Shown here: one piece after another, positions 1 to 64,000 of the stretch
Layout: the number at the start of each line of letters is the position of its first letter
Numbering within the stretch: position 1 is the first letter of the stretch
From: an uncultured Chloroflexota bacterium
GTDB lineage: Bacteria; Chloroflexota; Limnocylindria; Limnocylindrales; CSP1-4
NCBI GenBank assembly: GCA_903822495.1
Contig: CAIJPD010000059.1
Span: 7,130 to 71,129, forward strand
Length of the DNA: 64,000 bases
Direction: 5' to 3'
Made by a program: the position numbers and the translations under genes
The notes under the pieces: generated by a model
The model's input: only the letters and a program-made list of their open reading frames with translations
Told to the model about the DNA's origin: nothing
Database searches by the model: none

Positions 1-326
1 TGGTCACGGCCACCCGCGATCCGGGCCGTCACGGCCTGGCCGAGCTGGCCCGTTACCTGACCTTTGGAGCCAGCCCGCGCGCCAGCATCAACCTGATCCT
101 CACCGCCAAGGCACTCGCCTACGTCCGCGGCCGCGACTTCGTGCTTCCCCAGGACGTCCTCGACATGACCCTGGACGTCATGCGTCACCGGATGGTGCTC
201 TCCTTCGAGGCACTCTCCGAGAACGTCACGGCGGATGAGCTGCTGCGGGCCATCCTCGCGCGGATCCCGGCTCCGGCGGTCCCGCTCCGAGCGCAGGCGC
301 GCGTCGGCGTCGGCGTCGGCGCCTGA
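1..326 (+). CDS. MoxR-family AAA+ ATPase, C-terminal part (5' truncated by window edge)
   Basis: Frame open from position 3 reads ...YLTFGASPRASINL...DFVLPQDV...LRHR-like MoxR lid motifs; directly upstream of DUF58 and VWA genes. Confidence 0.9.
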   Translation, partial: VTATRDPGRHGLAELARYLTFGASPRASINLILTAKALAYVRGRDFVLPQDVLDMTLDVMRHRMVLSFEALSENVTADELLRAILARIPAPAVPLRAQARVGVGVGA

Positions 327-387
327 GTCCGAGACGAGGCGACGGTGAGGCAGCGGTGGCCACGGACAGGCGGCCCTGGGTGACGGC

Positions 388-1359
388 GTGACGCTCCAGC
401 AGGACGCGCCAGCCCTCGACGGGGGCGCGATCGAGACCGAGACGGCCGGGGGCGCCGGGCGCACGCCGACCGCTGCGGAGCGCGTCCTCCAGCGGCTGGA
501 CTGGCACGTGGTCCGGCGGCTCGACGGCCTGCTCCAGGGCGACTACCGGAGCCTCCTGTTTGGCCACGGCCTGGACTTCGCCAACCTGCGCGAGTACCAG
601 CCCGAGGATGACATCCGGTACATCGACTGGAACGTCACCGCACGCCTCGACACCCCCCATGTCCGCCAGTACCACGAGGACCGTGACATCACGGCGTGGT
701 TCCTGCTGGACATGAGCCCGTCCGTGGACTTTGGGACCGCCGATGCCGACCGGGCCAAGCGCACGGTCCTGATCGACTTCGTCGCCACGCTCGCGCGCCT
801 CCTGACCCGTCACGGCAACCGCGTGGGCGCGGTCCTGTACGGCGACCGGATCGAGCGCACGATCCCCGCCGGCGGGAGCCGTCTCCAGGTCCTCCGCCTG
901 ATCAACGACCTGCTGGAGTCGCCACGCCTCCGGCGCAGCGGCGTCACGGACCTGGGCGCGCTCATGGACGCCGGGAGCCGGACCATCCGGCGCCGCTCCC
1001 TGGTGTTCGTGATCAGCGACTTCATCAGCACGCCCGGCTGGGAGGCCGCGCTCAACCGGTTGAGCCGCCGCCACGAGGTGATCGCCATCCGCCTCACGGA
1101 CCCCCGCGAGCACGACCTCCCGGACGTGGGCCCGCTGATCATGGAGGACGCCGAGACGGGCGAGCAGCTCTACGTGGACACGCGCGACAAGGCCTTCCGG
1201 CAGCGCTTCCGGGACGCGGCAACGCGCCGCGACGAGGCCCTGCGGACCTCGTTCATGCGAGCCGGCGTGGAGGCGGTGGAGATGTCCACCGACGAGGACC
1301 TGGTCCGCTCCATCGTCCGGCTCGCCGGCAGCCGCAAGCGACGGCGGGGTCACGCATGA
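388..1359 (+). CDS. DUF58 domain protein (MoxR-associated)
   Basis: G-DF-NLREYQP-DDIR-IDWNVTAR and LLDMSPSVDFG motifs; canonical position after MoxR. Confidence 0.9.
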   Translation: MTLQQDAPALDGGAIETETAGGAGRTPTAAERVLQRLDWHVVRRLDGLLQGDYRSLLFGHGLDFANLREYQPEDDIRYIDWNVTARLDTPHVRQYHEDRDITAWFLLDMSPSVDFGTADADRAKRTVLIDFVATLARLLTRHGNRVGAVLYGDRIERTIPAGGSRLQVLRLINDLLESPRLRRSGVTDLGALMDAGSRTIRRRSLVFVISDFISTPGWEAALNRLSRRHEVIAIRLTDPREHDLPDVGPLIMEDAETGEQLYVDTRDKAFRQRFRDAATRRDEALRTSFMRAGVEAVEMSTDEDLVRSIVRLAGSRKRRRGHA

Positions 1360-2366
1360 CGTTCGCCTGGCCGATCCTGCTGGTGGCCGTCCCGCTGGTG
1401 CCCCTCGGCGCCCTGGCGCTCTGGGTCATGGGCCGACGCCGCGCCGCGCGCGTCGCGTCGTTCGGGCACCTCAACCTCGCCCCGTCCGCCACGGGCCGGC
1501 GCGTCGCCGTTCGCCGCAAGATCACCGCCGCGTTCTACCTGTTGGGGCTGATGCTCCTGGCCTTCTCCCTCGCCCGGCCCACCGCGGTCGTCAGCCTGCC
1601 CGTCTCGGAGGGGCTGGTCATCCTGGCCTTCGACGTCTCGCAGAGCATGGCCGCCGACGACCTCCAGCCCACCCGGATGGAGGCGGCCAAGGTGGCGGCC
1701 AAGGCATTCGTCGCGCGCCAGCCCGTGAGCGTCGTCATCGGCGTGGTGGCGTTCTCCGACAGCGGCTTCTCGGTCCAGGCACCCAGCAACGACCCGGCGA
1801 CCGTCAGCGCAGCCATCGATCGTCTGCAGCCGCAGCGCGGGACGTCGCTGGGGCAGGGCATCCTCGATTCGCTCAACGCGATCGCCCTCGCCGAGACCGA
1901 CCAGGTCAAGGGCTTCTACACCAACCGGAGCCCGGAGCCCAGCATCGCCCCCACCCCGGTCCCGCCGGGGACGCACACGTCTGCCTCGATCGTCCTCCTG
2001 ACCGACGGCGAGAACAACCAGCGGCCCGATCCGCTCCAGGCCGCGCAGTCGGCCGCCGGTCGCGGGATCCGGATCTACCCGATCGGCATCGGCAGCGAGG
2101 CCGGCGCCGACCTCAAGATCGACGGCTTCACCATCCACTCGCAGCTGGACCCCGACCTGCTGGGCCAGATCGCCCAGGTCACCGGGGGCCGCTACTTCTC
2201 CGCCGAGAGCGCCGCCGACCTGCAGTCGATCTACGACACGCTGGACCCGCGGGTCGACTTCCGGAACCAGCTGACGGAGGTCACCGCCTTCCTCGCGGCG
2301 TTCGGCCTCGTGCTGATCCTCGTGGGCGGGATCACCTCGCTGGCCTGGACGGGCCGGCTGCCATGA
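1356..2366 (+). CDS. VWA domain membrane protein (BatA-like)
   Basis: ATGA overlap with the DUF58 stop; N-terminal TM; MIDAS DVSQSM, TDGENN; C-terminal TM. Confidence 0.88.
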   Translation: MTFAWPILLVAVPLVPLGALALWVMGRRRAARVASFGHLNLAPSATGRRVAVRRKITAAFYLLGLMLLAFSLARPTAVVSLPVSEGLVILAFDVSQSMAADDLQPTRMEAAKVAAKAFVARQPVSVVIGVVAFSDSGFSVQAPSNDPATVSAAIDRLQPQRGTSLGQGILDSLNAIALAETDQVKGFYTNRSPEPSIAPTPVPPGTHTSASIVLLTDGENNQRPDPLQAAQSAAGRGIRIYPIGIGSEAGADLKIDGFTIHSQLDPDLLGQIAQVTGGRYFSAESAADLQSIYDTLDPRVDFRNQLTEVTAFLAAFGLVLILVGGITSLAWTGRLP

Positions 2367-2421
2367 CCATGTCTGAGGTCGCGGGGCGGGCCCGCGTGCT
2401 GACTGCTGCGGGGTGCGCGCG

Positions 2422-3534
2422 ATGAGCCTCCTCTGGCCTGGGGCGCTGGCGCTCCTCCTCCTGGTCCCGGCGCTGGTGGCGGCCTATGCCTGGTCCCAGC
2501 GTCGCGGGTCGCGCCCGGCGCTCCGGTACTCCAGCCTGTCGCTGGTCCGCGAAGCGCTGCCGGGCTCCTCGCGCGTCCGACGTCACCTGCCGTTCGCGCT
2601 GTTCGCGGCCGCGCTCGCCAGCCTGCTGCTGGGCATGAGCCGGCCGGTCGCCATCGTGAGCGTGCCCAGCAGCCAGACGACGATCCTGCTGACGATCGAC
2701 GTCTCCGGGAGCATGTGCTCGACCGATATCCAGCCCAACCGGCTCCTCGCGGCGGAGGCCGCGGCCGCCAAGTTCATCACGGCGCAGGGGCCCAACGCGC
2801 TGATCGGGATCGTGGCCTTCGGTGGCTTCGCGGAGATCGTGCAGGCGCCCACCAACGATCGTGCATTGCTCCTCGACGCGATCCGGTCGCTGACGACCGG
2901 GCGTCGGACCGCGATCGGCAGCGGGCTCCTCCGGGCGATCGACGCCATCGCCCTGATCGATCCCAACGTGGCGCCCAGCCGGACCGACACCAGCACCACG
3001 GTCCCGCCCACCCCGGTGCTGCCCGGCGCCTACGTGCCCGACATCATCGTGCTGCTCACCGACGGCGCCAGCAACTCGGGACCGCTCCCGGTCGATGCCG
3101 CGCAGCAGGCCGTGGACCGCGGCATCCGTGTCTACACCATCGGGTTTGGGACGGCCGGCGGGGGCGGCCTCGCGGCCAACTGCGCGCCCGGCTTCGTGGG
3201 ACGCGAGCCCAACGCGTCGGGCGCCCCGGTCCCGGGCGGCGGCTTTGGCGGCGGCGGCTTTGGCGGCGGCGGATTTGGTGGCGGCACCCAGGGTGGCGGC
3301 AACTTCCGGCGCGGCATCGACGAGGTCACCCTCAAGCAGGTCGCCGACCTGACCGGCGGCGAGTACTACCCGGCCGAGAGCGCCGGGGAGCTCCAGGCCG
3401 TCTTCGACAAGCTGCCCACCTACCTCATCGTGAAGCACGAGACCCAGGAGCTGACGGTCCTGCTGGTCGCGCTGGCCACACTCCTGATCGCCACGTCGCT
3501 GGCGCTCGCCCAGGCCTGGCGGCCCTTGCCGTAG
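2422..3534 (+). CDS. Second VWA domain membrane protein
   Basis: DVSGSM MIDAS, TDGASN, GIRVYTIGFG; Gly-rich GGFGG insert; start could be 2413. Confidence 0.88.
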   Translation: MSLLWPGALALLLLVPALVAAYAWSQRRGSRPALRYSSLSLVREALPGSSRVRRHLPFALFAAALASLLLGMSRPVAIVSVPSSQTTILLTIDVSGSMCSTDIQPNRLLAAEAAAAKFITAQGPNALIGIVAFGGFAEIVQAPTNDRALLLDAIRSLTTGRRTAIGSGLLRAIDAIALIDPNVAPSRTDTSTTVPPTPVLPGAYVPDIIVLLTDGASNSGPLPVDAAQQAVDRGIRVYTIGFGTAGGGGLAANCAPGFVGREPNASGAPVPGGGFGGGGFGGGGFGGGTQGGGNFRRGIDEVTLKQVADLTGGEYYPAESAGELQAVFDKLPTYLIVKHETQELTVLLVALATLLIATSLALAQAWRPLP

Positions 3535-3698
3535 CCGGGCCGCGACCGCCCACGGCCATTTCGGGACCAACGGACGGGCCGGATGGACCGTCCGGCGGAC
3601 TGCGCCGCGTGGGATGCTTCTGCCGATGGCGCCCCCTGCCGGGCCGCGCCAGCGTGCGGGTCCCCAGCGTGCAGGTCCGGCGGAAGGGAGCAGGGAGC

Positions 3699-4376
3699 GT
3701 GGCACCCAGATCCGGATCCGTCGCCGCGATGGCGCTTGCCGCCGTATTGCTGGTGGCAGGCTGCGGCGGGGCCGTCGCCACCCCCCGCGCGTCGGTCGGG
3801 CCCACGGGCCTGCCGGCCGGCACCTACACCAGCAAGGCGTTCAAGCCGGCGCTGTCCTACACCGTCCCGGCCGGCTGGGCCAACGACAACGACACCGCCG
3901 ACTACTTTGCCATTCGCCCCGCCGTCTCCGATGCGGTCGGCATCTCGGTGTTCCAGTCGCCCCTGGCGATGTCGCAGGACAAGGCCTGCCCGGATGCCGG
4001 CGAGCCCGGGGTGGACACCTCGGCTGCGGGCCTGGCCGCCTGGATCCGCGGGCTGAAGGGGCTCAAGGTCAGCGCGCCCCGCCTGGCCGCGATCGGCGGG
4101 CTGCGCGGCACCGAGATCGACGTGGAGATCGCCGATGGGTGGACGTTCTCCTGCTCGTTCGCCGGCGGGCTGCCCACCGTGCCCCTCTTCTTCGGCAGGG
4201 ACGGTGACTATCACTGGGTCGTCGCCGGCACGGAGAAGCTCCGGCTCGACATCCTCGACGGCCCGGACAAGTCCACCATCGTGGTGGACGTGGATGCCTT
4301 CGACGGCGTGCTCTTCGATGATCTCGTCATCGCGTCGGGGCCCATCACCCGGTCGTTCTCCTTCAAGTCGAATTGA
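3699..4376 (+). CDS. Hypothetical lipoprotein
   Basis: Lipobox LLVAGC after a hydrophobic stretch; GGGAG upstream of GTG 3699 (alternative ATG 3729). Confidence 0.7.
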   Translation: MAPRSGSVAAMALAAVLLVAGCGGAVATPRASVGPTGLPAGTYTSKAFKPALSYTVPAGWANDNDTADYFAIRPAVSDAVGISVFQSPLAMSQDKACPDAGEPGVDTSAAGLAAWIRGLKGLKVSAPRLAAIGGLRGTEIDVEIADGWTFSCSFAGGLPTVPLFFGRDGDYHWVVAGTEKLRLDILDGPDKSTIVVDVDAFDGVLFDDLVIASGPITRSFSFKSN

Positions 4377-5473
4377 CGCCCGCCGGCCGACGTGACGCCC
4401 GCGGCCCCGGCCGCCCCGTCGGCGTCGCAGGATTCGGCGCCTTCATCGCCGGGCTGGCGGCGGCGCTCCTGATCGTCGCGGCGGGCGTCCTGTACGTGGC
4501 CGTGGAGATGACGCTCTCGCCGGCGCGCTGGCTCGATGCGCTGGAGGCGGGCAACGCCTACGACCGGGCCCCGGCGGCCATCGCCGAGCAGATCGTCACG
4601 TGGGTCGACGGCCTCCCCAGCGACCATCCCCGGACCCTGGAGCCGCTGGATCGCTCCGACGTGGAGGCGATCGCCTTCGCCCTCGCCCCGCCCGATTGGC
4701 TTCGCTCCGAGGCGCAGCGCGTGGTGCCGGCGCTCGTGGATGGCGTGGTGGCCAGCGGCCAGGTGCACGCGATCGTGGCCCTCGACACCCTCAAGGCACG
4801 CCTGACCGGGCCCACCGTCCTGGGCGTGGTCCTCGACCGGATCGCGACCTGGCCGGCCTGTACGGTCGCGCAGTCCATCGACCTGCTGGGCGACCATCCG
4901 CCGCGCTGCCGGCCCACCGCCGTCTCGAGCGGCCAGCTGGCCGTGGTCGTGGCCGGACGCTTCTCGGTGGTGGCGGCGGAGCTGCCGGACAGCGTGGACC
5001 TGGCGACGCCGGGCGACGCCCCGGGCGCCGGTGTCCTGGCGACGGCCGGGATCAATGACATCCTGCGACTTGCCGCCGCGGCCCGCACCGGCCTGCCACT
5101 GGCGGTCCTCGCGGTGATCGTCCTGCTGCTGATCGGCGCGGCCCTCGCCCTGACTGCCGGCTCGCGCGGCTGGCGGCTCATCACCCGTCGGCTGGGTGCG
5201 ACCGTCCTCGCCGGCGGGATCGGCCTCCTGGTTCTCTCCCTGGGCATCGATTCGCTGCTGGCCGCCGTCGTGGGCGGGATCCGTGGCGCGCTGGCCGACG
5301 GGGGCATGGCGCCCAGGCTCGTCACCGTCGTCGGGTCGGCGTCGCTCGTCATGGTGGATCGAGCAGGTTGGCTCTTCGTGCTGCTGGCCGCTCCGCTGAT
5401 CGCGGGCGGCCTGGCGCTGATCGCGGCCGGCTGGCTGGTGGCGGGCCGGGTGCGCACCGTCACCGCTCCCTGA
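4373..5473 (+). CDS. Hypothetical integral membrane protein
   Basis: N-terminal TM, soluble domain, three C-terminal TMs; overlaps the upstream stop by 4 nt. Confidence 0.65.
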   Translation: MTPAGRRDARGPGRPVGVAGFGAFIAGLAAALLIVAAGVLYVAVEMTLSPARWLDALEAGNAYDRAPAAIAEQIVTWVDGLPSDHPRTLEPLDRSDVEAIAFALAPPDWLRSEAQRVVPALVDGVVASGQVHAIVALDTLKARLTGPTVLGVVLDRIATWPACTVAQSIDLLGDHPPRCRPTAVSSGQLAVVVAGRFSVVAAELPDSVDLATPGDAPGAGVLATAGINDILRLAAAARTGLPLAVLAVIVLLLIGAALALTAGSRGWRLITRRLGATVLAGGIGLLVLSLGIDSLLAAVVGGIRGALADGGMAPRLVTVVGSASLVMVDRAGWLFVLLAAPLIAGGLALIAAGWLVAGRVRTVTAP

Positions 5474-5527
5474 CCCGGGTCTCGGCGCCCACTCCCATTG
5501 GCGCAGGCTTCAGCGTATCTTCACGAC

Positions 5528-7201
5528 GTGACCGCCCCGAGTCGCTCCCCGCGCACCGCCCTGGCCGGCGTGGGCATCTCGCTCGTGGTGGTCATGGCGT
5601 CGCTCCTCGCCACGCTCCACGCGGCGGGGCCGCGGACGCTGCTCACGCCGCCCGCCGGCGCGTCTGCCTCCGCCTCGGCATCGGCACCGGCATCGGCCGC
5701 GCAGGTCGGCGCGGGGACCCTCCCGCCCACCGGGCCCATCCCGTCCGGTTCCGCTGCCGCGTCAGCCTCGGCCCCGCCCACGACACCGCCACCGCCCATC
5801 GCGACGGGCGCGCCCGTGGCCTCCGGCACGCTCCCGGCCACCCCCGCGCCGGCCACGCAGAGCCCGACCAGCGCAACCCCGCTCGACACCGCCACCGGCA
5901 AGGACATCAAGCCGCCGGTCGCCCTGCCGGCGCGGGTGGACCTGTATGCCGGCGCGGTCTCCATCACGGCCGGCCAGCCGCTGGAGCTCCACGTCTCCAC
6001 CGCCGCGGCCGGGTACCGCCTGTCGATCGCCCGGAGCGACGCGACGGTCAGCGGCGGATCACAGGTCGTGGCGACGGTCGATGGTCGCCCGGGCCACGAC
6101 TACCGCGCCCTGGCGACCTACGATTCGCTGACCAGGACGGCCCGCGCGAACTGGCCCGTGACCGACCGCGTGGTGAGCAGCGGCTGGTCGCCGGGCGTCT
6201 ACATCGCGACGGCCACGGACACCAGCGGGACGCTGGGACGCGCCATCTTCGTGGTCCGCAACCAGGTCCTGACGCCCAACCAGCCCGTCTTCGTCTTCTC
6301 GGCGCTGACCTACCAGGCCTACAACCTGTGGGGCGGCGGGAACCTGTACGGCTACGCCGGCCCCAAGGCGACGCGCGTCAGCTTTGAGCGCCCGTACGAC
6401 CAGGCTGGGGGCCGCGGCTTCTGGACGAAGAGCGACGACCGGATCCTCGCCTGGCTCCAGCGACGCCAGCAACTCCAGTACACGACCGACTACGACCTGG
6501 CCGTGGCGCCACCCGCGATCGTGCCCCGGCTGGTGATCTTCCCGCGCCACACGGAGTACGTGCCCCTGGCCCTGCGGGACTGGCTGGAGCATTACGTCAA
6601 CGATCTGGGCTACATGAACGTGCTCAGCTTCGGCGCCAACGGCTTCTACTGGCAGGTCCGCCTGGCCGCCGCGCGGACCGCCGGCGCCCCGCTGGACATC
6701 GTCTGCTACAAGAGCGCCGCGGCGGACCCGGAGGCGGCGGCGCACCCCGGGCTGGCGACGGTTCGCTGGCAGGACGAGCCCGTGAACCGACCCGAGGGCG
6801 CGGTGATCGGCTCGCAGTACGCCGAGGTGGTGGCCGACGGCTACGCTCGCTACAACCTCAGCGTGACCGCCGATGCGCCGGCCTGGCTCCTCCAGGGGAC
6901 CGGCTGGGTCACCGGGACGGTGGCCCGCGGGCTGCTCCAGGGAGAGGCGGACGCGCCGTACCCGGGCTCAGGCTCGGTCGGGGTGCTGGCCGGGGTGGCG
7001 CCGGATCCCCTGGGCCACCGCATCTATCCGGCGTCCACGATCCGGGTGTCGCCCGCCGGGTCGCGCATCTTCGACGCCGGTTCGTTTGGCTGGGCCGACG
7101 GACTCTCCCCGGCCGTCATCAATATGGGGACCACCCAGGGCAGCTTCGACCGGCTGAACGAGAACCTGCTGCGCTGGCTGGGCTTCCCCGTCAACCCCTG
7201 A
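5528..7201 (+). CDS. Secreted/anchored protein with N,N-dimethylformamidase beta-subunit-like (DUF6605) domain
   Basis: TYQAYNLWGGGNLY and VSFERPY motifs; Pro/Ala/Thr linker after an N-terminal TM; TATCTT 6 nt before GTG 5528. Confidence 0.75.
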   Translation: MTAPSRSPRTALAGVGISLVVVMASLLATLHAAGPRTLLTPPAGASASASASAPASAAQVGAGTLPPTGPIPSGSAAASASAPPTTPPPPIATGAPVASGTLPATPAPATQSPTSATPLDTATGKDIKPPVALPARVDLYAGAVSITAGQPLELHVSTAAAGYRLSIARSDATVSGGSQVVATVDGRPGHDYRALATYDSLTRTARANWPVTDRVVSSGWSPGVYIATATDTSGTLGRAIFVVRNQVLTPNQPVFVFSALTYQAYNLWGGGNLYGYAGPKATRVSFERPYDQAGGRGFWTKSDDRILAWLQRRQQLQYTTDYDLAVAPPAIVPRLVIFPRHTEYVPLALRDWLEHYVNDLGYMNVLSFGANGFYWQVRLAAARTAGAPLDIVCYKSAAADPEAAAHPGLATVRWQDEPVNRPEGAVIGSQYAEVVADGYARYNLSVTADAPAWLLQGTGWVTGTVARGLLQGEADAPYPGSGSVGVLAGVAPDPLGHRIYPASTIRVSPAGSRIFDAGSFGWADGLSPAVINMGTTQGSFDRLNENLLRWLGFPVNP

Positions 7202-7251
7202 GCGGTCAACCCCTGAGCGGTCAACCCCTGAGCGGTCAACCCCTGAGCGGT
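7190..7251. repeat. Perfect tandem repeat, 4 x 15 bp (GTCAACCCCTGAGCG)
   Basis: Read directly. The first unit holds the TGA of 5528-7201; the last unit holds the stop of the convergent gene. Confidence 0.95.
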
Positions 7252-8378
7252 GCTCGTCCGCCGGCCCCGGCCGAGCGCAGCCGGGCATCAAGCCCGCGGA
7301 GTCGCGGCCACGCTCCCGCCGCAAACAGCGCAGCGAGGATGGGGAGCAGGAACCAGTGCGCCCAGAGCTGCGGCGTCACGAGCAGGGGCGCCGTGGCCGC
7401 CAGGACGAACCCGCCGGGCCCATCCAGCCGCCGGGCGAGCACGAAGCCCATCAGGCCCAGCCCGACGCCGCGGGAGATCCAGGCCGCGGCCCCCGTGCCC
7501 AGGAGCGGCGCCAGCCAGGCCGACGGTGCCAGGTTGGTGGCGTTCGCCAGCGGGACCACGTTGAGCTGCACCGCGATGGTGTCGCCGATCACGCCGGGGT
7601 CAAGGAGGAGCACCGGGAGGGTGAGGGCGATGAGCACGGCCGCGGCGAGCAGCGACCCGCGGGCCACCACGCCCCGACCCTCGCGGGCCGCCAGGAGCCA
7701 GGCCGCGAGGCCCATCGCGGGCACAATCTTGACCGCCGCCAGCACCACGCCGGTCGCCACCAGGGCGATGGCCGCCCGCCCGCTCGCCCGCCGTCTCCCC
7801 CACCAGGCCAGGGCCAGGCCCAGCAGGACCAGCGCGTTGGGATTCGCGAAGTGGAGCTGGTCCACCAGCCCGATGGACGGCCCATACAGCGGCGGGCCCA
7901 GGGCCGCGGCGGCCAGGAGGAGGCTCGTGCCCCACCACAGGCGTCGCGGCCAGGCCAGCAGGACGGCACCGGCCAGGGCCACCGCCATGAGGCCGGCCCA
8001 GGCGCCCTCGCGGATCCCCGCCGGCACGAGCAGCAGCGCTGCGACGAGCGAGGCGTTGTATGGCGGGTGGAGTGACCACGTGTACGTCGGCGCCCCGTCG
8101 CTGCCCGTGGCCTGCGAGAAGGGCGCGGTCACGTACTCCGGGCGGTTGAGCGGGAGGCCGGCCGCGAGGCGGTCCAATCCGTCCTGCAGCCAGCGCCAGT
8201 CCGATCCCCAGTCGGAGGCACCCACCAGCCCGGCCACGTGGCGGATCGGCCCGGACGCCGCCCAGGCGAAGACGACCAGGATCGCGACCAGCACGGCCAG
8301 CCGGCGCGGACGATCCCAGCGGCCTCGGGCCGTGGGAGCATGTTCGGGCGGCGCTGCCTGCCGCGGGGTGATCGCCAT
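7236..8378 (-). CDS. Polytopic membrane protein, GT87-like (GT-C fold) glycosyltransferase
   Basis: Many TMs, HPPY motif, NPNALVLL, AAVKIVP (K-P), QLWAHW; typical of GT87-like proteins. Confidence 0.65.
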   Translation of the reverse strand: MAITPRQAAPPEHAPTARGRWDRPRRLAVLVAILVVFAWAASGPIRHVAGLVGASDWGSDWRWLQDGLDRLAAGLPLNRPEYVTAPFSQATGSDGAPTYTWSLHPPYNASLVAALLLVPAGIREGAWAGLMAVALAGAVLLAWPRRLWWGTSLLLAAAALGPPLYGPSIGLVDQLHFANPNALVLLGLALAWWGRRRASGRAAIALVATGVVLAAVKIVPAMGLAAWLLAAREGRGVVARGSLLAAAVLIALTLPVLLLDPGVIGDTIAVQLNVVPLANATNLAPSAWLAPLLGTGAAAWISRGVGLGLMGFVLARRLDGPGGFVLAATAPLLVTPQLWAHWFLLPILAALFAAGAWPRLRGLDARLRSAGAGGRAPLRG

Positions 8379-8592
8379 CGCCCCACGATAGCGTCCCGGG
8401 TTCGCCGGATCGAGGCGGCACACGGCGGCACACGGCGCTCGCCCTCCCACGGCCACCACCTGCGTGCCAGAGCCGCCGCTTGGCGTCATCCGCTACCCTC
8501 TCGCCAACGACGCTCCCGGTCGGTCACCGCGCGGGAGCCCATGGGTCCGGCTGTCAAGTGGCGGCCGCGCAACCTCGCAGCTGGGAGATCAC

Positions 8593-10626
8593 ATGGCTGG
8601 ACGCGCACCGCGCACCGGACCAGCAGCGTCGCGCGTTCGCCGCGGCTACACCATCCGCGACCAGGTGGCACTGCGCCGCCTGTCCGGCTACGCCGTCTCC
8701 GCCGACGGGTCCGGGATCGCACTGCGGATCACCTCGGCCCGGCCCGGGAGCAATCGCCTGGACTCGACGATCTGGCTGATGGACGGCGACGGCGCCGGGC
8801 TGCGGAAGCTCAAGGGGAGCGGCCGCGAGGGCAACCCGGTCTTCGGCCCCGACGGCAGCCTCTTCTACCTGACGGGCCCGCGCGGCAAGGAGCGCCAGGT
8901 GGTCCGCCTGGCCCCGGGCGCCGATGCCCCGGAGGCCGTGACCGCCTCGCCCATCGATATCGACACGTTCGTCCTGTCGCGCGACGGGTCCAGCGTCGCG
9001 TTCTCGGCCATGGTCTTCCCCGGCACCGGCCCGGACACGCTCGCCGTGACTGCGGCGCGGCTCAAGGAGCACGACGCCCAGCCGCAGACCGGTCGCGTCT
9101 ACGACCAGCTGATGGTCCGCCACTGGGACGAGTGGCGAGATGGACGTCGCCGCCACGTCTTTGTCCAGTCGGTCGCCGGCGGCCCGGCCGTGGATGTCAT
9201 GCCCGACATGGATGCCGATTCGCCGGTCAAGCCGTTCGGTGGCAACGAGCACTACACCTTCACCCCGGACGGGACGGGCGTCGTCTTCACGGCGCGGGAC
9301 GCCGGCCGCGAGGAGGCATGGAGCACGGACCTCGACCTCTTCCTGGCCCCGGGCAACGCCTCCGAGTCGCCGCGCAAGCTCACCACCGAGAACCCGGCCA
9401 CCGACACGGACCCCTCGTTCTCGCCCGATGGGCGGACCCTTGCCTACCTGGCCATGGACCGGCCGGGCTTCGAATCCGACAAGCAGACCGTGCTGCTGCG
9501 CGCCTGGCCGGACGGTGCCACCCGCCGGCTGACCGACCACTGGGATCGGAGCGTTGACTGCCTGGCCTGGTCGGCCGACGGCCGGACGCTCTACCTGAAC
9601 GCCCAGGACACCGGCCAGCGCGGCCTGTTCGCGATCGACGTCGAGAGCGGCCGGGTCACCTCGCTGGTTGGGCGCGGGCACGTCGGGCAGCCGTTTGCGC
9701 AGGGAGGCCGCATCTATTACGTCAACGCGTCGCTGGCCGGCCCCGGGGACCTGTACGTCCTGGAGGACGGCCATGAGCGCCGCCTCACTCGCCTCAACGA
9801 GCGGCCGCTCCGCGGCGTGGCCCTGGGCGAGGCCGAGCAGTTCTCCTTCCCGGGCTGGAACGGCGAGACGGTCCACGGCCACGTCCTGAAGCCGGCCAAC
9901 TTCGATCCCGCCAAGCGCTACCCCGTCGCGTTCATCATCCACGGCGGCCCCCAGGGCAGCTTCTCCAACGACTGGAGCTACCGCTGGAACCCGCAGGTCT
10001 TCGCGGGTGCCGGCTATGCGGCAGTGTTCATCGACTTCCACGGCTCCACCGGCTACGGCCAGGGGTTCACCGACTCCATCTCCGGGGACTGGGGCGGCAA
10101 GCCGCTGGAGGACCTGCAGCAGGGCTGGGCCTACGCCCTGGCCCGATACCCCTTCCTGGACCCGGACCGCGCCGCCGCGCTGGGTGCCAGCTTCGGCGGC
10201 TTCATGGTCAACTACATCGCCGGCGTCTGGAACGAGCCCTGGAAGGCGCTCGTCTCACATGACGGCAACCTCGACGAGCACTTCGCCTACTACGCCACCG
10301 AGGAGCTCTGGTTCCCCGAGTGGGAGCACGGTGGCGTCCCGTGGGAGCATCGCGCGGAGTACGCCAAGCACAACCCCGTGGATCACATCGCGGAATGGCG
10401 CGTCCCGACGCTGGTGATCCACGGCCAGCTGGATTACCGGGTCAGCGACATCGAGGGCCTGGCGATGTTCACGGCGCTGCAGCGCCGCGGGATCCCGTCG
10501 CGCCTGCTCTACTTCCCGGACGAGAACCACTGGGTGCTCAAGCCGCAGAACTCCGTGCAGTGGCACGACACGGTCCTGGGCTGGCTGGCGCAGTGGCTGG
10601 GGGCCGAGGGGCCAACGGACGCCTGA
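8593..10626 (+). CDS. S9-family peptidase (prolyl oligopeptidase/dipeptidyl peptidase-like)
   Basis: Beta-propeller repeats, IHGGPQG, nucleophile GASFGG, D-RV and PDENHW catalytic motifs; GGGAG upstream of ATG. Confidence 0.93.
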   Translation: MAGRAPRTGPAASRVRRGYTIRDQVALRRLSGYAVSADGSGIALRITSARPGSNRLDSTIWLMDGDGAGLRKLKGSGREGNPVFGPDGSLFYLTGPRGKERQVVRLAPGADAPEAVTASPIDIDTFVLSRDGSSVAFSAMVFPGTGPDTLAVTAARLKEHDAQPQTGRVYDQLMVRHWDEWRDGRRRHVFVQSVAGGPAVDVMPDMDADSPVKPFGGNEHYTFTPDGTGVVFTARDAGREEAWSTDLDLFLAPGNASESPRKLTTENPATDTDPSFSPDGRTLAYLAMDRPGFESDKQTVLLRAWPDGATRRLTDHWDRSVDCLAWSADGRTLYLNAQDTGQRGLFAIDVESGRVTSLVGRGHVGQPFAQGGRIYYVNASLAGPGDLYVLEDGHERRLTRLNERPLRGVALGEAEQFSFPGWNGETVHGHVLKPANFDPAKRYPVAFIIHGGPQGSFSNDWSYRWNPQVFAGAGYAAVFIDFHGSTGYGQGFTDSISGDWGGKPLEDLQQGWAYALARYPFLDPDRAAALGASFGGFMVNYIAGVWNEPWKALVSHDGNLDEHFAYYATEELWFPEWEHGGVPWEHRAEYAKHNPVDHIAEWRVPTLVIHGQLDYRVSDIEGLAMFTALQRRGIPSRLLYFPDENHWVLKPQNSVQWHDTVLGWLAQWLGAEGPTDA

Positions 10627-10713
10627 GCCACCACTGGGTCCACGCCCGGCTGCTGGGCAACGGATCAAGGCCGAGGCCGGGGCCGCCCGCCAACGCCGAC
10701 CAGGCCCCGGTCT

Positions 10714-10785
10714 CGGCTAGCCCCCGGCGCCCGGCTAGCCCCCGGCGCCCGGCTAGCCCCCGGCGCCCGGCTAGCCCCCGGCGCC
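10714..10785. repeat. Perfect tandem repeat, 4 x 18 bp (CGGCTAGCCCCCGGCGCC)
   Basis: Read directly. The unit at 10768-10785 holds the TAG stop of the minus-strand Kelch gene. Confidence 0.95.
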
Positions 10786-11853
10786 CAGCGCCACCACCGT
10801 ATCGAGGACCTGGTCCCGCTCCCCGCCGATCAGGTACGCCTTCTGGCCGATGACGGCCGCCACGCCGTCCGAAGCCGTCGCGGGCAGCTGCCCCGCCGCC
10901 GTCACCGCGCCCGTCGCCGGGTCCACCGCGACGATGTCCTTGAGCGCGACCCCCGCCCGCCGCCCGCCCGCCACGTACAGGCGCCCATTGAGCACGAAGG
11001 CCATCGCGTGCGAGAGCGGTGCGGGCAGCCTGGCCACCTCGACCGCGGTGCCGGCGACGGGGTCGATCGCCTGAATCGAGGCGGTCTCGCCACTGGCCGT
11101 CTCGCCGCCAAGCAGGTAGAGCTTCCCGCCCAGCACCGCCGCCGCCGGATAGCGGACCGCCACGGGGAGCGCGGCGATGATCGTGAACGTCACCCCGTCC
11201 GTGGTGACCAGCACGCGTGGGTCGGCGGCGCCCGTGCCGGCACCGCCCGCGATCACGGCGGTCCCGTTGATGGCCGCCGCGACGTGATCCGCCCGGGTCG
11301 CGGGCAGCTGCCCGACGACTTTGGCCACGCCGGACCGGTCGACGACCTGCGCTGCCGCGCCGGGTGCCGCCGCGCCGCCGCCGACGACCAGCCAGAGGTC
11401 GCCCAGCTGCGCGCCGGCCGCGTCGTGGACGGCCGTGGCCAGCGACCCAGCCTGGGCGATGGTGCCCGCCACCGGGTCCAGTCGCACGATGGCGCCGGTG
11501 GTCCCAGAGCCGTTCCAGCCCCCGCACACCACCAGCGTGCCCCCGTCGATGAACACCACCATCCGGCTCAGGTGCGTCGGCGTGTGCACCGCGAGGGTGG
11601 TGGCCGTCAGCGCCAGCGGTGCCGCGGTCGGGGTGGGGGAGGGTGCCCGCGTCGGCGTGGGGCTGGGGACTGCGCTGGGCGCCGGCGTGGGGCTGGGGCG
11701 GGCGGAGGGGGATGCCGACGCGAGCGCCACCGCGCCCGGGGTCCCGGACGGCTGGCCGCCACCAGGCGATGTCGAGGGGCCGGGGGTCGCGGGGCCGCCG
11801 CATCCCGCCATGAGGAGGGCCACCAGCAGCACGGCGGCCGGCCGGTTCGTCAC
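10771..11853 (-). CDS. Kelch-repeat lipoprotein
   Basis: Lipobox LMAGC, P/S/T linker, about six GG-containing kelch blades (e.g. LYLLGG, LYVAGG, AYLIGG). Confidence 0.85.
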   Translation of the reverse strand: MTNRPAAVLLVALLMAGCGGPATPGPSTSPGGGQPSGTPGAVALASASPSARPSPTPAPSAVPSPTPTRAPSPTPTAAPLALTATTLAVHTPTHLSRMVVFIDGGTLVVCGGWNGSGTTGAIVRLDPVAGTIAQAGSLATAVHDAAGAQLGDLWLVVGGGAAAPGAAAQVVDRSGVAKVVGQLPATRADHVAAAINGTAVIAGGAGTGAADPRVLVTTDGVTFTIIAALPVAVRYPAAAVLGGKLYLLGGETASGETASIQAIDPVAGTAVEVARLPAPLSHAMAFVLNGRLYVAGGRRAGVALKDIVAVDPATGAVTAAGQLPATASDGVAAVIGQKAYLIGGERDQVLDTVVALGAGG

Positions 11854-11865
11854 CGAAGCGTCGCC

Positions 11866-12507
11866 TCAGCCCAGGGCGAGGACGTGCACCGGGACCGGGG
11901 GCAGGTCCTCGTACGTCTCGGTGATGGGGATCAGGCCCACGGACGGCACGCCGAGCGCGTCGATCGCGGCATCCGAGATGACCGCGTACGGGCCCTGGCC
12001 CACGACATCCCGGGCGTGGTTCTTGAGCAGCCGGTGGACCACGATGACGTCCTTCCCCGCCAGCTCGACGTGGTCGACGATCCGCTGCGTCACCCACCCG
12101 CCGTGGTGAACCACGAACTTGAGCCCCAGCGAGCTCACCCTGGCGCAGGCGTCGCAGGCGCACGTCCACTGGGTGCGGGCAAGGCCCAGCTGCTCGACGA
12201 AGGCGGCGTAACAGCCACGGAGGCAGTCCAGCAGGCGGTCCCCCCGGAGGGAGATCACCGGGTCGTCGGCCACGACGAAGAGGGCATCGCCCTCGAACTT
12301 CACCAGCCGGAAGGGCGGGACGACCGCCGTCACCAGCGTATCGAGGAGGCTGGAGATCAGCGCATAGGCAACGGGCGGCTCGTCGGCCTCCACGATGATG
12401 TCGTGGTGGGCGTCGGAGACGCCCTGCAGGAAGCCGGTGTACCCGGAGATGTCGGCGAGGGCCAGGACGCCCTGGAGCTGGGTCCCCCGGCTGGGCGGTG
12501 CACTCAT
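11866..12507 (-). CDS. DUF2652 domain protein (class III nucleotidyl cyclase-like fold)
   Basis: ADISGYTGF, KFEGDA, LKFVVHHG, LAG-DVIVVHRLLKN. Confidence 0.85.
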   Translation of the reverse strand: MSAPPSRGTQLQGVLALADISGYTGFLQGVSDAHHDIIVEADEPPVAYALISSLLDTLVTAVVPPFRLVKFEGDALFVVADDPVISLRGDRLLDCLRGCYAAFVEQLGLARTQWTCACDACARVSSLGLKFVVHHGGWVTQRIVDHVELAGKDVIVVHRLLKNHARDVVGQGPYAVISDAAIDALGVPSVGLIPITETYEDLPPVPVHVLALG

Positions 12508-12643
12508 CGGGCGATGATAGCCGGATCGCCCTGGGGCACCTCCCCTGGGGTGGGGTCATCCGACGGCGGTTCCCGGTTCCGGTGGCACTCGCGTCGTCCG
12601 GGTCGCGGAACGTACGATGGCGCCGAAGCGAAGGAGGCCGCTC

Positions 12644-13438
12644 ATGCTTCGCCTGTCCGCCCACGCCCGACGCCGCTTCGTCCGCCTTGCCGCCGTCCCG
12701 CTCGCCGCCCTCGTCGCCATGGCCTGCGGCAGCACGGTGACGCCGGCGCCGACCGCCGGCCCGACGGTCGGGCCAGGCACGACGAGCGGTCCGTCCAGCG
12801 GTCTGTCCAGTGGTCCGTCGGCGTCGTTCACCGCCCCGGTGGCCTCGGCCACGTCCCGGGCGACGCCCTCCGCCGTCCCCACGAACGTCCCCTCCGCCGC
12901 GCCAACAACCACGGTGTCCGCCACGCCACCGCCCACGGCGACTGCCCCGGCGCCCACCCCTGGCGCGGCGCCCAGCCCATCGGCTGCATTCGCCTGCGGC
13001 TACCCGGTAGAGCGGGCCGCCACCCGCTCCGATCCGGTCGCGCTCATCAGCGACGTTCGCGTCGGCGCCCACGACGCGTACGACCGGGTGGTGGTTGAGT
13101 TCCTGGGGAGCGGCACGCCCAGGCTGCGCCTCGAGCGGGTCAGCCCGCCCTTCGTCAAGGATCCCAGCGGGCTGCCGCTGACGGTGACGGGGACCTCGTT
13201 CGTGAGGATCCTCCTGTTCGCCGCGAGCGGCGCCGGGTATGCCACCCCCACCGGTCAGCCCAGCTACACCGGCACCAGCGCCTTCACGCCGGGGTATGTC
13301 CGCCTCACCTCGCTGGTCCAGGCGGGAGACTTCGAAGGGATCACTACCTGGTACGCGGGGTTCACCGGGCCCATGTGCTACCAGGTCTCCGAGCTGTCAA
13401 GCCCGGCACGCCTGGTCATCGACGTGCGCGCTCCGTAG
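12644..13438 (+). CDS. Hypothetical lipoprotein with C-terminal AMIN-like domain
   Basis: AAGGAGG RBS, lipobox VAMAC, P/T/S linker, H-YDRVV-EF and GDFEG---W motifs, ending PARLVIDV. Confidence 0.75.
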   Translation: MLRLSAHARRRFVRLAAVPLAALVAMACGSTVTPAPTAGPTVGPGTTSGPSSGLSSGPSASFTAPVASATSRATPSAVPTNVPSAAPTTTVSATPPPTATAPAPTPGAAPSPSAAFACGYPVERAATRSDPVALISDVRVGAHDAYDRVVVEFLGSGTPRLRLERVSPPFVKDPSGLPLTVTGTSFVRILLFAASGAGYATPTGQPSYTGTSAFTPGYVRLTSLVQAGDFEGITTWYAGFTGPMCYQVSELSSPARLVIDVRAP

Positions 13439-13535
13439 GCGGACTGCCCGCGCGGCAACGCGCCGTAGCCGGACTCGGCCGCGCGTTGGCCGGGACCCCT
13501 TCCCAGCCCGGCGGTCGCACGCTAGAGTCCCGCTC

Positions 13536-15440
<1,905 letters not shown>

Positions 15441-15637
15441 CGCGATCGGCCAGCGGCGATCCCTGGTGCTCGTGCCGCCGCACCTCGTGCTCGGTTGCGG
15501 TGCGGTTAAGTTTCCGAGGTGATCGCCGGGTCTTTCAGACTTCCCCTTCCACTTCCCGAGCGAATGTCGTTCACTTCGCCGGCGTCCGCTTGGGCGCCGC
15601 ACCTTGTTGGACGGATGGAAGGCCAAGGAGCCTGAGC

Positions 15638-16744
15638 ATGGTCGCGTCCCGCCGCTTTGTTCCGCTGGTCATGAGCATGGGGGTGGCGCTGACAGGATGC
15701 AGCGCGGCCGCTACCCCGGCGCCAACCGCTGCCCCCGTCACCGCTGCCCCCGTCACCGCCGCGCCAAGCGCCGCGCCGGACGGCACCCTTCCCAAGCCGG
15801 AACTCTCGTCCATCAAGATGGGGACGCCGATCGGTCAGTTCAGCCAGTTCGGCGCGGTGTTGGCCGACCAGCTGCACCTGTACGAGAAGTACGGAGTCAA
15901 GGTCACGATCACCAAGTTCAACGCCGGCGGCGACTCCGTGAACGCGCTCCTCGCTGGCGCGGTGGATGTGGGCGCTGACACGGGCGCCGAGATCGGCTTC
16001 AACTCCCAGCTCACCGACACGCCGGCCACGTCGGTGTCCGTCGAGAAGCTTGGCGTCTTCGACGGCTTCTTCTGTCAGGCCAGCATCAAGACGGCGGCAG
16101 ACCTCAAGGGCAAGACCGTCGGCATCAGCACGTTCGGTGCGGCCGGCGACGCGTCCGCCCGGCTGGCCCTCAAGGCCCTTGGGCTGACGGCCACCGACGT
16201 GACCATCACCCAGGTCGGCGGCTCGTCCGTCCGGCAGGCCGCCCTGAAGGCGGGCTCCATCGCCTGCGCCCCGATCAGCATCGACCAGAAGGCCACCGAG
16301 ACCGCCCTGGGGCTCAACATGCTGGTCGACCTGTCCTCGAACAAGGACGCAGCCTACCCGGCCGTCGGCCTCGCTTCCACCAACGCCTGGCTCAAGAAGT
16401 ACCCCAACACGATGCTGGCCCTCGTCGCCGCCGAGCTCGAGGCGACGCACGTCGTGACCAGTGACCGGGCCACCACGGTCGCGCAGTGGGCCGCGTTCCT
16501 GCAGCAGACCGACACCGTCAAGGCGTCCGCCGACTACGACGCGGCCATCAATCAGATCAACCCGGACCTCACCTGGCCGGCGTCGGGCTTCAGCTTCGCG
16601 CTGTCCGTGCTGACGTCGGTGACGCCGGCCCTCTCCACGGTCGATCCGACCAAGGCGTACGACGCGAGCTACCTCAAGAAGCTCAACGACCTGGGCTTCT
16701 ACAAGAAGATCGGCGTCCCGTACCCGACCACCAACTGGCCGTAG
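15638..16744 (+). CDS. ABC transporter substrate-binding lipoprotein, NMT1/THI5 (NitT/TauT) type, 368 aa
   Basis: Lipobox LTGC; IKTAADLKGKTVGIS motif; AAGGAG RBS. Confidence 0.85.
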   Translation: MVASRRFVPLVMSMGVALTGCSAAATPAPTAAPVTAAPVTAAPSAAPDGTLPKPELSSIKMGTPIGQFSQFGAVLADQLHLYEKYGVKVTITKFNAGGDSVNALLAGAVDVGADTGAEIGFNSQLTDTPATSVSVEKLGVFDGFFCQASIKTAADLKGKTVGISTFGAAGDASARLALKALGLTATDVTITQVGGSSVRQAALKAGSIACAPISIDQKATETALGLNMLVDLSSNKDAAYPAVGLASTNAWLKKYPNTMLALVAAELEATHVVTSDRATTVAQWAAFLQQTDTVKASADYDAAINQINPDLTWPASGFSFALSVLTSVTPALSTVDPTKAYDASYLKKLNDLGFYKKIGVPYPTTNWP

Positions 16745-16779
16745 GCCTCGTGGGTCCGCGCTGACCCTGATCCAGAATC

Positions 16780-16811
16780 AAGACGGCCCCCGCGACCGCG
16801 GGGGCCGTCTT
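16780..16811. terminator. Probable bidirectional intrinsic terminator
   Basis: AAGACGGCCCCCGCG-AC-CGCGGGGGCCGTCTT perfect inverted repeat between convergent genes. Confidence 0.8.
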
Positions 16812-16822
16812 CGTTGTCGCCC

Positions 16823-17107
16823 CTACGCCAGCGGGATGTCCTCCAGGACGCCACGCTGCCCGGCGCGGGCCAGGACGGCTTCGATCGTCCGCACCAGCTC
16901 GCGGGCCGCCTCCACGCTCAGCTCCACCGCGACGCGTGCGCCCGGCCCACCGGCCGCGTTGACGAAGTCGATGTTGAGGGCGTGCTCCAGCGGCAGGTCA
17001 TAGGGGTGGTCGTACGAGACGTTGGCCTCGTTGACCACGAACCAGTCCGGTCCGCTCTTGCCGCGGCCCAGGTCGATCCCGGCTCGCTCGGTGATCATCG
17101 TGCACAT
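16823..17107 (-). CDS. DUF6295-family small protein
   Basis: MCTMI...G-GK-...WF...VSYDHP...EHALNIDF...RVAVELS pattern. Confidence 0.8.
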   Translation of the reverse strand: MCTMITERAGIDLGRGKSGPDWFVVNEANVSYDHPYDLPLEHALNIDFVNAAGGPGARVAVELSVEAARELVRTIEAVLARAGQRGVLEDIPLA

Positions 17108-17134
17108 TGGATGGGTCTCCTGCTCCGCGCGCGC

Positions 17135-17935
17135 CTAGCCCAGCCGGGCCGAGAGGAACGCCCAGACCTTCTTCCAGCCGTCGATCGCCTGGGTGGCCCG
17201 GTAGTTGGGCCGGTCGTAGTAGAAGAACCCGTGGCCCGCGCCGTCGTAGCGGTGGAACTCGTAGTCCTTGCCCAGCCGCTTGAGCTCGGCCTCGTGCTGG
17301 TCCACCTGCTCCGGCGTGGGCGACCGGTCGTCGCTGCCGAAGATGCCCAGCAGCGGGGCGGACAGCGACGCCGTCAGGTGGATGGGCGCCACCGGGCGCT
17401 TGGGCGTCAGGTCCTCCGGCGCGGCGACCACGTTGCCGCCCCAGCACTCCACGATCGCGTCGATCCCCGTCAGCTGGCAGCCGGCCAGGAAGCCGTGTCG
17501 CCCGCCGGAGCACGTCCCAAAGACCCCCACCTTGCCGCTGGCGTAGGGGAGCGAGCGCAGGAGCCGGATGGCGCCCTCCACGTCGCCCACCACCAGGGCA
17601 TCGTCCGCCCCGCCCGATGCGCGAACCGCGGCGCCGACGTCCTCCGGCGTTCCGTGTCCGTCGCGGAAGAAGAGGTTGGGCGTGATGGTGATGTAGCCGT
17701 GGGCGGCGAACCGGCGGGTGAACTCGCGGTAGATCTCGTCCCATCCGGGCGCGTGATGGATGAGGACCATGGCCGGGAAGGGCCCCGGACCCAGCGGGCG
17801 GGCCAGGTACGCGTTGATGGTGTCGCCGCCGTGCCCCTGCAGGGTGACGGTCTCGGCGAGCATGCCCTCGTAGTCGTTCGTCTGGTACACGGCTGCCTCC
17901 AGGGTGGTCGGGACGCGGCGGGCGGCCGGTCGCAT
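17135..17935 (-). CDS. Dienelactone hydrolase family protein
   Basis: GTCSGG nucleophile elbow, YDGAGHGF; TAGGAT 7 nt before ATG 17935. Confidence 0.88.
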   Translation of the reverse strand: MRPAARRVPTTLEAAVYQTNDYEGMLAETVTLQGHGGDTINAYLARPLGPGPFPAMVLIHHAPGWDEIYREFTRRFAAHGYITITPNLFFRDGHGTPEDVGAAVRASGGADDALVVGDVEGAIRLLRSLPYASGKVGVFGTCSGGRHGFLAGCQLTGIDAIVECWGGNVVAAPEDLTPKRPVAPIHLTASLSAPLLGIFGSDDRSPTPEQVDQHEAELKRLGKDYEFHRYDGAGHGFFYYDRPNYRATQAIDGWKKVWAFLSARLG

Positions 17936-17986
17936 CCGGGACATCCTACCGCGGCGCGCCGGCGCCACCCGCGAGGACGGCAGGCG

Positions 17987-18853
17987 CTACCGTCCCGCCG
18001 GCATGCCCAGCCGGTAGACCCGGCGCATCCCCGTGAGGCCCTTCATCTCGTGCTCGCCCGCGTCCTCGAGCACCACGTCCGAGCCCTCGAGCAGGCCCCT
18101 GGTCGTCGACGACACCAGCACCTCCCCCGGCCCCGCCAGGGCGAGCACGCGGGCCGCCGTGTGGACCGCGATGCCCCGAACGTCGTCACCCACCAGCTCG
18201 ATCTCCCCGGTGTGCACGCCCACCCGGATCTGGATGCCGATCGCCCGCGTGGACCGCGTCATCGCCGCGGCGCCCTGCACGGCCCGCGTCGGGCTGTCGA
18301 AGACGGCCAGGAAGCCGTCGCCGGTCGTCTTGACCTCGCGGCCGCGGAAGATGTTGAGCTGCTCACGGAGACGGGCGTTGTGGCTCGCCAGGAGCTCGCG
18401 CCAGGCGGCGTCACCGACCCGTTCCAGCGTGGCCGTGGAGTCCACGATGTCCGTGAAGACGACCGTTGCCAGCGAGCGGGCGCCGGTCTGGTGGAGCGCC
18501 GTGTCCAGCGCGCGGCCGCTCGCCCCCCATTCGATCGTCGCCCACGGCTCATTCCCGACCACCCATTTGTCGTGGCCGGGCGGAATGTCGAAGACCGTGT
18601 CGGGCCCGATATCGAGCGTCTGCCCGTCGTCCATGACGACGCGCATGGTCCCGGCCATCGCGTAGCCGAGATGGCGAATCGGGCACGACGTGGCACCCAT
18701 CAGCGGTCCGATGTCCGTCGACCACCGCCAGCCGGGCTCGAACCGGCAATGGCTGACGGTCGCGTCGTCCAGCCCGACGGTCTCGAACCGGACGTTGGGC
18801 ATGGTCCGGACGCCGTCGGGGGCGGCGAAGCTCTTGGCCTGCAGTCGTGGCAT
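17987..18853 (-). CDS. Cupin domain + adenylate/guanylate cyclase domain protein
   Basis: N-term FEPGWRWS...C---H-GY...IPPGHD-WVVG; C-term VVFTDIVDST, VKTTGDGFLA, GVHTGE, GIAVHTAARV. Confidence 0.85.
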   Translation of the reverse strand: MPRLQAKSFAAPDGVRTMPNVRFETVGLDDATVSHCRFEPGWRWSTDIGPLMGATSCPIRHLGYAMAGTMRVVMDDGQTLDIGPDTVFDIPPGHDKWVVGNEPWATIEWGASGRALDTALHQTGARSLATVVFTDIVDSTATLERVGDAAWRELLASHNARLREQLNIFRGREVKTTGDGFLAVFDSPTRAVQGAAAMTRSTRAIGIQIRVGVHTGEIELVGDDVRGIAVHTAARVLALAGPGEVLVSSTTRGLLEGSDVVLEDAGEHEMKGLTGMRRVYRLGMPAGR

Positions 18854-18926
18854 TGGGCGCCTTCGGGTGACCCTGTGGATGAGCGGCGCAATGATGCCGC
18901 CTCGGCCCGGAACCCGCCCGGCCTGG

Positions 18927-20429
18927 CTAGGCCTCCTTCTCGGGCCCCGCGATGACGAAGACCAGGACGGCCGCCACCCCGAGGACCAGGCAGCCCACGA
19001 ACACCGCGTCCGAGACGCCGCCCACGAATGCCTCGCGGGCGTGGTCGACCAGTACCTGGCCCGCCGCCCCGAGCTGCTGGACGGCTGGTGATCCCGTGAA
19101 GGCGACGGAGCTGAGCACGCGGTCCGCGACGGCCGGGGGCAGGCCCGCCACGCTGGGGGCCATCGCTGCCCGGTAGGACTGGTTGAGCACGGCGCCCAGG
19201 ATCGCGATGCCGAATGCGCTCCCCACCTCTCGGGCGGCGTCGTTCATGGCCGACGCGACACCCTGCTTGGACATGGGCAGCGCGCCGGTGACGACGGTCG
19301 TCGCCGGGGTCCCGGCCAGGCCCATGCCGGCCCCAAAGACCAGGATGCCGATCACGAAGAACCAGTACGGGGTGTCGATCGCGAGGCGGCTGAGGAGGAA
19401 GAAGCCGACCGCCGTCATCAGCAGCCCCAGCGGGGCGACCCGTCGGAACCCGAACCGGCGCGCGATCAGCGGGGCGTTGCGCGCGGTCGGGATGAGCACG
19501 AACGGGAGGGGCAGCATCGCGACCGCCGCCTCGAGGGCCGTCCGCCCGGTCACGAACTGCAGGTACTGCAGGACGATGAAGAAGAACCCGAACGAGGCGA
19601 AGAACTGGACGGCGATCGTGAGCGAGCCGGCGCTGAAGCGGCGGACCAGGAAGAGCCGTGGGTCGAGGAGGGGATTGGGGATCCGGAGCTCCCACGCCAC
19701 GAACAGGACCCCGGAGACCAGGCCCAGGCCGAAGACCGCGAGCGTCACGGGGTCCGTCCAGCCCCGGTCGGGTGCCTCGATGATGCCGAAGATCAGCGAG
19801 GCGATGGTGGCCAGCGACAGGAGGCCCCCGACGACGTCGAGCGCGGGCGGGTCCTCGTCGGTCGAGTTTGGGACCACCGCGTAGACGCCGACCGCCGCGA
19901 TGACCGCCAGGCCGACGTTGAGGGCGAAGAACGATTCCCACGGGAACCACTCGAGGAGCAGGGCGCTCGCCACCAGCCCCAGGACGGCCCCGCCGCCGGC
20001 GATCCCCACCCAGACCCCGATCGCCCGGGGCCGCTCCTCCTCGGGGAACGAGGTGGTGATGATGGACAGGGTCGTGGGCATGATGGCGGCTGCGCCGATC
20101 CCCATGAACGCCCGGACCACGATCAATTGGACGGGATCGTTGGTCGCCAGGCCCAGGGCGGCGCCCACGCCGAAGAGGCCGAGACCCACGAGCAGGAGCC
20201 GGCGCCGGCCGTACCGGTCGCCGAGCGCCCCGGCGAAGAAGAGCAGTCCGGCGAAGACGACCGTGTAGGCGTCGACGATCCACGTCAGCTGCGTCTGGCT
20301 GGCTCCCGTCTGCCGGGCCATGTCCGGCAGCGCGACGTTGAGCCCGCTGACGGCCGAGATCACCGCCATCAGCGAGAGGCCCACGACGGGCAGCACCAGT
20401 CGAGTGCGTTGCTTCGAGAGCACCGTCAT
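18927..20429 (-). CDS. MFS drug:H+ antiporter (DHA2, 14-TM)
   Basis: LNVALP, GALGDRYGRRR, motif C G---P, about 14 TMs. Confidence 0.9.
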   Translation of the reverse strand: MTVLSKQRTRLVLPVVGLSLMAVISAVSGLNVALPDMARQTGASQTQLTWIVDAYTVVFAGLLFFAGALGDRYGRRRLLLVGLGLFGVGAALGLATNDPVQLIVVRAFMGIGAAAIMPTTLSIITTSFPEEERPRAIGVWVGIAGGGAVLGLVASALLLEWFPWESFFALNVGLAVIAAVGVYAVVPNSTDEDPPALDVVGGLLSLATIASLIFGIIEAPDRGWTDPVTLAVFGLGLVSGVLFVAWELRIPNPLLDPRLFLVRRFSAGSLTIAVQFFASFGFFFIVLQYLQFVTGRTALEAAVAMLPLPFVLIPTARNAPLIARRFGFRRVAPLGLLMTAVGFFLLSRLAIDTPYWFFVIGILVFGAGMGLAGTPATTVVTGALPMSKQGVASAMNDAAREVGSAFGIAILGAVLNQSYRAAMAPSVAGLPPAVADRVLSSVAFTGSPAVQQLGAAGQVLVDHAREAFVGGVSDAVFVGCLVLGVAAVLVFVIAGPEKEA

Positions 20430-20470
20430 CGCGGGACCCGCCCCTCTGTCGCCATGGATCGCCTCACCGC

Positions 20471-20521
20471 TATACTCTAATTCCCCTGCTGGGGAGGAAT
20501 GCTATTCCCCGCATGGGGAAT
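20471..20521. promoter_or_regulatory. Divergent promoter region with two TTCCCC-N4-GGGGA palindromes (candidate TetR operators)
   Basis: TTCCCC-TGCT-GGGGA (20481-20495) and ATTCCCC-GCAT-GGGGAAT (20504-20521); TATACT at 20471 and minus-strand TAGCAT between the sites. Confidence 0.6.
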
Positions 20522-20529
20522 TCGTCAAG

Positions 20530-21147
20530 GTGGTGCTTGTGGCAAGGACACGCGGTCGGCGTCCGGGCGGGCTGGACACCCGGAGCGCGATCATCGCGGA
20601 GGCCCGCCGCCAGTTTGGTGAGGTCGGCTACGGACCCAGCACGCTGCGCACAATCGCGGCGGCGGTCGGCGTGGACCCCCGCCTGGTGCTCCACTACTTC
20701 GGCTCCAAGAAGGGGCTCTTTGAGGCCTCGGTCGAGCTGCCGGTGGACCCCGAGGTGGTGGCCGCCACCGTCCTCCGGGCGGCCGACGGGGACGTGGGGA
20801 CGCGGACGGCGGAGCTCATCCTCTCGATCCTCGAGGATCCATCCCGGCGCCTCGTGTTCACCGGCCTCCTCCGGGCCGCCGTCTCGGATCCCGAGGCCGC
20901 CCCGCTGATCCGCGACATCCTCGCCACCCGGATCCTGCTGCCCATCGCCCAGGCGGTGGGCACCGATCAGCCGGAGCTCAGGGCGGCCCTCGTGGCGTCC
21001 TCGGTGGTCGGCCTGGCCGTGGCGCGGCACATCGTCGGGATCGAGCCACTCGCATCGGCGTCCCGCGAGGACCTGGTGCGGGCACTCGCGCCGGTCGTGA
21101 CGCACTACCTGCGGGGGGACTGGCCCACGTCGGAGGAGCCCGCGTAG
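20530..21147 (+). CDS. TetR/AcrR-family transcriptional regulator
   Basis: TR-AII-EAR--F---GY---TLR-IA---GVDPRLVLHYFGSK; divergent from the MFS gene; start uncertain (20530-20539). Confidence 0.88.
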   Translation: MVLVARTRGRRPGGLDTRSAIIAEARRQFGEVGYGPSTLRTIAAAVGVDPRLVLHYFGSKKGLFEASVELPVDPEVVAATVLRAADGDVGTRTAELILSILEDPSRRLVFTGLLRAAVSDPEAAPLIRDILATRILLPIAQAVGTDQPELRAALVASSVVGLAVARHIVGIEPLASASREDLVRALAPVVTHYLRGDWPTSEEPA

Positions 21148-21192
21148 CGGGGCTCGTTCCTGCGCGTGCACCGGGCCGGTACGATGGGCCGC

Positions 21193-22443
21193 ATGTCCGA
21201 CAGCACGCCGACCGCCATCCTGGTCGTGTTCGTCGCCTTCCTCGTCGCGATGCCGATCGTCGCGTTTGGGGCGGCACGGCTGCGGTTGCCGTACACGGTC
21301 GCGCTGGTCCTCGTGGGCCTGGTCGTCTCGGCGCTCTCCGTCCACGAGCAGTTCCAGCTCTCCCCGGGCCTCGTGGTGACGGTCCTCCTCCCCGGTCTGG
21401 TCTTCGAGGGCGCCTACCGGCTGGATGCCGTCGAGTTGCGGCGGACGTTCGGGGGCGTGGCGCTGCTCGCCGTCCCGGGGGTGATCGTCACCGCGGCGAT
21501 CGTCGCCCTGGTGCTGCATCTCGGCACCGGGTTGCCGCTCAACGAGGCGTTCCTCGTGGGGGCAATCGTGTCGGCGACCGATCCGGTCGCCGTCGTGAGC
21601 ACGATGCGGCGCCTCTCCGCGCCGCCGCGCCTGGTCACCCTGCTGGACGCCGAGAGCCTGTTCAACGACGGGACCGCCGCGCTGGCGTTCGCCGTGGCCG
21701 TGGCCGCCCTCGGGACCCAGCCGCCCACGCTGGGCGAGGCCTCGCTCCAGTTCGTCGCCGGCCTGGTCGGGAGCGGGGCGATCGGCGCCCTGTGTGGCTA
21801 CCTGATCTCACGCGTCCTGCGCTCCACCAGCGATCACCTCATCGAGCTCACCCTGACGCTCTTGGCGGCATACGGGACCTACCTCGTCGCCGACCTCGTG
21901 CACGGGTCGGGGATCATCGCCAGCGTCGTCGCCGGGATCGTGGTGGGGACCTACGGGCGGCGCCACGGCCTGAGCCTGCGCGCGCAGGAGGCCATCGACG
22001 TCGTCTGGGAGTTCCTCGCCTTCATCCTGACCGGCGCGGCCTTCCTGCTCATCGGCCTCGCCATCCCGATCGAGGCGCTGACCGCGGCCGCGGCCGCCAT
22101 CGCCTGGGGCGTCGCCGCCGTCCTGATCGGCCGGGCGATCGTGGTCTACGGCCTGCTCGGCGGCGCGGCCCGGCTGGATCGCCGGTTCCGGCGGGCGCGC
22201 GGCCTGCCACTGGCGTGGCTCCACGTGATGAACTGGACCGGCCTGCGCGGGGCCGTCGCCATCGCGCTGACGCTGTCGATCCCCGAGGCCGCGCCGGACC
22301 GCCAGCTGCTGCAGGGGATCGCCTTCGGGATCGTCCTGTTCACCCTGATCGTGCAGGGCATGACCGCGGAGCGGATGCTCCGCTGGGCCGGGGTCCGCGG
22401 CCCCGATGACCAACCAGCCGCAGCCTCGGAGGAGATGCCATGA
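21193..22443 (+). CDS. CPA1-family Na+(K+)/H+ antiporter (NhaP-like)
   Basis: LPGLVFEGA, SATDPVAV, AESLFNDG, GLRGAV motifs. Confidence 0.92.
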   Translation: MSDSTPTAILVVFVAFLVAMPIVAFGAARLRLPYTVALVLVGLVVSALSVHEQFQLSPGLVVTVLLPGLVFEGAYRLDAVELRRTFGGVALLAVPGVIVTAAIVALVLHLGTGLPLNEAFLVGAIVSATDPVAVVSTMRRLSAPPRLVTLLDAESLFNDGTAALAFAVAVAALGTQPPTLGEASLQFVAGLVGSGAIGALCGYLISRVLRSTSDHLIELTLTLLAAYGTYLVADLVHGSGIIASVVAGIVVGTYGRRHGLSLRAQEAIDVVWEFLAFILTGAAFLLIGLAIPIEALTAAAAAIAWGVAAVLIGRAIVVYGLLGGAARLDRRFRRARGLPLAWLHVMNWTGLRGAVAIALTLSIPEAAPDRQLLQGIAFGIVLFTLIVQGMTAERMLRWAGVRGPDDQPAAASEEMP

Positions 22444-23563
22444 GCTCGGTCCTGCGTGTCGACCAGTTGGGAAGCCTGCTGCGTCCCCCGGCCCTTCGGG
22501 AGGCCGCCATCGGGCAGATGCGGGGCGGGGTTGCCGACGACGAGTTGCAGGCGCTGCAGGATCAGGCGGTCCGGGAGGTCATCGCCGCGCAGGAGGCCCA
22601 CGGCTTCCCGATCCTGACCGACGGCGAGTTCCGGCGTCGCAACTTCGTGGACAGCGTCGCCACCTCCGTCACCGGCATGGAGGCCTGGCGGGACGGCTGG
22701 GCCAGGCGCTTCCTGGCGGAGATCGACCAGCGCGCCAACCCCGGGTTCACGGCCCCCCCGCCGCAGGTCGCCGACGCCCAGCCCGCGACCGGGCGCCTCG
22801 CCTTTGTGCGCAACACGCCGCTCGAGGAGTGGCGCCGCTCGTCCGCGCTCACCCGCCGTCCGGTCAAGATCACCGTCCTGGACCCACTCCGGGTGGCCCA
22901 GTGCATCGATGTGGCAGCCTCGCACGGCATCTACGACGACCTGGACCAGGTGCTCATGGACGCCGCCGCCGCCATCCGCGAGATCGTGATCGGGTTGCGC
23001 GACGCCGGATGCCCGTACGTGCAACTGGACGCCCCCGGCTACACCGCGTTCCTGGACGCCGACCGCCGTGCGGCCCTGGAGGCGCGCGGCGCCAACATCG
23101 CCGCCATGCTGGAGCAGGTGATCCGGGCCGAGAACGCGGCCGTGGCGGGGATCGACGGCCTGACCATCGGCATCCACATCTGCCGCGGCAACCGGCCCAA
23201 CGCCAAGTGGGGGACCGGCCCGTACGACGCCATCGCGGAGCAGCTCTTCCCGGCCGTCGCCCGGGCCGGCTGCTCCTGGAGTACGACACGGAGCGCGCCG
23301 GCGGCTTTGAGCCGCTGCGCTTTGTCCCGAAGGGCAAGGTGGCCGTCCTGGGCGTGGTCAGCACCAAGTCCGCCCAGGTGGAGACCGTGGACCAGATCCG
23401 ACGCCGGGTGGACGACGCGGCTCGCTTCCTCCCGCTGGAGCAGCTGGCCATCAGCCCGCAATGCGGCTTCTCGTCGGACGTCGCCGGGCCGCCGGTCCCG
23501 GAGGACGCGCAGTGGCGCAAGCTCGACGCGCTCACCGAGGCGGCACGGCTCATCTGGGGGTGA
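22440..23563 (+). pseudogene. Cobalamin-independent methionine synthase II family (MetE C-terminal-like) gene with one frameshift near 23260-23268
   Basis: First frame: DQLGSLLRP, LTDGEFRR, QLDAP, HICRGN. A second frame continues with LLEYDTERAGGF and ISPQCGF. True pseudogene or sequencing error. Confidence 0.8.
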
Positions 23564-23569
23564 TACGTC

Positions 23570-24349
23570 GTGGTTGACCACACCCGGACCGTGCCCCTGA
23601 TGCTCGCCGGCCCAACGGCACACCATTGGCGCGCTCGGATGCAGCGAGACGGCATCATCCTGATCGCAGCCATGGTGGCGCAGGGCCTTCTGGCGCCCAC
23701 GATCCCGGGCATCGCGCCTCGTCTCGTCGCCTCGATCGTGTTGGCCGGCGTCCTGATCGTATGCGTCGTTGATGGAGTGGTCGCCGCAGCGCGGTTTGCC
23801 AAGGCCAGGCAGGCGGAGCAGGCGGCGGGCTACGTCACGACCCGGATCGGGTGGCACGACGATCTCTGGCTGCTGGACGACGACGGGCGGGTCGTCCTGG
23901 CCCCGCGCGGACCGGATCCGGCGCCCGTGACCCAGGCGTGGGCCCCGGCTCCCGGGCCGGCCCACGCGCCCGAGGACCTCGAGGACACCGCCGTGACCAT
24001 CTTCGCGGCGCTCGAGCTGCTCGTGGCCGACCCAGATGAGCGCCAGTACGTCATCGTCGGCGTCGAGGGTGCCGACTACCTGTACGTCCAGTTCCTGGCG
24101 CCTGACGAGGGGGTGATCTCCGGCGAGGTCGTGGGCGAGAAGTTCCTGCCGTCCGGCGACCGCGGGCGGCTCAATGTCGACGCGCTTCGCGCGCTCGGCT
24201 ACGAGCGAGAACCCGAGGGCAATTTCGGCCGAAGCTGGGTCGACTCGGGTCTCGTGGAGATCGCCAACACGGCGGCCGTGGCCCTGCATGATGGCCTCGG
24301 GGTCCCGCCCGGCACACCGCTGCGGGTCCGGGACGCCATCGACGACTGA
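23570..24349 (+). CDS. Hypothetical membrane-anchored protein; C-terminal domain resembles TY-Chap-type domains
   Basis: Two TMs then YVIV...YVQF...ISGEVVG...LRALGY...NF pattern; start uncertain. Confidence 0.55.
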   Translation: MVDHTRTVPLMLAGPTAHHWRARMQRDGIILIAAMVAQGLLAPTIPGIAPRLVASIVLAGVLIVCVVDGVVAAARFAKARQAEQAAGYVTTRIGWHDDLWLLDDDGRVVLAPRGPDPAPVTQAWAPAPGPAHAPEDLEDTAVTIFAALELLVADPDERQYVIVGVEGADYLYVQFLAPDEGVISGEVVGEKFLPSGDRGRLNVDALRALGYEREPEGNFGRSWVDSGLVEIANTAAVALHDGLGVPPGTPLRVRDAIDD

Positions 24350-24514
24350 GTCCGGCTCCGCAGGCAATCCCTGGTCTCATGACGCGCCGTCATGAACCGG
24401 GCCTTCGGGGCGCGCAACGTCGGGGAGGATTGCGCCGCCCGGGCCAAGCGGGGCCTGCGCGACAACCGGACGCCCGAGGCAGACCGATGTCATCAGGTCG
24501 GCGCATCGTGCCGG

Positions 24515-25273
24515 TCAGGACGTCCCGCGACAGGCCCAGGCCACGCTCTCGACCACGATGGGGCCATCGCCGAGGCGTTCGCGACAGGCCTCCCGGATCG
24601 CGGCCCGCAGCTGGGGTTCGAGGCGCCGTACGTAGGCGCCCGATGAGCCCACCCCGCCGCCGAACGGCGACCACCAGTCGTCGAACGTGGCGTACTCGCT
24701 GCGCGCCGCCAGCGTGGTCTCAGCGATGTCCCGGAGGCCGGCTTCCGCGAACAGACCGGCGAGGTGGCCCGGGCGGCCACCAGGGAGGTTCCCTTCGTCG
24801 TGGGCCTCGGGGTCGACGCTCCTGGCCGCGGCCCAGAACGGACCCACCGGCGCCCTGTCGCCGGCGTGATCCCAGACGCACGCCACGATGGTGCCGCCCG
24901 GCCGGGTGACGCGGCGCATCTCCGCGAGGCCCGCCACCGGGTCCTGCATGAAGTGCACGACCAACTGGGCGATGGCCGCGTCAAAGGTCGCGTCGGGAAA
25001 GGGGAGCGATTCGGCGCTGGCCCGGTGGACCTCCACACCCGGGTGGCGCGCCGCCACGGCCGCGACGAAGGATTCCGAGGGGTCCACGGCGACGACGCCG
25101 GCGGCACCCAGGCGCGCCACCAGCTGCGCCGTCAGGGCACCGGGACCGCTGCCCACGTCCAGCACGCGCATGCCGCGACGCACCCCGGCGAGATCGGCCA
25201 TCCCGGGGGCCAGCTGGCGCGAGTGGCGGCCCATGAAGCGGTCATACGCGTCGGCCGCAACCTCAAAGCTCAT
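24515..25273 (-). CDS. Class I SAM-dependent methyltransferase
   Basis: YDRFMGR, VLDVGSGPG, AESLPF---TFD. Confidence 0.9.
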   Translation of the reverse strand: MSFEVAADAYDRFMGRHSRQLAPGMADLAGVRRGMRVLDVGSGPGALTAQLVARLGAAGVVAVDPSESFVAAVAARHPGVEVHRASAESLPFPDATFDAAIAQLVVHFMQDPVAGLAEMRRVTRPGGTIVACVWDHAGDRAPVGPFWAAARSVDPEAHDEGNLPGGRPGHLAGLFAEAGLRDIAETTLAARSEYATFDDWWSPFGGGVGSSGAYVRRLEPQLRAAIREACRERLGDGPIVVESVAWACRGTS

Positions 25274-25433
25274 GCGCCGAATGCTACGCGTCTGGCCCCG
25301 GGCCGCGCGCGTCCGGGCTCCCCGGGCGGCCAGCCTGGCCCGCGCGGCGTTGAGCGGGGTACGCTTGGCGGGCTCGTGCGACCCGGCTCGTTTCGCACGC
25401 GCTGGGCATCCGCCAACACTGAGGATCACGACA

Positions 25434-25931
25434 ATGACGGCCCACCGCCCCCGCGCGCCGAAGCCGGCGCCACTCCCGCCGCGCTGGGTGATCCGCATCG
25501 CCTGGGCGATCCATCGGGCCATCTACGTGGTCACCGGCGGCCGGCGCGGACTCCGCCCGGCCACGCCCACGACGTGGGGCATGATGCGACTCCGGACGAT
25601 TGGCCGGCGGACGGGCGAGCCCCGGGTCGCGATCCTGGGCTACTTCGAGGACGGCCCCAACCTCGTGACCATGGCGATGAACGGCTGGGGCGCACCCGAG
25701 CCGGCCTGGTGGCTCAACCTGCAGGCACAGCCGGACACGACGGTGGAGCTGCCCACCGGGACACGCGCGGTCCACGGACGGATCGCGACGCCGGAAGAGC
25801 GGCCGCGGCTCTGGGCCGAGTGGGCCAGGTACGACGGCGAGGAGGCGCTGGCCACGTGGGCGGCCAGGCGGCCGGGCGAGACGGCGGTCGTGGTCCTGGA
25901 GCCGCGCGTCGCGGAGGCGACCCGACCGTAG
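25434..25931 (+). CDS. Deazaflavin (F420)-dependent nitroreductase family protein
   Basis: GRRTGEPR, MNGWG--EPAWWLNL-A-P, A---ER-RLW motifs; GAGGA RBS. Confidence 0.88.
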   Translation: MTAHRPRAPKPAPLPPRWVIRIAWAIHRAIYVVTGGRRGLRPATPTTWGMMRLRTIGRRTGEPRVAILGYFEDGPNLVTMAMNGWGAPEPAWWLNLQAQPDTTVELPTGTRAVHGRIATPEERPRLWAEWARYDGEEALATWAARRPGETAVVVLEPRVAEATRP

Positions 25932-26034
25932 CCGGGCGGCGTCGTCGGGCTGTCGGCGGGATGTTGTGGTTGATCCGGAGAAGGTTGTCCGGGTCGTAGC
26001 GTCGCTTGACGGCGGCAATGGGAGAGGAGGGCGC

Positions 26035-27039
26035 ATGACGAAGGGGCCAACGGCGCGGTCCGGGCCCGATCGCATCACCCTGCTGGCGCTCGCCGGTGTC
26101 GTGCTGTTCGGCGGGGGCAACACCCTGGCCATCAAGCAGAGCGTCCGCGAGCTGGCCCCGTTCTGGAGCGCGGGGCTCCGCTTCGCCATCGCCGGCGGGC
26201 TGCTGATGGCGGTCGTCGTTGTCACGCGCCGGCCGTTGCCGCGCGGGCGAGGGCTCACGGGCGCGGTGCTCTACGGGCTGCTGGGCTTCGTGGCCAACCT
26301 GGTCCTGCTCTACCCGGCGCTCCGGACGGTGCCGGCCGGCGTCGCGACCGTCCTCATCGCGCTGGCGCCGCTCATGACCTTTGGGCTGGCGATCCTCCAC
26401 CGCCAGGAGCGGTTTCGCATCCAGGGGCTCCTGGGCGCGCTGATCGCGTTTGGCGGGGTGGCCGTCATCGTCGCCGACCAGCTGAGCACGTCCGTCCCGC
26501 TCGGCTCGCTGCTGGCCATCCTGCTGGCGGTCTCGTTCATGGCGGAGAGCAACGTGGTCCTGAAGTGGGTCCCCGGCAGCGATCCGTTTGCCACCAACGC
26601 CGTCGCCATGCTGACCGGTTCGTCGGTCCTGCTGGTGATCTCGGCGGTCGGGGGTGAGGCGTGGTCGATCCCCGGCCAGGCCGTGACGTGGGCGGCGCTG
26701 GGCTACCTGGTGGCCTTTGGCTCCGTGCTCATGTTCGGCCTCAACCTGTTCGCCCTGCGCCGGTGGACGGCCTCCGGGGTCTCCTACGTGACGTTGCTGA
26801 TGCCGCTGGTGTCGGTCCCGCTCGCGGCCGTCCTCCTGTCGGAGCGGGTCTCGCCCCAGTTCCTGGTCGGCGGCGTCATCGCGCTGGCGGGCGTGTTCGT
26901 GGGGGCCTTCCTGAAGGTCACGCCGCGCCTGTCGCCCGCGGCCACGCTGCCGGAGTTCCTTGCCCCTGAGGCTCCCACCGACCCCGAGCCGGCCGCGCCG
27001 CTGCCGCCCGGCGTCGGCGCGGGTCGGCGTGGACCATGA
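26035..27039 (+). CDS. EamA/DMT-family transporter
   Basis: Ten TMs in two EamA repeats; GAGGAGG RBS. Confidence 0.9.
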   Translation: MTKGPTARSGPDRITLLALAGVVLFGGGNTLAIKQSVRELAPFWSAGLRFAIAGGLLMAVVVVTRRPLPRGRGLTGAVLYGLLGFVANLVLLYPALRTVPAGVATVLIALAPLMTFGLAILHRQERFRIQGLLGALIAFGGVAVIVADQLSTSVPLGSLLAILLAVSFMAESNVVLKWVPGSDPFATNAVAMLTGSSVLLVISAVGGEAWSIPGQAVTWAALGYLVAFGSVLMFGLNLFALRRWTASGVSYVTLLMPLVSVPLAAVLLSERVSPQFLVGGVIALAGVFVGAFLKVTPRLSPAATLPEFLAPEAPTDPEPAAPLPPGVGAGRRGP

Positions 27040-27214
27040 TGGACGCGGGCAGGCCAGGGCTGCGGCGTGCCATCGTCGTAGCGACCGCTGCGGGCGCCGC
27101 GAGCTCATCCAGTCACCCCTCGGCTGTTCGGAAGGTGGACCGGGTTGAAGTCCGGACGATGGCCTCGCCCCCCGTCGCGAAGCGCGCGGTTCAGCGCCGC
27201 GTCGGTACTGCACG

Positions 27215-27604
27215 GTGACGTCCGGGCGAGTCCGCACCTCCCGCCCGGTCCGAGCGTTGTTCGCCGTGCTGGGCACCATCTTCCTGGCGCTGGCGCTGGT
27301 CGGGATCGTCGTTCCCATCCTGCCCACCACGCCGTTCCTGCTGCTGGCGGCTGCCTGCTATGCGCGCGCCTCTACGCGCCTCTACGCCTGGCTGCTCGGC
27401 CAGCCGACACTGGGGCCGATCATCGAACGCTGGCGCCGCTCGGGATCGATGGCGCCCGGCATCAAGCGTCGGGCGCTGATCGTGGTGATCGTGACGTTCG
27501 CCGTGTCGATCGCGCTCGTGGGCGACCTGCCGGTGCGCGCCGGGCTTGCCGCGTTCGGTGCCGTGCTTCTCCTGTTCCTGGCACGAATTCCCACCGAGGC
27601 CTGA
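27215..27604 (+). CDS. YbaN (DUF454) family membrane protein
   Basis: PILPTTPFLLLAAACYARAS signature. Confidence 0.88.
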   Translation: MTSGRVRTSRPVRALFAVLGTIFLALALVGIVVPILPTTPFLLLAAACYARASTRLYAWLLGQPTLGPIIERWRRSGSMAPGIKRRALIVVIVTFAVSIALVGDLPVRAGLAAFGAVLLLFLARIPTEA

Positions 27605-27748
27605 TCGCGGCCGCCACCGTCGATTGAGACCTGGCTGGTCGGGATCGTGGGCCCGGCGACCGGGCACGTCCGGGTGCCCCCACGTTGCATGGCTATGGCA
27701 CGATTGACGGGCGTTCCAATTCGGCGCTCGACGAATGAGGAGTCAGGC

Positions 27749-28492
27749 ATGAGCACGCACCCCATGTCCCAACGACTCGCCGCGGAGTTCCTTGGCACCT
27801 TCTGGCTGGTCCTCGGCGGCTGCGGGAGCGCGGTGCTGGCCGTCGGGGTGCAGAACGTCGGCATCGGATACCTGGGCGTGGCCCTGGCGTTCGGCCTCTC
27901 AGTCCTCACGATGGCGTACGCCGTCGGGCACATCAGCGGTGGACACTTCAACCCCGCCGTGACGGTCGGCCTGGCCGCTGCGCGCAGGTTCCCGTGGAAG
28001 GACGCGCCGGCGTACATCGCGACGCAGGTGGTCGCCGCCGCCGTGGCCGCCCTGGTGCTCTTCGTCGTGGCGAGCGGGGCCGCCGGGTTCGACGCGGTGG
28101 CATCGGGCTTCGCCACGAACGGGTTCGGCGACCGCTCTCCCGGTGGCTACTCGCTCCTCGCGGTCCTGGTGGCCGAAGTCGTCCTGACGGCGTTCTTCCT
28201 CTACATCATCCTTGGGGCCACCGATGCCCGGGCACCGCGAGGGTTCGCTCCGATCGCCATCGGCCTGTCGCTGACCCTGATCCACCTGGTCAGCATCCCG
28301 GTGAGCAACACCTCGGTCAACCCCGCGCGCTCCACCGGACCCGCCCTGTTCGCCGGTGGCGAGGCGATGGCGCAGCTGTGGGTGTTCTGGCTCGCGCCGC
28401 TGGCGGGTGCGCTGTTGGCTGGTGCCACGTATGCGCTCCTGTTCGGCAAGGACGACGCCGCGGCCCCGCTGCCCGAGGCGACCGGGAGCTGA
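27749..28492 (+). CDS. aqpZ: Aquaporin Z
   Basis: [36 protein letters not shown]; GAGGAG RBS. Confidence 0.95.
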
Positions 28493-28720
28493 GGCGCCAA
28501 CCGGCCCCCCATCACCTTCCGGCCGGTCAGCCCGCGGGTGGGCCAGGCTCCGAGGATTGGCCCCCCCAGGGGGTTCGGCGCGGCCTGGCCGGAGGCGGCC
28601 GCCAGCAGCATGTAGAACCTGACGGCCCCTACGGACGCGGGCGACCGCGGGACACGACCACCCACGCCGTCCAGATGGTGACCCCGGCGCTCGCCACCAC
28701 GAGCGCGGCGCTCGTCGGCC

Positions 28721-29923
28721 TCAGCCGGCGCTCGCCGGCGAGAGCCCCGCGATCCGGTCGCCGATCCGGCGCAGCCGTCCGAGGTCCGCATCCGGCGGGA
28801 CGTTGTCGGAGACCCCGAGGATGAGGTGATCGCCCGCCCCGACCTCGTCCTCCAGCCCGTCGAGCCAGCGCTCGAAGTCCGCGTCCGGCATCGAATCCGA
28901 TAGCAGCGCAACCGCCGGGATGCCGCCCCAGAGGGTCTGGCTGGCCCCCAGGCCCTCCCGGACCTGGCGGAGCGTGAGGTCGGTCATCGGCGCGGGGCAG
29001 ACGGACTGCGCGATGTCGAACCCGGCGTCCGGGTAGAACTGGATCAGCTGCCGGTTCTCGCCGTCGGTGTGGCACAGGAGATAGCGTCCGGCCTCGTGGA
29101 GGCGGGCGCCCCGGCGTCGCAGCGCCGGCACGATCTCGCCCTCGAAGAACGGCGGCCACGTGGTGCCCTGGTCGTAGTTGGCCCCCGAGTAGATGACCTC
29201 GGCGCCCGACAGGATCGCCGCTTCGGTGACGGCGTCGAAGAACGGCTCGAGCCGGCGCGTGAACGCGTCGATCGCCGGCCGCTCATCCACCCACAGGTAG
29301 AAGAAGTCGAGCATCGGCATCAGGTCGTGGAGGAGCAGGTGGGCGGGCGACGCGGCGATCGGGCCCTGGGTGACGGCGAGGCCGCGCGCTCCGACCCGGT
29401 CGCGGTAGGCCGCGTACCGGCCCGGGGTGGGGACGACCTCCAGGTGCTCGAAGATCTCGGCCACGGCGGCGAGGTCGGCGACCGTCTTGACGGCGTGCTC
29501 GACGACCATCGGCCCCGAGATCCCGTCGCGCCGCATCGCCTCGCTCCAGTGGTAGCGGATCGTGACATCGCCGTGGCTCGTCCCGATGGTCGTGGCCAAC
29601 GCCTCGAAGGTGCCGGTCTGCCGGAGCGGCAAGTCGTGGAGCTCCAGGCGGAACGGGAAGTGCGGATGGTCGTCGAATCCCAGGCCGGCAAGGGCGAAGT
29701 CCCTGGGCTCACGGACGAGGGTCCGGTCCGCGCCGAGCGCATGGCAGGCGGTCCCCAGCCAGTCGGCGACGGTCACCTCGTCGACGTCCGGGCCGGCCAG
29801 CTCCGGGGGCAGCGTCCCTCGGGCGCGGTTCGCCACGAGCCAGAGATCCATCCGCGGGACCCACGGGATGCGGTCGACTGGGCGACCCGCGATGACCGCG
29901 AGCATCTGATCCCGGTGGTTCAT
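28721..29923 (-). CDS. Uroporphyrinogen decarboxylase-superfamily protein (MtaA/CmuA-like methyltransferase candidate)
   Basis: DRIPWVPR-DLW, HTDG, LWGGIP, ILGVSDNVPP; divergent from corrinoid genes. Confidence 0.75.
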   Translation of the reverse strand: MNHRDQMLAVIAGRPVDRIPWVPRMDLWLVANRARGTLPPELAGPDVDEVTVADWLGTACHALGADRTLVREPRDFALAGLGFDDHPHFPFRLELHDLPLRQTGTFEALATTIGTSHGDVTIRYHWSEAMRRDGISGPMVVEHAVKTVADLAAVAEIFEHLEVVPTPGRYAAYRDRVGARGLAVTQGPIAASPAHLLLHDLMPMLDFFYLWVDERPAIDAFTRRLEPFFDAVTEAAILSGAEVIYSGANYDQGTTWPPFFEGEIVPALRRRGARLHEAGRYLLCHTDGENRQLIQFYPDAGFDIAQSVCPAPMTDLTLRQVREGLGASQTLWGGIPAVALLSDSMPDADFERWLDGLEDEVGAGDHLILGVSDNVPPDADLGRLRRIGDRIAGLSPASAG

Positions 29924-30182
29924 CGCGCCCCCTCGAAGGTCGCCCAGCGACACCCGGCCTGTCGCGCCCACGCGTGCCGAAGCGCGGCGACCCGGACGTG
30001 CCGCCGGGATGGCGCGCCCCGACGCGAAGATACCTCGCCGGTCTCGCCCACGCCAGCCGGCAGATCCGACGGGGTGGCCATCCGTGCCGCTCACGACCCG
30101 AGTCGGGCGCTCACGCGACCGGGGCCGGGTCGGTCGTGGCCTCGAGCCGGCCGGCCGTTGACGCTAGACTCAGCCGGACCTG

Positions 30183-31271
30183 ATGGGCCACTCCCATGTC
30201 GCCCCAGGGGTCAGCGGGGGCATCGCGGTGCACCGGTTGCCTGGTGGCAGTCCCTTCCTCGTCATCGGCGAGAACATCCACGGCACCCGTGTCGTCCTGC
30301 GCGGTGGCCGCCACGTCACCGTCGCGCCCGATGGGCGGGAGGTGGTCTGCTACCAGGACGAGCGCGGGGTCGAGCGGCACCTGCCCATCCCGGAGCGTCT
30401 CCGCAAGGCCGCCGATGTCGCCGCCGGCAGGGTCAAGCACGTCCAGGCGGCCGTCCTGGCCATCCTCGGCGGCAACGATGCCGACGCCACCGAAGGGCGA
30501 GCCTACCTGCAGATGCTTGCCCGGCGGCAGGCGCAGGCGGGCGCCGATTGGCTGGACGTCAACCTCGACGAGGTCAGCACGGATCGTGCGCTGCAGCGCG
30601 AGTCCGTGGTGGCGGTCGTGCGGATCGTCGAGGCGGCCGTGACCGTCCCCGTGGCGCTCGACTCGTCGGTGGCGGAACTCATCCAGGCGGGCCTCGAGGC
30701 CAGCGCCGACCCCGCCCGGCTGCTCCTCAACTCCGCGTCGATCGAGCGGCCCGAGGTCCTGGACCTGGCGGCGTCCGCCGGGTGCGCCGTGATCGTCAGC
30801 GCGGCCGGCCGTGGCGGGCTTCCGACCGGCGTCGCGGATCGCGTCGCCAACGCCGAGGCCATCGTGGAGCAGGCCGTCCGGCGCGGGCTGGACCTCGGCG
30901 CGATCCACGTCGACCCGCTGGTCATCCCGGTCGCCGTGGAGCCCGACGCGGGCGCCCAGTTCCTCGAGGCCGTGGCGCAGCTCCGCGCGCGGTTTGGGCC
31001 TCGGCTTCACCTCACGGGCGGGCTGTCCAACGTCTCGTTCGGGCTGCCGGCCAGGCGCCTCCTCAACGACACCTTCATCCGCATGGCGGCCGAGGCCGGC
31101 GTCGACTCGGCCATCATCGACCCCATCGCGGCCGATCTCCGCCGGGTCTTCGGCCGCGACCCGGACGCGCCGCCCAGCCGGCTCGCCGCGGACGTCCTGA
31201 CCGGCGCCGACGCCTATGGGCTGGAGTACCTGGGCGCCTTCCGGGCCGGCGCGCTGGCCGGCGAGGGCTGA
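30183..31271 (+). CDS. Pterin-binding methyltetrahydrofolate:corrinoid methyltransferase (AcsE/MetH-pterin-like)
   Basis: VIGENI, WLDVN, LDSS, LLNS, DPLV-P, GGLSNVSFGLP-R-LLN, D-AI-DP. Confidence 0.85.
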   Translation: MGHSHVAPGVSGGIAVHRLPGGSPFLVIGENIHGTRVVLRGGRHVTVAPDGREVVCYQDERGVERHLPIPERLRKAADVAAGRVKHVQAAVLAILGGNDADATEGRAYLQMLARRQAQAGADWLDVNLDEVSTDRALQRESVVAVVRIVEAAVTVPVALDSSVAELIQAGLEASADPARLLLNSASIERPEVLDLAASAGCAVIVSAAGRGGLPTGVADRVANAEAIVEQAVRRGLDLGAIHVDPLVIPVAVEPDAGAQFLEAVAQLRARFGPRLHLTGGLSNVSFGLPARRLLNDTFIRMAAEAGVDSAIIDPIAADLRRVFGRDPDAPPSRLAADVLTGADAYGLEYLGAFRAGALAGEG

Positions 31272-31291
31272 GGATCGGTGGGTGCCTCGTC

Positions 31292-32164
31292 GTGACTGAC
31301 CCGCACGACGCACCGGTGCCCGGGCCCGAGGGCGCCCCACCGGCGCGCGCGCTCCGACTGAAGGCCGTCGGCTGCGATGTCCTGGCGCGGCCCCTGTACG
31401 CGTGTGCGGCCGCCTCGCCGCACGTCGTCGATGTCGGGCTCCTGCGTCGCGGGCTCCATGACACGCCCGCCTCGCTCCGTGACCGGCTCCAGGCGGAGAT
31501 CGACGCCGCCGGGAACGGGGACCGACCGTTCGACGCGGTGGTCCTTGCCTACGGCCTGTGCGGCGGGGCGACGGCCGGCATCCGGGCGCACGGGGTGCCG
31601 CTCGTCCTGCCACGGGCCCACGACTGCATCACGCTGCTCCTAGGGAGCCGGGAGCGCTACGCGCGGGAGCTGGCCGCGACCCCCGGGACCTACTGGTATG
31701 CCCCCGACTACGTCGAACGATCGGATCCCGCCACCGACGCGGCCAGCCGAGCCCTGCTCGGGATCGGCGCGAGCTCCGACGAGCAGCTCGTGGCCGTCTA
31801 CGCGGACTATGTCGAGCGGTTCGGCAAGGACAACGCGGACTACCTCATGGAAGTCATGGGCGCCTGGAAGGCCCACTACCAGCGCGCCGTCTTCATCGAC
31901 ACCGGGCTCGGCGATCCGGCCCGGGTGGAGGCCCTGGCCCGAGCGGAGGCGGAGCGCCGCGGGTGGCTGTTCGAGCGGATGGTGGGCCAGCTGGACCTCC
32001 TCCGGCGGCTGCTCGCGGGCGACTGGGACCACGACTTCCTCGTCCTCCGGCCCGGGCAGGAGCTGGGGATGACGTACGACGAGGACGTCATGCGGACGGT
32101 CGACACCCGCGACCCGTCGGGCGTCGTGGCCCAGCCCGACCCGTCGGACGGCCCGGCCCGCTGA
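31292..32164 (+). CDS. DUF1638 domain protein
   Basis: C-VL-R, GLH-TP--LR-RLQ--ID, VLAYGLCGG, PRAHDCITLLLGS. Confidence 0.88.
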   Translation: MTDPHDAPVPGPEGAPPARALRLKAVGCDVLARPLYACAAASPHVVDVGLLRRGLHDTPASLRDRLQAEIDAAGNGDRPFDAVVLAYGLCGGATAGIRAHGVPLVLPRAHDCITLLLGSRERYARELAATPGTYWYAPDYVERSDPATDAASRALLGIGASSDEQLVAVYADYVERFGKDNADYLMEVMGAWKAHYQRAVFIDTGLGDPARVEALARAEAERRGWLFERMVGQLDLLRRLLAGDWDHDFLVLRPGQELGMTYDEDVMRTVDTRDPSGVVAQPDPSDGPAR

Positions 32165-32166
32165 CC

Positions 32167-33831
32167 GTGGCCCGCGACGCCGATCGAGTGGGCAATCTCG
32201 TTCATGGCGGAGAGCGGCGACCGCTGGCCGCGGGGCGGTCGCTCTTCGACGAGGCCGTGGCGTCGGCGCTGGCCGTCCCTGCCTCCTGCCGGCGGACCGG
32301 GCGCTGCCGCGAGTGCCTGGTCCGGGTGGTCCGCGGCGACGCCCAGCTCTCGCCGCGAGCGCCCGCCGAGGCGTTCCTCCCGCATGGCTACCGGCTCGCG
32401 TGCCAGGCGATCGTGGACCGGACCGACGGCGACATCGAGTTCGCCGTCCTGCGCCGACGGCTGCGGATCCTGGCGGCGGATGGGTCGGAGCCGGCCGACG
32501 GGCTGGGGCTGGACCCGGTGGTCCGGCGGAGCGGCGATCGGGTGCGCTACCGGGACGAGGACCTGGGCCCCGCCGCCGGCCGGCTGCTCGGCGTCGCGCT
32601 CGACATCGGGACCACGACCGTCGTCTTCGAGCTGATCGACCTCGAGTCGGGGCGGCCGCTGCACGCCGCGGCCTTCGAGAACCCCCAGCGCTTCGGGGGC
32701 AGCGACGTGATGGCCCGGATCGGCTACGACGCCGAGCACCCCGGCGAGCTCCGACGGGCCCTGCGCCGGGAGCTCAATCGCGAGCTCCAGTCGGCCTACC
32801 GCGCGCTCCGGATCGACCGGCACGAGGTGCTGGAGGCCGTCGTGGTGGGCAATCCCACCATGCGTGACCTGTTCTTCGGGCTGGACGTGGGACCGCTGGG
32901 GCGCTGGCCGTTCCGCTCGGTCACGGAGACGGAGGTGCGGCGCGGCCTCCGGCCGACGACCGGCCTGCTCCGGCGGGCGCACGAGTTGGGCGTCCTGATG
33001 CATCCCCAGGGCAGGGTCGTGAGCGTCCCGATCGTCGCCGCGCACGTCGGCGCCGACACGGCGGCGGACCTCGTCGCGACGGACTTCGCGGCCCAGGCGG
33101 GGCTGTCCCTCCTGATCGACATCGGGACCAACTCCGAGATCGTCATCGGAGGGGGCGACCGGGTCCTCGCCGCCTCGAGCCCCGCGGGCCCGGCCTTCGA
33201 GGGCGGCGGGGTGCGCTACGGCATGGCCGGCGCGGACGGCGCCATCGAGTCCGTGCGCTGGGCCGGCGACCACTTCGCCTGGCGGACCATCGGCGACGAG
33301 CCTCCGCAGGGGATCTGCGGATCCGGCCTCGTCGATCTGCTGGCCGAGGCGGCCCGGGCGGGCCTGATCCGGGCGGATTCCAGCTTCGCCGGCGGGCGCC
33401 GGGTCATCGAGGTGGCGCCCGAGCAACGCGTCGACCTCAGCCGCGCCGACGTGAGCACGCTGGCCCAGGCCAAGGCGGCGAACGTCGCCGGCCAGCGGAT
33501 CCTGATGCGTCGCCTGGGCGTCACGCCGGGCGACATCGACCGCGTCTTCCTGGCCGGCGCCTTCGCCAACGCGCTCGACGCCGCCAACGCCATGGCGATC
33601 GGCCTGATCCCGCCCGTCCCGCTGGAGCGCGTCCTCCGCGTGGGCAATGCCGCGCTGCTCGGGGCCCGGGCGCTCCTCCTCTCCGACGAGCGCCGTCGGC
33701 GGCTGGACGCCCTCGTCGGGCGGATCGAGCACGTCGAGCTGGAGCTGGAGCCGGACTTCTTCGAGCTGTTCGTCGACGGCTGCCGGTTCGAGCCGGAGCC
33801 GCCCGGCACCGCGGGCCGGTCCGCCCCATAG
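32167..33831 (+). CDS. ASKHA/RACo-type reductive activator of corrinoid proteins with N-terminal 2Fe-2S domain
   Basis: C-RTG-C-EC...RLACQ; DIGTTT, NPQ--GSDV-RI, DIGTNSE, GPAFEG, GICGSG, LAGAF, GNAAL-GA. Confidence 0.9.
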   Translation: MARDADRVGNLVHGGERRPLAAGRSLFDEAVASALAVPASCRRTGRCRECLVRVVRGDAQLSPRAPAEAFLPHGYRLACQAIVDRTDGDIEFAVLRRRLRILAADGSEPADGLGLDPVVRRSGDRVRYRDEDLGPAAGRLLGVALDIGTTTVVFELIDLESGRPLHAAAFENPQRFGGSDVMARIGYDAEHPGELRRALRRELNRELQSAYRALRIDRHEVLEAVVVGNPTMRDLFFGLDVGPLGRWPFRSVTETEVRRGLRPTTGLLRRAHELGVLMHPQGRVVSVPIVAAHVGADTAADLVATDFAAQAGLSLLIDIGTNSEIVIGGGDRVLAASSPAGPAFEGGGVRYGMAGADGAIESVRWAGDHFAWRTIGDEPPQGICGSGLVDLLAEAARAGLIRADSSFAGGRRVIEVAPEQRVDLSRADVSTLAQAKAANVAGQRILMRRLGVTPGDIDRVFLAGAFANALDAANAMAIGLIPPVPLERVLRVGNAALLGARALLLSDERRRRLDALVGRIEHVELELEPDFFELFVDGCRFEPEPPGTAGRSAP

Positions 33832-33908
33832 CGCGGGTGGCATGATAGGCGCGGCCATTCCCGATCTCGCGGCTTGGGCCGGTGATCGATCGCATCGAGG
33901 GGGGCGCC

Positions 33909-34553
33909 ATGGCGGATCTCGACGGCTTGGCGGCGGCAATTGAGGCGGGCGACCGAGGATCGGCCACGGGGCTGACCCGGGAGGCCCTCGACGAAGGGCT
34001 GGATCCCAAGGGCATCCTGGCGGTGATGACGGCCTCGATGCGTCGCGTCGGCGACCGGTTCCAGCGGAACGAGATCTACATCCCGGAGATGCTCATCGCC
34101 GCCCGCGCGATGAAGGAGGCCACGGTCATCCTGGAGCCCCACCTGTCGAAGGCCGGCGTCAGGCCGGCGTTCACCGCCGTCATCGGGACGGTGCAGGGGG
34201 ACCTCCACGACATCGGCAAGAGCCTGGTCGGGATGATGTGGAAGGGCGCGGCCATCGAGGTGATCGACCTCGGCACGAACGTCGCCCCCGAGCGGTTCGT
34301 GGCGGCCGCGCGGGAGCACGACGCCAGGGTGATCGGCCTGAGCGCGCTCCTGACGACGACGATGGTGGGCATGCGGGACGTCGTGGCGGCCGTTCGCGCG
34401 GCCGATCTCGTCGACGTCAAGGTCATCGTCGGCGGGGCGCCGGTGACCGCGGAGTTCGCCTCGCAGATCGGTGCCGACGGCTACGCGCCGGATGCCGCCG
34501 CCGCCGTCGAAGCGGTCAAGGCGCTCGTGGGCCTGGCCGACTCCGCCGGTTAG
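33909..34553 (+). CDS. Corrinoid (B12-binding) protein, MtaC/MtbC/MttC-like
   Basis: Four-helix cap (VG-RF--NEIYIPEML) and DLHDIGK B12-binding motif, SALLTTTM, GGAPV. Confidence 0.93.
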   Translation: MADLDGLAAAIEAGDRGSATGLTREALDEGLDPKGILAVMTASMRRVGDRFQRNEIYIPEMLIAARAMKEATVILEPHLSKAGVRPAFTAVIGTVQGDLHDIGKSLVGMMWKGAAIEVIDLGTNVAPERFVAAAREHDARVIGLSALLTTTMVGMRDVVAAVRAADLVDVKVIVGGAPVTAEFASQIGADGYAPDAAAAVEAVKALVGLADSAG

Positions 34554-34674
34554 GCGAGGTTTCGCGGAGCCCTCGTCGCGGGGGCGCGCCCGGCAGGCCC
34601 GCGCCCTTCCCTGGGCAGCCACCCGGTGAACGCCGACTCAGGCTCTGGACGCGGCAAGTTCGCGGCTCTTGTGG

Positions 34675-35151
34675 TTACGGGGCGTCGCATCTCGCCTGGA
34701 TGAGCCGCTGGCAGAGGCTCCCGATCTGCGTCCGCTCGTCGGCGGCCAGGGGCGACCAGAAGAGCTGCTCGACGAGGGCAAGGTGCCGGGGAGCCGCCTC
34801 GTCGAGGATCGTGTGGCCCGCGGCGGCGAGGGTCACCGTCACCTCGGTCGGCGAGCGACGGCTCCGGGTGACGAACCGGCGGGCCTCCAGGCGGCTCACC
34901 ATGCGTGTCAGCGCGCTGGGGCTCCGGGAGACGGCCCGTGCCAGGTCCGCCACCCGCATCGTCTGGTCGGGCGCGTTGAGCAGGCGGACGAGCGCGTCGA
35001 AGTCGGTGAAGCCGATCTGGAGGTGCTCCTGCAGGTCCGCGTCGAGCACCGCGATGAGCTCGACGGCGGCCTTGCGGAAGGCGAGCCAGGAGAAGCGGTC
35101 CGTCTCAGGGATCGCCTCCCACGTGCTCTGGGCGCGGCTTCGGTTGCTCAC
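34675..35151 (-). CDS. MarR-family transcriptional regulator
   Basis: MRVADLARAVSRSPSALTRMVSRLE-R-FV-R winged helix; start (GTG 35151) inferred. Confidence 0.85.
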   Translation of the reverse strand: MSNRSRAQSTWEAIPETDRFSWLAFRKAAVELIAVLDADLQEHLQIGFTDFDALVRLLNAPDQTMRVADLARAVSRSPSALTRMVSRLEARRFVTRSRRSPTEVTVTLAAAGHTILDEAAPRHLALVEQLFWSPLAADERTQIGSLCQRLIQARCDAP

Positions 35152-35160
35152 GAGATTCAG

Positions 35161-35204
35161 TATTGCATGTGCAACAGGTGCGGCGCTATATTGCACATGC
35201 AATA
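35161..35204. promoter_or_regulatory. Two copies of palindrome TATTGCA-NN-TGCAA(T/C)A (candidate MarR operators)
   Basis: TATTGCATGTGCAACA (35161-35176) and TATTGCACATGCAATA (35189-35204) in the AT-rich divergent spacer. Confidence 0.65.
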
Positions 35205-35227
35205 CCAAAGCCTTTGAGGAGTCAGCC

Positions 35228-35665
35228 ATGTCCCCCCAGCAGTTCTGGCAGCGCGCGGGTCTGGCGATCGCCGCCGCCGTCATCGTCAACCTCGCCGTCT
35301 ATCTCGTCGCGAAGGCGGCAGGCGTCGAGATCCTCGTGCCCATGGGCGCCTCGCCGGTCCCGCTCGAGGCGGGGCTGGTCGTCGCATTCACGGTCATCCC
35401 CCTCGTCCTCGCCGCCGTGCTGCTCCTGGTCCTCCGCCGTGTTGGCGTGGCCAGCCCCGCCGTCTTCGCCGGGGCGGCAGCCGTGGTGCTGCTGCTCTCC
35501 CTCTCGGCTCCCCTGAGCGGCGACCTCGCCGTGTCGAACAAGCTCGTGCTGGCCTCGATGCACGCCGTGGCAGGCCTCGCGGCCCTGGCCGGCCTGGCCC
35601 CGCTGTTTCGAGGCCTTCGCGTCGGCGCGCCCCGCTCCGCCGCCGGCGTCTCGGCCGGCGCCTGA
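35228..35665 (+). CDS. DUF6069-like small membrane protein
   Basis: Four TMs; LLLSL--P...L-SMHAVA motif; GAGGAG RBS. Confidence 0.7.
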   Translation: MSPQQFWQRAGLAIAAAVIVNLAVYLVAKAAGVEILVPMGASPVPLEAGLVVAFTVIPLVLAAVLLLVLRRVGVASPAVFAGAAAVVLLLSLSAPLSGDLAVSNKLVLASMHAVAGLAALAGLAPLFRGLRVGAPRSAAGVSAGA

Positions 35666-35695
35666 TCGCACGGCACCCCACCCACAGGAGACCCC

Positions 35696-36094
35696 ATGAC
35701 CACTTCCGTCCCCGATGCCATGCGCGACCTGTTCGACGAGCCGGCGCTGGCGCACGTCTCGTATCTCAACGACGCGGGCCAGATCGTGACCTTCCCGATG
35801 TGGGTGGACTTCGACGGCACAAACCTCACCGTTGGCTCGCCCGTCGGCTCGCGAAAGGGCCAGGCCGTCCGCCAGCGTCCACAGGTGGCCGTGTCGATCG
35901 TCAGCACGAAGACCCCGTGGCACTGGCTCACGGTCAGCGGCCGGGTCGTCGCCATCCAGCCCGACGAGGACCTCGCCTGGATCGACCGCATGTCGCTCAA
36001 GTACGTGGGGCAGCCCTACCAGCGGCGCAGCCCCCGGGAGGTCTTCACGATCGAGATCGACCGGGTCGGGCACTCCGGCACGTGGGGCGGCTGA
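35696..36094 (+). CDS. PPOX-class (probably F420-dependent) oxidoreductase
   Basis: PMWVDFDG, GSRK------PQVAVSIV, W-TVSG-V, YVGQPY. Confidence 0.85.
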   Translation: MTTSVPDAMRDLFDEPALAHVSYLNDAGQIVTFPMWVDFDGTNLTVGSPVGSRKGQAVRQRPQVAVSIVSTKTPWHWLTVSGRVVAIQPDEDLAWIDRMSLKYVGQPYQRRSPREVFTIEIDRVGHSGTWGG

Positions 36095-36108
36095 CTCGGA
36101 TGTCGTCA

Positions 36109-36648
36109 ATGACAGACCCCCAGCCGACCCGTGAGCTCCTTCGCACGATGCGGCGGGTGCGCTCCGTGCGCGCCTTCCGCCCCGACTCCGTTCCCGACGA
36201 GTTGATCACCGAGATCCTCGAGGTCGCGCGCTGGACGGGCAGCGGCTCCAACCGCCAGCCCTGGACGTTTGTCGTGGTGCGCGATCCGGCGACGCTGGGC
36301 GCGATTGCCGCGGCGTCGCCGAACGTCCGGCACGTGGCCGGGGCCGCCGCCGCCCTCGTCATCGTCATGGACGGCGGCATGCCCGAGATCGAGACGTTCG
36401 ACGAAGGGCGCCTCGCGGAACGGATCCTGGTCGCGGCCACCGCCCTGGGCCTGGCCTCGGCCATCGGCTGGATCGTGCCCGCCGGGGCCGCACCGGTCGC
36501 CGCGCTCCTCGGCGTCCCGGAAGGCCGGCGAGCCCGGACCCTCGTCTCGCTGGGCTACCCAACGGAGGAGGGAGCCAAGCCGAAGTCCGTCCCTGGCGCG
36601 GCGCGACGACCCCTCGCGGAACTGGTGCGTTTCGAGCGGTTCTCCTAG
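36109..36648 (+). CDS. Nitroreductase family protein
   Basis: RSVRAF-PD-VP, ARWTGSGSNRQPW-FVVV, LGLAS, VSLGYP; alternative start 36100. Confidence 0.9.
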   Translation: MTDPQPTRELLRTMRRVRSVRAFRPDSVPDELITEILEVARWTGSGSNRQPWTFVVVRDPATLGAIAAASPNVRHVAGAAAALVIVMDGGMPEIETFDEGRLAERILVAATALGLASAIGWIVPAGAAPVAALLGVPEGRRARTLVSLGYPTEEGAKPKSVPGAARRPLAELVRFERFS

Positions 36649-36798
36649 GGTCCGCCTTGGGTGTCGCCACCTGCCGCCATCAGCAGGTCGCCGCGTCGGC
36701 GCGGCTGCGGCGCTCACGATCGACTTGCCGAGGGCCTACCCCATCCCGGCGACGGGACTGCCAGAAGCGTGAGCGCGGCCGTGGCGAGGGGGAACCAG

Positions 36799-36822
36799 TG
36801 GCGCCCCCGGACGGATTCGAAC
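36799..36822 (-). mobile_element. tRNA-3'-end-like fragment, candidate distal att site
   Basis: Minus strand GTTCGAATCCGTCCGGGGGCGCCA matches the tRNA-Arg 3' end GTTCGAGTCCCTCCGGGCGCGCCA at 21/24 nt, in the same orientation; similarity stops at the T-loop. Confidence 0.65.
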
Positions 36823-37009
36823 ACGCTCCGCCAACCGCGGTGGTCAAGGGCACGGCCGAGTTCGCGGAGGCGCTTCGCGCCACTTGAACAACTGGCTGGG
36901 CGTGGCGGGTCGCGGGTTGCGGCAAGCACGGACACCGCGAGGCGTACGATCCAGTCAGGCGCCCCGCCGGGGATGGCCGCCGCACCGGAACCATGGAGCC
37001 GCAGGCAAG

Positions 37010-37294
37010 GTGGGCTACCTCCGCTTCCGCCGCCGGGTCCGCCTGGCGCCCGGCATGTACATGAACCTCGGCAAGGGCTCCCTGTCGCTGTCGGTCGGCG
37101 GTCGGGGTCACTGGATCACGTCGGGGACACGCGGGCGCCAGGCCACGGTCGGGATCCCGGGGACCGGGCTCTCGTACACCAGCCGAAGCCACCCGCAACC
37201 GGCCGCCCCTGCGAAGGCGACCGGGACGTCCGCTGGCTGCCTCGGCTGGCTGGTGATCGCCGTCGTGCTCTGGGCGCTGTTCGCCCCGAAGTAG
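37010..37294 (+). CDS. DUF4236 domain protein
   Basis: LRFRRRVRLAPG--MNLGKGSLSLSVG...T-GIPGTGLSY; C-terminal TM. Confidence 0.85.
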   Translation: MGYLRFRRRVRLAPGMYMNLGKGSLSLSVGGRGHWITSGTRGRQATVGIPGTGLSYTSRSHPQPAAPAKATGTSAGCLGWLVIAVVLWALFAPK

Positions 37295-37325
37295 GTCCCG
37301 AGGGCCTGCGGCAGATGCGGGCTCG

Positions 37326-38177
37326 TCAGATGAGACGCGGGCTCCGACGCCCGGCCTGGCGGAGCCCGGCTGCCTCGAGCGCCCGGCGAACGCCGCGTTC
37401 GATCGCCGACGCCACACGGTCGAAGTCGGGGAGCGGCTCGCCGGTGGCCTCGTCGCAGTACAGGCCGCGCCGCGTCTCGAGCATCACGGAGGCGACCCGA
37501 CGGTCCCGCCCGTACCAGCGCAGCGGGACGAGGGAACCCGCGAAGGGTCGGTCGCGCTCGACGGCGAAGCCCTCGGCCGAGAACGACTCGCGGAGCGCCT
37601 CGGTCAGTGCGGCGGGCGTGTGCACGGCGTCGGTCCCCAGGCAGATGTCGGGTCGCCCGGGGCGCTGGTCCGCCTCCGACGGGAGCGGGTGCGTGGCGAA
37701 GGAGTGGCAGTCCAGGACCAGGCAGCGACCGAAGGTCTCGAGCGTCTCGGCGACCAGGGCGGTCAATGCCGCGTGATACGGGACGAAGTAGCGGTCGATC
37801 AGGGCCTGCCGGCCGACGGCGTCGAGCGCGCGGAGCGGCCTCCCGTCGGTCGTCCGGGTGTACACCGCGCCCTGGCCCACGCGAGCCATCGGCTCGTCCG
37901 CGTCGTCGGCGAAGCGCTCGGGGTCGATCACCAGTCGCGAGAGCCCGTTGACGAGCAGGGACGCCCCCAGGTCGGCCGTCCAGCCGTACAACCGGTCCGT
38001 GTGCCAGTCGGTCAGGCTGACCAACTCGCGGGAGAGGTCGGCGTCGTCCAACAGGAGCCGGGCCCGAACCTCGGGCGGGATGCGCGTCGACGAGTGCGGC
38101 ACGTGTGCCACGATCGGTCGACGCCCGACCGATGGCGTGTTGATCCGGAACCCTGCCGGCTCAACCCCGGCTGCCAT
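37326..38177 (-). CDS. N-formylglutamate amidohydrolase family protein
   Basis: HVPHSS, TDWHTD-LY, SRLVIDPERF, YF-PYH, DCHSF, RPDICLG, N/RPFAG, MLE-RR-LY. Confidence 0.88.
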   Translation of the reverse strand: MAAGVEPAGFRINTPSVGRRPIVAHVPHSSTRIPPEVRARLLLDDADLSRELVSLTDWHTDRLYGWTADLGASLLVNGLSRLVIDPERFADDADEPMARVGQGAVYTRTTDGRPLRALDAVGRQALIDRYFVPYHAALTALVAETLETFGRCLVLDCHSFATHPLPSEADQRPGRPDICLGTDAVHTPAALTEALRESFSAEGFAVERDRPFAGSLVPLRWYGRDRRVASVMLETRRGLYCDEATGEPLPDFDRVASAIERGVRRALEAAGLRQAGRRSPRLI

Positions 38178-38304
38178 GGCTACCTACCCTGCGCCGGACT
38201 TCGAGGCAACGTTGCTTCGCGAGCGCCGGCTCAAGTGGACGGTAGCTTGGTCGGGATGCCTCGCGCGCACACCTGCTCGGGCGTGAGCTTGTCGGCGTCG
38301 CGGG

Positions 38305-38646
38305 TCACGGCATCTCGTTGCCCATCGTCACGATGGCGTTGGGGTGGGCCGCGATGTCGCGCACGAGCTCGGCCCGGAAGGCCAGCACGTCGTCGCTCAT
38401 CGGGGCGAACTGCGAAGCTTCGGGCGGGATGTGGAGGAGGACCTCCTTGAGGAGCTGGGCCGCGCCGTCGGCGCCCAGGCCGGCGTTCGGCGGGAACGGA
38501 TACGGCCACGGGTCGCGCGGTGGCCAGGTGGCCGGGTCGAGCGGGTTGGCCCACTCCCCGGGCTTGGGCAGAACCCACTCCGCGGCGGGGGTGGCGGGGG
38601 GTTCGCCGGTGTCGGTGGCGTCGGTGGTGTCGTTGGTGTCGAACAT
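38305..38646 (-). CDS. Hypothetical protein (113 aa)
   Basis: AGGAG RBS; Pro/Trp-rich but non-shadow composition. Confidence 0.6.
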   Translation of the reverse strand: MFDTNDTTDATDTGEPPATPAAEWVLPKPGEWANPLDPATWPPRDPWPYPFPPNAGLGADGAAQLLKEVLLHIPPEASQFAPMSDDVLAFRAELVRDIAAHPNAIVTMGNEMP

Positions 38647-38655
38647 GGCGCGCTC

Positions 38656-38883
38656 CTATGGGCGTTGGTCTACGACAGTCATATCCGCGGAGCCCGAACG
38701 GCCCCCTGGCTCGAGCGCCTTGTCGGTCGGAGGCGGGCCGCCCGTGATGGCCATGGCGGCCTCCCACGAGGCGTCGCCGTACGTGGCAACCCACGCGGGG
38801 TGCAGGCCGGCCTCAATCGACGCCCGCAGCGAGCGATCCTCAATCGACGCGATGAAGTCCTCCTGGCTCGCCCGGTCAGCCAC
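38656..38883 (-). CDS. Hypothetical small protein (75 aa)
   Basis: GGAGG RBS 6 nt upstream of a GTG that overlaps the HD gene stop. Confidence 0.5.
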   Translation of the reverse strand: MADRASQEDFIASIEDRSLRASIEAGLHPAWVATYGDASWEAAMAITGGPPPTDKALEPGGRSGSADMTVVDQRP

Positions 38884-39580
38884 CCGTGTCCTCCCTGTCG
38901 GCGCCAAGGTCCGCCAGCCGGTGCATCTCGCCCACCGTGCGCTCGAGTTCGTCGATGAGCTCGCGCACGGACCGTGGCTTCTGGTGCTGGTTCGCGCGGA
39001 AGCCGTCGACGAGCCCCGCGTAGTAGGCGAGGGTCTCCTCTCGCGGCCCGCTGAACTTCTCCCAGAGCTGCTCGCCGGACACCCGCAGGTCCTTCACGAT
39101 GGAGCGCGCGTTGTACAGCTTGTCCGACGCCGAGACCAGGACAATCGAGGGGCCGGCCGTCACAAGGTGCTCGAGGTAGGCCTCGTGGCGCGCTTCCCGC
39201 GGCGCCCTATTCCCGTCGTCCCCCGGTTCGCCATCCGTACAGCCGACGACGATGGCGAGGACCACCGGGCCGAACGAGACGACCGCCTCCCGGGCGACCC
39301 AGTTCGGGTGGACGTCCTCGAGCACGTCGTGGAGGAGCGCCGCGATGGCCTCGGGCTCGGTCGCCCCGTACTCGCAGGCGATGGAGCACACGCCGAGCGG
39401 GTGGCTGATGTACGGGATGGCCGTGCCCTTGCGCTCCTGGCCCGCGTGCAGCCGGGTGGCGACATCCAGGGCACGGAGCAACTCGGCCGACCCGCCCCAC
39501 AGGACGCGTGTCACCCCGGCGATGACCGCGGTTCCGGCCCATTCCGGAACGGCGTCAGGACTGGCGGCTGATGGCTGCAC
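38876..39580 (-). CDS. HD-domain protein resembling small alarmone hydrolases (SpoT-HD/Mesh1-like)
   Basis: H-GQ-RKG---PYISHP--V, AALLHDVLED, V-GCTD, LVS-SDKLYN; GGAGG before GTG 39580. Confidence 0.85.
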   Translation of the reverse strand: MQPSAASPDAVPEWAGTAVIAGVTRVLWGGSAELLRALDVATRLHAGQERKGTAIPYISHPLGVCSIACEYGATEPEAIAALLHDVLEDVHPNWVAREAVVSFGPVVLAIVVGCTDGEPGDDGNRAPREARHEAYLEHLVTAGPSIVLVSASDKLYNARSIVKDLRVSGEQLWEKFSGPREETLAYYAGLVDGFRANQHQKPRSVRELIDELERTVGEMHRLADLGADREDTGG

Positions 39581-39635
39581 GAGACCTCCAAGTGGTGGTT
39601 GGGATTGCGGTTGATGACGCTGGCCGTCGGGTCGG

Positions 39636-40035
39636 TCAGTCACCGACGCGGTTCCAGAACCCGATGGGAACACCGGCCTCCTTGAGGAACGAGCCCGGGT
39701 CCTTGCCGGGATGGGCGGCGGACCAGGACCGCATGGCGCGGAGCGGGTCCTCTCCCTCGCCTCCACCCAACGCAGCGACCGCCGTCGCGAGTGCGGCCGG
39801 GGCGACCGTCCAGCCCCACTCGTACTCGCGGTTGCCGGCCCCCAAAGAACCGCTCCACCTGCGCCCCCAGGTCCTGGCCGTCGATGACCACGCTCCCGTC
39901 AGCATCGCGGCGTGCATCGAGGCGACTCCGGGTGTCCGGGCCGCGCTCCTCGCGGAGCGAGACGTGGGCGAGCGGACCGGCATCGGGAAGAGCGCGGCGG
40001 TGCCTGGCCCCGGCGGTGCTGGGGTCAGTGGACAT
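39636..40035 (-). pseudogene. Conserved-looking hypothetical gene with +1 frameshift in a G5 run (39839-39843)
   Basis: ...VVIDGQDLGAQVERFFG in one frame continues as AGNREYEWGWTV... in another; removing one G restores a single ORF. Confidence 0.6.
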
Positions 40036-40360
40036 CGTGACCACCCTTCCTGCGCTGGCCGCCTGGGCTCCGGGCCTGCGCGGCGAGGTGCGGCGCCACG
40101 CGTTCGTCGTAGCGCTGGGCCAGGCCTCGGCCACCGGTACGCTCGGCGACGGCCAGGAGCTCGGTGGGCAGGCAGGCCGACGCCATCTGGAACTCCAGGC
40201 CAACGGCCCGGCCGTCCTCGACGCTGAAGTCCAGCGCCACGGCACCGGGGAAGTCCCGGTCATGCTCCAGCAGGAGTGTGGGTCCCAGTGGCTCCCCCGG
40301 CCGCGCCGGGCGCAGCGAGAGGTAGGCGACATCCGTGGTCGCGTCGTACGTGAGGCGCAT
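40025..40360 (-). CDS. DUF2283 domain protein
   Basis: MRLTYD---DVAYLSL...V-LDF...G--VGLE pattern. Confidence 0.8.
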   Translation of the reverse strand: MRLTYDATTDVAYLSLRPARPGEPLGPTLLLEHDRDFPGAVALDFSVEDGRAVGLEFQMASACLPTELLAVAERTGGRGLAQRYDERVAPHLAAQARSPGGQRRKGGHDVH

Positions 40361-40765
40361 GGTCGATCCCCCTGCGGTCGCCCCCGGGCGGGGGCTTGAT
40401 CGACCACGGGGCTCAGGGACCGGTGCGTCGGAGGGTCATCACGGGGCGAGTATGCGCCGGGGTTGTGCCAGCTCTGATGTCACACCGGACGAGCCGGTTC
40501 GCCCGAAATCCGGCTGCAGGTTCCGGCGCGCCCGGAGGGACGTGAGCCCGCACGGACGACAGCCCAACCCCCCGGCCGAGCGGGGTCTCCCGTCCCAGCC
40601 AGCGGGTCCAGGCTCCGCGGTCGATCGCTCGGCTCCAGCCGGGTGGCGGCTCACGTACGGATCAGCCGCAGGGTGACCCCCAAGATCGGCTGGACGACCC
40701 CCCCGATGATTGGCGACAGCCCGTTGAGCGCCCAGGCTCCGTTCATGCCACCGGGTCCGAACACG

Positions 40766-40920
40766 ATCCCGACGTACCGCCCGCGCGTGGTCGGTGCCCA
40801 GGTGACGCAGGCGCTCCAGGCCATCGGCGCCATGGCGATCGAGGGCTCACATGCCTGCGGCCAGACCGAGACGGCGCGACGTGCCGCCCGCAGCCCCCTC
40901 CGGATCGACCGGATGGGGCC
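40766..40920 (+). pseudogene. Degenerate N-terminal fragment of an AAA+ ATP-binding (DUF4143-associated-type) gene
   Basis: YRPRVVGAQVTQALQAIGAMAIEGSHACGQTETARRAARS-LRID resembles YRPR...IEGP(K/R)xCGKT-TAR with a broken Walker A. Confidence 0.5.
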
Positions 40921-41004
40921 CATGACGATGGCGGACGAACCCTGGAAGCGCGCCGCTGTGGTCCCTCCCCGCGCCGTCCGGCTGGAGACGCGGCGCTCGT
41001 GCTG

Positions 41005-41703
41005 CTAGCTGAGCTCGAGCACCAGCGCCACGCCCAGCGCCAGCAGCCAGATCGCCCAGGCCGTGTAGGCGATGGGGACCAGGCGCTCCGCCACCGTCCA
41101 CCCGCGCGGACCCGCCCGCCCAACGAACTCCAGCGAGCCCACGATCAGGGCGGTGCCCAGCAGGAGGCCCAGCCAGCCCAGCAGGTCCGGCGCCGCCGGC
41201 GAGACGATGAGCGCCAGGCCCACGACCGCCGTCCATGCGCCGGTCAACAGGTAGCCGAGGTGCTCGCCGACGGCGACCCCCAGGTACCGGTGCACAGCCT
41301 CGAAGACCAGCGCCACCGTCGCCCGTTCGGCGTCGGACGAGGCCTCGGCGTGCCGGCGTGCCAGCACCGGGACCAGGAACGGCCAGCGCAGCAGGCCCAG
41401 GGCCTGCACGAGGCTGGCGGCGACGCCCATGGCCAGGCTCGTGAGCGCCAGCGACTGGCCGGCGGGCGCCAACTGGACGGCAAGCAGCGCCGACACCGGT
41501 GTCAGCGCGAGGGCAGTGAGCATGAAGGCCCACCACGTGACCACGAGCCGGGTGCCGCCGCTGGTGAACCGGGTCAGGATCTCGCCGGTCTCGCGACGGA
41601 GGATGTCCGGGTAGTCGAACGACCGACCCAGGGCCAGGAAGAGCACGTTGAACGCGATGGGGAGCCCGATCAGGAGCAGGCCAAGGACGACACGCGACTC
41701 CAC
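41005..41703 (-). CDS. DUF4386-family membrane protein
   Basis: FDYPDILR, ALGLLRWPFLVP-LA, GVAVGEHLGY; AAGGAG RBS before GTG 41703. Confidence 0.82.
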   Translation of the reverse strand: MESRVVLGLLLIGLPIAFNVLFLALGRSFDYPDILRRETGEILTRFTSGGTRLVVTWWAFMLTALALTPVSALLAVQLAPAGQSLALTSLAMGVAASLVQALGLLRWPFLVPVLARRHAEASSDAERATVALVFEAVHRYLGVAVGEHLGYLLTGAWTAVVGLALIVSPAAPDLLGWLGLLLGTALIVGSLEFVGRAGPRGWTVAERLVPIAYTAWAIWLLALGVALVLELS

Positions 41704-41877
41704 GGGGCGGCTCCTTCGGGGGCTGGGGCTGGGGCTGCGGCTGGGGCTGCGGCTGGCGCGCTCGTCGAGGGCGGACGCGGGGAGAAGTCTACCGAGGCCG
41801 TGGCCCGGCAGGACACCCACCGTCATGGCCCAGGGCCAACGCGACGCCAGGTGGCCTCCACGACCACCGGCCGCGGG

Positions 41878-42012
41878 TCACGCGTGCCCGGGACCGCCCT
41901 CAGCGGCCACCCTCCGGAGCACCGCCTCGATCATCAGGCAGGCGGCGCCAGCGGCGCGCTCGCGCGCGAACTTCAGCTTCCGAATCAGGACATTCCAGTA
42001 CCGGACTGTCAC
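41878..42012 (-). CDS. Possible 44-aa small protein
   Basis: GAGGAG 7 nt upstream of GTG; sequence MTVRYWNVLIRKLKFARERAAGAACLMIEAVLRRV... Confidence 0.4.
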   Translation of the reverse strand: MTVRYWNVLIRKLKFARERAAGAACLMIEAVLRRVAAEGGPGHA

Positions 42013-42189
42013 TGAAGGCTCCTCGGGACACGGTGCCGTCGGCGCTGGGGGCGCCTCTCGCACTGCCGTTGTTCGGCCCGGCGACGACGAATCGGCAGGG
42101 CCGAATGGCCCGGTTCGTCCGGGTCTGGTGGGGTGCGCGGTGGTCGCGTGCCCGGCCGCCGGCGGTCGGCTGGGGGCTCGCTCGACCCC

Positions 42190-43452
42190 TCACTCGCCGC
42201 TGGTCGTGCTGTCCGAGGCCGCGTTCTCGCGCCGGGCGAGCAGGACCAGCGGCAGCGCCACGACCTGGATGACGGCTGCCACCAGCAACGACGCCGCGTA
42301 GCCGCTGACGTCCGCGACCCGACCCAGGACGGGCTGGGCGACCACGCCCCCGGCCGAGCCCATGAGCGAGTCGAAGGAGAGGACCGTGGCCCGCTGCTCC
42401 GACGGGATGACGCCGTTCAGCAACGCCGAGCGCACGGGCCGGCTGACCGCTGCCACGAAGGACCAGGCCGCCAGCAGCACCAGGGCGACCACGATGCCCT
42501 GGGCGAGCCAGATCAGCGCCAGCGCGCCGCTGCCCAGGAGCGTCCCGGCGATGAGCACATCCGTCCGACGCCGGAACCGGCGAACCAGCCCGGGAACCAT
42601 GAGGCCCGCGGCAATCTGCACCCCGGCCATGATGGCCGATGCCAGGCCGGCGACGCTGTACGCCGTGGGGTCGCCGTAGAGCTGCAGCAGGTACGGCTGC
42701 GCCGCATAGAAGACGTAGATGCCGGTCCCGGCCGTGAGGGGGGCCGCCACCATGAGCCAGCGGACCGGCCGGTTGCGCAGGCCGCCGTCAAGCGAGCCGC
42801 GCAGGACGTTGCGGACGGCGCGTCCGGCGGTCACGTCGCGTGCGGGGGTGAAGCCGATGTCGCGCATGAACCGGAGCGCGACCACCATCGACACACCCAG
42901 CAGGACGGCGCGGATCGCGTACGGCACGCCCGGGTTGGTGGCCTGGGCGATGACGCCACCCGCCACCGTCCCGACCAGCATCGCCGCCCCGCCAACGGCT
43001 TGCGCCCGCCCAAAGACGTGCTCCAGGTGGCCTTCGAACCCGGTCGCGCGGAGCGCGTCCACCAGCCAGGCCTCGGTGGCGCCGGAGAAGAACGTGAAGC
43101 CCAGGCCCAGGAGGACCGACGCGATGGCCCAGCTCCAGAGCGGCGCATGGGCGTCCCACATCGCCAGGTACAGGAGCGTCGCCAGCAGCAGCGTGACCGT
43201 GCCCAGGACGAAGGAGAAGCGGCGCCCGCGGGTGTCGGCCACGATGCCGGTGGGGATCTCGAAGATCACCATGCCCACCGTGAAGAAGGCGTTGGCGGCG
43301 AAGGCCTCGCCGATCGTCAGCCCGGCATCCAGCAGGAAGATGGTGTTGATGCCCCAGATGAACGACGTCGCCAGCGTGGTCAGCAGGGTCAGGACGAGAT
43401 AGGTCCGCTCCACCGCCCGGGCGGGGTCATTCCGTGCGACGGGGGACGCCAT
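42190..43452 (-). CDS. MFS transporter
   Basis: FEIPTGIVADTRGRR, FFSGATEAWLVDAL; 12 TMs. Confidence 0.9.
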   Translation of the reverse strand: MASPVARNDPARAVERTYLVLTLLTTLATSFIWGINTIFLLDAGLTIGEAFAANAFFTVGMVIFEIPTGIVADTRGRRFSFVLGTVTLLLATLLYLAMWDAHAPLWSWAIASVLLGLGFTFFSGATEAWLVDALRATGFEGHLEHVFGRAQAVGGAAMLVGTVAGGVIAQATNPGVPYAIRAVLLGVSMVVALRFMRDIGFTPARDVTAGRAVRNVLRGSLDGGLRNRPVRWLMVAAPLTAGTGIYVFYAAQPYLLQLYGDPTAYSVAGLASAIMAGVQIAAGLMVPGLVRRFRRRTDVLIAGTLLGSGALALIWLAQGIVVALVLLAAWSFVAAVSRPVRSALLNGVIPSEQRATVLSFDSLMGSAGGVVAQPVLGRVADVSGYAASLLVAAVIQVVALPLVLLARRENAASDSTTSGE

Positions 43453-43546
43453 GGCCCGACTCTATCCGAAGCCCCGTCGGTGTGCGATAAGGGGCGACGC
43501 AGCCGGAGCAGTGGCCCGCTCCTGCCGAGCCTTGGGTAGTAGCCGG

Positions 43547-43843
43547 TCAGGCCCTCGCCGGGTTCGACGCCTTGCCGTCCAGCCACAGGGTGTCGCTCTC
43601 GTCGCGGTGCACGCCGTCGCCGCCGACGTGCTTCGAGCCGATCGACGCGCCATTCTTGATGACCTGGACGAGCGCCATCGCATGCCCGCGACCCAGGTCG
43701 AAGTCGCGCTTCAGCCAGTCCACGATGACACCCGCCTTGGTCGACGGTTCGTCGTACCCGAGCTCCCTGGCGAGGGTGACCAACTCGCGCGGCGTCTTGC
43801 CCGTCTTGTCCTCGATGCTGTCGAGGTGGGCCTGGAACGACAT
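43547..43843 (-). CDS. DUF4287 domain protein
   Basis: MSFQA-LD-IE-KTGK...WLK-DF-LGRGHAMAL. Confidence 0.88.
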   Translation of the reverse strand: MSFQAHLDSIEDKTGKTPRELVTLARELGYDEPSTKAGVIVDWLKRDFDLGRGHAMALVQVIKNGASIGSKHVGGDGVHRDESDTLWLDGKASNPARA

Positions 43844-43920
43844 CCCCTTCTCCTCGCGGCACTCCGATCGCTCGAAACCCTGGCAGGCAAGTGGGCGCCC
43901 GGGGCGACAGCGTCCCCGGT

Positions 43921-45036
43921 TCACGCCGTGACGAGCACCCCCTCGTCCCTGGCGGGGACGGCCGCGCCGGCCAGGACGGCCTCCAGGGCGTCGGCCCCGC
44001 CGACCGCCCCGGGCGCCGAGCGGACGCTCGCACCCAGGCGAGCCGCGGCCGCGCGGTGCGGGCCGTCCGCGAGCAGCGTCCCCACGGCCGCACCGATCGC
44101 GTCCGGGCGGGCCTTCGGCGCGACCAGGCGGCCGGCGCCGAAGCGCTCGATGCTGCGCCCAACGAGACGGTGGTCCGCCTTCGTGTCCAGCGGCAACACG
44201 ACCACCCCAGCGTCGTGGGCCAGGGCCCGCATCGCCGTCCCGTGGCCGCCGTGCCCCAGCACGACGCTCGTGTGCGGCATCAGCTCATCGTGCGGGACGA
44301 CGCGGTGCACCTCGACGCCGGCGGGCACCCGCAGCGATGCCGGGTCGATGTGCGGACCGGTCGTGACGACGATCCGGGCGGGGAGCCCGACGCAGCCGTC
44401 GATCGCGTCCTGCAGTCGCTTCCCCATGCCCGAATAGCCGAAGGTGCTCAGGCTCACCAGGACGGTGGGCTCGCCGGGCTCGCGGGGTTTCCACGTCACG
44501 ATGGGGCCGACCTGGCTGACGGGCGCCCCGGGTCGGACGCGGTCCAGCTCCGGCAGGCTCGTCACGACCCGCACGGCGGCGTCGCGCAGGGACCGTGCAG
44601 GGCGCAGGCCGCGGGCGCGAATGACGAGCCCGAGGGGTCCGCTCAGCGCGCCCTGGTAGTACTCGTCGAAGAAGTGCTCGAGCACGGCATACCGCACCCC
44701 GCTCTCCCGGGCGGCATCCAGGGCGCCCAGCTGCAGGGCGTCAACAAGCACGAGGTCCGCCGGGCGTCGGCCGAGCTCCGCCAGCAGGTCCCGGCCCATC
44801 CCCTTGTCGCCGAACGTGGCAAGGAGCTCCGGCAGGCTGTGGTCGGCCCCCGCCCGGAAGTCGCGCGCCTCAGGCGCTGCGACGGGGGTGAATCCGGCCG
44901 CCTCGATCGCGTCGCGCTGCGCGCGGTGCCCGAGCACCCGGATCCTGTGCCCGCGATCCGCGAGCTCGGTGGCAATGGCGAAGGCGGGCGGCACGTTGCC
45001 ACCTCCGTCCCATGTGACGACGACGATCTCGGCCAT
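43921..45036 (-). CDS. GT1-family (UDP/macrolide-type) glycosyltransferase
   Basis: WDGGGNVPP, VPHDEL, HGGHGT, P---D donor-binding region. Confidence 0.88.
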   Translation of the reverse strand: MAEIVVVTWDGGGNVPPAFAIATELADRGHRIRVLGHRAQRDAIEAAGFTPVAAPEARDFRAGADHSLPELLATFGDKGMGRDLLAELGRRPADLVLVDALQLGALDAARESGVRYAVLEHFFDEYYQGALSGPLGLVIRARGLRPARSLRDAAVRVVTSLPELDRVRPGAPVSQVGPIVTWKPREPGEPTVLVSLSTFGYSGMGKRLQDAIDGCVGLPARIVVTTGPHIDPASLRVPAGVEVHRVVPHDELMPHTSVVLGHGGHGTAMRALAHDAGVVVLPLDTKADHRLVGRSIERFGAGRLVAPKARPDAIGAAVGTLLADGPHRAAAARLGASVRSAPGAVGGADALEAVLAGAAVPARDEGVLVTA

Positions 45037-45122
45037 GACGACTCCTGCGGCGGTAGGTGGGTTGAAGGGACGCCCCGGGCGCGGGGGTGTGGGATTGCCT
45101 GCGTCACGCAGGAGGGCCTGCG

Positions 45123-45713
45123 TCAGCCGGACGGCTGCGCGAGGACGGCGCGGACGAGCATCTCCATCCGTTCGCCTGTGGTGCGGACGGACAGGCCGCG
45201 GTCGCGGCGGAGGAGCTTCCACGTGTAGACGTCGGTGGCGACCACCAGGAGGTCGAGTCGCGCCTCCGCATCCGGCCCGGCCGGCAGCAGGGGACCGAAG
45301 ACCTCCTCGGCCCAGCGCCGGTGCATGGCGCGCCCCTGGGCCGTGAGGCGGGCGGCAAACGGCTGGAACGCCTCCTGCGCGAGGAGCAGCAGCACGCCGT
45401 CGCCGCGGAGCTCGTAGTGCTCCACGATCGCGCGGATGGCGCCCGGTACGTCCCCGGGCTCCGACCGGCGCTCGCGCTCGATCTCCCGGGTGGCCCATTC
45501 CTCCGCGGCGGCAAAGAGGCCATCGCGGCTCCCGAAGTGGCGCAGGACCGTCTGGACGCTCACGCCCGCGGCGGCCGCGACATCGACGAGCGAGATGTCC
45601 GAGGCGAGGCGCTCGAAATGGAGGGCGACGGCGGCGGCGACGATCCGCTGGCGGGTCTCGGCAACGGCCTCGGCCCGTGCGGTCATCCGGTACGGGCGCG
45701 TCGACAGGTTCAT
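45123..45713 (-). CDS. TetR-family transcriptional regulator
   Basis: TRQRIVAAA, DVAAAAGVSVQTVLRHFGSRDGL. Confidence 0.9.
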   Translation of the reverse strand: MNLSTRPYRMTARAEAVAETRQRIVAAAVALHFERLASDISLVDVAAAAGVSVQTVLRHFGSRDGLFAAAEEWATREIERERRSEPGDVPGAIRAIVEHYELRGDGVLLLLAQEAFQPFAARLTAQGRAMHRRWAEEVFGPLLPAGPDAEARLDLLVVATDVYTWKLLRRDRGLSVRTTGERMEMLVRAVLAQPSG

Positions 45714-45721
45714 GTCAACGC

Positions 45722-45751
45722 ACAGTAACGCCAAAGTGATATTCGTGTCAA
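45722..45751 (-). promoter_or_regulatory. Sigma70-type promoter of the tetR-glycosyltransferase operon
   Basis: Minus strand TTGACA-N18-TACTGT, 8 nt before the ATG. Confidence 0.55.
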
Positions 45752-45935
45752 CGGCGAGTCATGCGAAGATCGCGTCCTGGCTGGCGCCAGCTGCATTGCG
45801 CGCCGTTCTCGGCCCTCGGAGCCGGAGGGCGGACTTCCGGTTGGCCGTCGTGCCAAGGCTCGAGCCAGGTTGAGAGACCCGGACCAGGGCACCGACGGGC
45901 GGGGCGAGCCTGGCAGCGCCGACGCTGCCGCGTCG

Positions 45936-46352
45936 TCAGCCGGGGATCATCCCGAGCTGCTGCGCCAGGCCGAAGATGTCGGTGGTGTCCCACTCCTCCG
46001 CGACCCGACCATCGGCCACCCGGCGGATGTACGTCCCGGTCAGCACGATCGGCTTGCCGGTCGCCGGCACGCCCATGTAGGCACCCTGGTGGGTGAAGCG
46101 GTTGGTCCAATGAACGCCGACCTTGTCGCCCTCCACGATGACCGGCGCGAACGTCATCACCATGTCCGGGAAGGCCGCCGTGAGGCCGGTCATGAACCCG
46201 ACGTAGCCGTCACGGTCCAGCTCGGTCCCGGCGGCCCCGTGGTACTGGAAGCCTGGGGCGAGCAGGTCGTCATGGAGCGCCGCGAACTCCCGCGCGGCGA
46301 TGGCTCGGGAGACGTTCAGGGCGGCTTCCTGGGTGGCTTCTCGGTCGGACAT
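45936..46352 (-). CDS. SnoaL-like ester cyclase (NTF2 fold)
   Basis: AFPDM, EGDKV, THQGAYMGVPATGK, DGRVAEEW; GAGGAG RBS. Confidence 0.9.
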   Translation of the reverse strand: MSDREATQEAALNVSRAIAAREFAALHDDLLAPGFQYHGAAGTELDRDGYVGFMTGLTAAFPDMVMTFAPVIVEGDKVGVHWTNRFTHQGAYMGVPATGKPIVLTGTYIRRVADGRVAEEWDTTDIFGLAQQLGMIPG

Positions 46353-46411
46353 GGCGGCTCCTCGCGTGGCTGTGGTTGGTTGAGACCTGAGCATCGGCTG
46401 CCACTCTCTAT

Positions 46412-46442
46412 TTGACAAGTACGCACTATCAGGTGCGATACT
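46412..46442 (+). promoter_or_regulatory. hxlR promoter overlapping an inverted repeat (candidate operator)
   Basis: TTGACA at 46412, TGcGATACT extended -10 ending 6 nt before ATG; AGTACGCAC-N6-GTGCG(A)TACT inverted repeat. Confidence 0.55.
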
Positions 46443-46448
46443 CTCCAG

Positions 46449-46880
46449 ATGGAAAGCCCAGACTTCGTCGATATCGCCCTCGACGACCCGCCCACCACCT
46501 ACCAACTGCACGACCGGGTCTACTACTGCCCGGTGAACCTCGCGATCGAGGCGATCACCGGCAAGTGGAAGACGCTCATCCTGTGGCAGCTCACGTTGCA
46601 CGGCAGCGTGCGCTACGGGGGGCTCAAGCGAGCCATCCCCGGGATCACCCACAAGATGCTCGTCCAGTCGCTCCGTCAGCTCGAGACGGACGATCTCATC
46701 GAGCGCCACGTCTTCGACGTGGTGCCGCCCCACGTCGAATACCGGCTGAGCCCGGAGGGCCGACGCCTGGAGCCCGTCCTGCGCGCGCTCGAGCAGTTCG
46801 GCGAGCGCTACGCGGCGACCCACGGTGACGGTCCGGGCATTGGCGCGGTGGGCGAGCGCTCCGACATCTGGCCAGCGTAG
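46449..46880 (+). CDS. HxlR-family winged-helix regulator
   Basis: CPV---IE-I-GKWK-LIL, IPGITHKML-QSLR-LE-D, VPPHVEY-LS. Confidence 0.92.
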   Translation: MESPDFVDIALDDPPTTYQLHDRVYYCPVNLAIEAITGKWKTLILWQLTLHGSVRYGGLKRAIPGITHKMLVQSLRQLETDDLIERHVFDVVPPHVEYRLSPEGRRLEPVLRALEQFGERYAATHGDGPGIGAVGERSDIWPA

Positions 46881-46889
46881 GGTTCGGGC

Positions 46890-47561
46890 ATGCGACTCCG
46901 CCTGCGTCGGGGCAAGCCCACCGAGACCAGCCGACTGGAGGCATTCAGCGACGGCGTCTTCGCGGTCGCGATCACGCTGCTGGCGCTGGATCTGGCACGC
47001 ATCCACGCCGACTCAGGGGCGGTCCCGCCGGTGACCCTGTTTGACTCCCTGCGAACCGGGTGGCCGACGCTGCTGGCCTTCGGCGGGGCCTTTGCCTTCG
47101 TGGGCATCGCCTGGACGAACCACCACAACGTCTTCGTCCGCGTGAAGTCGATCTCGAGATCGATCAACGGCGCAAACCTCATCCTCCTCGCGGCCGTCGC
47201 GATGGTGCCGTGGGCGACGTCCGCACTGGCCGATGGTCTGGTCGACAACGCCGACGAAGCGAGCCGCCAGGCGATGCTCCTGTACGCCGCGGTCACGGGG
47301 TTTGGTGCGTTGACCTGGGGCTTGTTGTTCCAGATCCTGTCATCCAACCCCGACCTTCTCGAGGACCCGCTCAGCGCCCATCAGTTCGCGGCGGACCGAG
47401 TGGGAACCGTCATGGGGCTGACGCTCCTGACGGTCGCCACAGCCGTGGGCTACATCTGGTCGCCGCTCATCGGCTCCGTGCTCCTGTTGCTGATCCCGGT
47501 GATCTTCGCGGTCGCCTCCGAGGGGTTTGAGCGCACTGGTTCCCCCGGGACAGCCGCCTGA
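46890..47561 (+). CDS. TMEM175-family (DUF1211) K+ channel-like protein
   Basis: SRLEAFSDGVFAVAITLL and W-NHH motifs. Confidence 0.88.
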   Translation: MRLRLRRGKPTETSRLEAFSDGVFAVAITLLALDLARIHADSGAVPPVTLFDSLRTGWPTLLAFGGAFAFVGIAWTNHHNVFVRVKSISRSINGANLILLAAVAMVPWATSALADGLVDNADEASRQAMLLYAAVTGFGALTWGLLFQILSSNPDLLEDPLSAHQFAADRVGTVMGLTLLTVATAVGYIWSPLIGSVLLLLIPVIFAVASEGFERTGSPGTAA

Positions 47562-47704
47562 CTCATCCGGTTTGCAGGCCCTGCGGAGGCGCCCTCGGGT
47601 TGGCCCTCGCGGTTGGGAGGCGGCCCCGTCCAACGGCGGCCTCACCGTCGGACGGCCGCGGCCAATGCCCCGAGACCTGCAGGCGTGGGCCTCCGACGCG
47701 ACCC

Positions 47705-48409
47705 CTACAACCCGGAATCTGCGGTGGAACGCAGGTAGGCGATGACCTCGTCGAGCGGGATGACGTCTGCGTACTTCTGTTCCAGATCGAACAGGTTCAA
47801 GGCGTGCGTGGCCTCATGCCGATCGAACACGCACTCCTCCGGGATGACCATCTTGAGACGGCTCGTCTTGCCGTCCACGACCGACGCGCGCACGCACCCG
47901 CTCGTCGATTCGCCCGCCACGATCACCGTGTCCACGCCGAGGCCGGTCAGGACCCCGGCGAGCGGGGTCCCCCAGAACGCGCTGGGCGCCGATTTGAGGA
48001 TCGTCATCTCCCCGGGGATGGGGGCCACCTCGTCGATGATCTGATTGCCCCTCGCGCGTCGCGCCCGCAGCTCCGGCGCGTCGACGGCATTGCCGCGGAG
48101 CACGCCGTCGTTCCAGCTCGGCACGCTCTCGAGCGTCGTCGTGTGGATCACCGGGATCCCCAGCCGACGTGCCTCCGCGAGGAGCCGTTGGATGTGGGGG
48201 AGGGCGTCCCAGCCAGCCATCCCGCAGCTGCTCGGCCAGGTCTCGATCGCCTCCATGAGGGGCTCCGGCTTGTCCCCGAACACCCAGCGGTAGAGGTCAA
48301 CCAGCAGGAGGGCCGGCCGCTTGCCGACCCCCATGCGGGCCGCCGGGAGCCGCCCGACGTGCTGCCGGTCCTGATCGGTCAGGAACCGGTCCCAGACTCG
48401 CTCGGCCAT
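47705..48409 (-). CDS. Isochorismatase-family cysteine hydrolase (maleamate/N-carbamoyl amidase-like)
   Basis: LLLVD, K---SAFWGT, GESTSGCVRASVVD, ECVFDR. Confidence 0.9.
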   Translation of the reverse strand: MAERVWDRFLTDQDRQHVGRLPAARMGVGKRPALLLVDLYRWVFGDKPEPLMEAIETWPSSCGMAGWDALPHIQRLLAEARRLGIPVIHTTTLESVPSWNDGVLRGNAVDAPELRARRARGNQIIDEVAPIPGEMTILKSAPSAFWGTPLAGVLTGLGVDTVIVAGESTSGCVRASVVDGKTSRLKMVIPEECVFDRHEATHALNLFDLEQKYADVIPLDEVIAYLRSTADSGL

Positions 48410-49516
48410 CTACGGCCAGCCGATCTCGGTGTTGAAGCCCAGATCCTTGAGCTTGTTGAGGTAGGACATGTCGCCGACGACCCCGAGATCGACGTCCTTC
48501 ACCGCGGGGCTGACAGTCGCCAGGATGTCGCGGTTGAGCGCGAAGTCGTCCTTGGTGAAGCCGAATCCCTTGTTGCAGAGCCCGGCCAGACACTGGTCGA
48601 GGGAAGCCTTCGCGACCGTGGCATCGACGGTCGTGTACGCCTGGAACGCCGTCACGGCCAACGGCGTCTTGGTGAACATCGCCTTCTGTGCCTCGAGCTG
48701 CGCGGCGATGATCCGAAGGATCGTGTTTGGGTTCTTGGCGGCCCATGCCTTCGTCAACGTCAGGCCGTCGATCCCGAACCGCACTCCCGACTTCGTGAGG
48801 TCCACCAGCACGTTGTAGCCCAGGGCCTGCAGTTTGGGGACGCCGGTGGTGCTGACCGGTGCGCTGGCGACGGCACCGCTCACCATCGCGGCGATCTGGG
48901 AGGCCTCGTTGCCGATGCCCTGGATGATCACGTCGGACGCCTTGAGGCCCAGCTGACTGAGCGAGGCCACCACGGCGGCGTGCGACACACCGCCCAGGCT
49001 GCTGATCGCGATGGACTTGCCCTTCAGGTCGGCGCCCGTCTTGATGTCCTTGCCGCCCATCAGCATGTAGGCGAGGTAGTTGGACTCCATGGTGGCCATG
49101 ATCAGCGGAGAATCGGTCAGCGCCGCCGACAGGACATTGCCCGGCCCCGTCAGGGCGGCCTGGATCTGGCCGGCCAGGAGGCTCTGGAGCGCGGCCCCCG
49201 CGCCCTCCATCGAAAGGACCTTGACCGTCAGGCCGTACTTCTGGAACAACCCAATGTCATTGGCCAGCTGGCTGGGGTACTGGTTGATCGCCAGGTTGTT
49301 GGTGACGCCGATCGTGATGGTCGTGGTCTCGGCGGGCGGGAGGACGACCGGCGTGGCGGCCGCGGCGGAAGCAGCGGCGGATGCGGCCGACGTGGGCGGC
49401 GCGGCCGACGGGGCGGAGGGCGCGGGTGTGGCCCCGGACGTGCAGGCCGTCGCGATCAGCGAAACAGCCAGGAGCAGGGCCGTGCCCGGCACGGGGCGCG
49501 AGAGGATCCGGGTCAC
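48410..49516 (-). CDS. ABC substrate-binding lipoprotein, NMT1/THI5 type, 368 aa
   Basis: Lipobox IATAC; IKTGADLKGKSIAIS; GGAGG RBS; abuts the isochorismatase start. Confidence 0.85.
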   Translation of the reverse strand: MTRILSRPVPGTALLLAVSLIATACTSGATPAPSAPSAAPPTSAASAAASAAAATPVVLPPAETTTITIGVTNNLAINQYPSQLANDIGLFQKYGLTVKVLSMEGAGAALQSLLAGQIQAALTGPGNVLSAALTDSPLIMATMESNYLAYMLMGGKDIKTGADLKGKSIAISSLGGVSHAAVVASLSQLGLKASDVIIQGIGNEASQIAAMVSGAVASAPVSTTGVPKLQALGYNVLVDLTKSGVRFGIDGLTLTKAWAAKNPNTILRIIAAQLEAQKAMFTKTPLAVTAFQAYTTVDATVAKASLDQCLAGLCNKGFGFTKDDFALNRDILATVSPAVKDVDLGVVGDMSYLNKLKDLGFNTEIGWP

Positions 49517-50121
49517 GTGAAACCTCCGTTTGCGCCGCCTGCGGGGTGGCCGGCCAGCTGGGCTGAAGGCCAGGCGGCTCGCGGGAGAGCTGGGTCAGCG
49601 TGCGCGCGGCGGTGTCAAGGCGAAATCCATATGGCCACAGTGGGCAGTTTTCGAGCAGGTCCCGGCGCACGGTGGCAGGTAGACGGCGAGGTGGATCGTG
49701 GGCCGCTCGAGCCTGTCGCCGTACGACGGGCCCCGCGCGGCCGGCCGAACTGGCGGTAGATGTCGGTGGCATCGCTCTCGTCCCAGAGCTGCGCGATCGA
49801 GTGCTCTGCCGGTGAGGCAGGGGGCAACCAGCGCAGCCGCGTCCGCGCGGTCGCGGCTGTCTCCGTCCCCTGCTGGCCTCGCGCCGCTTCCGGGCGAAGA
49901 GGACCCTCTCCGCGATGGGCTACGAGAGTATCGTTCGCTCACGCAGCTCACCGGCGTGCACGCGATGCGATCTCGCGGTCGTCATCCTCGCTGGCGGGCT
50001 CGGCGGTGCGGGACGCCTCTCGAGGACGGACGTGGAACAGCTGACGCACGGCCAACCTTCTGGCCCCGGGCGGCCCCGGCGATCGTGGGTCGCTGGCGGT
50101 ACGGCGGGCGGCAGCCACGCC

Positions 50122-53100
50122 ATGGACAGGCCGTACCAGGGGTTCTTGCCGGTCGCCCTGATCATCGCCCTGATCGCGGCGCTGCGTGTCTCCGTCGATC
50201 CCTCCGTCTTCTACGACCCGGGTTGGCTGATCCCGGTCACCAACACCCTGTTCGTGACCCTGACGTCGTTGGCCGTCGCCTACGTCGCCCTGCGTCACTT
50301 CACGGCGACGGGACGGAGCCAGATCCTCCTCCTGGGTTGCGCGACGCTGGTCTTCGGGCTCGCGGCCGCCTGTGCCGCATTCGCACGGGGTCTCCCGGAC
50401 GGCGCGAACCAGAACGTGACGATCTACAACACCGGCGCCCTGTCCGCGGCGCTCCTCTACGGGGTCTCCGCCATGGCCCTCCTGGCAGGGCGGTCCCCGA
50501 CGGTGGCGACGGCCCGGAGGGGACCCCTGGTCCTCGCCGGCTATGCGACGGCCCTGGCCTTCACGACGGTCCTCACCGTGGCCGCCCTTCTTGGCGCTAC
50601 CCCGCCCTTCTTCATCCAGGGAACCGGTCCGACACTGCTGCGGCAGGGCGTCCTCGGGGCCGCGGACGTGCTGTTCGTCTTCTCGGCGCTGATCTTCGTC
50701 GGCACGTCCTTCAGGACCCGGGAGCCGTTCCTGTACTGGTACGGCCTGGGCCTGGCCCTGACCGCCGTGAGCCTGTCCGCGTTCTTCATCCAGAGCTCGG
50801 TCGGCAGTCCGGTCGGATGGGCGGGAAGGGCCTCGCAGTACCTCGGCGGGCTGTACCTGCTGGTCGCCCTCGTGGCGGCCAGGTCGGCCGCGCACGAGCG
50901 GAAGGCGTCGCTCGACAGCGTCCTGACCTTCTCCCTGGACACCGCGGCGGGACGAGCCTCGGCAGCCGGAGAGGAGTCGGCGGACGCGGCTGGCCGGATG
51001 GACCGCGACTTGCGGCATGTCTACCTCGAGCAGTCCGCGGACGCCTTCTACGCGAAGGACGCCCAGGGCCGCTACCTGCTGTTCAACAGCGAGGCGGCCC
51101 GGGCCACCGGCAAACTGCCCCACGAGGTCATCGGCAGGGACGACACCTTCCTCTTCCCTGCCTCTCAAGCCGCGTCGATCATGGCCGGCGATCGGGAGGT
51201 GATGGAAGGCCGCCGCGTCGTGACCTACGAGGAGGTCCTGGAGACGGTCGCCGGAGCGACGACGTACCTGGCGACCAAGGGCCCGCTGTTCGACGACAAC
51301 GGGAAGGTCGTCGGGCTGTTCGGTTTCGCCCGCGACGTCACCGAGCAGAAGCGCGCGGAGGCGGCGCTGTACAAGAGCGAGGAGCGCTTCCGCTCAACCC
51401 TCGACCAGATGCTCGAGGGAGCGATGATCATCGGCTTCGACTGGCGGTACCTCTACGTCAACGATGTCGCAGCAAGCCACGGTCGCACCGTGCCTGACGA
51501 CATCATCGGCCGGTCGATGCCCGAGGTGTATCCGGGGATCGAGGGGAGCGAGGTCTTCGGTCGCTACCGAGAGGCCATGGAAGGGCGAGTGCCCCAGCGC
51601 TTTGACGCGCCATTCACGTTCGCCGACGGCACCACGAGCCACTACCACTTCAGCGTCGAGCCCGTCGCCGAGGGGATCTTCGTGTTCTCCGCCGACATCA
51701 CCGAGCGCAAGGCTGTCGAGGAGGCGCTCCGCGAGTCCGAGGAGCGATTCCGCGCGCTTGTGGAGTCGGCCAACGACGCCATCTTCATCTGGGACAGGGA
51801 GAGCCTGCGCTGCCTCGAGGCCAATCGGGCCGCCTGCAAGCGCCTGGGCTACACGCGGGCCGAGCTGCTGACAATGACCGTGGCCCAGATCAGCGCCCCG
51901 GAGCAGGCCGCGGCCATCGCGGCTCGCGCAGCTGAGATCGGGGAGCGAGCCTCGGCCCTCGTCGAGACGGTCCACCTGGCGCGGGACGGCACCCGGATCC
52001 CGGCAGAGGTGAGCACCACGGTCGCCAATCTCGGCGGCCGCCCGGTATTCCTCTCGATCGCGCGCGACGTCACCGAGCGCAAGCAGGCCGAGGCGGCGAG
52101 GGCCTCCCTCGAGGCCCAGCTCGCCCAGGCCGAGAAGATGGAGTCGGTGGGCCGCCTGGCCGGCGGCGTGGCCCACGACTTCAACAACATGCTGGGCGTG
52201 ATCCTGGGCAACGCCGAGCTCGCTCTCGAGGCGCTCGAACCTTCGCATCCCGTCCGTGCCGATCTCCTTGAGATCCAGGGCGCCGCGATGCGCTCCGCCG
52301 ACCTCACCCGCCAGCTGCTCGCCTTCGCCCGTCGCCAGACGGTGGCGCCCAGGCCCCTCGACCTCAACGAGGCCGTAAGCGGGATGCTCGACATGCTCCG
52401 GCGCCTCAACAGCGCCGGCGTCGAGCTCGCCTGGAGGCCGGGCGCCGGCCTGTGGCCGGTCCGGGTGGACCCGTCCCAGCTCGACCAGATCCTGACCAAT
52501 CTCGTGGTGAACGCGGGTGACGCGGTCGGCGACACCGGCAAGATCACGGTCGAGACCGGGAATGCCACGCTCGACGCGGAGTTCTCCGCCACCCTGTCGG
52601 GCGCCGTGCCCGGTGACTACGTGGGGCTGACCGTGCGCGACGACGGGGGCGGCATGGACGCCGAGACGATGAACCACCTCTTCGAGCCGTTCTTCACGAC
52701 CAAGGAGGCCGGCCGCGGGACAGGCCTCGGCCTGGCCACGGTGTACGGGATCGTCCAGCAGAACGGGGGCTTCATCGACGTCTCCAGCGAACCGGGAGCC
52801 GGGTCCGTGTTCCGGATCTGGCTGCCGCGCCACCGGGGTCCGGCGGCCGCGCCGGAGGCGCCCACGCAGCACGTTGCGCGCGGAGGCGGCGAGACGGTCC
52901 TGCTCGTCGAGGATGAGCCCGCGCTCCTGCGCCTGGCCACCGTGATGCTCGAACGGCTGGGCTATCAAGTGGTTGCCGCCGCCACCCCCGGCGAGGCATC
53001 CCGGCTGGCCAGGGAGCATCAGGGCCAGATCCACCTGCTGATGACCGATGTCGTCTTGCCCGGGATGAACGGCCGGGATCTCGCCCGGAACCTGCAGCCG

Positions 53101-53286
53101 CTCTACGCCGGCCTGCGCTGCCTGTTCATCTCGGGTTACACCGCCGACGTGATCGCCGACCACGGGCTCCTGGACGTGGGCGTCCACTTCCTCCAGAAGC
53201 CGTTCTCCGCGCGGAACCTGGCGGCCAGGGTTCGCGAGGCGCTCGACCACGACCCCGTGTCGCCCGACCCGGTGTCGGCGGGCTGA
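50122..53286 (+). CDS. Hybrid sensor histidine kinase (membrane sensor + 3 PAS + HisKA/HATPase + REC)
   Basis: About 7 TMs, three PAS/PAC, AHDFNNML, NAGDA, DDGGGM, FEPFFTTK, GTGLGL, LLVEDE...TDVVLP...KPF. Confidence 0.93.
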   Translation: MDRPYQGFLPVALIIALIAALRVSVDPSVFYDPGWLIPVTNTLFVTLTSLAVAYVALRHFTATGRSQILLLGCATLVFGLAAACAAFARGLPDGANQNVTIYNTGALSAALLYGVSAMALLAGRSPTVATARRGPLVLAGYATALAFTTVLTVAALLGATPPFFIQGTGPTLLRQGVLGAADVLFVFSALIFVGTSFRTREPFLYWYGLGLALTAVSLSAFFIQSSVGSPVGWAGRASQYLGGLYLLVALVAARSAAHERKASLDSVLTFSLDTAAGRASAAGEESADAAGRMDRDLRHVYLEQSADAFYAKDAQGRYLLFNSEAARATGKLPHEVIGRDDTFLFPASQAASIMAGDREVMEGRRVVTYEEVLETVAGATTYLATKGPLFDDNGKVVGLFGFARDVTEQKRAEAALYKSEERFRSTLDQMLEGAMIIGFDWRYLYVNDVAASHGRTVPDDIIGRSMPEVYPGIEGSEVFGRYREAMEGRVPQRFDAPFTFADGTTSHYHFSVEPVAEGIFVFSADITERKAVEEALRESEERFRALVESANDAIFIWDRESLRCLEANRAACKRLGYTRAELLTMTVAQISAPEQAAAIAARAAEIGERASALVETVHLARDGTRIPAEVSTTVANLGGRPVFLSIARDVTERKQAEAARASLEAQLAQAEKMESVGRLAGGVAHDFNNMLGVILGNAELALEALEPSHPVRADLLEIQGAAMRSADLTRQLLAFARRQTVAPRPLDLNEAVSGMLDMLRRLNSAGVELAWRPGAGLWPVRVDPSQLDQILTNLVVNAGDAVGDTGKITVETGNATLDAEFSATLSGAVPGDYVGLTVRDDGGGMDAETMNHLFEPFFTTKEAGRGTGLGLATVYGIVQQNGGFIDVSSEPGAGSVFRIWLPRHRGPAAAPEAPTQHVARGGGETVLLVEDEPALLRLATVMLERLGYQVVAAATPGEASRLAREHQGQIHLLMTDVVLPGMNGRDLARNLQPLYAGLRCLFISGYTADVIADHGLLDVGVHFLQKPFSARNLAARVREALDHDPVSPDPVSAG

Positions 53287-53372
53287 CCGGCCGCCGGGCT
53301 GACCGGCCGGCGGGCACGCATCTTCTCGCGCCGTCTCGCTCCCCGCGCCGTGAGCCGGCCGCGAACCGGGCG

Positions 53373-53590
53373 GCGGAGCGGCTGCGGGTGCTGGCGGACA
53401 CGTGGGTGCGCGTCGATGTCCCGGCAGCCAGGGCGGACCTGTCGCGCGCGATCTACGACGGCATCGTCGTCGGAGTCGGTCGGTCATCGCGGCTCGCCGG
53501 ACGCCGGCCGTCCATGCGAGCGGTCCGGTCCGGTCAGTTTGTGCTTGGGAAATGGCGCGCCCGGAGGGACTCGAACCCCCGACCCTCTGA
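53373..53590 (+). pseudogene. Probable C-terminal relic of a large serine recombinase reading into the tRNA antisense strand
   Basis: LRVLADTWVRVDVPAARADLSRAIYDGIVV in one frame, then SVIAARRTPAVHASG...EMARPEGLEPPTL* in another. Resemblance to recombinase tails is recalled, not searched. Confidence 0.45.
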
Positions 53591-53628
53591 TCCGAAGTCA
53601 GATGCTCTATCCGCTGAGCTACGGGCGC
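53553..53628 (-). tRNA. tRNA-Arg (anticodon UCG)
   Basis: 76 nt, acceptor GCGCCCG/CGGGCGC, D-arm AGCTCAGCGGATAGAGC, anticodon loop CT-TCG-GA, GGTTCGAGTCC, encoded CCA; TATGAT upstream. Confidence 0.97.
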
Positions 53629-53726
53629 GCGGCGCGGCCGATCATACCCCGCCCCGCGCCAAGCCAGCCGACGACCGCGTCGCCGTGAGAGACTCGCCGG
53701 GCGTCCCGCCACCGTCCGGAGGATCC

Positions 53727-54173
53727 ATGCGCCTGACCCGCCCCGCCGCCCTGCTTCTGCTCGTCGCCCTCGCCGCCGTGACCGGCTGCTCCTCGGCCGT
53801 GACCCAGGCTCCCGCCGCGGGCTCCGGCGCACCGTCCGCGACCCGCGTCACGGTCACGCTCTCGGACGCCCTGAAGATCGAGCCGGCCCAGATCAATATC
53901 CCCATGGGCGTCCCCGTGACCTTCGTGGTCACGAACAAGGGCACCATCGATCACGAGTTCTTCGTGGGGGGCGAGAAGGCGCAGGCCGTCCACGAGAAGG
54001 CCATGTCGGGCCAGATGGCGATGGTGATGGACGAGCCGACCGGCATCGGCGTCAAGCCCGGCCAGACCAAGGAGCTGACGCTCACCTTTGCCGACACCAC
54101 GCCCGTGTTTGGCGGTTGCCACATCCCGGGCCACTACCTGGCGGGCATGAAGGCGACGATCACCGTCCAGTAG
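53727..54173 (+). CDS. Cupredoxin (type-1 copper) lipoprotein
   Basis: Lipobox VTGC; ligands HEF and C-H-IPGH---GM; GGAGGA RBS. Confidence 0.88.
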   Translation: MRLTRPAALLLLVALAAVTGCSSAVTQAPAAGSGAPSATRVTVTLSDALKIEPAQINIPMGVPVTFVVTNKGTIDHEFFVGGEKAQAVHEKAMSGQMAMVMDEPTGIGVKPGQTKELTLTFADTTPVFGGCHIPGHYLAGMKATITVQ

Positions 54174-54309
54174 GTCGGATCGCCGCCCGGCCTCCACCGG
54201 TGCGGCCTGGCACCGCGACCGCCCGGATGCACGCGACGATCGCGCCGCCGCGAACCCGTTCGAGTGCGGCCGGCTTGCACGCCGGCACGCGAACCGTTAC
54301 ATATGTTCC

Positions 54310-55131
54310 GTGCCTGACCCAGTCCGCGTGCTGCGAACCCCAGTCGTGGCCGCCCTCCTGATCGCGCTCGTCGTGGTGCTGGGCGTCACGCCCGGCGTGA
54401 CCATCGCGCCGTCCCCGGTTGGCGATGTGCTGGGCGAGGTGAGCGGGCCGTTCGCCGACCAGGGCGGCACCGGCGATGTGATCGCCCCGGCTGCTCCCGC
54501 CGCCACCGCGGCCCACACCATCGACCCGCACCTCCTGGCGATCGAGCAGGACGAGCCGGCCAACGGCATCGTCCGCGCGCCGCACCAGCTGCGCGGCTAC
54601 GCCTGGCCCCTCTCCCAGGTCCGGATCACCCAGCCCTTTGGGCCCGCCAGGGGCGCCTCGGCGATCCTGGATGGGAAGGCGTTTCACGACGGAATCGACC
54701 TTGCGACGTTCTGCAGTGACCGTGTCCTGGCCGCGCACGACGGCGTGGTGCTGGCCGCGGGCCGCCGGTATGACGACTTCCTGGGCTGGAAGGGTGACCT
54801 GACGGCCTACTTCGATCGCCTGGACACGCTGGGCCTGTGGGGCACGCTGCCGATCGTGGTCGTCATCGACGACGGCAACGGCTACCGGAGCGTCTACGCC
54901 CACATGTACAAGCTCTCGGTCAAGGTGGGCGACATCCTCAAGGCCGGCGCCATGATCGGCTACGAGGGCGCCACCGGCCATGCGACCGGCTGCCACCTCC
55001 ACTACGGCCTCTTCAACCCCGACGCGACGGGCGTGATGGGGATCGACCCCGCCGTTTGGCAGAAGATGCTCCTGCCGGATTCGGAGGTCGCCCGGATCGA
55101 CCCGCAGCTGGTCTTCCCGAAGCTGCCGTAG
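54310..55131 (+). CDS. M23-family metallopeptidase, membrane-anchored
   Basis: HDGIDLA, YAHM, TGCHLHYG. Confidence 0.9.
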   Translation: MPDPVRVLRTPVVAALLIALVVVLGVTPGVTIAPSPVGDVLGEVSGPFADQGGTGDVIAPAAPAATAAHTIDPHLLAIEQDEPANGIVRAPHQLRGYAWPLSQVRITQPFGPARGASAILDGKAFHDGIDLATFCSDRVLAAHDGVVLAAGRRYDDFLGWKGDLTAYFDRLDTLGLWGTLPIVVVIDDGNGYRSVYAHMYKLSVKVGDILKAGAMIGYEGATGHATGCHLHYGLFNPDATGVMGIDPAVWQKMLLPDSEVARIDPQLVFPKLP

Positions 55132-55305
55132 CCACGGGGACCGTCCGGACGACGCGATCAGGTCGCGGGCGAGACTCGTGGTCGAGATTCGTGGGCACCC
55201 GAGCGTGGGCACTCGAGCGTGGTCGCGAACATGCGCGGGACGCACGAGCAGGGCACCGGCGCCGCGAGCCGAGTCGGGTGGCCGCGTCGGGTGGCCGATC
55301 CGACC

Positions 55306-55497
55306 GCCGATGTTCCCAGGGAGTACAACCTGACGTTGATTCCCGCGCCGGCAGGGGCAACCGGCCGGAATCCCCCGATCCTGTTCCCGGTCGATACCGA
55401 ATCCACGGAAACAGGGGGTCAACGGGGCGAATCTCGACCCCGAAGGCCGGTCGGTGGCGCGATTCTCGTCGGGTTGTATCCGGGGGGAACATTCGGC
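55306..55497. ncRNA. Candidate structured RNA of about 190 nt (6S-RNA-sized); MITE is the alternative
   Basis: 5' and 3' ends pair over about 60 nt in several helices, enclosing two internal hairpins; strand unresolved. Confidence 0.45.
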
Positions 55498-55499
55498 AT

Positions 55500-55556
55500 G
55501 ACGCCCCGTTCGGCGTCCCGACTGGCGCCGCGTTTGGCGTCCTGACTGACGCCCCG
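55500..55556. repeat. Imperfect tandem of 24-bp hairpin units (2.4 copies)
   Basis: GACGCCCCGTTCGGCGTCCCGACT / GGCGCCGCGTTTGGCGTCCTGACT (20/24 identical), each with a 6-bp stem. Confidence 0.7.
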
Positions 55557-55644
55557 CCGTGCGCGTCTTGCGGCGCGCGTCTTGCGGGCGGGTCCCGGGT
55601 GGGCATGAGCGTGGGCGTCGAGCGGCCCCGGCGTCGAGCGGCCG

Positions 55645-57066
55645 CTACTCCCGGACGCGCCGGTAGCGCCGCCCGATCAGCGCGAACGCGGGGAGCCGCC
55701 CCAGCGACGCGCTGAGCCGCAGGTCCGTGGTCCCGTCCCGGGCCTCCAGCGCCAGCAGCGCATTCATCGCGGCATCGTCCGGGGGGCGCGCGTCCACGAC
55801 CGCCAGGTCGATGGCCACGCGGCCCGGCTCCGCCTCGCCGAGGGTCGCGACGGCCGCCGCGGGCCACTCGCCCTCCTCGAACTCCACGCGGACCTCCCGC
55901 TCGGCGTGCCAGCGCGGCTGGCGGAGCAGGATCCCGCGCCAGGCGTCCGCCACCGCTGGCGTCACCAGCCCGCTCCCGGGTGCCGGCTCCCCGCCACCGC
56001 CCCACAGCCGCTCGCCGCGCGCCCAGAGCGCGGCCTGGTGGAGGAGCGAGTACTCGTCGAGGTCCGCGTAGTCCGACAGCCGCTCCGCCGGGGATCCCTC
56101 CCCGAAGACCGCCCGCACGGAGGGCCCAAACACCTCGGCCAGGTCCAGGTCGATCGCCCGGACCGTCCGGTGGAAGTAGACCTGCTGGTACATGAACAGG
56201 CGCGTGGCCAGGAACATGGCCAGCGCGCCGATGGCCGGCTCGTAGAGCGTCAGGCCGCGCTCGGAGATGAACGCGTAGCGCCGGAGCCGCTCCACGTCGA
56301 TGGGCCCCGCGGCGACCCCGATGAAGTAGGCGTCGCGTCGGACGTAGTCGAGGTTGTCCACCGTGAAGACGCCCGACAGGAGCGGTTGCAGCCAGCGCAC
56401 CCAGCGCGGCATCGCCGGGTCGTCGAGGGCCGGCTTTGAGACCAGGTACGAGACCCAGCGGGGGTCGATGGCCTCGCCGTCGGCCAGGGCGTCCCGCTCG
56501 GGCACGGCGCCCGGCGCCCGGCGCAGCCCGCGAATGAGGGTCCCCAGCTCCCGCTCGATGATCAGCTGGCTCAGGTCCTCGTGGCTGAGGGTCTTGCCGG
56601 CGGACCGCCGCGCGTCGGTCGGCGCCGGGAAGTCCGCCAGGACGTGGTCGTCGAAGAAGTGCGCGAACGGCCCATGGCCCACGTCGTGGAGGAGGCCGGC
56701 GACCCGGAGCGTCTCCACGACCAGCCCCTCGGACGGGCCGGGCTCGGTCGGGGCCGCGGCAGCCAGGGTCGTGCGGAGGCTTGGGTAGAGGGCGCGCGCC
56801 CAGAGCCCGGCCTCGTGCATGACGCCCAGGCCGTGGGTGAAGCGCGAGTGCTCCGCGGTGGGGAAGACCCAGCGCGCACTCTGGAGCTGGCTGATCCGGC
56901 GCAGCCGCTGGAGCCAGGCGGTGTCGAGCAGATCCTCCTCGGCGACGTCCTCGCTGGGCAGGCCGGCCGCCCCGGCCTCATCCGCGGTCAGCCGCTTGGT
57001 CAGCTCGACGTACCCGTGGATGGGGTCGCTGATCAGGTTGACCGCGGAGAACTGGTGGCGGGCCAC
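55645..57066 (-). CDS. HD-superfamily phosphohydrolase, dNTP triphosphohydrolase (SAMHD1/YwfO)-like
   Basis: DPIHGY, QRLRRISQL, EHSRFTHGLGV, LLHDVGHGPFAH, VDNLDYVRRD, R-FMYQQVYFH. Confidence 0.9.
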   Translation of the reverse strand: MARHQFSAVNLISDPIHGYVELTKRLTADEAGAAGLPSEDVAEEDLLDTAWLQRLRRISQLQSARWVFPTAEHSRFTHGLGVMHEAGLWARALYPSLRTTLAAAAPTEPGPSEGLVVETLRVAGLLHDVGHGPFAHFFDDHVLADFPAPTDARRSAGKTLSHEDLSQLIIERELGTLIRGLRRAPGAVPERDALADGEAIDPRWVSYLVSKPALDDPAMPRWVRWLQPLLSGVFTVDNLDYVRRDAYFIGVAAGPIDVERLRRYAFISERGLTLYEPAIGALAMFLATRLFMYQQVYFHRTVRAIDLDLAEVFGPSVRAVFGEGSPAERLSDYADLDEYSLLHQAALWARGERLWGGGGEPAPGSGLVTPAVADAWRGILLRQPRWHAEREVRVEFEEGEWPAAAVATLGEAEPGRVAIDLAVVDARPPDDAAMNALLALEARDGTTDLRLSASLGRLPAFALIGRRYRRVRE

Positions 57067-57079
57067 GGTTGGGCCGCGC

Positions 57080-57931
57080 CTAGCCCTGGGCCTGGAGGAA
57101 GTCCACCAGCGCGGGCACCGACAGGTCGGTGTGGGACCAGAAGTAGCCGTGCGCCGCGCCGGGCACCTCGACGTAGCGGTTGTTGGGCAGCTGCGTGGCC
57201 AGGTAGCGCGACTGGTCCAGGTGGGAGCCCGTCCCGCCGGCGTGGGTGTCCCGGTCGCCGACGATGATCAGGGTGGGCTGCGTCAGCTCGGCCAGGCGAT
57301 CGGCCGTCCGGTGTCCCTGGCGTGCGGAGACGTGCTTGAGGTACTCGTGGAGGTCGGGCCGCCCGTTCCAGTAGGCCGCGACCAGCCAGTCCACCGTGTC
57401 CTGGTGGCCCGCGATGTACTCCGGCGTGAAGAAGGTGCTGCCGATCTGGTAGGTCATGTAGCCCTGGTAGCCGCGCTCGATCAGCTCCTGGGCCGCGGCC
57501 GGCGGGATCCCGGTGGTGGGCGCGACGCCGGGCCGGTACTCGCCCGGGCCGCTGGCGGCCAGGACCAGGGAGCGGACCTGTGCGGGATGATCCAGCGCGA
57601 CCCACTGGGCGACCCGGCCGCCCATCGAGTGGCCCAGCACGTGGGCGGGACCCATGCCCAGCTGGTCGATCAGCCGCGCCACGTCGGCCGCGAACAGCCG
57701 GGTGGTGTAGTCGCCCGCCACGCCGGGGGTCTGGCCGGTCCCGCGGTAGTCAAACGTGACGACGCTGAAGTGCCTGGCGAGCGGGTCCACCATCCAGTCG
57801 GGCCACGTGCCGCCGTTGTAGCCGGTCCCCGCGCACAGGAGCAGCGGCGGGCCGTCCCCCCGCACGCGGTGGGACATGGCCACGGTGGCAGGCGCCTGCG
57901 ACGCGGGCGCCTTGGCGGCGGGCTGACTCAT
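57080..57931 (-). CDS. Alpha/beta-fold hydrolase
   Basis: FDYRGTG, GHSMGG nucleophile, GDRD, GAAHG; start overlaps the WYL gene stop (ATGA). Confidence 0.9.
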   Translation of the reverse strand: MSQPAAKAPASQAPATVAMSHRVRGDGPPLLLCAGTGYNGGTWPDWMVDPLARHFSVVTFDYRGTGQTPGVAGDYTTRLFAADVARLIDQLGMGPAHVLGHSMGGRVAQWVALDHPAQVRSLVLAASGPGEYRPGVAPTTGIPPAAAQELIERGYQGYMTYQIGSTFFTPEYIAGHQDTVDWLVAAYWNGRPDLHEYLKHVSARQGHRTADRLAELTQPTLIIVGDRDTHAGGTGSHLDQSRYLATQLPNNRYVEVPGAAHGYFWSHTDLSVPALVDFLQAQG

Positions 57932-58944
57932 GGGGTCTCCTTGAAGTTCGGGTAGCGGGCGAGCGCTTGCTCGAGCGTAGCGCGCACGTCGGCGCGCAAC
58001 TGGGCGGGTTCGAGCACCTCCACGTCGGCGCCCCAGCCCAGGATCCAGACGCGGATCTCGAAGGTCCCCGACACGGTGGCCCGCCAGAGCAGCGAGCCGT
58101 CGGTCGCCGTCTCCAGGCGCTGGCTGGCGTGCCAGTTGGTCTCGCCGACGCGCTCCGCCACGGCCGGCGAGAAGCGGAGGACCACCTCCACCGGGGGCTG
58201 GTCCGCGATGATGTCCCATGCCCCGCGGAGCGCCGCGGCGGTGTCCTCGGCGTCGGGTGGCGCGAACGTCCGGGGCGTGAGAGCCGCATCACGGATGCGC
58301 TCGATCTTGAAGGTCCGCAGCCCCTGGCGCGTCTCGTCCCAGCCGATCAGGTAGAGCGCGTGCGTCTGGAGCGACGGCTCGATCAGGTATGGCCGAACCT
58401 CGGCCTTGCGGGGACCCGCGCCCTTGGCGTACGCGGCGGGCCGGTAGTCGATCGTGACGACACGCCGCTCCGCCCAGCCGCGCGTCAGGATCGCCACGTT
58501 GGCGTTGAACCGCTCATCCCGCGGTGCCTGCGAGAGGACGGCGAGGGTTCGTTCGACGTGGTCCCGCAGGGAGTCCGGCAGCACGGCCTCCAGCTTCTCG
58601 AACGCCGACGCCAGGGACGGGTTGTACTTGTCGGCGTAGCGGACCATCAGCCGCGCCGAGAGCACCACCGCCATCGCCTCCGCGGTGGTCAGCTTGAGCG
58701 GCGGGAGGAAGGCCTTGGCGTCGTCGATGCCCCACCGGCCGTCGAGGGCCCACGTGGGCACGCCCAGGGCGCTCTCGATGGCCTTGAGGTCGCGGTAGAC
58801 CGTCCGCACCGAGACGCCGACGCGCCTGGCGACCTCGGTCGGCGCCAGGCCTTCCGGGTTGGCCTGGAGCACGTGCATGATCCGGTTGAGCCGGGCCGTC
58901 CGATCCTGCTTGGCGCTGACCCGGTCCGCGAAGCCGTCCTCCAC
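57928..58944 (-). CDS. HTH-WYL-WCX transcriptional regulator (PafB/C-, DriD-like architecture)
   Basis: HTH GVSVRTVYRDL; WYL V-PY-I...LYLIGWD...RTFKIERI; WCX ILGWGADVEVLEP; AAGGAG RBS and TATCCT upstream. Confidence 0.93.
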   Translation of the reverse strand: MEDGFADRVSAKQDRTARLNRIMHVLQANPEGLAPTEVARRVGVSVRTVYRDLKAIESALGVPTWALDGRWGIDDAKAFLPPLKLTTAEAMAVVLSARLMVRYADKYNPSLASAFEKLEAVLPDSLRDHVERTLAVLSQAPRDERFNANVAILTRGWAERRVVTIDYRPAAYAKGAGPRKAEVRPYLIEPSLQTHALYLIGWDETRQGLRTFKIERIRDAALTPRTFAPPDAEDTAAALRGAWDIIADQPPVEVVLRFSPAVAERVGETNWHASQRLETATDGSLLWRATVSGTFEIRVWILGWGADVEVLEPAQLRADVRATLEQALARYPNFKETP

Positions 58945-59227
58945 GTGCACCTCCTTGCCGAGAGGATACGCGGCCGTCGCGCGTCGTTTGGGATTCCCGG
59001 GACATTGGCCGCGGAAGTACCAGTCGGGGTAGTACTGTCGGGTCATCCCCGCGATCCGGCCGCCGGACCATGATGACCGCAGGTCCGGAGCGGTTGGGGG
59101 CATAAGCCCTGAAGACCGACCGGATCAAGCCTCGACGAATATCCCCCCGGGTCGGCGAGCCCCTCCTCCCGCCAGCCCGGACGCTCTCCAGAGCGGCGCC
59201 CACCTCCTCCGGGCGTCGCTTTGGCGC

Positions 59228-59291
59228 GCCCGGCGCTGCCCGTAGGCCCGGCGCTGCCCGTAGGCCCGGCGCCGCCCGTAGGCCCGGCGCT
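59228..59291. repeat. Tandem repeat, about 3.5 x 18 bp (GCCCGGCGCTGCCCGTAG)
   Basis: Read directly; starts 5 nt downstream of the LysM gene stop. Confidence 0.9.
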
Positions 59292-59296
59292 GGCCG

Positions 59297-59980
59297 CTAC
59301 TTGCTGGCCGCGGGCGATGGGCTGGCGGGCCGAACCGAACCGGAAGCCGCGGGGCTCCCCGACGCGCCGGGGCTCCCCGACGCGCCGGGCGTGCCGCCCG
59401 CCGATGGGCCCGGCGTGGGTGTGGCCCGGCCCGGGCTGGGCGACGGCGGGCTCACATCGTCCACGACCACCCCCGGGGTTAGCACCAGGGTCCACCCCAC
59501 GTCGATGTGGCTTGGGTTGTACGTCGTGGACTCCGGGTCGAGCGTCGGGTACGTGCCGCGGTTCCACCAGGCGATGCTCCGCGCGGTGGTCCGGTACAGG
59601 GTCGCGATGGTCCCGAGAGAATCGCCTGCCTTGACCACGTAGCTGGTGAAGGTGGGGGCCGCGGTCGGCGTGGGCCGGACGAAGGTGGGGCTGCCGGCCG
59701 GCGATGCGCTGGCCGACTCGGCGGGGGCGGACGGCGGCGACGTGGTCTGGTCAGCCCCGATGTCCACGCGGACCCGCGGCAACGTGATACCCAGCCCGGG
59801 CAGGACCGCCAGCGCGATGAGGACCACCAGGACCAGGGCGAGGACGGCGCTGAATCGGCGCGAGGTCAACAGGCTGCCGGGTGTCCGCGGCCCGCCAGGC
59901 CCGCGGCCCGCCGCGCCGGTGTGGTCCGGCGGCAGGTCATCCTCGAAGCGTGGGTCATCGGGCAGCGGCGGCAGGCTCAT
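59297..59980 (-). CDS. LysM peptidoglycan-binding membrane protein
   Basis: One TM; YVVKAGDSLGTIATLYRTT---I--WN LysM motif; P/S-rich tail. Confidence 0.88.
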   Translation of the reverse strand: MSLPPLPDDPRFEDDLPPDHTGAAGRGPGGPRTPGSLLTSRRFSAVLALVLVVLIALAVLPGLGITLPRVRVDIGADQTTSPPSAPAESASASPAGSPTFVRPTPTAAPTFTSYVVKAGDSLGTIATLYRTTARSIAWWNRGTYPTLDPESTTYNPSHIDVGWTLVLTPGVVVDDVSPPSPSPGRATPTPGPSAGGTPGASGSPGASGSPAASGSVRPASPSPAASK

Positions 59981-60081
59981 CGCCCGACCAGTCTGCCCCG
60001 ATTCGGCCCGGCTGGGAAGCGCGCGAATCGCGGCGATGCCCGGCGCCGCTGGCGATGCCCGGCGCGGCTGCCCGCGGCGGC

Positions 60082-62046
60082 TCAGCCGTTGACGCGGTCG
60101 ACCGGGGTCGGCGCCTTGAGGGTGAACTCCTTGGCCAGGGCCAGGCCATCCGCGGCGCTCGAGACCCGTGCGCGCCCATTCCGCTTCGAGACCTGGCAGG
60201 CGCGGTCCGCCGCCAACAGGATGTCCGCGCCGGTCGACCCGTTATCGGGGAAGGTGGCAAGGCCCAGCGAGGCGCTGATCGGCACCGCCTGCTCGTGCCA
60301 TGGGCCGCCGGGCTCGCTCAGGGCGCCGATGGTGGACAGGATCCGGCCCGCGACCACATGGGCTTGTGCCCCGTCGGCATGCGGGAGGATGACGGTGAAC
60401 TCGTCGCCGCCGTACCGGAAGACCCCGTCCGTGTCCCGGCTGGCCGTCTCCAGCGCCCGCGCGACCTCGCCCAGGAGCCGGTCGCCGGCCTGGTGCCCCA
60501 GCGAGTCGTTGATGTTCTTGAACACGTCCAGGTCCAGCATGATCAGGCTGAACGTCTCGCCCGCGCGGATCCGGGCCTCCAGTCGCTCCTGGAACGTGCC
60601 GTGGTTGAAGAGGCCGGTCAGGTCGTCGGTGGCGGCCCGGATCTCCACGGCGCGGTGGGTCTCCGCATTCTGGAGGGCGATCGACACCTGCGCGGCAAAG
60701 AGCTGGACCAGCTCAAACTCGCCCTTGGTGTAGACGTTGCCGCGTCCCAGCCGCTCCACGATGACGATGCCACCGGGCCCGCTCCGGCCACGCAGCGGGA
60801 CGGCGATCAGGCTGCCGTCCAGCTTGCTGTCGTGGACGTGGCTGATCCGCGGGTCGTCGAGTTCGTCGAGGATGAGGACCGCCTGTCGATGGCGGGTGAC
60901 CCAGTCGGCGATGCCGACGTGGCGCTCGTCGCTGGAGCGCAGGAGTCGATCGGAGTGGACCCCCCGGACGGTCAACGGCCGGGACTCGCCGCTCCCGGAC
61001 TCCACCACCTCGATGGCCAGGTTGTCGTAGCCCACGAGGTCACCCAGCCGGTCCGCGACCTGCTCCAGGACGCGCTGCGGATCCAGCGTGGTGAGGATGG
61101 ATTCCGTGATGGACAGCAGGTCGCGCTGGCTGCGCAGCTGCCGCTCGAGCGCGGCCGACTTGGCGTGCAGCTGCTGGGTGATCTCGGCGTTCGAGAACGC
61201 CTGGGCGGCAAAGCTGGCGTAGATCTCCAGGAGGCGGAGGTCGTCCTCGGAGAACTGGTCGAGGCCCAGCTTCGAGAGGACGAGCACGCCCAGGACGCCG
61301 TCGTCGTAGGTCATGGGCGCCAGGATCATCGATTCCTCGAGGTCCGGGCTGGTGCCCGGGATGGTCCAGGCGCGTGGGTCGTGGGCGGTGTCGGGCAGAT
61401 TCTGGGCCATCTTGTGGACGGCCACCCAGCCGGTGATCCCCTCGCCCACCGCCACCTTGAGCTGATCGCTGGTCTCGTCCGCGTACTCGTGGACGCGGCC
61501 TTCCAGCGCCACGGGAACCAGCTGGTCGCCCCGCCGGTGGTAGACACGGACGTTGTCGTACTCGATGAGCAGCCCCAGCTCGCCGACGATGGCGCGGCCG
61601 ATCTCCTCGATGCGCGTCAGCCGGTTGAGGCGCGCGCCCAGGTGCTGCAGGGAGCGCAGCTGGGCGGCCCACGCCTCGACGCGCGGATCGCCCTGTCGGC
61701 GTCCGGGCCTGGCAACGCGGCGTCCCGGCGGAGTGCCAGCGGCGCCGACGATGGCGCCGCGTCGGCCGGCCGTGAGGGCGCGTCGCGCGGGCCCGTCTGC
61801 TCGGCGCTCGGACCCGATGGAGGGGAGCGACGCCTGCCCGTCACCCTCGCTCACCTCGGCGGCGTTCATGAAGCGCTGCAGATCGCCCAACCGGAAGCGG
61901 CGGTCGCCGCGCAGGTTGATTCGGAAGTATCTGAGCCGGCCAGCGTCACTCCACGCCCGGACAGTGTTCGGGTGGACGCCCAGGAGACGGGCGGCCCGTG
62001 TCACGGAGAGCGTGGCGTCGAGCGGTCGCGGAATGTGTGTAGTCAT
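60082..62046 (-). CDS. Diguanylate cyclase with N-terminal MerR/BldC-like HTH and two GAF domains
   Basis: LSV--AARLLGVHPNTVRAW-D-GRL...GDRRF; two GAF-like regions; DDLTGLFN, LD-FK-IND-LGH--GD, RDTD I-site, RYGGDEF. Confidence 0.9.
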   Translation of the reverse strand: MTTHIPRPLDATLSVTRAARLLGVHPNTVRAWSDAGRLRYFRINLRGDRRFRLGDLQRFMNAAEVSEGDGQASLPSIGSERRADGPARRALTAGRRGAIVGAAGTPPGRRVARPGRRQGDPRVEAWAAQLRSLQHLGARLNRLTRIEEIGRAIVGELGLLIEYDNVRVYHRRGDQLVPVALEGRVHEYADETSDQLKVAVGEGITGWVAVHKMAQNLPDTAHDPRAWTIPGTSPDLEESMILAPMTYDDGVLGVLVLSKLGLDQFSEDDLRLLEIYASFAAQAFSNAEITQQLHAKSAALERQLRSQRDLLSITESILTTLDPQRVLEQVADRLGDLVGYDNLAIEVVESGSGESRPLTVRGVHSDRLLRSSDERHVGIADWVTRHRQAVLILDELDDPRISHVHDSKLDGSLIAVPLRGRSGPGGIVIVERLGRGNVYTKGEFELVQLFAAQVSIALQNAETHRAVEIRAATDDLTGLFNHGTFQERLEARIRAGETFSLIMLDLDVFKNINDSLGHQAGDRLLGEVARALETASRDTDGVFRYGGDEFTVILPHADGAQAHVVAGRILSTIGALSEPGGPWHEQAVPISASLGLATFPDNGSTGADILLAADRACQVSKRNGRARVSSAADGLALAKEFTLKAPTPVDRVNG

Positions 62047-62293
62047 GCGGGACGGGGCGTCTTTCGAGGCTGATGGAAGAGGAAGAAATGTGAAGATGAC
62101 GAACCGCAGCGTAGCCCGCGCGCATGGGCCGTCGAAGTAGCGCGATGGTCCTGTGTGGTCTGCGACGCTTGGATAGCCTTATCGGCAGTCGGATGGCTCT
62201 ACGCGGCGGTTGGCCGGACGGCGCGGCGGGCAGCTGGCCCCGGTGCCTGCTGGACCAGGCCAACCAGTGCGGCCCGCGCGACGCACGTCGGCG

Positions 62294-62600
62294 TCAGCGA
62301 TCAGGCCGGCGCGAGCCCCCGCTGAGCCGGACATAGGCGAGCGTCCCGATGACCGCGATCAGGCCGATGGCGAGGACCACGAGGATCGCCATGCCGGGGC
62401 TGCCCACGAAGCCCGGCCCCTCGCCCGCGCTCCGCGTATCCGCGCCCAGGACCGGGCTGGGCGCCGGCGAGGCGGCTGCGACCAGCGCCGGCAGCGCCAC
62501 CCAGGCCACGACGAGCACCACCGGCCAAGCCGCGCGGATCGCGCGGCTCCCGGCGCGGCCTCCGGCCCGGATCGCAGGGCCCCCGGCCTGCCGCGCCGGG
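62294..62600 (-). CDS. Hypothetical small two-TM membrane protein (start uncertain)
   Basis: Hydrophobic segments flank DTRSAGEGPGFVGSP; follows the 62605 stop. Confidence 0.55.
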
Positions 62601-62604
62601 GGCC

Positions 62605-63333
62605 TCAGCCCGCCGCTCCCACGACCACGCCGGCAGCGGCCCACATGGCGGCCAGCACGACCAGCGCCAGGCCAGTTCCGCCCAGGGCGGCCACCAGCAC
62701 GGGGCGGAGGCGCGTCTCGCCGCCGATGATCCTGAGGGCCTCCGGGACCTCCAGGACCGTCAGCACCAGCGGCCGACCCAGGCCGGCGGACATGCGCAGC
62801 GTCCCATCCGGTCCGCGGCCGGGGACGCCCAGCACGATCGCCTGGTCTACCGCCGAGACGTGTTCGATGAGCGCCCGCGCCGGTGCCCCGGGCGCCAGCC
62901 CCTCGGGCGCGCGGTCTGCCAGATCGGCGACCGTCCCGGTCGACTCGCGGGGGATGACGACAAGCCCATCGCCCAGGGTCGCCGCATCGATCGAGATCGC
63001 CTGCAGCCCGTCGCCCACCTCGAACGGGACCTCCTCGCGGCCGTCCTCCACGGTGGTCCAGCCGCCCCGGGACCGGACCTGGACCCGGGTCCGCCGGAAG
63101 ACCAGCGGCCGGCGGGCGGCGTCCTCAAAGGCCTGCTCGCTGTCGATCCGGCCGTCCACGCGCAGGTAGCGCGGCGCTCCCGCGCCGGCCGCCTCCAGGA
63201 TCTCGGCCAGCGGCGTCGGCTGGAGGGTCGCGAGCAGGCGGGCCACGCGGTAGCGCGGCCCGTAGGAGCGCAGGATGGCCACGGCAGCGGCGATCGACAG
63301 GAGGCCGGCGGCCAGGAGGATCTGGGGAGTCAC
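62605..63333 (-). CDS. Hypothetical membrane protein (TM - soluble domain - TM)
   Basis: 242-aa ORF with terminal TMs; TATCAT 7 nt before GTG. Confidence 0.7.
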   Translation of the reverse strand: MTPQILLAAGLLSIAAAVAILRSYGPRYRVARLLATLQPTPLAEILEAAGAGAPRYLRVDGRIDSEQAFEDAARRPLVFRRTRVQVRSRGGWTTVEDGREEVPFEVGDGLQAISIDAATLGDGLVVIPRESTGTVADLADRAPEGLAPGAPARALIEHVSAVDQAIVLGVPGRGPDGTLRMSAGLGRPLVLTVLEVPEALRIIGGETRLRPVLVAALGGTGLALVVLAAMWAAAGVVVGAAG

Positions 63334-63557
63334 GCCCGGGATGATACGCGGACGGCGGGACCGGCCGGCCCGGGCAGCTGGCCACCGGGGGTGGTTCCGG
63401 GCATAGCAATGGCCCGAAGAAACCTACCCGTCACGTGGGCGTTGATGTCATCGCCGCCGCTAGTGACCTTCAGCCTCTCCGGACCGGCCTCCACCGTAGG
63501 CCCCACCCGGCGTCGGGGCAACAGTACTTCTCCACCGAATCCGCCCGGACGATGCGG

Positions 63558-63577
63558 TTATCCACAGCCTGTCCACA
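63558..63577 (+). promoter_or_regulatory. Pair of DnaA-box-like 9-mers
   Basis: TTATCCACA (63558-63566, perfect) and CTGTCCACA (63569-63577). Confidence 0.5.
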
Positions 63578-63581
63578 AGCA

Positions 63582-63633
63582 GGACCACCGGACCACACCG
63601 GACCACACCGGACCCCAGCCGGACCCCGCCGGA
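63582..63633. repeat. Degenerate tandem of about 10 bp, GGACC(A/C)CACC-like, x5
   Basis: ggaccacc ggaccacacc ggaccacacc ggaccccagcc ggaccccgcc gga; directly after the 63636 stop. Confidence 0.8.
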
Positions 63634-63635
63634 TG

Positions 63636-64000
63636 TCAGCCGGCGCGCCGCCCCGTCGCTGGATCCAGCGCCACGATCTCGCCCGCGTAGCTGGTCAGCA
63701 CGAGTCTCCCACCCACCAGCTCCGCACCGGTGACCACGTCCGAGTGGGCGATCCGCCACGCCACCGCCCCGTCCGCCTCCAGGGCAAACGTCTCGATCTC
63801 CGACTGCGCGAGGACGTGGGCGAGGCGGGACGACCCGAGCACCACCAGCAGCGGCGAGCCGGAGCGGTGGTGCCAGCGCAACGCGCCGGTCCTGGCGTCG
63901 AGGCCGTAGACGTGGAAGCCGTACTTCACCACCAGGAGGCCCGCCGAATCCCAGGTCAGCCCGGCGGGATCGTCGGAGATGGTCGACGCGAAGCGGGCCG
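63636..64000 (-). CDS. PQQ-like beta-propeller protein, C-terminal part (truncated by window)
   Basis: YGLDARTGALRW, FALEADG-V-W, ALDPATG repeats. Confidence 0.75.
   Translation of the reverse strand, partial: ARFASTISDDPAGLTWDSAGLLVVKYGFHVYGLDARTGALRWHHRSGSPLLVVLGSSRLAHVLAQSEIETFALEADGAVAWRIAHSDVVTGAELVGGRLVLTSYAGEIVALDPATGRRAG

Follow-up and report, generated by a model that had tools for sequence, protein, structure and literature searches.

The region to the left of the tRNA-Arg(UCG) gene in the DNA analysed here (64,000 nt, the window, from a lake-water Chloroflexota genome of the Limnocylindrales) is probably an old, composite and immobile island, built by serial integrations of one Limnocylindrales clade of large serine recombinases (LSRs), with deletions then removing the mobility genes. 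This reading draws on the homology of an integrase relic and of a detached C-terminal tail, on attP-form proteins and junction arrays in relatives, and on synteny with the same-genus genome G001.

Results

The attachment target is a tRNA-Arg(UCG) gene on the minus strand (53553-53628, 3' end at 53553; called by ARAGORN as tRNA-Arg(tcg)), which together with its right flank is collinear with G001 at 84-91% identity. Two same-strand fragments of a tRNA 3' end lie at 13.0 and 16.7 kb from this intact gene. The farther one, a 24-mer on the minus strand (36799-36822), had been taken in a preliminary description as a copy of the local tRNA end. Its position, strand and identity (21/24) were reproduced, but it turned out to be an exact tRNA-Arg(CCU)-type end, matching the tRNA-Arg(CCU) 3' end on contig C67 of the same genome at 24/24 positions (C67:34314-34337; blastn-short E=1.4e-8). 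The repeat is not a chance one: a search of the 3.6-Mb assembly that allowed up to three mismatches to the 24-mer gave just three sites. Of the 24 positions, only 2-3 distinguish the CCU from the UCG end, and where this arm departs from the usual UCG-type arm of relatives (two positions) it carries the CCU base both times. Its poor fit to the 5' stems of the local tRNA-Arg(UCG), remarked on earlier, was confirmed. It had also been suggested that the distal copy derives from attP; in the clade described below, however, the tRNA-like arm of a distal junction comes from the displaced host end, and the element contributes only the tail-coding side.

The nearer fragment, overlooked in the preliminary description, is the closer repeat: at 40524-40547 (minus strand), a pattern search found 17 nt identical to the local tRNA-Arg(UCG) 3' end (17/17), next to which lies an element-side arm of another, second type with the motif CGTGAGC.CGCA, which is common to junctions in G001 and G022. 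The pattern, taken from G001, matched here with 0 mismatches, while shuffles led to an expectation of 0.04 chance matches. The boundary that Islander looks for, a same-strand 3' fragment of the cognate tRNA, is present at 40524-40547 and not at 36799-36822.

Mis-assembly of the junctions was rejected: independent per-run contigs cross them, with three lake-water runs covering 36.0-37.8 kb and one covering 40.3-42.4 kb. Joints reported in per-run contigs (word depth 5-10, rare variants dropped) have sides of only 20-24 nt and are unreliable. An inversion between two tRNA-Arg islands was rejected as well: the region is collinear with G001 on either side, and the tRNA-Arg(CCU) gene on C67 retains a pure CCU-type end. 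A 'tRNA-Arg(acg)' call by ARAGORN in G001 (L036:11752-11838) has no att-sequence similarity and looks like a false positive.

Adjoining the tRNA on the plus strand are the last ~70-90 codons of an LSR gene (53341-53590). A frameshifted LSR relic had been proposed here, along with a tBLASTn check, and both tblastn and DNA identity to the intact 490-aa LSR of relative G309 bear it out: one frame matches residues 400-464 (59% identity over 66 aa, E=2e-11), a second frame matches residues 452-490 (49% over 39 aa, E=4e-5), and the DNA from 53341 on matches the final 213 nt of the G309 gene at ~80% identity, with four small indels. The frame is broken near 53472-53475, with further small indels elsewhere. 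The relic runs into the tRNA antisense (...MARPEGLEPPTL), and the plus-strand frame at the tRNA end reads ...CAWEMARPEGLEPPTL, with the stop at 53588-53590. A comparable relic is kept in G023, while the LSR relics of this genome and of G001 are not alignable as DNA. Homology of the relic was detectable only with clade members from relatives: Pfam gave no matches on the relic and tail ORFs, and BLASTP of the relic peptide against the intact LSR on contig C51 of the same genome gave nothing (E>6), because the C51 enzyme shares just 40% identity with the clade and is too distant. The resolvase domain PF00239, which holds the nucleophilic serine, had no match on the window's contig (C59), nor did any Resolvase, Recombinase or Phage_integrase profile. 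The segment is a gene fragment and not a recombinase, and the integrase gene that Islander expects inside an island is represented by this ~250-nt relic only. With no recombinase domain on the contig, the island is unable to move by itself, in line with the earlier inference that it is immobile or depends on a recombinase in trans.

The outer junction carries, on the plus strand, an element-side (P') arm coding for what homologous junctions in 11 relatives identify as the conserved C-terminal tail of the clade (36798-36887; ...FEHAPPTAVVKGTAEFAEALRAT), and the far-end frame reads VAPPDGFEHAPPTAVVKGTAEFAEALRAT. The plus-strand frames at both ends of the interval thus read as first described. 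In the 11 relatives, the tail-coding junctions stand alone, joined to UCG-type arms, and keep the same length and stop position (consensus PEGFEHTPPTIVIEGVEELVEALRAA*); their pairwise differences by codon position (198/135/423) show a third-position excess. Judged by these comparisons, the far-end frame is a genuine tail of the LSR clade. Where no tRNA is present, the tail is fused to a full-length LSR ORF, as expected of an attP form (a G201 contig and L092, 521 aa), and the G153 junction, which also has no tRNA, reads LALALPRVVMARPEGFEHTPPT...RAA* with the tail attached to the ORF. LSR forms integrated in a tRNA end in ...EPPT(I/L) inside it; the end read off the tRNA 3'-end antisense is ...MARPEGFEPPTI, as opposed to ...MARPEGFEHTPPTIVIEGVEELVEALRAA* for the tail of the free or attP form. 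Comparison of relatives and simulated excision of an element on C51 thus both give an ORF that crosses the att core and C-termini that differ between the integrated and the free state. That the integrase gene spans attP and changes its C-terminus on integration therefore appears to hold for the clade, as does the earlier proposal of an integrase split across its att site. DUF4236, encoded beside the tail, was tried as element backbone and rejected, being absent from 15 junction-carrying genomes.

These results also dispose of the view that the 24-mer and the frames arose by chance in a 72% G+C genome and that the interval is ordinary chromosome. The genes in between are indeed only ordinary metabolic and regulatory ones, and high G+C yields many long spurious ORFs, but the E values of the 24-mer and of the relic, the shuffles for the inner junction, and a tail whose length, stop position and codon pattern are kept in 11 genomes refute this view and leave it a negligible probability.

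Intact clade homologues of 490-520 aa occur commonly in Candidatus Limnocylindrales, and their frames in every case enter the tRNA-Arg 3'-end antisense. They match Pfam Resolvase (PF00239) above the cut-off (E=1e-11 and 2.5e-12) and Recombinase (PF07508) below it (17-18 bits, cut-off 21.1). The C-terminal peptide was matched in 163 of 301 family genomes, in many cases within open frames of 485-530 aa, and 87 relatives were found in species-representative genomes, nearly all labelled Chloroflexota and many Limnocylindrales or Limnocylindria. Across 60 loci, the LSR gene adjoins tRNA-Arg(CCG) 33 times, UCG three times and UCU twice; no clade member was found at a CCU tRNA. Relatives usually have several junctions next to a single tRNA-Arg, which is consistent with serial integration: G132 combines an LSR remnant (334-aa open frame) with three junctions at 10.4, 12.1 and 16.4 kb, the last bearing the tail and the inner ones lying between it and the tRNA-Arg(UCG)/LSR, and similar arrays occur in G253, G205 and G190. 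The UCG-targeting subclade yielded no intact element mapped at both ends, and the distal end of the G309 element was not found within 40 kb by searches with 24-mer and 12-16-mer repeats.

No mobility gene survives in the 16.7-kb interval, which is a patchwork. Next to the outer junction, an older island segment (36823-40523) encodes, according to Pfam, DUF4236, an N-formylglutamate amidohydrolase, a 113-aa ORF, an HD_4 protein and a DUF2283-like protein; it has no mobility gene and no counterpart in G001 at the DNA level. It is followed by a DUF4386-MFS block (40950-43879) shared with G001 at 88-92% DNA identity, with order and orientation to the tRNA preserved (G001:C3:271762-274265 and 276173-276544). 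The remainder (43880-53340) is genome-specific cargo without a collinear counterpart in G001: by Pfam, a glycosyltransferase, TetR, SnoaL, HxlR, TMEM175, an isochorismatase, an NMT1-type binding protein and a hybrid histidine kinase (49915-53286, 1123 aa), the last 1.2 kb of whose gene have an 81% paralogue on another G001 contig. The G+C analysis proposed earlier set off parts of this cargo only: G+C is 0.67-0.69 at ~45.5-49.5 and 50.5-52 kb, and 0.72-0.75 around them.

This layout bears on the original proposal of a single 16.7-kb element, reaching from 36799 to 53552 in tRNA-Arg(UCG), whose joined ends restore the integrase C-terminus. Its geometry is correct, with both ends on one strand and the tail-coding arm pointing inward; the relic and the tail come from the same LSR clade, the 11 relatives join this tail type to UCG-type arms, and the G132 layout makes a composite element with inner relic junctions conceivable. 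Such an element would nevertheless have an outer arm belonging to tRNA-Arg(CCU) and misfitting the local 5' stems, a cognate 17/17 junction in its interior at 40.5 kb, and a block at 40.95-43.88 kb that is collinear with G001 at core-like identity although the integrase relics cannot be aligned as DNA. The last contrast argues that the block is older than the last integration, and a single element is accordingly improbable. Against the composite island, the block lies outside G001's own junction relic but inside the 40.5-kb junction here, so one or more additional rearrangements or independent events are needed.

The serial integration at tRNA-Arg(UCG) preferred here does not predict an exact CCU-type outer arm. 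An exact match to another tRNA-Arg with unrelated flanks had been named beforehand as evidence against an element; the exact match was found, but the flank is the clade's tail. It is possible, though somewhat doubtful, that the outer junction is the footprint of a clade element in a tRNA-Arg(CCU) gene, used off-target or as an alternative target (a local second copy, a tRNA carried on an older island, or a gene of a donor genome), and that its partner was later deleted or the junction arrived with the surrounding 27.6-40.9 kb block. The use of several tRNA-Arg isoacceptors by the clade (CCG, UCG, UCU) and the near-identity of the CCU and UCG ends speak for such a footprint, as does the position of the junction within that genome-specific block (13 kb), which is absent from G001. 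The junction of CCU arm and tail is a rare event: JGI metagenome contigs gave it 0 matches, whereas the form with a UCG arm was found in 82 contigs. On the other side, no second integrase relic lies nearby, and no remnant of a tRNA-Arg(CCU) body was found in the window; next to the resident tRNA-Arg(CCU) on C67 lies the relic of another, more remote LSR (31% identity), and the 60 loci include no clade member at a CCU tRNA. The missing tRNA-Arg(CCU) remnant also counts against the composite island, as does the left flank of the region, whose nitroreductase gene is not the neighbour of tRNA-Arg(CCU) in 40 relatives. In G001, the sequence downstream of tRNA-Arg(CCU) corresponds to contig C3 of the genome analysed here and not to the window.

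Discussion

The composite island probably formed as follows. The LSR gene of a clade element lies at the element end and reads towards the tRNA, its last codons crossing the attachment core. In the integrated state the protein ends in a few residues from the tRNA 3'-end antisense, while the ORF of the free or attP form runs on into the conserved tail of ~20 residues; since the gene crosses its own attachment site, integration would remove this tail and leave it at the far end of the element, beside the displaced tRNA 3' fragment. Each newcomer would displace older elements outward, and later deletions would have taken all mobility genes and left ordinary cargo; the window holds a proximal relic (53341-53590), an inner junction (40524-40547) and a tail-coding outer junction (36798-36887). 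As a more speculative idea, and one that I consider rather unlikely, the tail (EHTPPTIVIEGVEELVEALRAA) may have a working role in the integrase and be made only by the free circular element, with integration physically detaching it and storing it at the far end. The tail-less enzyme would then differ in activity or directionality, amounting to a self-contained commitment switch in tRNA-Arg-targeting serine integrases, with the CCU-type outer junction as a fossil of the use of a neighbouring isoacceptor.

Like the large serine integrases of phages and integrative elements (phiC31, Bxb1, A118/LI, SPbeta SprA), intact clade members have an N-terminal resolvase catalytic domain; their Recombinase match is weak. 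One such gene lies at the tRNA-proximal end of its element, beside short att sites. Unlike the phiC31/Bxb1 type, the clade targets tRNA-Arg 3' ends, its ORF crosses its own attP so that the C-terminus is swapped on integration, and no solved structure in the PDB was matched by sequence (E<=1e-3). Integration at tRNA genes is classically the work of tyrosine integrases, and a tRNA gene is the target of myxophage Mx8. Integrase genes that span attP, so that integration alters or removes the C-terminal part, are cited as known for Mx8 IntP/IntX and SSV-type integrases in a database paper, which also states that serine integrases were not known to use tRNA genes (PMC4383910). The present clade shares the attP-spanning gene with the Mx8/SSV-type enzymes, which are tyrosine recombinases of other chemistry, but consists of serine recombinases in which the swapped part is the conserved tail. 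The literature searched contained no account of serine integrases that insert at tRNA genes and have an attP-spanning ORF. The comparisons indicate that Limnocylindrales carry an abundant clade of serine integrases predicted to target tRNA-Arg genes and to cross their own att site. Serine integrases are prized tools for genome engineering, and an enzyme change that is encoded in the DNA and built into integration itself would merit testing, although the window itself holds just decayed relics of this design.

The intact tRNA, the same-strand 3' fragments and the presence of several fragments per tRNA resemble tDNA islands and tandem arrays with the Islander signature; the arrays here differ in that they stem from a serine and not a tyrosine integrase, that no array member retains its integrase, and that the outer fragment is from another tRNA isoacceptor. 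The variable region beside tRNA-Arg(UCG) can be accounted for as a fossil array, with corrected boundaries, and island boundaries should not be set from tRNA-end fragments until these have been compared with all isoacceptors. Elsewhere in the same genome, outside the window, contig C51 carries an intact 5.9-kb element at a tRNA-Pro gene, with a 17-nt direct repeat and a related LSR. It combines this integrase with a Rep_trans initiator, as in pSAM2-type actinomycete elements, but the integrase is a serine recombinase, whose tail is altered when excision is simulated.

A serine recombinase relic reads into the tRNA

The tRNA-Arg(UCG) gene called by ARAGORN lies at 53553-53628 on the minus strand, and the two reading frames quoted in the preliminary description, which proposed a single 16.7-kb element between 36799 and 53552 with an integrase split across its ends, are both present in the window. 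The DNA immediately downstream of this tRNA shows no conservation in G001, a genome of the same genus, and is, tRNA included, 81% conserved in G023 from another genus, where the counterpart is a short ORF ending in ...LLHAIYDRIVVAGRSTVAARLTPAAYSNGLALALPQVVKARPEGLEPPTLW within the tRNA antisense. Using the G023 peptide as the query of a six-frame search gave matches in 163/301 family genomes, many of them inside open frames of 485-530 aa. In two of the proteins found (490 and 509 aa), Pfam recognizes the Resolvase domain at E=1e-11 and 2.5e-12, and the Recombinase profile match is just under the cut-off; both are large serine recombinases.

When the 490-aa protein was compared with the window's own genome by tblastn, it matched 53316-53513 (residues 400-464, 59%, E=2e-11) and, in a different frame, 53471-53587 (residues 452-490, 49%, E=4e-5). 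DNA similarity to the intact gene has a sharp onset at 53341 and stands at ~80% over the gene's last 213 nt, interrupted by four small indels. Because the tblastn matches occupy two frames and are accompanied by this DNA similarity, the earlier identification of a frameshifted large serine recombinase relic was correct. The relic lacks ~400 codons and starts 55 nt beyond the end of a histidine kinase gene. A six-frame search of the whole genome with the Resolvase, Recombinase and Phage_integrase profiles found no match on the window's contig.

The integrase family at tRNA-Arg genes

Species-representative genomes contained 87 relatives of the clade, nearly all labelled Chloroflexota or Chloroflexia and many Candidatus Limnocylindrales or Limnocylindria, and the window's own DNA was found in lake-water metagenome runs. 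The clade gene adjoins tRNA-Arg(CCG) in 33 of 60 loci, tRNA-Arg(UCG) in three and tRNA-Arg(UCU) in two, in every case converging on the tRNA and terminating within its 3' end; at the remaining 22 loci no tRNA lies at the gene end. No sequence match of the clade to the PDB was obtained at E<=1e-3.

At the far end of the region, the peptide GEGEPVAPPDGFEHAPPTAVVKGTAEFAEALRAT gave significant matches (E down to 1e-7) across nearly its full length in a search of 301 family genomes, and these fall within short open frames of genomes from many genera. In eleven relatives the alignment to the window covers the tRNA-like 24-mer plus ~63 more bases and reaches a shared stop position, and the encoded peptide is PEGFEHTPPTIVIEGVEELVEALRAA* or a slight variant of it. 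When the eleven junctions are compared in pairs, 198/135/423 differences fall on codon positions 1, 2 and 3, which is the pattern of sequence maintained as coding or inherited as such in the recent past. One relative's junction (G153) reads without interruption as ...ALALPRVVMARPEGFEHTPPTIVIEGVEELIEALRAA*; a G201 contig bears a clade integrase truncated by the contig end with the C-terminus ...LALALPEKVEMARPTGFGSAAPTLAVGGVAELVAVLRAA, and a 4.3-kb contig bears a complete 521-aa integrase ending in ...MARPTGVGHALTTYRIPIEGRDEWVAAAQVRSA, both contigs being free of tRNA. Such tail-bearing integrases away from a tRNA are attP-form genes, and together with the G153 junction they show that the ORF of this family spans its own attachment site, so that the idea of an integrase frame running across the att site holds for the family. 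Following a shared ...PEGFE, integrated copies have ~four tRNA-derived residues and free copies ~20 further residues.

Some integrases, namely those of Mx8 and SSV, extend across attP (PMC4383910), as the serine integrase ORF of this clade does. The same paper, describing Islander, states that tRNA genes were known as targets of tyrosine-family integrases only (PMC4383910), whereas the clade here consists of serine recombinases. I found no description of a serine integrase at tRNA genes or extending across attP in the literature searched. Of this family, the window holds fossils alone.

More than one junction beside tRNA-Arg(UCG)

The 24-nt copy of the tRNA end noted previously is present at 36799-36822 (plus strand, TGGCGCCCCCGGACGGATTCGAAC) and is identical to the antisense of the local tRNA-Arg(UCG) 3' end at 21/24 positions. 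Among the 52 tRNAs called in the 3.6-Mb assembly, however, its 24/24 match is to the tRNA-Arg(CCU) 3' end of contig C67, and within three mismatches the 24-mer occurs at only three places in the genome: itself, this tRNA-Arg(CCU) and the local tRNA-Arg(UCG). An exact match to another tRNA-Arg with unrelated flanks was to count against the preliminary description; the exact match exists, and the objection does not apply because the flanks of the 24-mer are not unrelated. In 11/11 relatives the conserved tail is joined to a UCG-type arm (TGGCGCGCCCGGAGGGATTCGAAC); the arm in the window departs from it at two positions, each with the tRNA-Arg(CCU) base. Scanning JGI metagenome contigs for the exact patterns gave the UCG-arm junction on 82 contigs and the CCU-arm junction on none.

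A scan for shorter copies revealed an inner junction at 40524-40547, on the same strand as the tRNA, with a 17/17 match to the local tRNA-Arg(UCG) end. On the inner side its flank (CGTGAGCCCGCA) matches that of a G001 junction with another integrase-tail relic before it, and resembles a G022 junction bounding a one-gene island of 1.35 kb. The pattern built from G001 was found in the window without mismatch, with 0.04 matches in shuffles. A DUF2283-like gene and its upstream region (40017-40483) are duplicated at C22:87354-87821 with 89% identity, the similarity ending 40 nt short of the 40.5-kb junction.

The window is collinear with G001 contig C3 at 16.8-27.6 kb, 40.95-43.88 kb (88-92% identity) and from 53.55 kb onward, in the same order. 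For 27.6-40.95 kb and 43.88-53.55 kb, G001 offers no collinear counterpart, only 67-81% matches on its other contigs. Given its collinear counterpart, the DUF4386-MFS block at 40.95-43.88 kb predates the divergence of the two genomes. The CCU-type arm, the inner junction and this collinearity all speak against a single 16.7-kb element.

Genes were called by third-position G+C, since genome G+C is 72%, and then scanned with Pfam. Between 36.8 and 53.5 kb they encode DUF4236, N-formylglutamate amidohydrolase, HD_4 and DUF2283-like proteins; DUF4386 and an MFS transporter; an EryCIII-like glycosyltransferase, TetR, SnoaL, HxlR, TMEM175 and isochorismatase; and an NMT1-type binding protein and a 1123-aa hybrid histidine kinase. 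No gene for replication, transfer or excision and no recombinase gene was among them. G+C dips to 0.67-0.69 at ~45.5-49.5 kb and ~50.5-52 kb.

It is usual for relatives to have multiple junctions next to a single tRNA-Arg(UCG): in G132 an integrase remnant (334-aa open frame) is accompanied by junctions at 10.4, 12.1 and 16.4 kb, of which the outermost bears the tail, and G253, G205 and G190 have two or three each. The best reading is serial integration followed by loss of mobility genes, in which elements would have integrated successively at a regenerated tRNA-Arg(UCG) and their mobility genes would later have been deleted. The integrase relics of the window genome and G001 show no DNA alignment. 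In G001, 1.5 kb separates tRNA-Arg(UCG) from a frame-broken integrase-tail relic (L036:17740-19713) with an attP-like junction, where tRNA identity ends after 16 nt; the interval holds a single NmrA/SDR-like gene.

Origin of the CCU-type arm

The CCU-type bases may reflect off-target integration into a tRNA-Arg(CCU) gene; this gene would later have disappeared, or the junction would have been imported with the 13-kb genome-specific block. Such an integration is plausible because the clade targets several tRNA-Arg isoacceptors and the CCU and UCG ends differ at only 2-3/24 bases; no remnant of a tRNA-Arg(CCU) body was found in the window, and the nitroreductase to the left of the 36.8-kb junction is not a tRNA-Arg(CCU) neighbour in 40 relatives. 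An inversion between the UCG and CCU islands is excluded by the collinearity with G001, and mis-assembly is unlikely because per-run contigs from three samples span the junction.

After the resident tRNA-Arg(CCU) comes the relic of another serine recombinase gene, more distantly related (31% over 118 aa), whose broken frame also runs into the tRNA (C67:34262-35106; ...LLLAPPDGFEPPTHALG...). C67 ends 769 nt past this tRNA, and its last 141 nt are identical to the end of C68, which indicates an assembly-graph branch. The G001 tRNA-Arg(CCU) flank maps to contig C3 of the window's genome. A nitroreductase paralogue (43% identity) at C45:176681-177592 lies between an adjoining tRNA-Arg(GCG) and a tRNA-Ser, and a similar one lies beside tRNA-Arg-like sequence at G001:C6:26102-26776; these placements are probably coincidence, since the orientation differs from that in the window.

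An intact element at tRNA-Pro in the same genome

A more distant serine recombinase is intact in the same genome: it belongs to a 5.9-kb integrative element (C51:451-6426) that sits at tRNA-Pro(CGG) and itself appears intact. The element comprises a 486-aa serine recombinase (C51:509-1966, minus strand) with its stop codon inside the tRNA, a Rep_trans initiator (C51:2157-3293) and a 17-nt direct repeat of the tRNA end (C51:6410-6426). Simulated excision changes ...GERI* to ...GERSSADTLRV...*, lengthening the protein from 486 to 510 aa.

Just past the far end of this element, at C51:7258-11507, lies a paralogue (78-84% identity) of the window's hybrid histidine kinase (49845-53299). Both kinases thus adjoin serine-integrase sites, which may be coincidence or a trace of old cargo. 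ARAGORN also called a tRNA-Ala(CGC) of 97 nt at 57631-57727, far above normal tRNA-Ala length, and further over-long tRNAs on C22, C25, C31, C58 and C51; these may be spurious calls or tRNAs that contain insertions.

Follow-up and report, generated by a model that had tools for sequence, protein, structure and literature searches.

A genus-restricted family of 187-bp palindromic intergenic repeats, probably relics of a miniature mobile element, in an uncultured freshwater Chloroflexota bacterium

The locus and its predicted fold

The window (the whole stretch of DNA that was analysed, 64 000 nucleotides of contig CAIJPD010000059.1, positions 7130 to 71 129, GenBank assembly GCA_903822495.1, from an uncultured Chloroflexota bacterium of the order Limnocylindrales) contains two convergent genes, for an M23 peptidase and an HD-domain phosphohydrolase, with a spacer of 513 nt between them (55132–55644). 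The HD gene is the last in an operon of a WYL regulator, an alpha-beta hydrolase and the HD protein, and this gene order is kept in relatives. An earlier note on this DNA had placed a highly structured, unannotated element in the spacer, at 55306–55497, following that operon on the minus strand. It had weighed 6S RNA, a new class of ncRNA and, as a fallback, a MITE. The element is real and its placement correct: an imperfect palindrome of 187 nt (copy A; table 1) lies 150 nt beyond the stop codon of the HD gene. Its bounds, set by comparison with the other copies, lie slightly inside those first proposed. A covariance model of the six copies found in this study (R1) gave a full-length match at G000:C59:62437–62623, which is the same interval in contig coordinates (G000 being the genome to which the window belongs).

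Folds of copy A were predicted for both strands, as MFE and centroid structures, and compared with shuffled sequences. The terminal arms ATGTTCCC..GGA.GTACAACCTGACG pair with CGTCGGGTTGTA.TCC..GGGAACAT in the MFE and centroid folds of both strands; the helices CGCGCC/GGCGCG and CCGGCC, and the inner hairpins CCTGTTCC/GGAAACAGG and CGGGGCGA/TCGACCCCG, were recovered in both kinds of fold, so that every helix listed earlier was found in the sequence and in the predictions. The plus strand gave −101.9 kcal/mol (z −2.68, 2/200 shuffles as good) and the minus strand −103 kcal/mol (z −3.13, 0/200 shuffles as good), to be read against shuffles that themselves average −88 kcal/mol, high-GC DNA generally folding well. 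The predicted structures have a closing stem of approximately 45 bp and a multibranch interior with two to three hairpins.

At the DNA level the ends form imperfect TIRs of approximately 35–45 bp, with perfect matches over the outermost 10 bp (GGATGTTCCC/GGGAACATCC) and over an ACAACC/GGTTGT block further in. Pairing in the terminal helices reaches 95% over the six copies, and GAATC/GATTC boxes are conserved in their alignment. The search against Rfam proposed in the earlier note matched no family at the gathering score in the whole window, and at E ≤ 10 gave only noise in the region 55100–55700.

Table 1. Features of the spacer, its flanking genes and the copies of the repeat; positions without a contig are those of the window.
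Feature	Position	Strand	Description
M23 peptidase gene	54310..55131	+	Pfam PF01551, E 3.6e-20; convergent neighbour
Short tandem repeats, other side of copy A	55170..55298		13- and 14-nt units
Copy A of the 187-bp palindromic repeat	55308..55494	- (reference orientation)	GAATGTTCCCCCCGGATACAACC...GGGAACATCG; from folds, own-genome copies and six-copy alignment
Family 3' arm, positions 150-187	55308..55345	-	GGGAATCAACGTCAGGTTGTACTCCCTGGGAACATCG; pairs with 5' arm, interrupted by conserved internal loops
Variable middle	55353..55449		two or three local hairpins; paralogs 42-73% identical
Family 5' arm, positions 1-34	55461..55494	-	GGATGTTCCCCCCGGATACAACCCGACGAGAATC; nearly invariant across six copies (alignment A2)
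24-nt tandem repeat	55499..55556		2.4 copies; copy number differs in sister species
Short tandem repeats	55561..55643		14-nt unit x2; GGCGTCGAGCGGCC x2 here, at least 6 in sister species
HD-domain phosphohydrolase gene	55645..57066	-	Pfam PF01966 and PF19276
Copy B	G000 C5:223-409		divergent region upstream of a secreted protein gene without Pfam match
Copy C0	G000 C48:8674-8881		208 nt; between a GGDEF-HD gene and ssb
Copy C1	G001 only		between a membrane-protein gene and polA

Copies and distribution

A BLAST search with the element against its own genome (G000; a 90%-complete MAG of 3.6 Mb in 68 contigs, 71.6% G+C) returned three copies, two of them besides copy A. The only other species of the genus (G001) carries three as well. 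For copies A and B the two species have orthologs, with flanks that align at approximately 94% apart from copy-number changes in tandem repeats; the third copy sits at a different locus in each species (C0 in G000, C1 in G001), and each of these loci is without the element in the other. All four loci are intergenic and mutually unrelated. The earlier note had asked for the genome-wide copy number and had taken many dispersed copies as a sign of a MITE, and dispersion is what was found, with three copies per genome. Two further assemblies (L060, L061), reached with the HD protein as handle, have copies that match the ones in G000 and G001 exactly.

In the orientation GGATGTTCCCCCCGGATACAACC...GGGAACATCC the six copies measure 187, 187, 187, 187, 188 and 208 nt, a length of 187–188 nt being held in three of the four lineages despite 30–55% divergence of the middle. 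Searched with R1, 101 genomes of the family yielded only these six copies (145–210 bits; 2/101 genomes), and a 23-mer of the 5′ arm, with three or fewer mismatches allowed, was present in 2/401 genomes of the order. Collections of plasmids and phages contained no true relative; a single match to a viral contig was rejected as chance. A two-part pattern had no match among metagenome contigs, and four such contigs that matched a 20-mer were likewise set aside as chance, the match lying inside a low-GC membrane-protein gene.

Taken together, the neighbours of the copies are genes for the M23 peptidase, the HD phosphohydrolase, a GGDEF-HD protein, SSB, polA, and membrane and secreted proteins, and no copy brackets a gene. 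Genes of DNA metabolism adjoin three of the four loci: the HD phosphohydrolase (window 55645–57066), ssb (L003, G000:C48, 1961–2500) and polA (L034, G001:C1, approximately 1860 onward). With four loci this adjacency may be chance. The gene downstream of copy B (L002, approximately 650–1908, G000:C5; also L033) codes for a secreted protein that has a signal peptide and matches no Pfam family; its ...DCVWASAAMLLDKW... motif might be that of a cysteine peptidase.

Sequence conservation and covariation

Among paralogs the ends (approximately 45 nt each) are 80–89% identical and the middle 42–73%; between orthologs the corresponding values are 94–97% and 91–92%. Such a pattern of conserved ends around a variable middle is typical of TIR elements. 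The G+C content of the copies is 60–67%, against 71.6% for the genome. Over its 34 nt the 5′ arm has single lineage-specific changes only in A, B and C0, and three changes in C1; the 3′ arm is less conserved and differs between lineages.

Covariation, for which the earlier note had called, was sought in the alignment of the six copies and did not exceed that of shuffled alignments (score reached by 145/500 shuffles), which points towards a MITE. By pair count 94% of cells over the six copies are paired, with no measure above shuffles, and in consensus folding the covariation terms were unfavourable on both strands. One stem position, U.G on the plus strand of the window (C.A on the other), has changed independently to C-G in copy A of G001 and to U-A in copy B of G001. 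In the terminal stem, read on the plus strand of the window, opposite to the reference orientation, G.U cells number 12 and C.A cells 4; this post hoc count corresponds to approximately 8 versus 4 independent events and is not significant. The changes at the U.G position and the excess of G.U, neither of them significant, lean towards structural constraint. A near-invariant 5′ arm opposite a varying 3′ arm, together with the held length, could reflect a function at the level of the host.

Flanks and tandem repeats

The left and right flanks of each copy were compared for direct repeats. C0 is flanked by an imperfect direct repeat of approximately 18 nt (p ~0.02); at A, B and C1 no significant repeat was detected (p 0.30, 0.30 and 0.85, respectively). 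For copy A the left-versus-right score was 7, in agreement with the earlier remark that no direct target duplication is visible there. B, C0 and C1 have right flanks that are alike over approximately 15–20 nt (p ~0.002), so the repeat unit may reach slightly past the hairpin. The flank motif CCGGACGGGTCGCCGC was tried as a genome-wide target and rejected, being no more frequent than shuffled motifs. The left flanks of A, B and C showed no conservation, and no conserved promoter or terminator was found at the copies.

Apart from the element, the spacer 55132–55644 consists largely of short tandem repeats with units of 13, 14, 14, 16 and 24 nt in two to three copies each. One of these, GGCCGCTCGACGCCGG, is present in two copies in the spacer of the window and in at least six in G001. 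TRF run on G000 gave 1044 merged short tandem-repeat loci, 290 of them with a period not divisible by three.

Filled and empty sites

The C0 locus of G001 is a clean empty site. G000 reads ...CCGGACGGGTCGCCGCTCC (208-nt element) CTGG CCGGAACGGGGCCGCACC... and G001 reads ...CCGGACGGGTCGCCGCACC..., the repeat at the empty site being a hybrid of the two that flank C0 in G000, left and right. These two differ from each other far beyond the 5–6% divergence of the species. A hybrid repeat and two strongly diverged flanking repeats are better explained if G001 underwent a deletion between the direct repeats than if G000 recently gained an insertion, which suggests, from comparison of the two sequences, that recombination between short direct repeats removed the C0 copy from G001.

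The C1 locus maps to G000 C52:40097–40460, where approximately 560 nt including the element are absent. The membrane-protein gene upstream of C1 has a low-complexity C-terminal tail that is almost unalignable between the species (L034 880–1225 versus G000:C52:40097–40420), and the remainder of the gene is approximately 93% identical. At the locus of copy A, the nearest other lineages (HD protein 83–84% identical) keep the HD/M23 pair with a spacer of approximately 85 nt and no element.

The restriction to one genus and the empty sites indicate that the family originated in the ancestor of the genus or was acquired by it, settled at four or more sites and is now losing its copies one at a time. 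No near-identical pair exists among the paralogs, and hence there is no sign of recent copying or transposition; all copies look old.

Comparison with known repeat families

Most of what characterizes a MITE is present. The ends are TIRs (a 10-bp perfect outer repeat with inner matching blocks), the element is small and non-coding (187–208 bp), copies are dispersed over four loci in two species with three per genome, and filled and empty sites were found at C0 (empty in G001), C1 (empty in G000) and A (empty in sister lineages). Two further features are missing. The copies have no target-site duplication of fixed length, and no parent IS or transposase gene with the ends of the element was found in G000, in 401 genomes of the order or in plasmids or phages, a search whose reach is limited by MAG incompleteness. 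Incomplete MAG assemblies often lose IS copies. Candidate parent-IS pairs with GGATGTTCCC ends were rejected as chance matches with no extended similarity. Families of MITEs with 1–22 copies per genome have been described, and three copies per genome fall at the low end of that range (PMC10969869).

Among known kinds of repeat, ERIC/IRU and Correia-type elements come closest; they are alike in anatomy and genomic behaviour and share no sequence with the family, two of the features of a MITE being absent as stated. Like the present family, ERIC/IRU sequences are non-coding imperfect palindromes of approximately 100–200 bp, intergenic and often transcribed, can have a low and lineage-variable copy number, have no known transposase and vary in presence or absence between related genomes (PMC10969869). 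The element differs from ERIC in that it has no sequence similarity to it, is 187 bp rather than 127 bp long, has three copies per genome and is confined to one genus of Chloroflexota. Correia elements, too, have TIRs around a variable core, are intergenic and are expected to give a long RNA hairpin if co-transcribed. They duplicate a TA target, number in the hundreds and include IHF or promoter modules. The element, by contrast, has no regular duplication, three copies and no promoter-like site that could be found.

REP and REPIN sequences are also palindromic, intergenic and hairpin-forming. REPs are units of 20–40 bp, headed by GTAG or CGTC and numbering from tens to hundreds (PMC3733652, PMC3116915), whereas the element is one palindrome of 187 bp in three copies, and the high-copy short units of a REP/REPIN-RAYT system were not found. 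Long inverted repeats in G000 showed no excess over a mirror-repeat control, and the element forms a small family on its own, outside any REP-like swarm. The strongest long inverted repeat of the genome (G000:C40:20254–20853, 600 nt, arms of approximately 166 nt) is unrelated to it. No description of such elements in this lineage was found in the literature, the one match related to Chloroflexi concerning GTAG/CGTC REPs (PMC3733652).

Interpretation

On balance, copy A is probably a member of a small, genus-specific family of palindromic intergenic repeats that are relics of a MITE-like or ERIC-like element. Three copies per genome and a range of one genus make an old, now immobile miniature mobile element the most likely identity, in place of 6S RNA or a new class of RNA. 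The fallback named in the earlier note thus stands as far as TIRs, dispersion and filled and empty sites are concerned, and lacks its regular target duplication and parent IS.

If the family is of this origin, it would have been spread in the ancestor of the genus by a transposase that worked on the conserved ends in trans; the enzyme would since have been lost, or lies unassembled, and the family would be immobile today. By analogy with known repeats, an element read through within a neighbouring transcript would form an RNA hairpin of approximately −90 kcal/mol. In ERIC, a hairpin in the mRNA can alter transcript stability, and the Correia hairpin of Neisseria is a substrate of RNase III (PMC10969869); processing by RNases is described for hairpins of both kinds in transcripts, and a hairpin of the present family could, in the same manner, stop read-through or become the substrate of a double-strand RNase (PMC10969869). 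The transcript concerned would be, for copy A, the 3′ end of the HD or M23 mRNA and, for C0 and C1, the leaders of ssb and polA.

Alternative explanations

That there are only three copies, no general target duplication and no parent IS leaves some room for a new ncRNA family. Such a family would be genus-specific, paralogous and structured, its terminal panhandle stem serving as a protein-binding or stabilizing platform and its variable interior giving specificity to the paralogs. The fold is stable on both strands, the ends are more conserved than the middle with a near-invariant 5′ arm and a kept length, and the paralogs keep the internal loops of the stem; the excess of G.U over C.A and the two single-sided changes that restore Watson-Crick pairing at one position lean the same way. 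Against this reading, covariation does not exceed shuffles, the 12 to 4 count shrinks to a non-significant difference once independent events are counted, no conserved promoter or terminator accompanies the copies, and A, B and C have unrelated upstream flanks. At C0 and C1, moreover, the strand with the better pairing runs antisense to either neighbouring gene, a different copy has been lost in each species, and all other genera are without the element. Of the new ncRNA class once proposed, the stable fold and the conserved arms survive, and the missing covariation, the dispersed copies and the missing promoter speak against it; we consider it unlikely.

Several particular kinds of RNA or coding element were examined and rejected. 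A Y RNA (Rsr/Ro) was discarded as PF05731 (TROVE) is absent from the genome and from 12 relatives, while control genomes match; a retron msr-msd, an IS110 bridge RNA and a TnpB/IscB omega RNA were discarded as no gene for a reverse transcriptase, recombinase or nuclease is adjacent. The R′/R″ core motifs of an integron attC site do not fit, and the copies are dispersed rather than arrayed. As to a small protein, a 1-nt indel in C1 disrupts the only ATG frame that the copies share, and conservation ends after approximately 11 codons.

A DNA-level cis element of the host, that is, a protein-binding or cruciform-forming site near genes of DNA metabolism and perhaps a co-opted mobile repeat, would account for the invariant 5′ arm, for the conserved GAATC/GATTC boxes and for an orientation that does not fit co-transcription at every locus, and it would give meaning to the neighbouring HD phosphohydrolase, ssb and polA genes. 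The gene association comes from four loci and may be fortuitous, copy A lies downstream and not upstream of the HD gene, copy B adjoins a secreted protein with no assigned function, and the same genes in relatives are without the element, all of which makes this reading improbable. About equally improbable is a reading that joins elements of the two preceding ones, in which the copies are young, genus-specific panhandle RNAs or ssDNA hairpins of approximately 187 nt, with the 34-nt 5′ arm and the conserved internal loops as a platform for a host protein and an interior that differs between paralogs.

The 6S reading, in which the element would be 6S RNA or an RNA-polymerase-binding regulator of the 6S kind, was suggested by shape: 6S RNA (RF00013) is approximately 185 nt long with a long interrupted closing stem, and the 187 nt and the closing stem of the element agree with that. 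The interior is predicted to be multibranch and not a central bubble with an apical stem. RF00013 gave no match even at E ≤ 10 in the region 55100–55700, and none at E ≤ 1 in G000 and 12 relatives, the same search matching in 5/14 control genomes. This leaves the 6S RNA of the lineage itself unrecognized in 13 genomes of the order, a circumstance that favours the reading to some degree. Three copies per genome were found, when a housekeeping 6S RNA usually has one or two; the two species differ in the locus of one copy; and the element is missing from 99/101 genomes of the family, from 399/401 of the order and from the syntenic spacer of the nearest relatives. Being multicopy and absent from other genera and syntenic sites, the element is unlike a housekeeping 6S RNA, and this identity is essentially excluded. 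A chance palindrome or an assembly artefact, which the ready folding of high-GC DNA might have suggested, has a negligible probability with six copies in two independently assembled genomes and identical ones in L060 and L061.

Significance

The significance of the family as found is small. The analysis removes a false 6S or new-RNA lead. A 6S RNA of this lineage, if present, escapes the 6S model of Rfam in all 13 genomes of the order that were searched. If the copies were, after all, panhandle RNAs or ssDNA hairpins, their siting by ssb, polA and the HD operon could indicate that they take part in DNA metabolism or in the response to damage. As a relic mobile repeat, the family adds an undescribed, low-copy palindromic repeat to an uncultured genus of freshwater (lake) Chloroflexota. 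It also offers a clean example of a long palindrome lost by deletion between short flanking direct repeats, in a setting of intergenic spacers unusually rich in fast-changing short tandem repeats.
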